The notes beneath the pieces were generated by a model, which was not told the DNA's origin, did not search any database, and saw only the letters and a list, made by a program, of their open reading frames with translations. Below, one piece after another: positions 1 through 24,146 of a stretch of 24,146 nucleotides of DNA (position 1 is the first letter of the stretch; the number at the start of each line of letters is the position of its first letter). Made by a program: the position numbers and the translations under genes. The DNA is from a virus (Duplodnaviria > Caudoviricetes): positions 1-24,146 of the IMG/VR virus record IMGVR_UViG_3300042402_002590. One strand, given 5' to 3'.

Positions 1-379
1 AAATCCCTTCTCCATGATTTCCAAGAACATCAACCCAATTTACTTTATAGCCAACATATTTGCGACCCTGTGAAGTTACAAATCCAAAAGGATAATCAGT
101 TCCATAAATAGAACCGCCACTCATTGTCCCTACTAAAGTTGAGTTTTTCCATAATTTATAAACTGCTCCACTTGCGGAAGATGAACAAGCCTCAATAAAC
201 GATGTGAAATCATTTTGAAAATTATCATTTGGCTCATCAACGTTTGCAAGAACCTTTATTTTAAATTGTGAGCAACAATCCCAAAGTTCTTTATTTGGCA
301 ATAATAAACTTGGAAGCCCTCCTCCTTGATTAGCGTTAAGGGTTTGAAATGTTTTTGTAGCTGTTTCTCCGTCAAACAT
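1..379 (-). CDS. Putative tail/structural protein, runs off the left window edge
   Basis: My translation: ATG at 379, MFDGETATKTFQTLNANQGGGLPSLLLPNKELWDCCSQF..., open to position 1. Starts 11 nt after the stop of the 808-aa gene. Confidence 0.75.
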   Translation of the reverse strand, partial: MFDGETATKTFQTLNANQGGGLPSLLLPNKELWDCCSQFKIKVLANVDEPNDNFQNDFTSFIEACSSSASGAVYKLWKNSTLVGTMSGGSIYGTDYPFGFVTSQGRKYVGYKVNWVDVLGNHGEGI

Positions 380-390
380 ATTTTTTCAGT

Positions 391-2817
391 TTATTCGATT
401 ATTTTATTTTGACCGTCCTCAGTTAATTTATCTTGACTATCCTCTGTTATTTTGCTGCCTTCGGGAGCCTCATCTTTCTCATAAATTCTTGCAACGATTG
501 TATAATTAATGTTCCCTGTAGGAAGCAAAGTATTATCTATAACAGCCTCGGCCTTTATCGTTGTTGGGTTTACCTGTGTCAAAACAATCTTTTCATCAAG
601 CCCCGAAATAGGTGTAAATAAAGTCAAAGGTGTTGGTGTTTCCCATTGACTTGAATATCTATTCCTGCCTCCAATACCTCCCTGCTCATAAACCTCAATT
701 CCAAAAACAACTACAGCGTCAGCAATATCAAAAGGAGTGGTCCGTTCAAATGTAGCCCTTATTAATGTAGGTGCAAATGCTTGAATGTAATCTATTCCAC
801 CTGCAGAAAGAGGTGTTCCCGAAAGTGTAAAAGACTCTACTTGTTTTGTTGTGAAAATAGGGTTTGAGGCATAGTCATTTATATGAAGCAAAAGGTCGTC
901 GTCTTGCTGCCATTGTTGACCGTCAACGATTCCGCTTACTCCACTTCTTAAATATATCTCCCAATCTGATGTGATATAATGTAGCCAATCTTGATTGCTT
1001 CCATTGTTTGGTTGAGAAGGATTAAAGAAGTCGGTGTTTACTCCTATCAATTGAACCCAATATTCCCACCTTATCATAAATGGATAGTTGACATAAAATT
1101 CAGTTCCTCCACCTATAAAAACAGTTTCTATAGTAATATTTTTGCGTATTTCACCTGCAGGAATTTGAAATATTCGTGGAGTTGAGAAATTCATCACAGG
1201 CTGACCTGCAATGTAAATCATATTTACAGGTAAATTCCAACTTTCTAACAAGAATTCGGCTCCGTCTGATATTCTTTTTGCGACTATTTGCTGTCTAAAT
1301 TCAGTGATGTCAATTATGTCGGGATTTGGGATTGGTGAAAAACTTCCTATTATCCTTGACCTCATAACACACTCATCGTTCTTGAAAGTGGTCGGCAAAA
1401 TAGTACCTGAACCTGTCTCATCTTCCCAATGTCTGAAAAGATAAATATAGTTATTGTAATCTGCAGGATTTGGTGTTGTATCAAACTCATAAGGCTGAGT
1501 TATAATTGCCTGTTTATTTTGAATTGCAGCACTACTTGTTAAGTCAGCAATCGTAACCCAAAAAAGGAACCTCGGTGTTTGGCTTTCTTTAAATACTAAA
1601 TAGGCATCGTTTCCAATTAAAACCTCCATTTGAACGTGAAGCTTATAGTCATTAACTATGTCAACTTTCCACCTGTATATCGTTCCTGATGCTGTCCCTG
1701 AATCAACAGGATACTTCCAAATACTATCAGACTGTCCTGCTTCATTTTTAAAAACAAAGTTCGTTTCAAAATCCCTGCCATTTGTTTGATATTCCGCCTC
1801 TAAATTAGGAATCTTGCATAGGCCAAGCAGAAGTCTTGTAACGTCCGTAAACGTAACGTTTGTGGCCTCTATATCAAATTCTACTAACTGAATACCACTT
1901 AAGGCAGTTAATATTAATGATGTTTTAGCAACCCCTCCGTATGAAAAAGCTACGTTTGTTATAAATATATTCTGTGTTCCTCCATTAAATACCTCGTTGA
2001 ACCACCCACTATTCCCCAACTCTAAAGGACAATCCGTACTTTGATTTGAGTTTGGGTTTTGAAATTGAGCTGCTGCTCTTATTTGATAGACATGCCTTAA
2101 ACATTTATTGTTAATGTAATAACTCGGTGCAATAATGTTTTGCAAATCTGTTATTTGAGGTGCTAAAAAAATCGGGAGAACATTTGTTTCATGAATTATC
2201 TTGAAGCTTTGCCTTCCTGTAGTTAAATCCGTAGCGACTCTTTGAATTGTGGCCGAGCCTATTTGATATGGAGGTAGTCCATTGAATACCATATTAACAG
2301 GTGTCGTGCCCGACGCAGGAATATTCAATGAGGTTAAACTTTGAAATTGACCGTCAACCTTTGACAAGAAATTTATCGGCTCATTGTTTTCAATAAATCC
2401 ATAAGGCATTGACACTCCTGTAATAATTGACAGATTGTTTATGATCATGTCAAAATCAGAGTAGTTATTTGGAAGTGGATTACCTGTGGTCAAACAATTA
2501 CTTAAAAGAATATTGTTATTTGTAAACTTATTTATAACAGTAAACTTATTGTTTGTCGCAAAATATCCTGTTCCTACTATGTTTATAGTGTCACCAACAT
2601 TTAATGGAGAAAACCTACCTGAATTATTGAATAATTGATTTTGAAAAACAGGTGTTTGAGTAGTTAAAGGGCTGTTCGCTGTAAAAGAAATTTGAGTAAA
2701 GCACTCAAAATCAATCTCAATTGTTAAAGGCTCGCCTATGGCAAACAAGGACCAATGAACGCTTGTTGAAGGCTTTAACCTGTCTTTTATTTTCCTTGAA
2801 ATTATCGTTACAGCCAT
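391..2817 (-). CDS. Large putative tail-tip/structural protein (808 aa)
   Basis: Long ORF rich in N/T/I/F, beta-strand-like composition, downstream of the tape measure. C-terminal tandem TED motif (ITEDSQDKLTEDGQ). Function inferred from position only. Confidence 0.6.
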   Translation of the reverse strand: MAVTIISRKIKDRLKPSTSVHWSLFAIGEPLTIEIDFECFTQISFTANSPLTTQTPVFQNQLFNNSGRFSPLNVGDTINIVGTGYFATNNKFTVINKFTNNNILLSNCLTTGNPLPNNYSDFDMIINNLSIITGVSMPYGFIENNEPINFLSKVDGQFQSLTSLNIPASGTTPVNMVFNGLPPYQIGSATIQRVATDLTTGRQSFKIIHETNVLPIFLAPQITDLQNIIAPSYYINNKCLRHVYQIRAAAQFQNPNSNQSTDCPLELGNSGWFNEVFNGGTQNIFITNVAFSYGGVAKTSLILTALSGIQLVEFDIEATNVTFTDVTRLLLGLCKIPNLEAEYQTNGRDFETNFVFKNEAGQSDSIWKYPVDSGTASGTIYRWKVDIVNDYKLHVQMEVLIGNDAYLVFKESQTPRFLFWVTIADLTSSAAIQNKQAIITQPYEFDTTPNPADYNNYIYLFRHWEDETGSGTILPTTFKNDECVMRSRIIGSFSPIPNPDIIDITEFRQQIVAKRISDGAEFLLESWNLPVNMIYIAGQPVMNFSTPRIFQIPAGEIRKNITIETVFIGGGTEFYVNYPFMIRWEYWVQLIGVNTDFFNPSQPNNGSNQDWLHYITSDWEIYLRSGVSGIVDGQQWQQDDDLLLHINDYASNPIFTTKQVESFTLSGTPLSAGGIDYIQAFAPTLIRATFERTTPFDIADAVVVFGIEVYEQGGIGGRNRYSSQWETPTPLTLFTPISGLDEKIVLTQVNPTTIKAEAVIDNTLLPTGNINYTIVARIYEKDEAPEGSKITEDSQDKLTEDGQNKIIE

Positions 2818-2821
2818 CTTT

Positions 2822-3046
2822 TTATTGATTAACTTCTTTAAACTTTTCCTTTATTTCCTCAATTTGTTTTAACAGTCCGCTTTCTTTTAATGCTGTAGCC
2901 ATTTTTAGCTTTTCCTCATCTGTTCCTGCATTGTCTTTGGCATCATTAAGCATTGTTTCAACTTGTTTAAAAAGCGACTCAATGCCATTTGTGATATTTT
3001 TTACATCATCTTTAACTCTATTCCCCTGTTGGTTCTGTGAAAACAT
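2822..3046 (-). CDS. Small helical hypothetical protein (74 aa)
   Basis: Fills the gap between two tail genes, overlaps the upstream gene by 29 nt, K/E-rich amphipathic sequence. The start codon is uncertain. Confidence 0.65.
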   Translation of the reverse strand: MFSQNQQGNRVKDDVKNITNGIESLFKQVETMLNDAKDNAGTDEEKLKMATALKESGLLKQIEEIKEKFKEVNQ

Positions 3047-4829
3047 AACTTAAATTATTGGTGTAAATATACGGTTCTTTTGTTTTTATTTCTGCAAAGT
3101 TATTCCAAATATTGAATTTTACAGACTCTATTTTTATAATATCACCTGACTCATTAAATGCATTCGGGTTATTCTTCAATGATAGGTAGTTTTGCACCGT
3201 TAAAGGTACTGTCGGAAACGTTCTTTTTTTAAATTGAGAGAAATAATCTATAGAGTAATAATTGTCAAAGTGCTTTTTTGCTGTGGGCTGATTGACCTTT
3301 AATTTACCGTCGGTGCCAAGCGCTAACAATTTATTTTCAGAAAAAGAATCTGCTTGAAGCAGGAGCATTCCTATCCTGTTATCCAAAACGTCACCCAAAG
3401 GCTCATAAACTATCGGAGTTATTGTAGGAATATCAGGGAAGTCAAAAGAAACGAATGTTTCAATAAAATCTATCGCATCATTTATTAAATCAATAATATC
3501 ATTGATCACCCCAATTACTGCATTCAAAGCGTTTACTGTAGGAATTATAATTGCATCTAAAACTTCCCCAATCGTATCAAATATTTTCTCTATAGGTGTT
3601 AACTCTGCCTTCCTTTTACCGAGTGCAAAGTTAAAATTTACTTGCTGCAAACCCCTCATTAATACCATTTTTTGATTGATAACATTTATTGGTTTTACAG
3701 TAACTTGAAAATTAGTTCCCTTCCAATCTGTTATCGTGTTAGAATCAATTAAGTCCCACTTAAAACTACTATCAAAGTTAGCCTTAAACTCATCTGTATT
3801 TAACGTGAATTCAGGGTTATAAATATCAGGTATAGTGTACTGTGGAGCTGACGTTGAAAAGTCCTTCCTTTCAAATATTAAGGTGCTTCCCTGTAATATT
3901 ATTTTGCCATTAAATAAATCTTTTTGATCAACTATAAATTGAGCAAAAGTCCCCGAAGGAAAGCCAAATTGAGGGAATTCATTTGGTGCAAACGCTCCCA
4001 ATATCCCAAAGTTAAATTCATTCTGTGGGTTAACAGGAACAACCGACTTTTTAGGAATTATATAATAGTCATTCGGGATCACTGAACTTTGGAAGGTCAA
4101 TTGCAAATGTTGACAGCCTTTCTCAAATAGTCTTCTGACAGAAATACCTTTATGATATTTTACCTTTTGAATTATCAAAGCGAATATCTGCTTCACCAAT
4201 AAAATACAGGCAATTAATAAAGTAGTAAACTTTAATATTTGAATAATAATGTAGAAAATCATTCCATAACTTATAGGGTCGGCTGTCAAACTTGCTATGG
4301 CCGAAATCAAGTCTTTTCCTGCAGCAATTAAAGATTGAGTTACAAAGGCAAAACCTATCGTCATTGTAATCATTTTCTGATAGTCAGGTATGCTGCTTAT
4401 AATGTATGGAATGTCTATAAAGTCACTTTGAGTAATTACCCCAATTGAAAAAAGATATTCAAATGAGAAGCCTGTAGCGACGTCATTCAACCAATCAAGA
4501 GAGTAGTTTGCTTTTGACTTTGCTGTTATTTCAAACTCATTGAAAACAGTGCTATCTGAAAGGTCAATGTATCCGTCAAAGACACTTGACGTAGCCCCCT
4601 GCGAATCTGATTGCTCAATCCTAAAAGGTATCCCCTCAAAGATATAGCCATTGGTTATCCAAGTGTTAACAGCGTCAATGTTTTCACGAACAAAATTCCA
4701 ATCATTAATAGTTATTTGCTCTGACTTGAATTCATTATCTGAAAAGTTGACCTCTAATGACAATTCTCTCCAATTTGAAGGAGGGTTTATGATTGAATTG
4801 TTTAAATAAAACTTTATATCACTTGCCAT
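3018..4829 (-). CDS. Putative tail hub/tip protein with internal hydrophobic segments (603 aa)
   Basis: Start overlaps the tape measure stop (TAATG). Hydrophobic stretches MITMTIGFAFVTQSLIAAG and YGMIFYIIIQILKFTTLLIACILLVKQIFALII. Confidence 0.6.
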   Translation of the reverse strand: MASDIKFYLNNSIINPPSNWRELSLEVNFSDNEFKSEQITINDWNFVRENIDAVNTWITNGYIFEGIPFRIEQSDSQGATSSVFDGYIDLSDSTVFNEFEITAKSKANYSLDWLNDVATGFSFEYLFSIGVITQSDFIDIPYIISSIPDYQKMITMTIGFAFVTQSLIAAGKDLISAIASLTADPISYGMIFYIIIQILKFTTLLIACILLVKQIFALIIQKVKYHKGISVRRLFEKGCQHLQLTFQSSVIPNDYYIIPKKSVVPVNPQNEFNFGILGAFAPNEFPQFGFPSGTFAQFIVDQKDLFNGKIILQGSTLIFERKDFSTSAPQYTIPDIYNPEFTLNTDEFKANFDSSFKWDLIDSNTITDWKGTNFQVTVKPINVINQKMVLMRGLQQVNFNFALGKRKAELTPIEKIFDTIGEVLDAIIIPTVNALNAVIGVINDIIDLINDAIDFIETFVSFDFPDIPTITPIVYEPLGDVLDNRIGMLLLQADSFSENKLLALGTDGKLKVNQPTAKKHFDNYYSIDYFSQFKKRTFPTVPLTVQNYLSLKNNPNAFNESGDIIKIESVKFNIWNNFAEIKTKEPYIYTNNLSYVFTEPTGE

Positions 4830-7381
4830 TATATCCTGTTTTTATGAATAGTTATATCTTTTATTCCCTTTTTTACTGTGGTTTTTATGATGTCACCCAA
4901 ATTACTTAACTCTACATTTTGGACAGGTTTATTATTTATGGCCTCTGCAATCATGTCTAACTTTTGTAATACTCTAAAGTCCATAACACTTTTAGGTGAC
5001 TGCTCCACCTTATTTGAAACACTTCCATAGTTCAAGAGAATCCCTTTATTGTAGGCTTCAAGAACATTTGCTGCTTCATCGTTTGAGATATTCCCAATCT
5101 TTTGATTTTGTGAAGGATTAAAAATACGTTCTTTCCCGTCAACTGCAATCACATAACCGTCGGTGCCGGAGTGAACCTTGCTCCCTTGAAGGTCACGACC
5201 TACGTTTTCAGTTCCTTCAATGAAATTCCCTGAAATAACTGCTGCCAAAGTAGTGTCTATGATTGCTTTTTGGAGGGCTGTAGTAGGCTCTGTTTTGGCA
5301 TAACTTGAAAATAGGTTATAGAATGCAATTATCTTTTGCTCCCTAACCTCCTTTTGTTTTTGCCTCTCACTTTCAAGTGCCAACTTTGCCTGTTTCTGTC
5401 TTTCAAAAGCGAGGGTGTTTTCTAAACCCCTTTCAGCGAGTCTTTGCTGCAAAGATATAGCCTCCTCATTTAACTTTTGTTCTGCAGCCAAAGCATCAGC
5501 CCTTAACTTATACCTTTCCTTTAAAGCCTTATCAAGGTTTGCGACCACCTTATCTGTTTCAGCAATGTCCTTTTGAATTTGCTTTTGAAATTCAGCGTCC
5601 TTTTTTAAGGCCTCTCTTTTTTGCTTTAGAAACTCCTCAAAAGATTCAATTTCACTTGCATAAAACTCCTCCATTAATGCTTTTTGAGTAGTGTTAAATT
5701 CAACTGCTCCTGCGATTTGAGCTGCTTCAAATGATGAAGTTCTTTTTTCATTCATCTTATCAATTAAAGATTGAACCTCTCGCATTTCACTATTTATTGT
5801 TTCCGACCTTGTTTTTGCGACAGTCATGTTATCCTCATCAATTAACCTTTGTAGTTCCTTGCTCCTTTCCCTTCGAGCGTTAACCCAATCTTCAAGTTTT
5901 TTATCCCTTTCCTCCCTTTGCTTTTTTTCCTCCGCTGCTAACTCTTTTGCCCTATTTGCAGCAGCCTCTTTTTCGGCTTTGGCCGCCTCGGCTGCTGCTA
6001 TTTCTTTTTCAAGAACCTGAGTTTTTATAAGTGCTGATGATTCATTCTTAAAGTTTTTCTGCAATTCAAGCAAGTCCCTGTTAAATTTCCTTTTGTTTAA
6101 CATTTCTTTGTAGTCACCCCTGTAGCCCTCCTCCATTCTTCCATTCCTTAACTCTGAAAGGTTTAAATCTAATTCTTTAGCTAACTTTAAAACTGCATCG
6201 GAATAATCTTTTGATATTTTCTTCCTTTCGTTGCTATTTTGCAGTTCTTTTAATTTAATATCGGCCTGTTCTTTTGTGATTTTGCCTTGCGCCTCTGATA
6301 ATTTTATTAAATATTCAGCCTGTTTATTGCCTAAATCTTGAATGTTTGTAGTGGTTCTTTCAATGTTTTCATTCAATGTTTCAGTGATGTCTGAAAACGA
6401 AGTGAATGACTTTATAACGTCATAAGTAACATAACCTATACCTGCTATCGCTGCTGCAATTAAAGTCAAAGGATTCAACAATAAAGCCTTCCCTACGTTA
6501 AACAATGCAACCCCTAAGGCCTTTAACCCCGAGACTATTTCAGTTAAGGATATAGCTTTAATTACTGAACCAAATTGCTTTGCTTTGTCGGCTGCTCCTG
6601 CAAAGTCTAAATCCTTTATATCACCACCTACTTGACCAAAAAGATTTCCTGCAGTTGATAATTTGCTGTCATTTGCGAACGCTTTTGTTGCATCTTTTGC
6701 ATCATTTATTTTGTCTTTTAAAGCACCTGCCTCGGCTGCAAGTTTGTTAAATTGCTCACTACCTACCTCCAACCCTTGAAGTTCCTTCTGAATAGCTTTT
6801 AGCTGTTGTGGATAGTTCCCGACATTTCTTTGGAATTCACCAACTGACTGCTCTGCTCCCCTAATCTTTTTATCAAGTGCTTGAAATTCCTCACCTAAAG
6901 ATTTGTAAAGTTTACCATTGGTCCTTCCTGTAAACTCTAATTCCTTTAGCTGTTTTTTTATTTCATTTAAGTGCTTTGTGCCTTTAACGTATTCACCGTT
7001 TAAACTGTTTAAAGCCTTCTCCGCTGCTCTATTTTGCCTGTTAGTTAACTCGGTGTTCTTGATCACTTCACGTTGAGTTCTAACCTTTTCCTGCAGTAAC
7101 TTTTCAGATTGCTTTAATACTTCTATTTCGCTTTTTTCAATTAATGCTTTTTGTTTAATTAAAGCTGACGACTCTGCGATTGCTTGATTAAGTTTCTTTA
7201 CATCATCATAAGACTTCACTTTAAAAGTGCTTACAAATTGCTTCTGAACCTCCATAGAACCTTTCAATTCGTTCTTGGTATCCCTAACTATCTGCAGAAA
7301 CTTTTCGCTGCTTGAAATCGCATCTTTAAATGCATCTTTTTCAAATAGGTCACTTGCTGATAACGCTTTTCCTGTACTCAT
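4829..7381 (-). CDS. Tail tape measure protein (850 aa)
   Basis: Long coiled-coil K/E/A/Q-rich protein with a QRNVGNY motif, a central hydrophobic LLLNPLTLIAAAIAGIGY segment and a C-terminal FIEGTE...DGKERIFN region. Located after the major tail gene. Confidence 0.85.
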   Translation of the reverse strand: MSTGKALSASDLFEKDAFKDAISSSEKFLQIVRDTKNELKGSMEVQKQFVSTFKVKSYDDVKKLNQAIAESSALIKQKALIEKSEIEVLKQSEKLLQEKVRTQREVIKNTELTNRQNRAAEKALNSLNGEYVKGTKHLNEIKKQLKELEFTGRTNGKLYKSLGEEFQALDKKIRGAEQSVGEFQRNVGNYPQQLKAIQKELQGLEVGSEQFNKLAAEAGALKDKINDAKDATKAFANDSKLSTAGNLFGQVGGDIKDLDFAGAADKAKQFGSVIKAISLTEIVSGLKALGVALFNVGKALLLNPLTLIAAAIAGIGYVTYDVIKSFTSFSDITETLNENIERTTTNIQDLGNKQAEYLIKLSEAQGKITKEQADIKLKELQNSNERKKISKDYSDAVLKLAKELDLNLSELRNGRMEEGYRGDYKEMLNKRKFNRDLLELQKNFKNESSALIKTQVLEKEIAAAEAAKAEKEAAANRAKELAAEEKKQREERDKKLEDWVNARRERSKELQRLIDEDNMTVAKTRSETINSEMREVQSLIDKMNEKRTSSFEAAQIAGAVEFNTTQKALMEEFYASEIESFEEFLKQKREALKKDAEFQKQIQKDIAETDKVVANLDKALKERYKLRADALAAEQKLNEEAISLQQRLAERGLENTLAFERQKQAKLALESERQKQKEVREQKIIAFYNLFSSYAKTEPTTALQKAIIDTTLAAVISGNFIEGTENVGRDLQGSKVHSGTDGYVIAVDGKERIFNPSQNQKIGNISNDEAANVLEAYNKGILLNYGSVSNKVEQSPKSVMDFRVLQKLDMIAEAINNKPVQNVELSNLGDIIKTTVKKGIKDITIHKNRI

Positions 7382-7382
7382 G

Positions 7383-7835
7383 TTAATTTTTATTTTTAAG
7401 TGATTGCTCCTTATTATATTCTCTTAAATATCCATACCATTCGGAAACAGTTATTTTTTTAAGGTTTATCTTGAATCCAAACCATCTTTCTAACATAAGC
7501 CTTGTACTTGACAGGCCGACACCTTTTAGTTCTTCAAGAGCCTTTAATTCATTTATCCTTAATTCAATTAATGTTAAGTTAAACCTATCCCCTGTAATTG
7601 CAAGTTCAAGTTCTAACAAACATATCTCCTGCAGGAGGTCAATCTGCTCTTTGAATTGTTCTGAAATTCCAAACTCATCAACTAATTGTCGTTGAATATT
7701 TTCAAGAGCCTTTACGTTGTCGCCAAAATATCCCTTTTTTTTAACAAGATATTCATATTTGTTTTCATTTATTACCTTAAAGTAATTATGAATAGGCATC
7801 TCATCAATGCTGCTATAAAATACTTTTTTTAACAT
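7383..7835 (-). CDS. Hypothetical protein, possible tail assembly chaperone
   Basis: Directly upstream of the tape measure. The C-terminal KKITVSEWYGYL resembles chaperone-type endings. ATG 7835 preferred over TTG 7841. Confidence 0.5.
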   Translation of the reverse strand: MLKKVFYSSIDEMPIHNYFKVINENKYEYLVKKKGYFGDNVKALENIQRQLVDEFGISEQFKEQIDLLQEICLLELELAITGDRFNLTLIELRINELKALEELKGVGLSSTRLMLERWFGFKINLKKITVSEWYGYLREYNKEQSLKNKN

Positions 7836-8271
7836 AGTCAATTATTATTGGTTTTGATTTTTCAACTAACTTTTCAATACTATACTCGTTAAGCCCCACG
7901 AATTGACCAAATGATTTTTGCAAATCCTTCCCCTCTTTTATTGTGTTCGCTGAAAGCATTAATTCAAGCGCGACTATTTTAGTTTTAAAAGTTGAATAAA
8001 GAAGCCCTGTATCTCGCATCGTAACTCTGTCATAAGGCTGACCTTTTTCCTTCTTCATTGCGATTGTAAAGTCGGTATAGACTTCACTCGGCCGAGCCCT
8101 TCTTGATCTCATTGCCACCCCAAAAACATCAACCCCTTTTTCAAACAATTGAATGTCTTTGTTTAAATGTATTGCTTCCATTTGGATTTCCTTACTACTT
8201 ATAACCTCCTTTGTTACCTTATCTTTCGATAATTTATGAAGTTTATTTGCAAATAATTCAAGATTCCACAT
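7813..8271 (-). CDS. Putative neck/tail-completion protein (HK97 gp10/virion morphogenesis-like)
   Basis: Basic protein with KGQPYDRVTMRDTGLLY (the 'DTG.L' motif is typical of this group). Start moved to ATG 8271 (MWNLEL) because the ORF-track start lies inside a terminator hairpin. Confidence 0.6.
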   Translation of the reverse strand: MWNLELFANKLHKLSKDKVTKEVISSKEIQMEAIHLNKDIQLFEKGVDVFGVAMRSRRARPSEVYTDFTIAMKKEKGQPYDRVTMRDTGLLYSTFKTKIVALELMLSANTIKEGKDLQKSFGQFVGLNEYSIEKLVEKSKPIIIDYVKKSIL

Positions 8272-8275
8272 GATG

Positions 8276-8283
8276 CAAATGTA
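8276..8283 (-). promoter_or_regulatory. Bacteroidota-type -7 promoter box (TACATTTG)
   Basis: Matches TAnnTTTG. Lies between the terminator and ATG 8271, only 4 nt before the ATG. Confidence 0.6.
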
Positions 8284-8284
8284 T

Positions 8285-8317
8285 AAAAAAAGCCCTAACA
8301 TTTACGATAGGGCTTTT
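8285..8317 (-). terminator. Rho-independent terminator after the major tail gene
   Basis: Minus strand AAAAGCCCTA-TCGTAAATGT-TAGGGCTTTTTTT: inverted repeat followed by a U-tract, about 20 nt past the stop at 8337. Confidence 0.8.
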
Positions 8318-8336
8318 CATTAAGTTAATTAATTTG

Positions 8337-9290
8337 TTAAACTACGACTCCTGTAGTTCCTAACATAGTTGAAGCATCAAGTGAATTCTTTTTAAGCAAT
8401 GGCTGTAAAACGTCAGCCACTACCTGAGAAGGATACGTTAACGTATATTGACCTGCAACTGTCGTACTTTCAACTACACTCACTAACGTTACGTCAGAAG
8501 CATCTGTAATATTATAGATTCTACTTGCAAGTAAGCTGTCACTTGATATGAAATCAGAGATTGTTAAACCACGAACAGGAGTTTCATGAATAATGTCACC
8601 CTGCTTAATTTTCAAGTTAACAACCATTTCTGTTTGGTCACAAGATAATACCTCGGCATAAACATTCATCAAGCCTTTTAAGTTAACAAGGTTAATACCT
8701 GTAATGTCAGAAGCTAAAATCATTTTCATGTCCTCGTCTCTCTCATCAATTGCCCACTCAAAAGAAAGCATTAACTTCTGAACCGCTGAGTCGTTTGTGA
8801 AAACAAACTTTGAGTTAAAAGTCGCTGCATCAATTGCGATAGGATAAAGCAATCCATCATTGTTCTTTACTTTACCGATTAAATTACCATTATTGTCAAT
8901 GATAAAAATACCGAATGTTGAACATTGATTTGCGTTTAATTGACCTGATAATTCAGGGCTGCCTTTAATAATTAAGGCTGTTACATTTCTCACCCCTTGG
9001 CGAATAAGGATTTTGCTTTGGTCTTCAAAGGTTTCGTAAACAGGCTCTGCTCTTTCTCCTGCTACATTCTTTAATTCGCCTGTAGGATACCAACGCTTTG
9101 AGTCGTCGGCCTCGTTTACTAATTGCGTAAAAAAGTTACTACTTAAAGTAACCAAAGGGTTAACACTATTTTCGGTTCCGTCGTTAGCGACAAGAGGTAC
9201 TAAAATGAACTGTTTTTGTACTCCAATAATTGGATAACAGTTTGGTCTTCCTGTATTTTGAAGTGATACATCACATGAACATAAACTCAT
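8337..9290 (-). CDS. Major tail (tube) protein (317 aa)
   Basis: Position between neck genes and tape measure, followed by a terminator as expected for an abundant protein. Cys-rich N-terminus CSC..NTGRPNC. Probable C-terminal Ig-like extension (ESTTVAGQYTLTY). Confidence 0.7.
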   Translation of the reverse strand: MSLCSCDVSLQNTGRPNCYPIIGVQKQFILVPLVANDGTENSVNPLVTLSSNFFTQLVNEADDSKRWYPTGELKNVAGERAEPVYETFEDQSKILIRQGVRNVTALIIKGSPELSGQLNANQCSTFGIFIIDNNGNLIGKVKNNDGLLYPIAIDAATFNSKFVFTNDSAVQKLMLSFEWAIDERDEDMKMILASDITGINLVNLKGLMNVYAEVLSCDQTEMVVNLKIKQGDIIHETPVRGLTISDFISSDSLLASRIYNITDASDVTLVSVVESTTVAGQYTLTYPSQVVADVLQPLLKKNSLDASTMLGTTGVVV

Positions 9291-9318
9291 TTTTTTTATT
9301 TTTTATTATTGTGAATAA

Positions 9319-10002
9319 TTAATTTGAACAGGCTGTAAAACTTTTATTGAAAGGTATTTTTATGAGCATTTCAGTTCCTGAAATATTATCATCGAAAATC
9401 TTTTTAATTACTCCCGAGATACTTACCTCCCCGAAACTTGCATAGTCATTTTCCTCATAAGAAATTTTATTCGCTGCATTTGTGTAAGCGTAATTTTTAA
9501 GTGATAATTCAAAGGCTTTTACTAATTGTTTCATCGGCCTTATTGCATTTTCAATATGGTCACCACGAAGCCAATTCTTTGGGTCGCAATCAACCATAAA
9601 ATAAATAGCGCAATCAGAAACGTAATCAATTGTGCTCTCATCATCTTCAAAACTTTCCTTCGCATTTAAGTGAAGGTAAATAAAAGGCAGTTTGAAATTA
9701 CTGCTCTTTACTTTTATCAATTCAGAGTTTACCTCCAAAAAAGTTCCGTAGTAAAAGAAAGGTATTGCTAATTGGTAAACTGATTCTACAGGTTCTATCA
9801 TGCTTTCAACTGTTATTGAAACATTCATTTCAACTTCAACGATTGTCATGCCGGAGAGTAGTTTCCCAAAAGAAGCCCACTTCGTATTTGTTGAGTAAAG
9901 TTTGTACCTGTTATCCCCCAAATCCTCATAGTCAGCAATTGTGATGTTTAGGTCAATTGCATTAATGATATTTCTGATATGGTCCGTAGTTATTAAGCCC
10001 AT
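9319..10002 (-). CDS. Putative tail terminator/neck protein (227 aa)
   Basis: Immediately upstream of the major tail gene, contains a KLPFIYL motif. Positional inference. Confidence 0.5.
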   Translation of the reverse strand: MGLITTDHIRNIINAIDLNITIADYEDLGDNRYKLYSTNTKWASFGKLLSGMTIVEVEMNVSITVESMIEPVESVYQLAIPFFYYGTFLEVNSELIKVKSSNFKLPFIYLHLNAKESFEDDESTIDYVSDCAIYFMVDCDPKNWLRGDHIENAIRPMKQLVKAFELSLKNYAYTNAANKISYEENDYASFGEVSISGVIKKIFDDNISGTEMLIKIPFNKSFTACSN

Positions 10003-10502
10003 GAGATAGGTAGTTTTAATCTTCCATCATATCCTGTATATTCAAGATCAATGAAATACTCCTCAATAAAATACTGAATTGATAAATAAGAAGACAAGGC
10101 CTCATTAAATCTGAACATTATAGTATTGTAATTTATCTTGCTCGGTGAATTAATTGTGCTTTGACTTTGCGAGTTTCCTGCAATAGTATTGTTTTGGCTT
10201 TGCTCGGAAGTGAACCCTGCATAAATGAATTTAGCTAACATCACAACCATTCCCTGACTGTCAACGTTCTCATCATTTATTACCTCAAAAAACTTATTGT
10301 ATATCTTTAGAAACTTTAAAGATTGAGGCACTCCGCCAACTAAATCATCTACAAAAAGGTCATATAATTCCTTTCCTAAAAGTTCAATAAGTATCCTTTC
10401 TTCACGTTCCTCAATGTATTCAGTTAATTCCGCTGACGTATAAACATCAGTCGCAATTGCGTAATTTCCTTTAAAGTCCGAAAGATTGATAATTATTCCC
10501 AT
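9993..10502 (-). CDS. Putative head-tail adaptor protein (169 aa)
   Basis: Helical acidic protein (IINLSDFK...ELLGKELYD) in the adaptor position after the capsid gene. Confidence 0.6.
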   Translation of the reverse strand: MGIIINLSDFKGNYAIATDVYTSAELTEYIEEREERILIELLGKELYDLFVDDLVGGVPQSLKFLKIYNKFFEVINDENVDSQGMVVMLAKFIYAGFTSEQSQNNTIAGNSQSQSTINSPSKINYNTIMFRFNEALSSYLSIQYFIEEYFIDLEYTGYDGRLKLPISWA

Positions 10503-10727
10503 TTATTCAACGATTTTTGCAAAGCCTCTTGATACTAAAATGTCAGCTACCTGTATTCCTACATTAAACATTTCGCCTTCCTGCATACCTTCACCACTCT
10601 TGATAATAACTATTTCTGTTGGTTCTGAAGGGTTTTTGTAAGTCTTTGGTACTGCTACCTCAACTGACTCCTGAACGTCGCTTGATTCAACTTCAATTGG
10701 TTCTGATACTTGTTTTGATTTTGCCAT
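10503..10727 (-). CDS. Small head-associated hypothetical protein (74 aa)
   Basis: Directly after the capsid gene. Acidic N-terminus and a GEMFNV...ADILVSRGFAK ending of the kind common in post-capsid small proteins. Confidence 0.7.
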   Translation of the reverse strand: MAKSKQVSEPIEVESSDVQESVEVAVPKTYKNPSEPTEIVIIKSGEGMQEGEMFNVGIQVADILVSRGFAKIVE

Positions 10728-10751
10728 TGCTTTTTATATTGAAAAATTAAT

Positions 10752-10772
10752 AAAGGGAGGGTTTCCCCTCCC
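10752..10772 (-). terminator. Hairpin terminator after the major capsid gene
   Basis: Minus strand GGGAGGG-GAAA-CCCTCCC-TTTATT: perfect 7-bp stem with a GNRA loop, 7 nt after the stop. The interrupted U-tract suggests partial read-through. Confidence 0.8.
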
Positions 10773-10779
10773 GTTTAAA

Positions 10780-12309
10780 CTATGCTTTTTTGATAGCTGC
10801 AATATCAGTCGCAAAAGTACCTTTAACGAACGCTGTTCTATCGTTATTTTTGGTTACTAAAGCACCTCTCCACTCAGCAATAATAGTTCTCAAATTCTTG
10901 GTGAAGTCGTTTCCGTCCAAACCAATTGAGATTCTAACTCCTTGTCTCGTGTATAATGTAGCCATATCAAATGCTCCTACTAAATACGTCCCTACAGTTA
11001 CAAGTGTAGTTGGTATCATAGGCACTCCGTCCAATAATAATTGACCTGCAACCAATGACAATCTTTCGATATATCTTTTGTCGGTGCTTGATACCTTTTT
11101 GGTTTTCAAGGCTGCAATCGTTGTTGGATTTAATAAAATAGCTGTCGGCATTTCTTGCTCTGCAAGTGCAATTTGATTCATTGCCACCACTAAAACGTCA
11201 ACTTCGTTTGGATTATCAACCTCGTTCGCTTGACCTGTCGCGAAAGTTCCTGCAGCAAATGCTGTCGCAACTGTTCTAATTCCATTCAAAGCAGGAGCCG
11301 TTCCATTACCACTATACGCTGTAAGTTCAACGTCCTTCATTAATTCTCTTAACAACTCGTTGTTAATTTCAGCGTTAATGAAGTCAATATCATCTAACAT
11401 TTCAGTTGAAACTTTGATGAATGCTGTACGCTTAACAACTGCTTGTGATGCCACAACTAAATCATAATCAATTTGATTTTTAGTGATACCTTCCGCTGTT
11501 CCACCTGCAGACCCGTCTTTGTTCGCTTGATAAACCCATGAAATGATGTTTGAAGACGCTGTCCCACTTGCGAATAAATCCATTAAACGTACTCTGCGAG
11601 TCGCAATAACATTTAAGCCTGTGATTCTTTGCTCTACAGGAACGTTACCACCTGAAACATTGCCTGTGATAGTCATGTTACCAACTTCTTTTGTGGCAAA
11701 AGAAAACTCATTTCCTTTAATGTCATGAAGTTCACCGTTCTTTAATGCTTTTAACTTTTCAATGTTATCCTCCAAACCTTTGCGAACGCTGTCTTTAAAA
11801 GTAAGACCACCTACATTCTTTTCGCTTTCAGATAACTTTTTGATCATAAGACCGTGTTGCTTTAGAGTTTCATTTAAAGATTTCATTTGGTCAATTCTAT
11901 CCTGTGCCAAATTCTCCTGCATTTCTTTTATCGTTGCAAGATTCTTTTCATTGCTCTCATCAATTAGTCTTTTGATTTCTAACTTTGAAGCTTCGTTTTT
12001 GGCATTGTAATACTCGGCCAACTGTTCAGGAGAAGCGTCTTTTAAAAAGACATTTAACTCCTCGCCTTTTAACTCTTTAAATTTACCCTCTGTCATAAAC
12101 ACAGGAAGTAAAACTGCAAAGCTAATTGCCTCGGCTGTAATTACTCCACCATTTTTGAAGGTCGATGCATCAATACTTGACACGCTGAACGCGATAAGTC
12201 CAAACACCATAGCCATTAAGAAAACTTGAATGTTTCTTTTTCTTTGTGCAAACTTTATTTTCATTGAGTTCGCATTGTCTTTTTTGTAATTTAATTCTTT
12301 GTAGTACAT
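10780..12309 (-). CDS. Major capsid protein, HK97 fold, with N-terminal scaffold (delta) region (509 aa)
   Basis: Motifs AEGITKNQ, FIKVSTEMLDD, GNGTAPALNGI, LLDGVPMI, GNDFTKNLRTIIAEWR. A coiled-coil region precedes the mature domain. Follows the protease gene. Confidence 0.95.
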   Translation of the reverse strand: MYYKELNYKKDNANSMKIKFAQRKRNIQVFLMAMVFGLIAFSVSSIDASTFKNGGVITAEAISFAVLLPVFMTEGKFKELKGEELNVFLKDASPEQLAEYYNAKNEASKLEIKRLIDESNEKNLATIKEMQENLAQDRIDQMKSLNETLKQHGLMIKKLSESEKNVGGLTFKDSVRKGLEDNIEKLKALKNGELHDIKGNEFSFATKEVGNMTITGNVSGGNVPVEQRITGLNVIATRRVRLMDLFASGTASSNIISWVYQANKDGSAGGTAEGITKNQIDYDLVVASQAVVKRTAFIKVSTEMLDDIDFINAEINNELLRELMKDVELTAYSGNGTAPALNGIRTVATAFAAGTFATGQANEVDNPNEVDVLVVAMNQIALAEQEMPTAILLNPTTIAALKTKKVSSTDKRYIERLSLVAGQLLLDGVPMIPTTLVTVGTYLVGAFDMATLYTRQGVRISIGLDGNDFTKNLRTIIAEWRGALVTKNNDRTAFVKGTFATDIAAIKKA

Positions 12310-12316
12310 TTTGTTT

Positions 12317-13129
12317 TTAGTTTAATAAGTGAATTAATTTGTTTTTAATGAATTGAGTGGAGTTATCCGACTCTTTTGAAGTGATTATATCGGCTTCAAT
12401 GACTTTGCTCTCAACCGAAATGGTCGGAGTATATTGATTGCTGCCAATTACGACAGCACTTCCTTCAATAATTTTGGCTTCAGTAACAGCCCAAAACATT
12501 CCCTGTTCCTCGGCATCTTGTCTGTTTACTACCTGCCCAATGTACTTATCCCAATTTGCTTTCTCCTCGGCATAGTAAGAGTCACTTGAATTTATGCAAA
12601 GAAACAAGGTCACGTATTGCATTCCTACAGAATGATTTCTAACATAACCTTTAGTGTACTGCTCAAACATATATTCATTTCTTTCAGCCTCTACTTTTGC
12701 ATTGAAAACCAAAGCCTCTGTAACTCCTGAAAATGAAGGATAGCCTAAATCATTCCACGAATACATTTCGGCACTTGCTTTAACCTCATCTGAAATGATG
12801 TTTTCAAATACCATTTTATGCTCCTGCAGGAGGTATAATTGTCTTTGCTCACTTAAAGTCTTTTTCCATAAACCCTTAATGTGAACGTCTCCATGAGAAT
12901 CAAGAACGTTCGTTGTATTGATTATAGCTTTAACTGATATGCTTTTTATTAACTCTAACGTATCTTCGTAGTCGTCCTTGTTAGCTGATTGCTTAACTAC
13001 TTTTGACTCGCTTACAGGGCAAATTACAGAGTCAGCAATTTTCATTGATGCTTTCTTTTGCGCGATATACAACTTCGCATTGTCTTTGAAGTGTTTAAAC
13101 TTTAATTCTTTCGTTGCAAACTCGGTCAT
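12317..13129 (-). CDS. Prohead (capsid maturation) protease, HK97-like
   Basis: DSHGDVH..GLWKKT, LLQEH (putative catalytic His), HSVG (putative catalytic Ser), IIEGSAVVIGSNQYTP. Located between portal and capsid. Confidence 0.88.
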   Translation of the reverse strand: MTEFATKELKFKHFKDNAKLYIAQKKASMKIADSVICPVSESKVVKQSANKDDYEDTLELIKSISVKAIINTTNVLDSHGDVHIKGLWKKTLSEQRQLYLLQEHKMVFENIISDEVKASAEMYSWNDLGYPSFSGVTEALVFNAKVEAERNEYMFEQYTKGYVRNHSVGMQYVTLFLCINSSDSYYAEEKANWDKYIGQVVNRQDAEEQGMFWAVTEAKIIEGSAVVIGSNQYTPTISVESKVIEADIITSKESDNSTQFIKNKLIHLLN

Positions 13130-13212
13130 TTTTTCACAATTTTCTTTGTTTTTACTAATTGCTCCCTCGCTTTTTTTACTTCTTCAACTTCTTTCTTTGA
13201 TAATTTTGCCAT
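13126..13212 (-). CDS. Small basic peptide (28 aa), not in the ORF track
   Basis: MAKLSKKEVEEVKKAREQLVKTKKIVKK. Fills the portal-protease gap, has an ATGA overlap with the protease start and a promoter box just upstream. Confidence 0.65.
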   Translation of the reverse strand: MAKLSKKEVEEVKKAREQLVKTKKIVKK

Positions 13213-13224
13213 TTCTTTCGATGT

Positions 13225-13232
13225 CAAATGTA
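13225..13232 (-). promoter_or_regulatory. Bacteroidota-type -7 promoter box (TACATTTG)
   Basis: In the 28-nt gap after the portal stop, 12 nt before ATG 13212. Confidence 0.6.
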
Positions 13233-13240
13233 TGAATAAT

Positions 13241-14512
13241 TTAATTTACTGCAGGAATATTTTTTTGTTCCTCGGGAGTATTTGCAATCGGCACCCCACC
13301 AATCATTAAAATATCAGCGTTATCCTCAGGCAAAGTTTCATAGTCTAACTCCCTTCTTACTTCGTTGGCTGTTAATATTCCGTTTTGTTTTACCATAGTA
13401 AATATTTGAGCCTTCCTTAACTTGTCCTCCTGTAAAGCTTCAACACCTGAAAAATCTTGACGCAATCTATATTCACCTACAGGATAATGATTCTTGATAA
13501 TGAATGAAAGTCCATCACAAACCTTTTTGCTTAATGGAATGATGCAATTTGTGTACATTGCCTTCTCCGCTTCTAACCTATTATTGTACGTCTTATTTTC
13601 GGGATCATTGAATAATGATGAATCAAGACCATAAACATTACAGAGTGCACGAGTGTTAACAACTCCTTTTTCAATTAACTGCAAATCTGAAGGACTCATA
13701 GCCATTTGGATAAACCCGAGGTCCTTGTTGGTGACTTTTATTTTACCGAAATTATGAGTGCCACCTGTTTCGTTGTTCCAAGTATTTTGTGCTTCCTTTG
13801 CTTGTTCAGGAGTCATTGGTATATTGGACTTGTCGGTTATCATACCTATAGCACCTCTATTTTGAAGGAGTGCTGCATCGGCTTCCCACCTATCGTTTCC
13901 TGTTTTAACTACCATTGCAGCAACTTGAATCGGGCTTAAACCATAAAGGTCTTCATTAAAAGAATTGAAACAAGGGTTATGGAATTTAATGTGAGATACC
14001 TCCTCCATTGTAAACTCTCTGTGAGTCCTTCCATAAGTAAACAGGTACTTATATTTAGGAATAAAGAAGTCTTGGTTTGATTCAATTGTCACCGAGTCAG
14101 AAGGCAAAATGTCAATGTCTTGGTAAATATCCCCCTGTATAGTAGTGCCACATTTAATGTAAGCGTTCCCTGTGGTTAATAGGTATAGTAATATCAACTC
14201 ATGAACATCACCCCAATTATAGCCCTTAATAGGATTTGGGTTTGCCATTAAATCAAAGAGGGTGCTATTTTGGACTTCCTTCCACGTTCCATTGTTAAAC
14301 CTTCGTTCAACTATCCATTCTTGTGCTTTGCTTACGTCAACTATCTTTCTAATTATTGAATAAACATCTACATTTGAACCATAACTTTGACTTATTAAAG
14401 AGCCATTATTCATAGCTAATGAGTTCGCTGCAAAACTTCCAAACATTTTATAAATATTTTCTCGTTGTTGCTCCGTAGTTCCGAGTGACCTAATCCAATT
14501 TATAAATCCCAT
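13241..14512 (-). CDS. Portal protein, HK97 family (423 aa)
   Basis: LMANPN, LLTTGNAYI, EEVSHIKF, YGLSPI, LCNVYGL, TYNNRLEA and GILTANEVRREL motifs. Follows the terminase. Confidence 0.95.
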   Translation of the reverse strand: MGFINWIRSLGTTEQQRENIYKMFGSFAANSLAMNNGSLISQSYGSNVDVYSIIRKIVDVSKAQEWIVERRFNNGTWKEVQNSTLFDLMANPNPIKGYNWGDVHELILLYLLTTGNAYIKCGTTIQGDIYQDIDILPSDSVTIESNQDFFIPKYKYLFTYGRTHREFTMEEVSHIKFHNPCFNSFNEDLYGLSPIQVAAMVVKTGNDRWEADAALLQNRGAIGMITDKSNIPMTPEQAKEAQNTWNNETGGTHNFGKIKVTNKDLGFIQMAMSPSDLQLIEKGVVNTRALCNVYGLDSSLFNDPENKTYNNRLEAEKAMYTNCIIPLSKKVCDGLSFIIKNHYPVGEYRLRQDFSGVEALQEDKLRKAQIFTMVKQNGILTANEVRRELDYETLPEDNADILMIGGVPIANTPEEQKNIPAVN

Positions 14513-14530
14513 TTTATAGTTATTTTTTTA

Positions 14531-14538
14531 CAAATGTA
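14531..14538 (-). promoter_or_regulatory. Bacteroidota-type -7 promoter box (TACATTTG)
   Basis: In the 36-nt terminase-portal gap, 18 nt before the portal ATG. Confidence 0.6.
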
Positions 14539-14548
14539 ATTCTTTTTT

Positions 14549-15700
14549 TTAACCAAAATAAAAAGCGACTGCAGGAATTAATTCATCAAAGGCATACCTC
14601 AAAGGGTCAATTAAATGATTCATTGCATCAATAGGTGTTTCAGACTTCTTATCATGCCAAGTATAAGCCCTCAATTCCTCCTTTAAGTTCAGGCTGTTAG
14701 GTGTTACGATTATCTGATAGTCCTGCATTCTCTTGATAGTATTCCTCACAGAATCGGCTCCTTTTGCTGCGGGTTTGATATTGAAACCTGCGATTGAAAT
14801 GTTTGTGATGCCTCGGGCATCAGCACAATCGGCCACAATTAAAGTATTTTTATTTTTGATCAATGAATTCATTTCTTGAATCAACCTTTCTGATGAGTTC
14901 CCTGACCTATACATTACCTCATCTGCATAAATAATCTTTTTCTTTTTATCAATTGCTACCTTTATTAAAGTGTCAGGGTCTTTAAAACCAAAGTCTTGAC
15001 CATAGATATAAGGCAAACTATCATCAAATTCACCCTCCTGCCAATTTTGAAATATCGCGCCCTGCAAAGTTCCTATTTCACCGAGGCCATAAACCCTCCA
15101 CCAATTTGCCCAATATTCAGAGTGCTTTCCCTTTTCCTTTTTTTCTAAAAGTTCTTCAAGTTTATTCGGTGATAGTGCTTCATTGTCAAGATAGGTAAGC
15201 AAAAGAAATTCGGCTGCCTTCATAGGTAAAACCTCATCATGAACCCAAAATGCTCTTGAAGGATTGAAGTCAATATAAACCTCATCAGACCTTCCCATAA
15301 GTTGATTCGCTATTTCCCACTTGATGTAGTTTGCTTCATTCAGAAAGAGTATATCTCGCTTTCCTGCAGCGTGAGCCTTCCCTGCCTCATCGAACGCTTT
15401 AAATTGAATCTTACTACCACTTGCAAAGGTATATTGGAGAGGGCTGTTTATAAAACTATTCTCATTCCACCTGTTCGTGTCCTTCATTATTTCCTTGAAA
15501 ATGTCTAAAGCACCGTCTTTTACTGCTCCTAAAGTTTCAGCGACAATCGTAATCTTTAAACCTTTCTCACGAATTGCACGATCTATAAGTATCGGAATTA
15601 TTGAATACGTCTTTGAGGCATAAGTCCCACCTTGAACCACCCGAATAGGTGACTTCATTGCATGAATTTTCTTTAATGCTGTGGTTATTTGAAAAGCCAT
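14549..15700 (-). CDS. terL: Terminase large subunit, PBSX-like (383 aa)
   Basis: Walker A variant QGGTYASKT, Walker B ILFLNEA, DFNP, TYLDN, WRVYGLGE, nuclease motifs GQDFGFKDP and DAMNHLIDPLRY. Confidence 0.95.
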   Translation of the reverse strand: MAFQITTALKKIHAMKSPIRVVQGGTYASKTYSIIPILIDRAIREKGLKITIVAETLGAVKDGALDIFKEIMKDTNRWNENSFINSPLQYTFASGSKIQFKAFDEAGKAHAAGKRDILFLNEANYIKWEIANQLMGRSDEVYIDFNPSRAFWVHDEVLPMKAAEFLLLTYLDNEALSPNKLEELLEKKEKGKHSEYWANWWRVYGLGEIGTLQGAIFQNWQEGEFDDSLPYIYGQDFGFKDPDTLIKVAIDKKKKIIYADEVMYRSGNSSERLIQEMNSLIKNKNTLIVADCADARGITNISIAGFNIKPAAKGADSVRNTIKRMQDYQIIVTPNSLNLKEELRAYTWHDKKSETPIDAMNHLIDPLRYAFDELIPAVAFYFG

Positions 15701-15703
15701 TTA

Positions 15704-16204
15704 TTAATCAAGTTTGAAAAGAGGCTGCTCATTGGTAACCTTCATTTCGCCCTTTGCAGGAGCATAGTCTCCCTCTATTTTACTTATTTCAGTCTGCAGT
15801 CCTATGATAACAGTTCGTAATCTTGAACGCTCAGACACGCTTAATTCACGCGATACTTTTTGCACCCTGCCATTTACGACCACTGTGTCAAATGTTTTAT
15901 TGTTTGATAGTTCATAAATGCAATTGTCAACCTCTGCTTTGTAATTCAAAAGACGTTCTGTTTTGCTACCTATTTTTGTCTTGATTATTGTCAACTGTTC
16001 CTCGGTATGTTCGCTGTCCTTTGCTTTTTTAAGAACATCTAAATACTCTGAATAGTGCTCATTGGCGACCTTCCACGCTCTATCAAACGTTCTTTCGCTT
16101 GTTTGCCATTTCTTGCCAAAAGCAGACATCACATTTTGTCGTGATACGTTTCCTGTCTTTAAATGGTCAGTTATAAAATCAATGTATGCATTCCTGTTAT
16201 TCAT
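15704..16204 (-). CDS. Putative terminase small subunit (166 aa)
   Basis: Directly upstream of terL. N-terminal HTH-like segment (WQTSERTFDRAWKVA), helical middle, C-terminal ISKIEGDYAPAK. Confidence 0.7.
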   Translation of the reverse strand: MNNRNAYIDFITDHLKTGNVSRQNVMSAFGKKWQTSERTFDRAWKVANEHYSEYLDVLKKAKDSEHTEEQLTIIKTKIGSKTERLLNYKAEVDNCIYELSNNKTFDTVVVNGRVQKVSRELSVSERSRLRTVIIGLQTEISKIEGDYAPAKGEMKVTNEQPLFKLD

Positions 16205-16809
16205 ATTGATTTCTTTTTTGAGAATTTAGTATTATCAAGTAGTGCAAAGTTTATTATAGGCTTTCGAGCCCAATCATCATTCGTGTCAATCGGCCTTTCT
16301 TTTGGGACACTTTCAATACTTTTATAAACTATAACGTTTTTAAGATTATATCGTTCAATCAACTCATCTTGTCTGCCTCCATAACTTGCTGTCAATATTA
16401 AGTTTTTTGGAATGTCATTTATCCTGTTCACCCAATATTGAAGTGACTTTGTGTAAGCCCACATCTCAACTTCGGGATTGTCAATTGCAAGTTGAACCCA
16501 CATATCAAAGTATTTTTGATTAAAAAAGTCACCTGATGAATGAATCCTAATTGATTTGCAACCTGCAGGAATAACAGGAATACCTCCACCTTTTACGAGA
16601 TCAAAGTTTTTATGTCTATGTTCACGAACTGCAGGAAACCTCTCCGAACTTGCTGCATAACATTTATATTGACCTCTGTGAATGTCAAACTTGCCTGAAT
16701 CTCTGTCAACTGTGACTTTGCATTCAAGCGCAAAAGGACATGTACTTCCTGTCGGCAAATTCCATTCGTAAGCTATTCCACTATAATATTTTTTGTTTTT
16801 TATAAACAT
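16201..16809 (-). CDS. GP88-like protein (possible Fe-S/radical-SAM-related fold)
   Basis: NLP...TCP....C...CYA, IRIHSSGDFF, WAYTKS and NLILTAS motifs, which I recognise from phage gene product 88-like proteins. Confidence 0.7.
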   Translation of the reverse strand: MFIKNKKYYSGIAYEWNLPTGSTCPFALECKVTVDRDSGKFDIHRGQYKCYAASSERFPAVREHRHKNFDLVKGGGIPVIPAGCKSIRIHSSGDFFNQKYFDMWVQLAIDNPEVEMWAYTKSLQYWVNRINDIPKNLILTASYGGRQDELIERYNLKNVIVYKSIESVPKERPIDTNDDWARKPIINFALLDNTKFSKKKSI

Positions 16810-16818
16810 ATTATTGGC

Positions 16819-17316
16819 CTATTTTGGAGTCCATGACTTTGAAAACTCTTTATCTTTAAACACTTCTGACTTTGGGATACCTGCTCTAAAAAGCAACCTA
16901 ACCACTTCTTCCTTTTCCATCATTAATCGTGACATTATTTCTTCACCACAAACTCCCTGCTCTACCATATCAGTGACAATGTTTGACATTTCAAGAACTC
17001 CATGAGTCCCTCTCGCACGATTGTGACGTATCGTAGCCATTTGCTGTTGAGCCTTGTCTTTAGGGTGAACCATAACAGTTGGAACCTTCCCTCCGGTGAG
17101 AGCATAAATTTCTTTTGAGCCCGAAACGGTCCACCTGTGGAATCCGTCAACGATTGTATGGTCGGGATTAATCACTATTGGTTGAGTCCAACCGTCTTCA
17201 AGAATTGATATTTTTAACAACTTCATTTCTGCAGGAGCAACTTTGTTCGGGTTATAATTGTTTGGCTTTAATAATTCCCTGTCAATCCAATTTATTTCAT
17301 CTAAAGGCTGTTTCAT
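16819..17316 (-). CDS. ibrB: IbrB-like ParB/Srx-domain protein
   Basis: PNNYNPNKVAPAEMKLLKISILEDGWTQPIV, IVDGFHR, ATIRHNRARGTH: IbrB signature. Coupled (ATGA overlap) to the IbrA-like gene. Confidence 0.85.
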   Translation of the reverse strand: MKQPLDEINWIDRELLKPNNYNPNKVAPAEMKLLKISILEDGWTQPIVINPDHTIVDGFHRWTVSGSKEIYALTGGKVPTVMVHPKDKAQQQMATIRHNRARGTHGVLEMSNIVTDMVEQGVCGEEIMSRLMMEKEEVVRLLFRAGIPKSEVFKDKEFSKSWTPK

Positions 17317-18512
17317 TTTTTTAATTTTTTTAGTTTATATTTTTCACTTCCAAATACTGCGATTGATTCTTCGAATGTTTTAAACCCTAATTTTTTCTGA
17401 GCGCTAATCGCTGCAGATTCAAGAGCAGGTCCTGTCCTTCCTTTGAAATCACCTTTTATGGCTAACTTACAAAGAAAAGCCCAAGACGTTCCTGTCAAAG
17501 GGTGAACACTTTCATCAGGTATCGCATCATCTGTTTTGTCATAATGCCTCCCGATTATTGAGTTTATGTTCTTCTTTACAGCGACAATGTCAATCGTATC
17601 GTAACTTTCAAGAATTATTTCAATCCATTGTTTGTAGCTTAAATTGTCGGGCTTTGCCTTTTTACCGATTCCATAAAGTTCGGTGTTTGCGTATCTCCAA
17701 GCCGTAGCAACTCCCTTAACTCTTGCTAACATTTTGTGCCACATTTCAGGGAAACATTCTGCATAGATCCATAAGCCTCTTAAAGGTTCCTCCCCAAAAG
17801 GAGGGCAAACTCTTTGACCTAAAAACTTATTGTGCAACCTTGTTTGGTTAAATATGTCATAAGTCTTATTGTAGTCCCAACCGAATTTATGGACCGCTAA
17901 CCATACGTCCTCGCTGCTCCAATCATAAATCGGGTGAGCAATTGATGCATGTCCTTCCCTCGCGATATAATTGTCATTCTTCTTTACGCTTACAGCCTTC
18001 ATACGTCTAAAACTTTCCTGTGTCCTAACTCCTGTTAAGTTTACAGTTAAACCATCACTTCTTCTCGGCTTGGTTGAGCTGAATTCTTGAAAGGAAAGTC
18101 CTTTATGAAAAAGAGGGTCTGACGTAATTACGTTTTTAGGTAATTCACGAACCCAAAGGTCTTTCTTTTCGGAGTCCCAACAATACCAAAAAGGTTCTTC
18201 ATTTGAACAAGCGTTCCTGTGTTTAAATTCAAGACAATACCATTTAAAAGAGTCACCGAATTTCTCGCGTGTCCTTTCAGCGTATTCAATAGTTGGAGGG
18301 TGAATTGCTTCCTCATCAAAAAAGTTAATCTCAAATGTCCTACCTAATTTCTTTGCCACTATCTCCGTTAAGTTTAAGACCACTGTGCTGTCTTTACCTG
18401 CAGAAAAGTTAACTATAACATTGTCAAACGCTGTAAAAAGGTATTCTATTCTTTCGATTGCTTTTGAATAAACGTCTTGATCAAGGAAATCTTTTTTTCT
18501 AACTCGTGCCAT
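17313..18512 (-). CDS. ibrA: IbrA-like protein (PAPS reductase/PP-loop family, DUF3440-type)
   Basis: AIERIEYLF, PP-loop FSAGKDS, FFDEEA, RNACS, GVRTQESFRR, HPIYDWSSEDVW, YNKTYD, QRVCPPFG, PEMWHKMLARVKGV. Confidence 0.87.
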   Translation of the reverse strand: MARVRKKDFLDQDVYSKAIERIEYLFTAFDNVIVNFSAGKDSTVVLNLTEIVAKKLGRTFEINFFDEEAIHPPTIEYAERTREKFGDSFKWYCLEFKHRNACSNEEPFWYCWDSEKKDLWVRELPKNVITSDPLFHKGLSFQEFSSTKPRRSDGLTVNLTGVRTQESFRRMKAVSVKKNDNYIAREGHASIAHPIYDWSSEDVWLAVHKFGWDYNKTYDIFNQTRLHNKFLGQRVCPPFGEEPLRGLWIYAECFPEMWHKMLARVKGVATAWRYANTELYGIGKKAKPDNLSYKQWIEIILESYDTIDIVAVKKNINSIIGRHYDKTDDAIPDESVHPLTGTSWAFLCKLAIKGDFKGRTGPALESAAISAQKKLGFKTFEESIAVFGSEKYKLKKLKK

Positions 18513-19219
18513 TATTTTGTATTTATGTAACTGTTTGCGAATTCTTCACTTTTTGCCCTTTCAATCAAATATTCAGGAGCATAATCCCAAATCAAATCGT
18601 AGGTTTGCTTTCTTGAACGAGTCCTTTTAAACACTTCATGAGCCAAAGAAACCCAAGTGAATAAGTGCTTTGAACCATCACTATAACATGAAGGAAAAGG
18701 CAAATTGTTTTCTTTAATGTAGTCCCAAACGTCCTGCAGAGTCCAATCTAAAATCGGGTGAACCTGTATAGCCTTTAAACTTTTCTTAAAGTATATCGGA
18801 GCAGGAATAGTGTTCTCTTGCTTCCTTCGGCCAAATAGCATAAGCCCTGCATCTGTTTTTTTCGCAAACTCGGGAATTGCTTTCCAATGTCTTTCTTTGT
18901 CAAGTGTTGAAGGTCTCCAAGTTGGATTGCAAATTTCAAGGTCCCAAATTTCAGAAAACTTTACAGGGTTTAACGTATTTGAGAAAGTTACATTATATCC
19001 ATAGTGGTCGGCCAAAAACCTAACTTCATTTTCTGTTTTTTTAGGCAAAAGGCTTAACTCACAAAATCCATCAACTAACCCGATTGTCTGCTTTGCTAAA
19101 TGACAAGCTATTAAACTGTCTTTGCCACCTGAAAACAAAAAGAATTTATGTCCTGCAGGTGCTTGTGATGCAGCTGTCTCAATTATTTTTCTTGCCGAGT
19201 AAATCTTTGACTTATCCAT
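18512..19219 (-). CDS. PAPS reductase family PP-loop protein (235 aa)
   Basis: FSGGKDS, GRRKQE, HPILDWTLQDVWDYIKENNLP. Lacks the CC/CxxC and C-terminal ECG motifs of true APS/PAPS reductases. Confidence 0.85.
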   Translation of the reverse strand: MDKSKIYSARKIIETAASQAPAGHKFFLFSGGKDSLIACHLAKQTIGLVDGFCELSLLPKKTENEVRFLADHYGYNVTFSNTLNPVKFSEIWDLEICNPTWRPSTLDKERHWKAIPEFAKKTDAGLMLFGRRKQENTIPAPIYFKKSLKAIQVHPILDWTLQDVWDYIKENNLPFPSCYSDGSKHLFTWVSLAHEVFKRTRSRKQTYDLIWDYAPEYLIERAKSEEFANSYINTK

Positions 19220-20022
19220 TACTTTGTCTTTATTGAATCAATATTTGCTGCCGAAACTCCGTCAACGATTGTTCTGTTAATCATAGGGTGATTCTCATCT
19301 TCTGCTCCAAAATCACTATCAGGGTGAAACGCGATTACGTCCATAGGTTCATCACTTGTGAAAAAACAATGATTTCCTACTTCGTACTTACCTCCGTCAA
19401 CTCCTGTGGCAAAAGAAACTCCGTCCCAACCTTTTATGACAAATATCATTCCCTGCTTTAACTCTAAATTACCAAATGGAGTAACACAAAGACCATTACC
19501 CTTTGCCACCACTCCGATTCTGTGACTCGGGTGGGTGTGAGGTGTTTGTTTAATGTCTTTTGGAAAGTGCAAATGATTGAAACAAGGGTCGCCTTTCTTA
19601 ACAGGATGTATCAATATACTATCAGTGCAACCGTCAATGTACTTTAATCTGCCCTCGTTCTCTATAGGTCCACCAACTGTAAACATAGCCTTAAAGTTAT
19701 TTGATGGATAAATACCTTTTGTGTGAAGCACCTCAATTAATATTGCCTTTCCGCAAAAAACGCTTTCAATCTCAAATTCGCCCGAAACTGAAAAGTACAT
19801 TCCATTTCCGACGTAAAGTTCAGGGAAGTTTGTTCCTTTTATTTTTAAAAGTCCTTTGTAAACATAGCCATAATAAGAGCAATCTTTATCCCCTTTTGGA
19901 AAAGAGTTACCTATCACATTGTAATACTTTATAGGATATTCTTTGTTTTTTGAATCATCAAATACTATCCCTGCTCTATCATTCCCAAAAGATATGAAAG
20001 CACTATTTTCGCTTCTTGTCAT
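19219..20022 (-). CDS. Cupin-fold protein (267 aa)
   Basis: HLHFP...QTPHTHPSHRIGVVAKGNG and a downstream HCFFT motif (cupin metal ligands). The N-terminal half also looks like a beta-barrel (YGYVYKG...GMYFS). Confidence 0.75.
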   Translation of the reverse strand: MTRSENSAFISFGNDRAGIVFDDSKNKEYPIKYYNVIGNSFPKGDKDCSYYGYVYKGLLKIKGTNFPELYVGNGMYFSVSGEFEIESVFCGKAILIEVLHTKGIYPSNNFKAMFTVGGPIENEGRLKYIDGCTDSILIHPVKKGDPCFNHLHFPKDIKQTPHTHPSHRIGVVAKGNGLCVTPFGNLELKQGMIFVIKGWDGVSFATGVDGGKYEVGNHCFFTSDEPMDVIAFHPDSDFGAEDENHPMINRTIVDGVSAANIDSIKTK

Positions 20023-20023
20023 T

Positions 20024-20638
20024 TTATTTTTTGTTATAAATTCTTATTAATTCCATTAACGCTTCCTCATGTTTTTCAAAAAGAAATTCATGCTTTATTT
20101 TATTCAATGTTTCCAAAAGCAAAACCTTGTTAGTGTTTATCATTATCAATTCAAATACTGAATAATTATCTGATGAGGCCGAGGGTTTGTTCTCTACAGG
20201 TGCTTTTGAATCCTCGAAATGGTCTTTCATGCTTAAGAAGTCATTGCTTCCTCCTTGATTAATGACGTATTCTTCGATTTCGTATTCTTCACAAATTGCG
20301 TTTGTGACGTCAGCGTCCATTACGATGTTTTCTTTGGCAATAATATTGTCTGACAAAGCCATTTCATAAAACTCCTTCGTGCCGGAGTGAATGTCGGTTC
20401 TTTTGACTGCGATTATTTCGGTGCCATCGGTTTCAATAATCCTCACTTTTGTGATACCTGCCTTCTCGGCTGTCTCGGTAACTCCATTACCTGCGATAAT
20501 CTCGTTGTCATTGCTTATCAAGATTGACCTTCCCAATCCATTTTTCTTGATTCCTTCTTCAAGCTTTCTCATTCCTGCAGGAGAATGAACGTTCGCATTT
20601 CTTTGATCGTGCTTCAAATCTTTTATTGAATTTTTCAT
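20024..20638 (-). CDS. ParB-like N-terminal domain protein
   Basis: IKDLKHDQRNANVH...LEEGIKKNGLGRSILISNDNEIIAGNG...ALSDN. ATG 20638 preferred because of its A-rich leader and upstream promoter box. Confidence 0.8.
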   Translation of the reverse strand: MKNSIKDLKHDQRNANVHSPAGMRKLEEGIKKNGLGRSILISNDNEIIAGNGVTETAEKAGITKVRIIETDGTEIIAVKRTDIHSGTKEFYEMALSDNIIAKENIVMDADVTNAICEEYEIEEYVINQGGSNDFLSMKDHFEDSKAPVENKPSASSDNYSVFELIMINTNKVLLLETLNKIKHEFLFEKHEEALMELIRIYNKK

Positions 20639-20652
20639 TTTTTTATTTTTGG

Positions 20653-20682
20653 CAAAAATAACCAAATATTTGAATCAACAAA
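20653..20682 (-). promoter_or_regulatory. Putative Bacteroidota -33/-7 promoter for the modification-packaging operon
   Basis: TTTG (20682-20679), an 18-nt spacer, then TATTTTTG (20660-20653), 14 nt before ATG 20638. Confidence 0.5.
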
Positions 20683-20683
20683 A

Positions 20684-20863
20684 TTAAGATTCAAGAAGGC
20701 TTTGAATATGGTCCTTGGTACTTGCTTTTATAAAGTCAATTCCGAGCGCTGAAACAGTGCTCTTTTTAACGTAGATGACAATTGCTTCTTTTTTATCAAC
20801 AACTGACTTCCTACCTGCATTAATTCTGCGACCTCCCTGTGTCTTTTTTTCTTTGATTTCCAT
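20684..20863 (-). CDS. Small putative DNA-binding protein (59 aa), not in the ORF track
   Basis: MEIKEKKTQGGRRINAGRKSVVDKKEAIVIYVKKSTVSALG... GGxRxxAGRK motif followed by a beta-strand and helices. A-rich leader. Confidence 0.75.
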   Translation of the reverse strand: MEIKEKKTQGGRRINAGRKSVVDKKEAIVIYVKKSTVSALGIDFIKASTKDHIQSLLES

Positions 20864-20877
20864 TTTTTTGAGTATTG

Positions 20878-20899
20878 AAAAAGGGAGTTTCCCCCCTTT
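20878..20899 (-). terminator. Rho-independent terminator ending the small-ORF cluster
   Basis: Minus strand AAAGGGGG-GAAA-CTCCCTTTTT: GAAA tetraloop, one G-U pair, U-tract. Confidence 0.75.
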
Positions 20900-20915
20900 A
20901 AATTATTTTTTAAAT

Positions 20916-21089
20916 TTATTTTGTGGCTTTCGCAAATCTTTCTTTATCGAAATTCGGGTTATCCTTTTTAAATGATATTGAAAGGTAACCTACTAAATAC
21001 GATGCAGCGTCGTTCCCATTTGTGATGCACTTTTCATTTCTTAATGATTTTAAGGCTTCTGCGATTAATTCAAAATGTTTCTTTGTCAT
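20916..21089 (-). CDS. Small phage protein (57 aa), not in the ORF track
   Basis: MTKKHFELIAEALKSL...FKKDNPNFDKERFAKATK, a pattern I recognise from small phage proteins. Preceded by the AAAACCAAACCAATG leader. Confidence 0.8.
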   Translation of the reverse strand: MTKKHFELIAEALKSLRNEKCITNGNDAASYLVGYLSISFKKDNPNFDKERFAKATK

Positions 21090-21108
21090 TGGTTTGGTTT
21101 TTTAGGGT

Positions 21109-21303
21109 TTATTTTTTATTAACTATCTCAAAATTTCTCCACCAACCACCTATTAAGTGGTTCTCTTTTAAATCATTCGTGGTCATGCATTCATATAGAC
21201 CTGCTCTGCTTGAAACCTCCTTATTTACGATATATTCGTTTCCTGCAGAAAAGCATTTGCCATTATTAAACATATCTTTTTTTGCTTTAATTTTAATGCT
21301 CAT
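21109..21303 (-). CDS. Hypothetical protein (64 aa)
   Basis: Co-oriented ORF that tiles with its neighbours. The CFSAGNEYIV...HLIGGWWRNFEI pattern suggests a small beta domain. Confidence 0.7.
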   Translation of the reverse strand: MSIKIKAKKDMFNNGKCFSAGNEYIVNKEVSSRAGLYECMTTNDLKENHLIGGWWRNFEIVNKK

Positions 21304-21311
21304 GATTTATA

Positions 21312-21710
21312 TTATATTACTGTTGATACTAAAACTCCTGTTCTCGTAAATAACTTTCTGTTTGCAGGACAATTATCGGCATAACCTTCTTGACCTTTAT
21401 CATTCTTGAATAAAAACTTCTCAACTGTTCCGTCCTCCCTGATAATCACTCTGCAAAATCCATTATTTGTTAACGAGCCACTAAAGGCACTAAATGTATT
21501 AAAAAAGTAAAGTCCGTCGCTTGTCCTGTAGGAAGCCCAAAATCTTGCATAGTCATAACCATTTCCTTTTTCGGTAACATAAAATTGAATGTCTTTACTT
21601 GCTGCATAGTTTAAAACTTGCTTTTTCCAAATTGCAGGATTGTAATCTTGCTCGGGACGGTTTAACATTTCTTCAACTGTAATCTTGGTAACTTTTAAAT
21701 TTGCGTTCAT
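21312..21710 (-). CDS. Hypothetical protein (132 aa)
   Basis: Co-oriented ORF with a doubled leader motif. No recognisable family. Confidence 0.8.
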   Translation of the reverse strand: MNANLKVTKITVEEMLNRPEQDYNPAIWKKQVLNYAASKDIQFYVTEKGNGYDYARFWASYRTSDGLYFFNTFSAFSGSLTNNGFCRVIIREDGTVEKFLFKNDKGQEGYADNCPANRKLFTRTGVLVSTVI

Positions 21711-21747
21711 TTGATTTGGTTTTATTGGTTTGGTTTTTAATTGTTAA

Positions 21748-21897
21748 TTATTCAACTATTACGCTGAAATTATCTTTGCCATTAAACATACCCCCTGCAA
21801 TATTAAACGCAAGTTCAAAATATTTTTGTTGCATTTTTATAGGACATGTAAATTGCTTAATTGTCTTTTTGTTTTTCAATATTTTTATAGTTACCAT
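21748..21897 (-). CDS. Small hypothetical protein (49 aa), not in the ORF track
   Basis: MVTIKILKNKKTIKQFTCPIKMQQKYFELAFNIAGGMFNGKDNFSVIVE, preceded by CTAAAACCAAACCAAATG. Confidence 0.65.
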   Translation of the reverse strand: MVTIKILKNKKTIKQFTCPIKMQQKYFELAFNIAGGMFNGKDNFSVIVE

Positions 21898-21988
21898 TTG
21901 GTTTGGTTTTAGTCGGTCAGCTATATTGCCTTCCGCTCTACAAAGAAGAGTATTCTACTTTGAATAAAAAAATTTTTTTTCAAAATAA

Positions 21989-22285
21989 TTAGAAATAATT
22001 TGTAAAGTGCTGCAAATCAGCCAAATATTTTTTTGGATAAATTATACCTTTTTGGTCTTGAAGGCAAAAAGCAATAAATCCGAGATTGTTTAATTCATCT
22101 ATTCTTGCCTCCTGCAAAGGTTTCAACGAGTCATTTTTTTCCTTGCACTCAATCCAAACTGACTTCCCCTGCTTCATACAAAGCAAATCGGGAAAGCCAT
22201 TGTCCGATAATCGTATAACCTTTAAGACTCTATAACCTTTTTCGGTCATGATCTTTTTTGTTTTAGTTTGGAAAGGTGATGCCAT
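21989..22285 (-). CDS. VRR-NUC domain nuclease (PD-(D/E)xK; likely Holliday junction resolvase)
   Basis: GFPDLL...WIECK...LKPLQ...LNNLGF. Adjacent to an SNF2-like helicase, a common pairing. Confidence 0.88.
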   Translation of the reverse strand: MASPFQTKTKKIMTEKGYRVLKVIRLSDNGFPDLLCMKQGKSVWIECKEKNDSLKPLQEARIDELNNLGFIAFCLQDQKGIIYPKKYLADLQHFTNYF

Positions 22286-23492
22286 ACTCTTTTATGAATA
22301 AATGTTTTGTGAAGTTTTTCTTTTTTTGTACTGTTTTGTAAATCTTTGGCTCAATACCGTCCTCTGAAAATATCCAATAAACGCTGTTTTCAAGCCTCTC
22401 CATCGTTGTTAACCTGTCGCGTGACTGCCAATAGCTAACCGCTGAAAAGTCAATGTTAAAGTAAACTAAACAATCGGCCTCCTTTAAAGATATACCTTCC
22501 CTCCCCGAAACTATTTGCAGAGCAATCCACTTATCTGACGTTTGGAACTCCTGCAGATTTTCGGTGACCTTTTCGCCCATAACCTGTTTTATGCATTCAA
22601 GCTCTGCGACAAACTTATAGAATATCGCAATCTTTTTGCCTTTAAAATAATCACGAATAAATACTCCTTTTGAGTCGTCAATAACCTGCCTCGTTCCATC
22701 ATCAAATTTTATAGTACCTGAATATAATTGATGCAATTTGCTCATTAACTTTGCACCTGTATCAGCGACTATTTCTTTTTCTTTGCCTCTTACAATAAAG
22801 TCAGATTTTAACGTATCAATTAACCTATAGGTTAACGGCTTCATCTTAACTTTTAGAATATTTTCAGCGACCATTGATTGAAATCCTGCTTCTTTTTGGG
22901 TGAACCTTATAATGTAATCGTTTATGACAGGCATAATCAATTCCTTAATGCCTCCCGAATAATCGTTGACTGTCGCGTATCCCAAATACTTTAGCTTTAT
23001 TGCTACATACCTATTCGCCCACTTATAAAAACTACCCTCGGTGAACGGAGAGTGGTTTGATACCCAAAATTGATGATACCATTGGGAATGACTTTCAGGT
23101 GTTGGAGTCCCTGACAAAAATATCATTGGGAGACGTCCGTACTTCTTTTTGAACATTGCTGCTCCTTTGCTCGGTTTTGGGAAAGCACCAAACCTGTGAT
23201 GCTCATCGTGTATCACAAGGTCATAATCACCTGTTTCTTTGTGTTGAGCCTCATCGTTTATAACTTTTAATGTATAGCTATGTCCCGATTTATTAAAGTC
23301 CTCTTGAATAGTTCCTATGGCTTTTTTCTTTGTCATGAATAAAACTGACTTGGCGCCAAACAGGTTCGCAATTTGGAGGGCTGTTAACGTCTTTCCGGTA
23401 CGAACCTCCATTGATAGATAAACTATTCTTTTTTGCTGCAGGACAAGGAGTGCACGATTTGATATTTCTATTTGATAGTCTCTTAATTGCAT
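22263..23492 (-). CDS. SF2/SNF2-like helicase (409 aa)
   Basis: LRDYQ (Q motif), RTGKT (Walker A), IHDEHH (Walker B), LSGTP (motif III), SGREGISL, QSRDRL. Confidence 0.92.
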   Translation of the reverse strand: MQLRDYQIEISNRALLVLQQKRIVYLSMEVRTGKTLTALQIANLFGAKSVLFMTKKKAIGTIQEDFNKSGHSYTLKVINDEAQHKETGDYDLVIHDEHHRFGAFPKPSKGAAMFKKKYGRLPMIFLSGTPTPESHSQWYHQFWVSNHSPFTEGSFYKWANRYVAIKLKYLGYATVNDYSGGIKELIMPVINDYIIRFTQKEAGFQSMVAENILKVKMKPLTYRLIDTLKSDFIVRGKEKEIVADTGAKLMSKLHQLYSGTIKFDDGTRQVIDDSKGVFIRDYFKGKKIAIFYKFVAELECIKQVMGEKVTENLQEFQTSDKWIALQIVSGREGISLKEADCLVYFNIDFSAVSYWQSRDRLTTMERLENSVYWIFSEDGIEPKIYKTVQKKKNFTKHLFIKEYGITFPN

Positions 23493-23503
23493 TTTGATTT
23501 GGT

Positions 23504-24146
23504 TTAAAATAAATCTTCTTCCTCTTTTGGGTCAGGAATAAATGCTCCCTTTTCGTATTTGCTTATTTCATAATACCTTCCAATCAATGGAGTATTCCCC
23601 TCTGAATAGTGATAACCATAATATTTGCAATATTCTTCAAGCCATTGTTTAAAACGCTTTTGCGATAACCACTTTTTCAAGTCAGCGTACTCCTCAATTA
23701 ATTGGTTGAATAGTTCGTTCTTGCTCATTCTCTGCTCGAAGGCAATTACATCATGATTCTTGGTCCACTCATAAAATTCGAATGACGTATTTTTTATAAA
23801 CTTTCTTGTTTCAATATTGTCAAAGTCTGCCTTAACCAATCCATTATTCAGGTAATATTGTGAACATTGAATCATGTAATTGTCAAACCTCGCCCACTCG
23901 GCCTCGTCCCACTCATCGAAAAGTAACTTACCGAATTCCATTAATGGAGTGTTTGCCTCGTTGAAATATCCACTTAATTCTACCTCAAACTTCCTGCGCT
24001 CAAAACTTCCTCCGACACCCCCTACAGTATAGTTTGTGGTTATGATTACTTTCGGTGACCTTTGCACAGGTAACTTTATTGCATCTTGACCTTTATATTC
24101 AATCGTTATACCTTCAGTGATCAATGAAAAAAGACGTTCAAAGTCA
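23504..24146 (-). CDS. Primase-associated helicase (SF3/D5-like), C-terminal part; 5' end outside the window
   Basis: The frame is open to the right edge (DFERLFSLITEGITIEYKG...). Motifs SPKVIITTNY and SFERRK, then a winged-helix-like C-terminus. The track's TTG start is an edge artefact. Confidence 0.8.
   Translation of the reverse strand, partial: DFERLFSLITEGITIEYKGQDAIKLPVQRSPKVIITTNYTVGGVGGSFERRKFEVELSGYFNEANTPLMEFGKLLFDEWDEAEWARFDNYMIQCSQYYLNNGLVKADFDNIETRKFIKNTSFEFYEWTKNHDVIAFEQRMSKNELFNQLIEEYADLKKWLSQKRFKQWLEEYCKYYGYHYSEGNTPLIGRYYEISKYEKGAFIPDPKEEEDLF

Follow-up and report, generated by a model that had tools for sequence, protein, structure and literature searches.

The window analysed here is the whole stretch of 24,146 bases, with a G+C content of 35.8% (the original prediction had estimated roughly 35% by eye). 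It is part of a 33-kb lake phage whose host likely belongs to the Bacteroidota, the phylum being based on protein identities of 35-46% only. The genes that matter for the analysis are as follows.

10780..12309, minus strand: major capsid protein, HK97-type (PF05065, E 2e-20)
13241..14512, minus strand: portal protein (PF04860, E 4e-45)
14549..15700, minus strand: terminase large subunit (PF04466/PF17288)
16201..16809, minus strand: GP88-family protein, cassette gene 1 (PF17338)
16819..17316, minus strand: ParB-like protein (phrog_2159, E 3e-63), which we take to be IbrB-like
17313..18512, minus strand: PAPS-reductase plus DUF3440 protein, the cassette marker, presumably IbrA-like
18512..19219, minus strand: second PAPS-reductase-domain protein (PF01507)
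19219..20022, minus strand: 267-aa cassette protein
20024..20665, minus strand: second ParB-like protein (phrog_620, E 6e-14)
21989..22285, minus strand: VRR-NUC nuclease, a common phage gene (PF08774)
22263..24124, minus strand: SF2 helicase and C-terminal part of a primase-helicase

The major capsid protein served as the query for finding relatives, and the best cultured matches of the terminase large subunit are Flavobacterium phages (43%). In the close relative G001 (33,171 bp, 98% complete) the GP88-family gene is absent and the primase-helicase is complete (797 aa). The ParB/PAPS-reductase cassette may modify the phage DNA; its 267-aa protein has no match in Pfam, PHROG, PADLOC or NCBIfam. 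Among the 25 window and 14 G001 proteins scanned there was no integrase or methyltransferase family, and tblastn with 21 query proteins (the Vsr query being short) returned no methyltransferase or Vsr match in the window and six long CCAG-free genomes. The VRR-NUC nuclease displays no sign of CCAG recognition.

We found by exact counting on the + strand that CCAG, CTGG and CTAG each occur 0 times in the window, and that their anagrams are plentiful (CCTG 145, CAGG 63). A second-order Markov model predicts 88.7 occurrences of CCAG and CTGG together, 27.7 of CTAG and 19.2 of CCGG, and shuffling synonymous codons 1,000 times in 28 ORFs (23,163 nt) gave means of 31.4 for CCAG (minimum 18), 46.8 for CTGG (minimum 30), 27.6 for CTAG (minimum 15) and 19.0 for CCGG (minimum 7), with the observed count of each word being reached in none of the 1,000 shuffles. 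The total absence of the three words, the abundance of the anagrams and the expectation of tens of each missing word, all of which had been put forward from a manual scan, are thus borne out, the last by both nulls. CCGG had been described as nearly absent, and here only the depletion stands: five copies are left (5166, 9851, 17093, 20382 and 23395) against 19 in the shuffles, a ratio of 0.26 that is similar to those of TCGA (0.29), GATC (0.35) and AGCT (0.45) rather than near zero. Counted together over both strands, CCAG and CTGG stand at 0 of 79 expected in the window and 2 of 127 in G001 (CCAG 2, CTGG 0), under 0.1 of expectation, whereas the trinucleotides CCA, TGG, CAG and CTG are unavoided in the window (0.86-1.04). 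The corresponding features of the window are listed below.

1..24146, no strand: stretch free of CCAG, CTGG, CTAG, CCNGG and encoded Pro-Gly (exact counts, shuffles)
2730..2735, no strand: sole GCNNGC of the window (22.7 expected)
5166..5169, no strand: CCGG, one of the five left, none of which lies inside CCNGG
6514..6518, plus strand: sole CTAAG/CTTAG of the window (32.8 expected)
19604..19608, plus strand: sole GGATG/CATCC of the window (25.6 expected)
21945..21950, plus strand: sole GAAGAG/CTCTTC of the window, intergenic

Besides these, the window lacks CCNGG (0 against 9.4 expected), CTAATA (0 against 17.6) and ACGCC (0 against 17.3), its coding DNA lacks CTCTTC/GAAGAG (0 against 14.4), and CTNAG is reduced to 10 against 64.3. 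Among the purged words GGATG and CTAG are listed enzyme sites, and the remaining ones we take to be typical restriction-enzyme sites as well. Upon examining the encoded proteins, we observe that the dipeptide Pro-Gly is missing from 7,693 residues (13.7 expected), the lowest of all 400 dipeptides, which shows that the pressure purging such sites extends to the protein level.

Next, we compared 299 related phage loci, grouped in 138 clusters. CCAG is absent from both strands in 10 of the 138 clusters, which are scattered over the terminase tree, where nine CCAG-free rows require eight changes. It is the non-palindromic 4-mer most often eliminated, comparable to the palindromes AGCT (11 clusters) and TCGA (10 clusters), and the other asymmetric losses are CAGG in four and ACAG in two clusters; the 4-mer most often eliminated overall is CTAG (47 of 138). 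The original prediction had joined CCAG, CTGG, CTAG and CCGG into a single degenerate motif, CYRG, which the relatives do not support, since CCAG, CTAG and CCGG vary independently among them and are lost in every combination (3, 1, 3 and 3 clusters). The loss of CCGG is unlinked to that of CCAG across clusters (Fisher P 0.74), with CCGG at or above expectation in the CCAG-free phages G479 and G483, and CTAG is retained in the CCAG-free G479 (101/63), G480 (116/124) and MW202828 (151/221). CCAG is an autonomous target, separate from CTAG and CCGG. When screening 15 GenBank records with WWCCAGWW, the only real CCAG-free case was the uncultured MW202828; a cultured candidate, Cellulophaga phage phi46:1, was discarded upon its full count (CCAG 67/88).

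The loss of CCAG is kept by purifying selection and not by a bias of repair or mutation, since silent gains of the word are missing, its leftovers lie at Pro-Gly codons or in foreign-looking genes, and none of 351 chromosomes of the likely host class has CCAG near zero (lowest ratio to the reversed control 0.34, judged by eye). Specifically, the window and G001 differ at 830 third positions, none of which creates CCAG or CTGG although 13.8 are expected (P 1e-6), and the same test shows no such shortfall for seven neighbouring control words; the absent gains include the T>C, A>C, A>T and T>A routes. Leftover sites code for Pro-Gly in 4 of 4 cases in MW202828, in the single case of G480 and in one of the two cases of G001, the other G001 site lying in a 1.2-kb stretch that holds 8 of the 31 "forbidden" sites of G001 (P 1e-5), and all six leftover sites of locus L062 fall within one gene. 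Around the few leftover sites of four genomes we found no halo of cytosines (C 29/120, 55/300, 4/60 and 3/30, with a background of 17-21%).

Evading host nucleases through the loss of target sites is textbook phage biology, and the absence of CCAG/CTGG and CTAG is probably the scar of host restriction-type enzymes acting on unmodified phage DNA. Such enzymes would destroy phage DNA carrying even one CCAG/CTGG or CTAG, and the phage would escape by losing sites through silent change, since it has no detectable methyltransferase. In this reading CTAG would be a palindromic restriction site of the usual sort and CCGG one under weaker or former pressure, whereas CCAG/CTGG would be a target of its own, asymmetric and 4 bp long, whose enzyme would act on single sites in either orientation. 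Of the three options that had been offered for the missing words, a host defence reading a short word is the one that we retain, without its single CYRG specificity. The simplest candidate would be an orthodox Type II (IIA/IIS) endonuclease of the AciI or MnlI kind with a new specificity: MnlI reads the asymmetric 4-bp Type II site CCTC, and AciI (CCGC/GCGG) resembles the predicted enzyme in its asymmetric 4-bp site, single-site action and protection of both strands. Both read other sequences, and no such gene is tied to CCAG here. The CCAG enzyme is a postulate, because CCAG/CTGG is not in the site tables of Rusinov 2018 (PMC6286503); neither there nor in the site lists of the 2015 supplement is there a match to CCAG, CTGG, CYAG or CYRG, and the controls CCGC and GGATG are present in the 2018 tables. 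In the available parts of that survey it is characteristically the sites of orthodox Type II systems that are eliminated, rarely those of Type III and not those of Type I or IIG, and non-temperate dsDNA phages resemble ours in that short sites are eliminated on both strands, silently and several together. It starts from known enzymes, whereas the leading signal in our data comes from an asymmetric 4-mer for which no enzyme is listed.

Searching for the host and its enzyme, we compared the capsid protein with 185,579 species genomes and obtained four loci, of which the closest, at 46%, lies on a contig from a Luteibaculaceae MAG, in which CCAG is normal (109/115). Among the chromosomes of the likely host class, CCAG and CTAG are both low in G222, G397, G365 and G146. 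The CCAG-poorest chromosome studied, G222, carries a Type III mod-res pair, and no spacer-like or prophage match was found between 20 kb of the window and 41 genomes around it. No MnlI-like pairing of a C with an A methyltransferase was seen among the G222 loci examined, where only Type III and IIG enzymes could place m6A on CCAG. The G222 locus L299 (C5 methyltransferase with 410-aa and 154-aa proteins), present in 4 of 351 genomes, was rejected as the CCAG enzyme; three of its four carriers have normal CCAG, and its loci are CCAG-rich (78/57) and CACTG-poor (1/14). The restriction-modification genes that CCAG-poor chromosomes have in common are a Type IIG family (G222, G397) and a D12 methyltransferase (G222, G120), neither of which occurs in all of them, so both were dismissed as a common cause. 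Three putative endonucleases have no relatives in the PDB, and no CCAG motif appears in the marine methylome supplements of PMC8919816 and PMC9516812.

Two alternatives keep a host enzyme and change its type. A single CYAG/CTRG enzyme could remove CCAG and CTAG together here, with a variant enzyme serving the relatives that lost CCAG alone. Both words are at zero in the window and in G487, and G001 has no CTAG and two CCAG; both are low in the four chromosomes named above; and methyltransferases of lactococcal 936 phages, in the accessible sections of PMC4190342, include M.Phi15I with CC-m6A-G and the closely related M.Phi93II/M.Phi145II with CY-m6A-G, so that CCAG/CYAG are DNA-modification targets in phage-host conflict there as well. 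These are orphan enzymes whose motifs were assigned through SMRT and homology, with no cognate endonuclease named in those sections, and the lactococcal phages retain and methylate their sites, unlike ours (26+12 and 29+18 counted in 12-13 kb). CTAG and CCAG losses are weakly associated (CTAG lost in 6 of 10 CCAG-free clusters against 42 of 128 others, P 0.096), co-loss being expected anyway because CTAG is the 4-mer most often eliminated; against a shared enzyme, CTAG is kept in three CCAG-free phages, and a search of the 351 chromosomes with M.Phi15I gave weak partial matches in just one and no close homologue. We consider such an enzyme unlikely, and give about the same low weight to a Type III (or IIG/ISP) enzyme methylating one strand of CCAG, with phages that overshot by clearing both strands. 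Only one of the two strands of the word contains an A, which Type III sites permit, G222 has its mod-res pair, and PM93P1 shows a partial strand bias (CCAG 70/67, CTGG 11/42). Yet 20 of the 299 loci are CCAG-free on both strands against three that are weakly one-sided, and in a toy model two-strand loss arises only under a single-site cost, pair-dependent selection nearly always emptying one strand almost entirely while many sites survive on the other. T7 facing the Type III enzyme EcoP15I likewise has an asymmetric site purged under restriction and keeps sites on one strand, unlike the window, which is empty on both. As far as the available text of PMC6286503 goes, Type III and IIG sites are generally rarely or not avoided.

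The remaining alternatives are less probable still. That CCAG is read by a non-classical host system, for example a BREX type 4 that marks DNA with phosphorothioate at a motif built around CAG, stands at very long odds. In its favour, C*AG and C*CA occur as phosphorothioate motifs in Bacteroidota of the gut and the motifs of BREX-4 are 4-mers without symmetry, according to the available parts of PMC12914056, PMC11931770 and a PT-seq preprint; the three most striking asymmetric losses among the relatives (CCAG, CAGG and ACAG) share CAG; and Exiguobacterium sp. GIC31 has a "cCag" motif listed without an assignment. Conversely, the published 3-mers CCA and CAG are unavoided in the window, such systems modify just a minority of sites, and PF01507 has no match in G222 or G146, its matches in G397 and G365 looking like CysH/CysD. 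Druantia was rejected also, as DUF1998, a domain of Druantia and DISARM, occurs in none of five CCAG-poor chromosomes and the single published Druantia motif that we located is CAGCTGNC. Even less credible is Vsr-type T:G repair coupled to a CCGG methyltransferase, proposed in the original prediction, which would convert CTAG to CCAG/CTGG and then to CCGG, with CCGG restricted in turn. Low CCAG (0.35, 0.45) and CTAG (0.21, 0.36) with CCGG at about 1.15 in G397 and G365 look like such a repair bias, G397 has a broken vsr fragment, the CCAG-free G479 and G483 have ample CCGG, and a mild Vsr-type effect may exist in a few chromosomes. For the phage the scheme fails, as the missing silent gains include routes that Vsr could not block and as Pro-Gly codons of MW202828 and G480 retain CCAGG/CCTGG despite an open silent change to CCGG. 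Moreover, the window is poor in CCGG, and if that word is selected against, the products of the drain would presumably be killed, no chromosome comes near zero, as general mutational bias in the host would have it, and vsr is found in only one of five CCAG-poor chromosomes and, with a short query, in no CCAG-free phage. In E. coli, Dcm/Vsr depletes CTAG partially, and CCAG rises there because Vsr turns CTAG into CCAG (available parts of PMC4687349); the window shares the scarcity of CTAG, with CCAG at zero rather than raised. The third proposed option, that the phage avoids the target of its own ParB/PAPS-reductase cassette or nuclease, we hold to be just as improbable. The cassette is present in the window, G001, G479, G480 and G483, all CCAG-poor, and in 6 of 11 CCAG-free clusters against 41 of 127 others, a non-significant difference (P 0.18) that is inflated because one search was baited with the cassette gene. 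Against it, CCAG is kept in 41 of 47 cassette-bearing clusters, two long CCAG-free genomes, G487 (100% complete) and MW202828, have no cassette match, and a modifying cassette would be expected to retain its target.

As a rather speculative reading, we tentatively raise that a DNA-targeting defence family which is widespread, long-lived and missing from the catalogues exists in aquatic Bacteroidota and reads single asymmetric CAG-built 4-bp words. If true, CAG-word defences are strong enough to clear entire phage genomes of their words on both strands and may not be classical restriction-modification, and defence specificities could be read in negative from phage genomes. A common CCAG enzyme is predicted in the hosts, and its new 4-bp specificity would be a useful reagent; CCAG avoidance would be a design rule for DNA meant to transform lake Bacteroidota, and CCAG loss a host-linking signature for uncultured phages. 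Most noteworthy here is the target, an asymmetric 4-mer purged as often as AGCT or TCGA and without an entry in the enzyme lists searched. Already in print are CCAG/CYAG methylation in lactococcal phages and the scarcity of CCAG in one halovirus, Hardycor1, in which CTAG is absent and CCAG strongly avoided (Markov odds 0.11; PMC7911831 Table 2), interpreted by its authors as restriction escape. Hardycor1 differs from our phage in being an archaeal virus with 68% G+C and its own methylase, in which CCAG is reduced and not absent, and its relatives were left unsurveyed, whereas those of our phage were surveyed here.

We found that CCAG, CTGG and CTAG are truly absent from the window (24,146 bases, 35.8% G+C), as originally seen by eye: exact counts are 0, 0 and 0, against minima of 18, 30 and 15 and means of 31.4, 46.8 and 27.6 in 1,000 synonymous-codon shuffles across 28 ORFs, with CCTG occurring 145 times and CAGG 63 times. 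The depletion also claimed for CCGG holds in that this word is low (5, versus a shuffle mean of 19.0 and minimum of 7), but it is not on a par with the three zeros; at 0.26 of shuffle expectation, CCGG groups with TCGA (0.29), GATC (0.35) and AGCT (0.45). Other words are purged (observed/expected: CCNGG 0/9.4, CTCTTC 0/14.4, CTAATA 0/17.6, ACGCC 0/17.3) or nearly so (GGATG 1/25.6, GCNNGC 1/22.7, CTAAG 1/32.8), CTNAG occurs 10 times versus 64.3 expected, and GATATC, CTCAAG, AGTACT, TACGTA and GTGCAG are eliminated by Markov expectation. Most of these other words we take to be restriction sites (FokI-, Cac8I-, DdeI-, EarI-, ScrFI-, EcoRV- and ScaI-type); GGATG and CTAG are confirmed as enzyme sites in published enzyme and motif tables. 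The word loss is real and extreme, and probably a case of restriction-site avoidance, an already known phenomenon, with a postulated target enzyme.

The gene content is that of a tailed phage (capsid, portal, terminase, VRR-NUC, helicase, primase-helicase and a six-gene GP88/ParB/PAPS-reductase cassette). The window makes up its whole assembly, and the runs containing it are lake or freshwater metagenomes, of which X1 may be the one it came from. A contig of metagenome run X2 closes the genome at about 33 kb, and the close relative G001 (33,171 bp, 98% complete, 90-98% identical), with CCAG 2, CTGG 0, CTAG 0 and CCGG 7, supplies the remainder. Among cultured phages, those infecting Flavobacterium, Elizabethkingia, Polaribacter and Cellulophaga match best (27-43%), a Luteibaculaceae MAG contig matches at 46%, and the host, judged from sequence, is probably a member of the Bacteroidota.

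The window and its relative G001 align over 7,359 third positions, of which 830 are different; silent changes creating CCAG/CTGG number 0 against 13.8 expected (P 1e-6; only sites with identical flanks were taken, which excludes the G001 site at 25693). Control words were created at observed/expected values of 11/9.6 (CCTG), 14/13.7 (ACAG), 13/11.3 (GCAG), 24/20.6 (TCAG), 32/22.0 (CCAA), 12/11.2 (CCAC) and 12/15.5 (CCAT), and other avoided words at 0/3.8 (CTAG), 0/2.9 (CCGG) and 4/17.1 (TCGA). Against locus L001, the CCAG/CTGG value is 0/5.3. The absence of CCAG is kept by selection, not mutation.

Since Pro-Gly is necessarily coded CCNGG, every copy contains CCAG/CTGG or CCGG; the window's 7,693 residues hold none versus 13.7 expected, the lowest of 400 residue pairs. 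Residual CCAG/CTGG sites lie at Pro-Gly in 4/4 cases in the relative MW202828, 1/1 in G480 and 1/2 in G001, and all 13 Pro-Gly of the CCGG-tolerant G483, G479, L171 and L164 are coded CCCGG/CCGGG. Pro-Gly loss does not in itself depend on CCAG pressure, since phage phi46:1 has no Pro-Gly, yet normal CCAG and CCNGG 0. The other G001 CCAG site lies within the first 1.2 kb, where 8 of 31 forbidden sites sit (P 1e-5), a cluster that would fit a recently gained gene. The reverse pair, Gly-Pro, is rare as well, with 2 in all ORFs of the window versus 13.7 expected; phi46:1 (L324-L325) and G487 (L333-L334) have neither pair, in line with CCNGG and GGNCC at zero. The five residual Pro-Gly sites of MW202828 (L326-L328) and G480 (L329) all read CCCAGG, with C preceding the word, too few for a test. 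A halo of cytosines was not seen around the few residual sites looked at.

Upon scanning viral contigs five times, we recruited 299 loci by homology to the phage, some of which may have other hosts; removal of near-copies left 138 clusters. Ten are CCAG-free (<12% of first-order Markov expectation), or 11 by the second-order null used for the tree. CCAG is lost with neither CTAG nor CCGG in 3 clusters, with CCGG only in 1, with CTAG only in 3 and with both in 3, every combination, so that the single CYRG motif originally proposed is not upheld: the three losses do not form one motif. Across the 138 clusters, CCAG loss is not associated with CCGG loss (P 0.74), and CTAG loss is found in 6/10 CCAG-free clusters versus 42/128 others (P 0.096).

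Observed/expected counts in long CCAG-poor relatives
G479: CCAG 0/93, CTAG 101/63, CCGG 56/38
G480: CCAG 1/137, CTAG 116/124, CCGG 0/61
G483: CCAG 10/124, CTAG 0/48, CCGG 71/61
G487: CCAG 0/104, CTAG 0/148, CCGG 0/10
MW202828: CCAG 4/290, CTAG 151/221, CCGG 0/26

Among non-palindromic 4-mers in the 138 clusters, CCAG is eliminated most often (10; next are CAGG with 4, CGTC with 4 and ACAG with 2), which puts it level with the palindromes AGCT (11) and TCGA (10). In a quick terminase tree (59 clusters with a usable terminase), the 9 CCAG-free rows require 8 changes, and shuffling the labels does not raise that number. CAGG/CCTG is gone from both strands in the L034, L078, L079 and L096 clusters (0/46, 0/41, 0/24, 0/16), three of which have raised CCAG, and ACAG/CTGT is gone or nearly so from both strands in the L022 and L026 clusters (0/18, 1/27). 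One repetitive gene (L062:9668-11149) contains all six CTGG of an otherwise CCAG-free locus, as if newly gained.

A Vsr-like repair bias, another of the proposed causes, would yield CCGG at about 1.15 of expectation with low CCAG and CTAG, as seen in the chromosomes G397 (L278-L281, L286) and G365 (L282-L285), and may colour some chromosomes; it does not produce the phage's zero, given the missing silent gains and the hundreds to thousands of WWCCAGWW copies in 351/351 genomes of the likely host class (that of G002). No chromosome among them comes near the phage's zero; the same depletion in the host chromosome would have pointed to a general mutational bias. The lowest ratio of WWCCAGWW to its reversed control, read by eye, is 0.34 (G120), against 0 to 30 in the G001 phage; the tally takes in two unpublished genomes, G176 and G093, neither of which is among the low-ratio genomes or carries a claim by itself. 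Partial CCAG depletion is seen in G222 (0.37, 280 kb), G397 (0.35), G365 (0.45) and G146 (0.26). The suggested vsr gene was found in one of five CCAG-poor chromosomes, as a broken fragment in G397, and not in the other four. Nor does the trait track the phage's own cassette, which had been offered as a cause: its PAPS-reductase/DUF3440 gene is present in 6/11 CCAG-free clusters versus 41/127 others (P 0.18), and G487 and MW202828 are CCAG-poor without any cassette match. The cassette's PAPS-reductase domains match BrxP/DndC/SspD models weakly; no integrase or methyltransferase families were seen among the 25 window and 14 G001 proteins scanned, and tblastn with 21 methyltransferase/Vsr/SspD queries matched only G001's own SspD-like gene. 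The cassette is strain-variable, G001 having an additional SspD-like PAPS reductase (L199:11593-12435) and lacking GP88 (window 16201-16809); the X2 contig likewise skips 16206-16820.

Host defence reading a short word, the remaining proposal, is retained as probable restriction-type avoidance of CCAG, but not as one CYRG-reading system. CCAG is missing from both strands in 20/299 loci, with 3/299 weakly one-sided and one other added by a looser rule. In a toy model, a single-site cost brought both strands near zero in 16/16 runs, whereas a pair-dependent cost brought one near zero and left the other mostly at 18-54 sites. In Rusinov 2018 (PMC6286503), elimination is reported where the sites are orthodox Type II, whereas Type I/IIG sites show none and Type III sites little. 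Together, these three patterns make a putative orthodox asymmetric 4-cutter the likeliest agent.

No CCAG endonuclease appeared in the literature searched, which had current REBASE outside its scope and long supplements possibly incomplete; it comprised parts of PMC4687349, PMC6286503, PMC4190342, PMC7911831, PMC11931770, PMC9296519 and PMC12914056 and of the preprints 2024.06.03.597111, 2023.11.13.566931, 2026.05.12.722862 and 2024.04.14.589459. In the available part of the PMC4752239 supplement, 'cCag' is given for Exiguobacterium sp. GIC31 as a motif with no enzyme assigned, and M.Gel16401IV has an m5C motif (6.8% detected) without cognate endonuclease; CCAG has no match in the available parts of the PMC8919816 and PMC9516812 supplements. 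The lactococcal phage methyltransferase M.Phi15I (CC-m6A-G; PMC4190342, in part) has no close match in the 351 genomes, and no PT or Druantia/DISARM markers mark CCAG-poor chromosomes.

G222 presents the picture of a restriction-rich lineage, with many R-M loci and avoidance of GGCC, GATC, CTAG, TCGA, CCGG and GGATG. Its 3.2 Mb (L226, L241-L252, L299-L306, L345-L367) hold scattered Type I-like, II, IIG and III loci, and it also strongly avoids GTCAC, GACGC and CCATC. Its locus L299 was rejected as the CCAG enzyme. This locus (L299:4573-7835) encodes HTH, C5 methyltransferase, 410-aa and 154-aa proteins, with 1,232 homologues; L299-type loci of three other carriers are nearly without CACTG/CAGTG (1/14), a hint at the site of the locus. 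Finally, Parabacteroides phage PM93P1 (OP172823; L337-L338) shows a partial strand bias, with CCAG 70/67 but CTGG 11/42 on the + strand.
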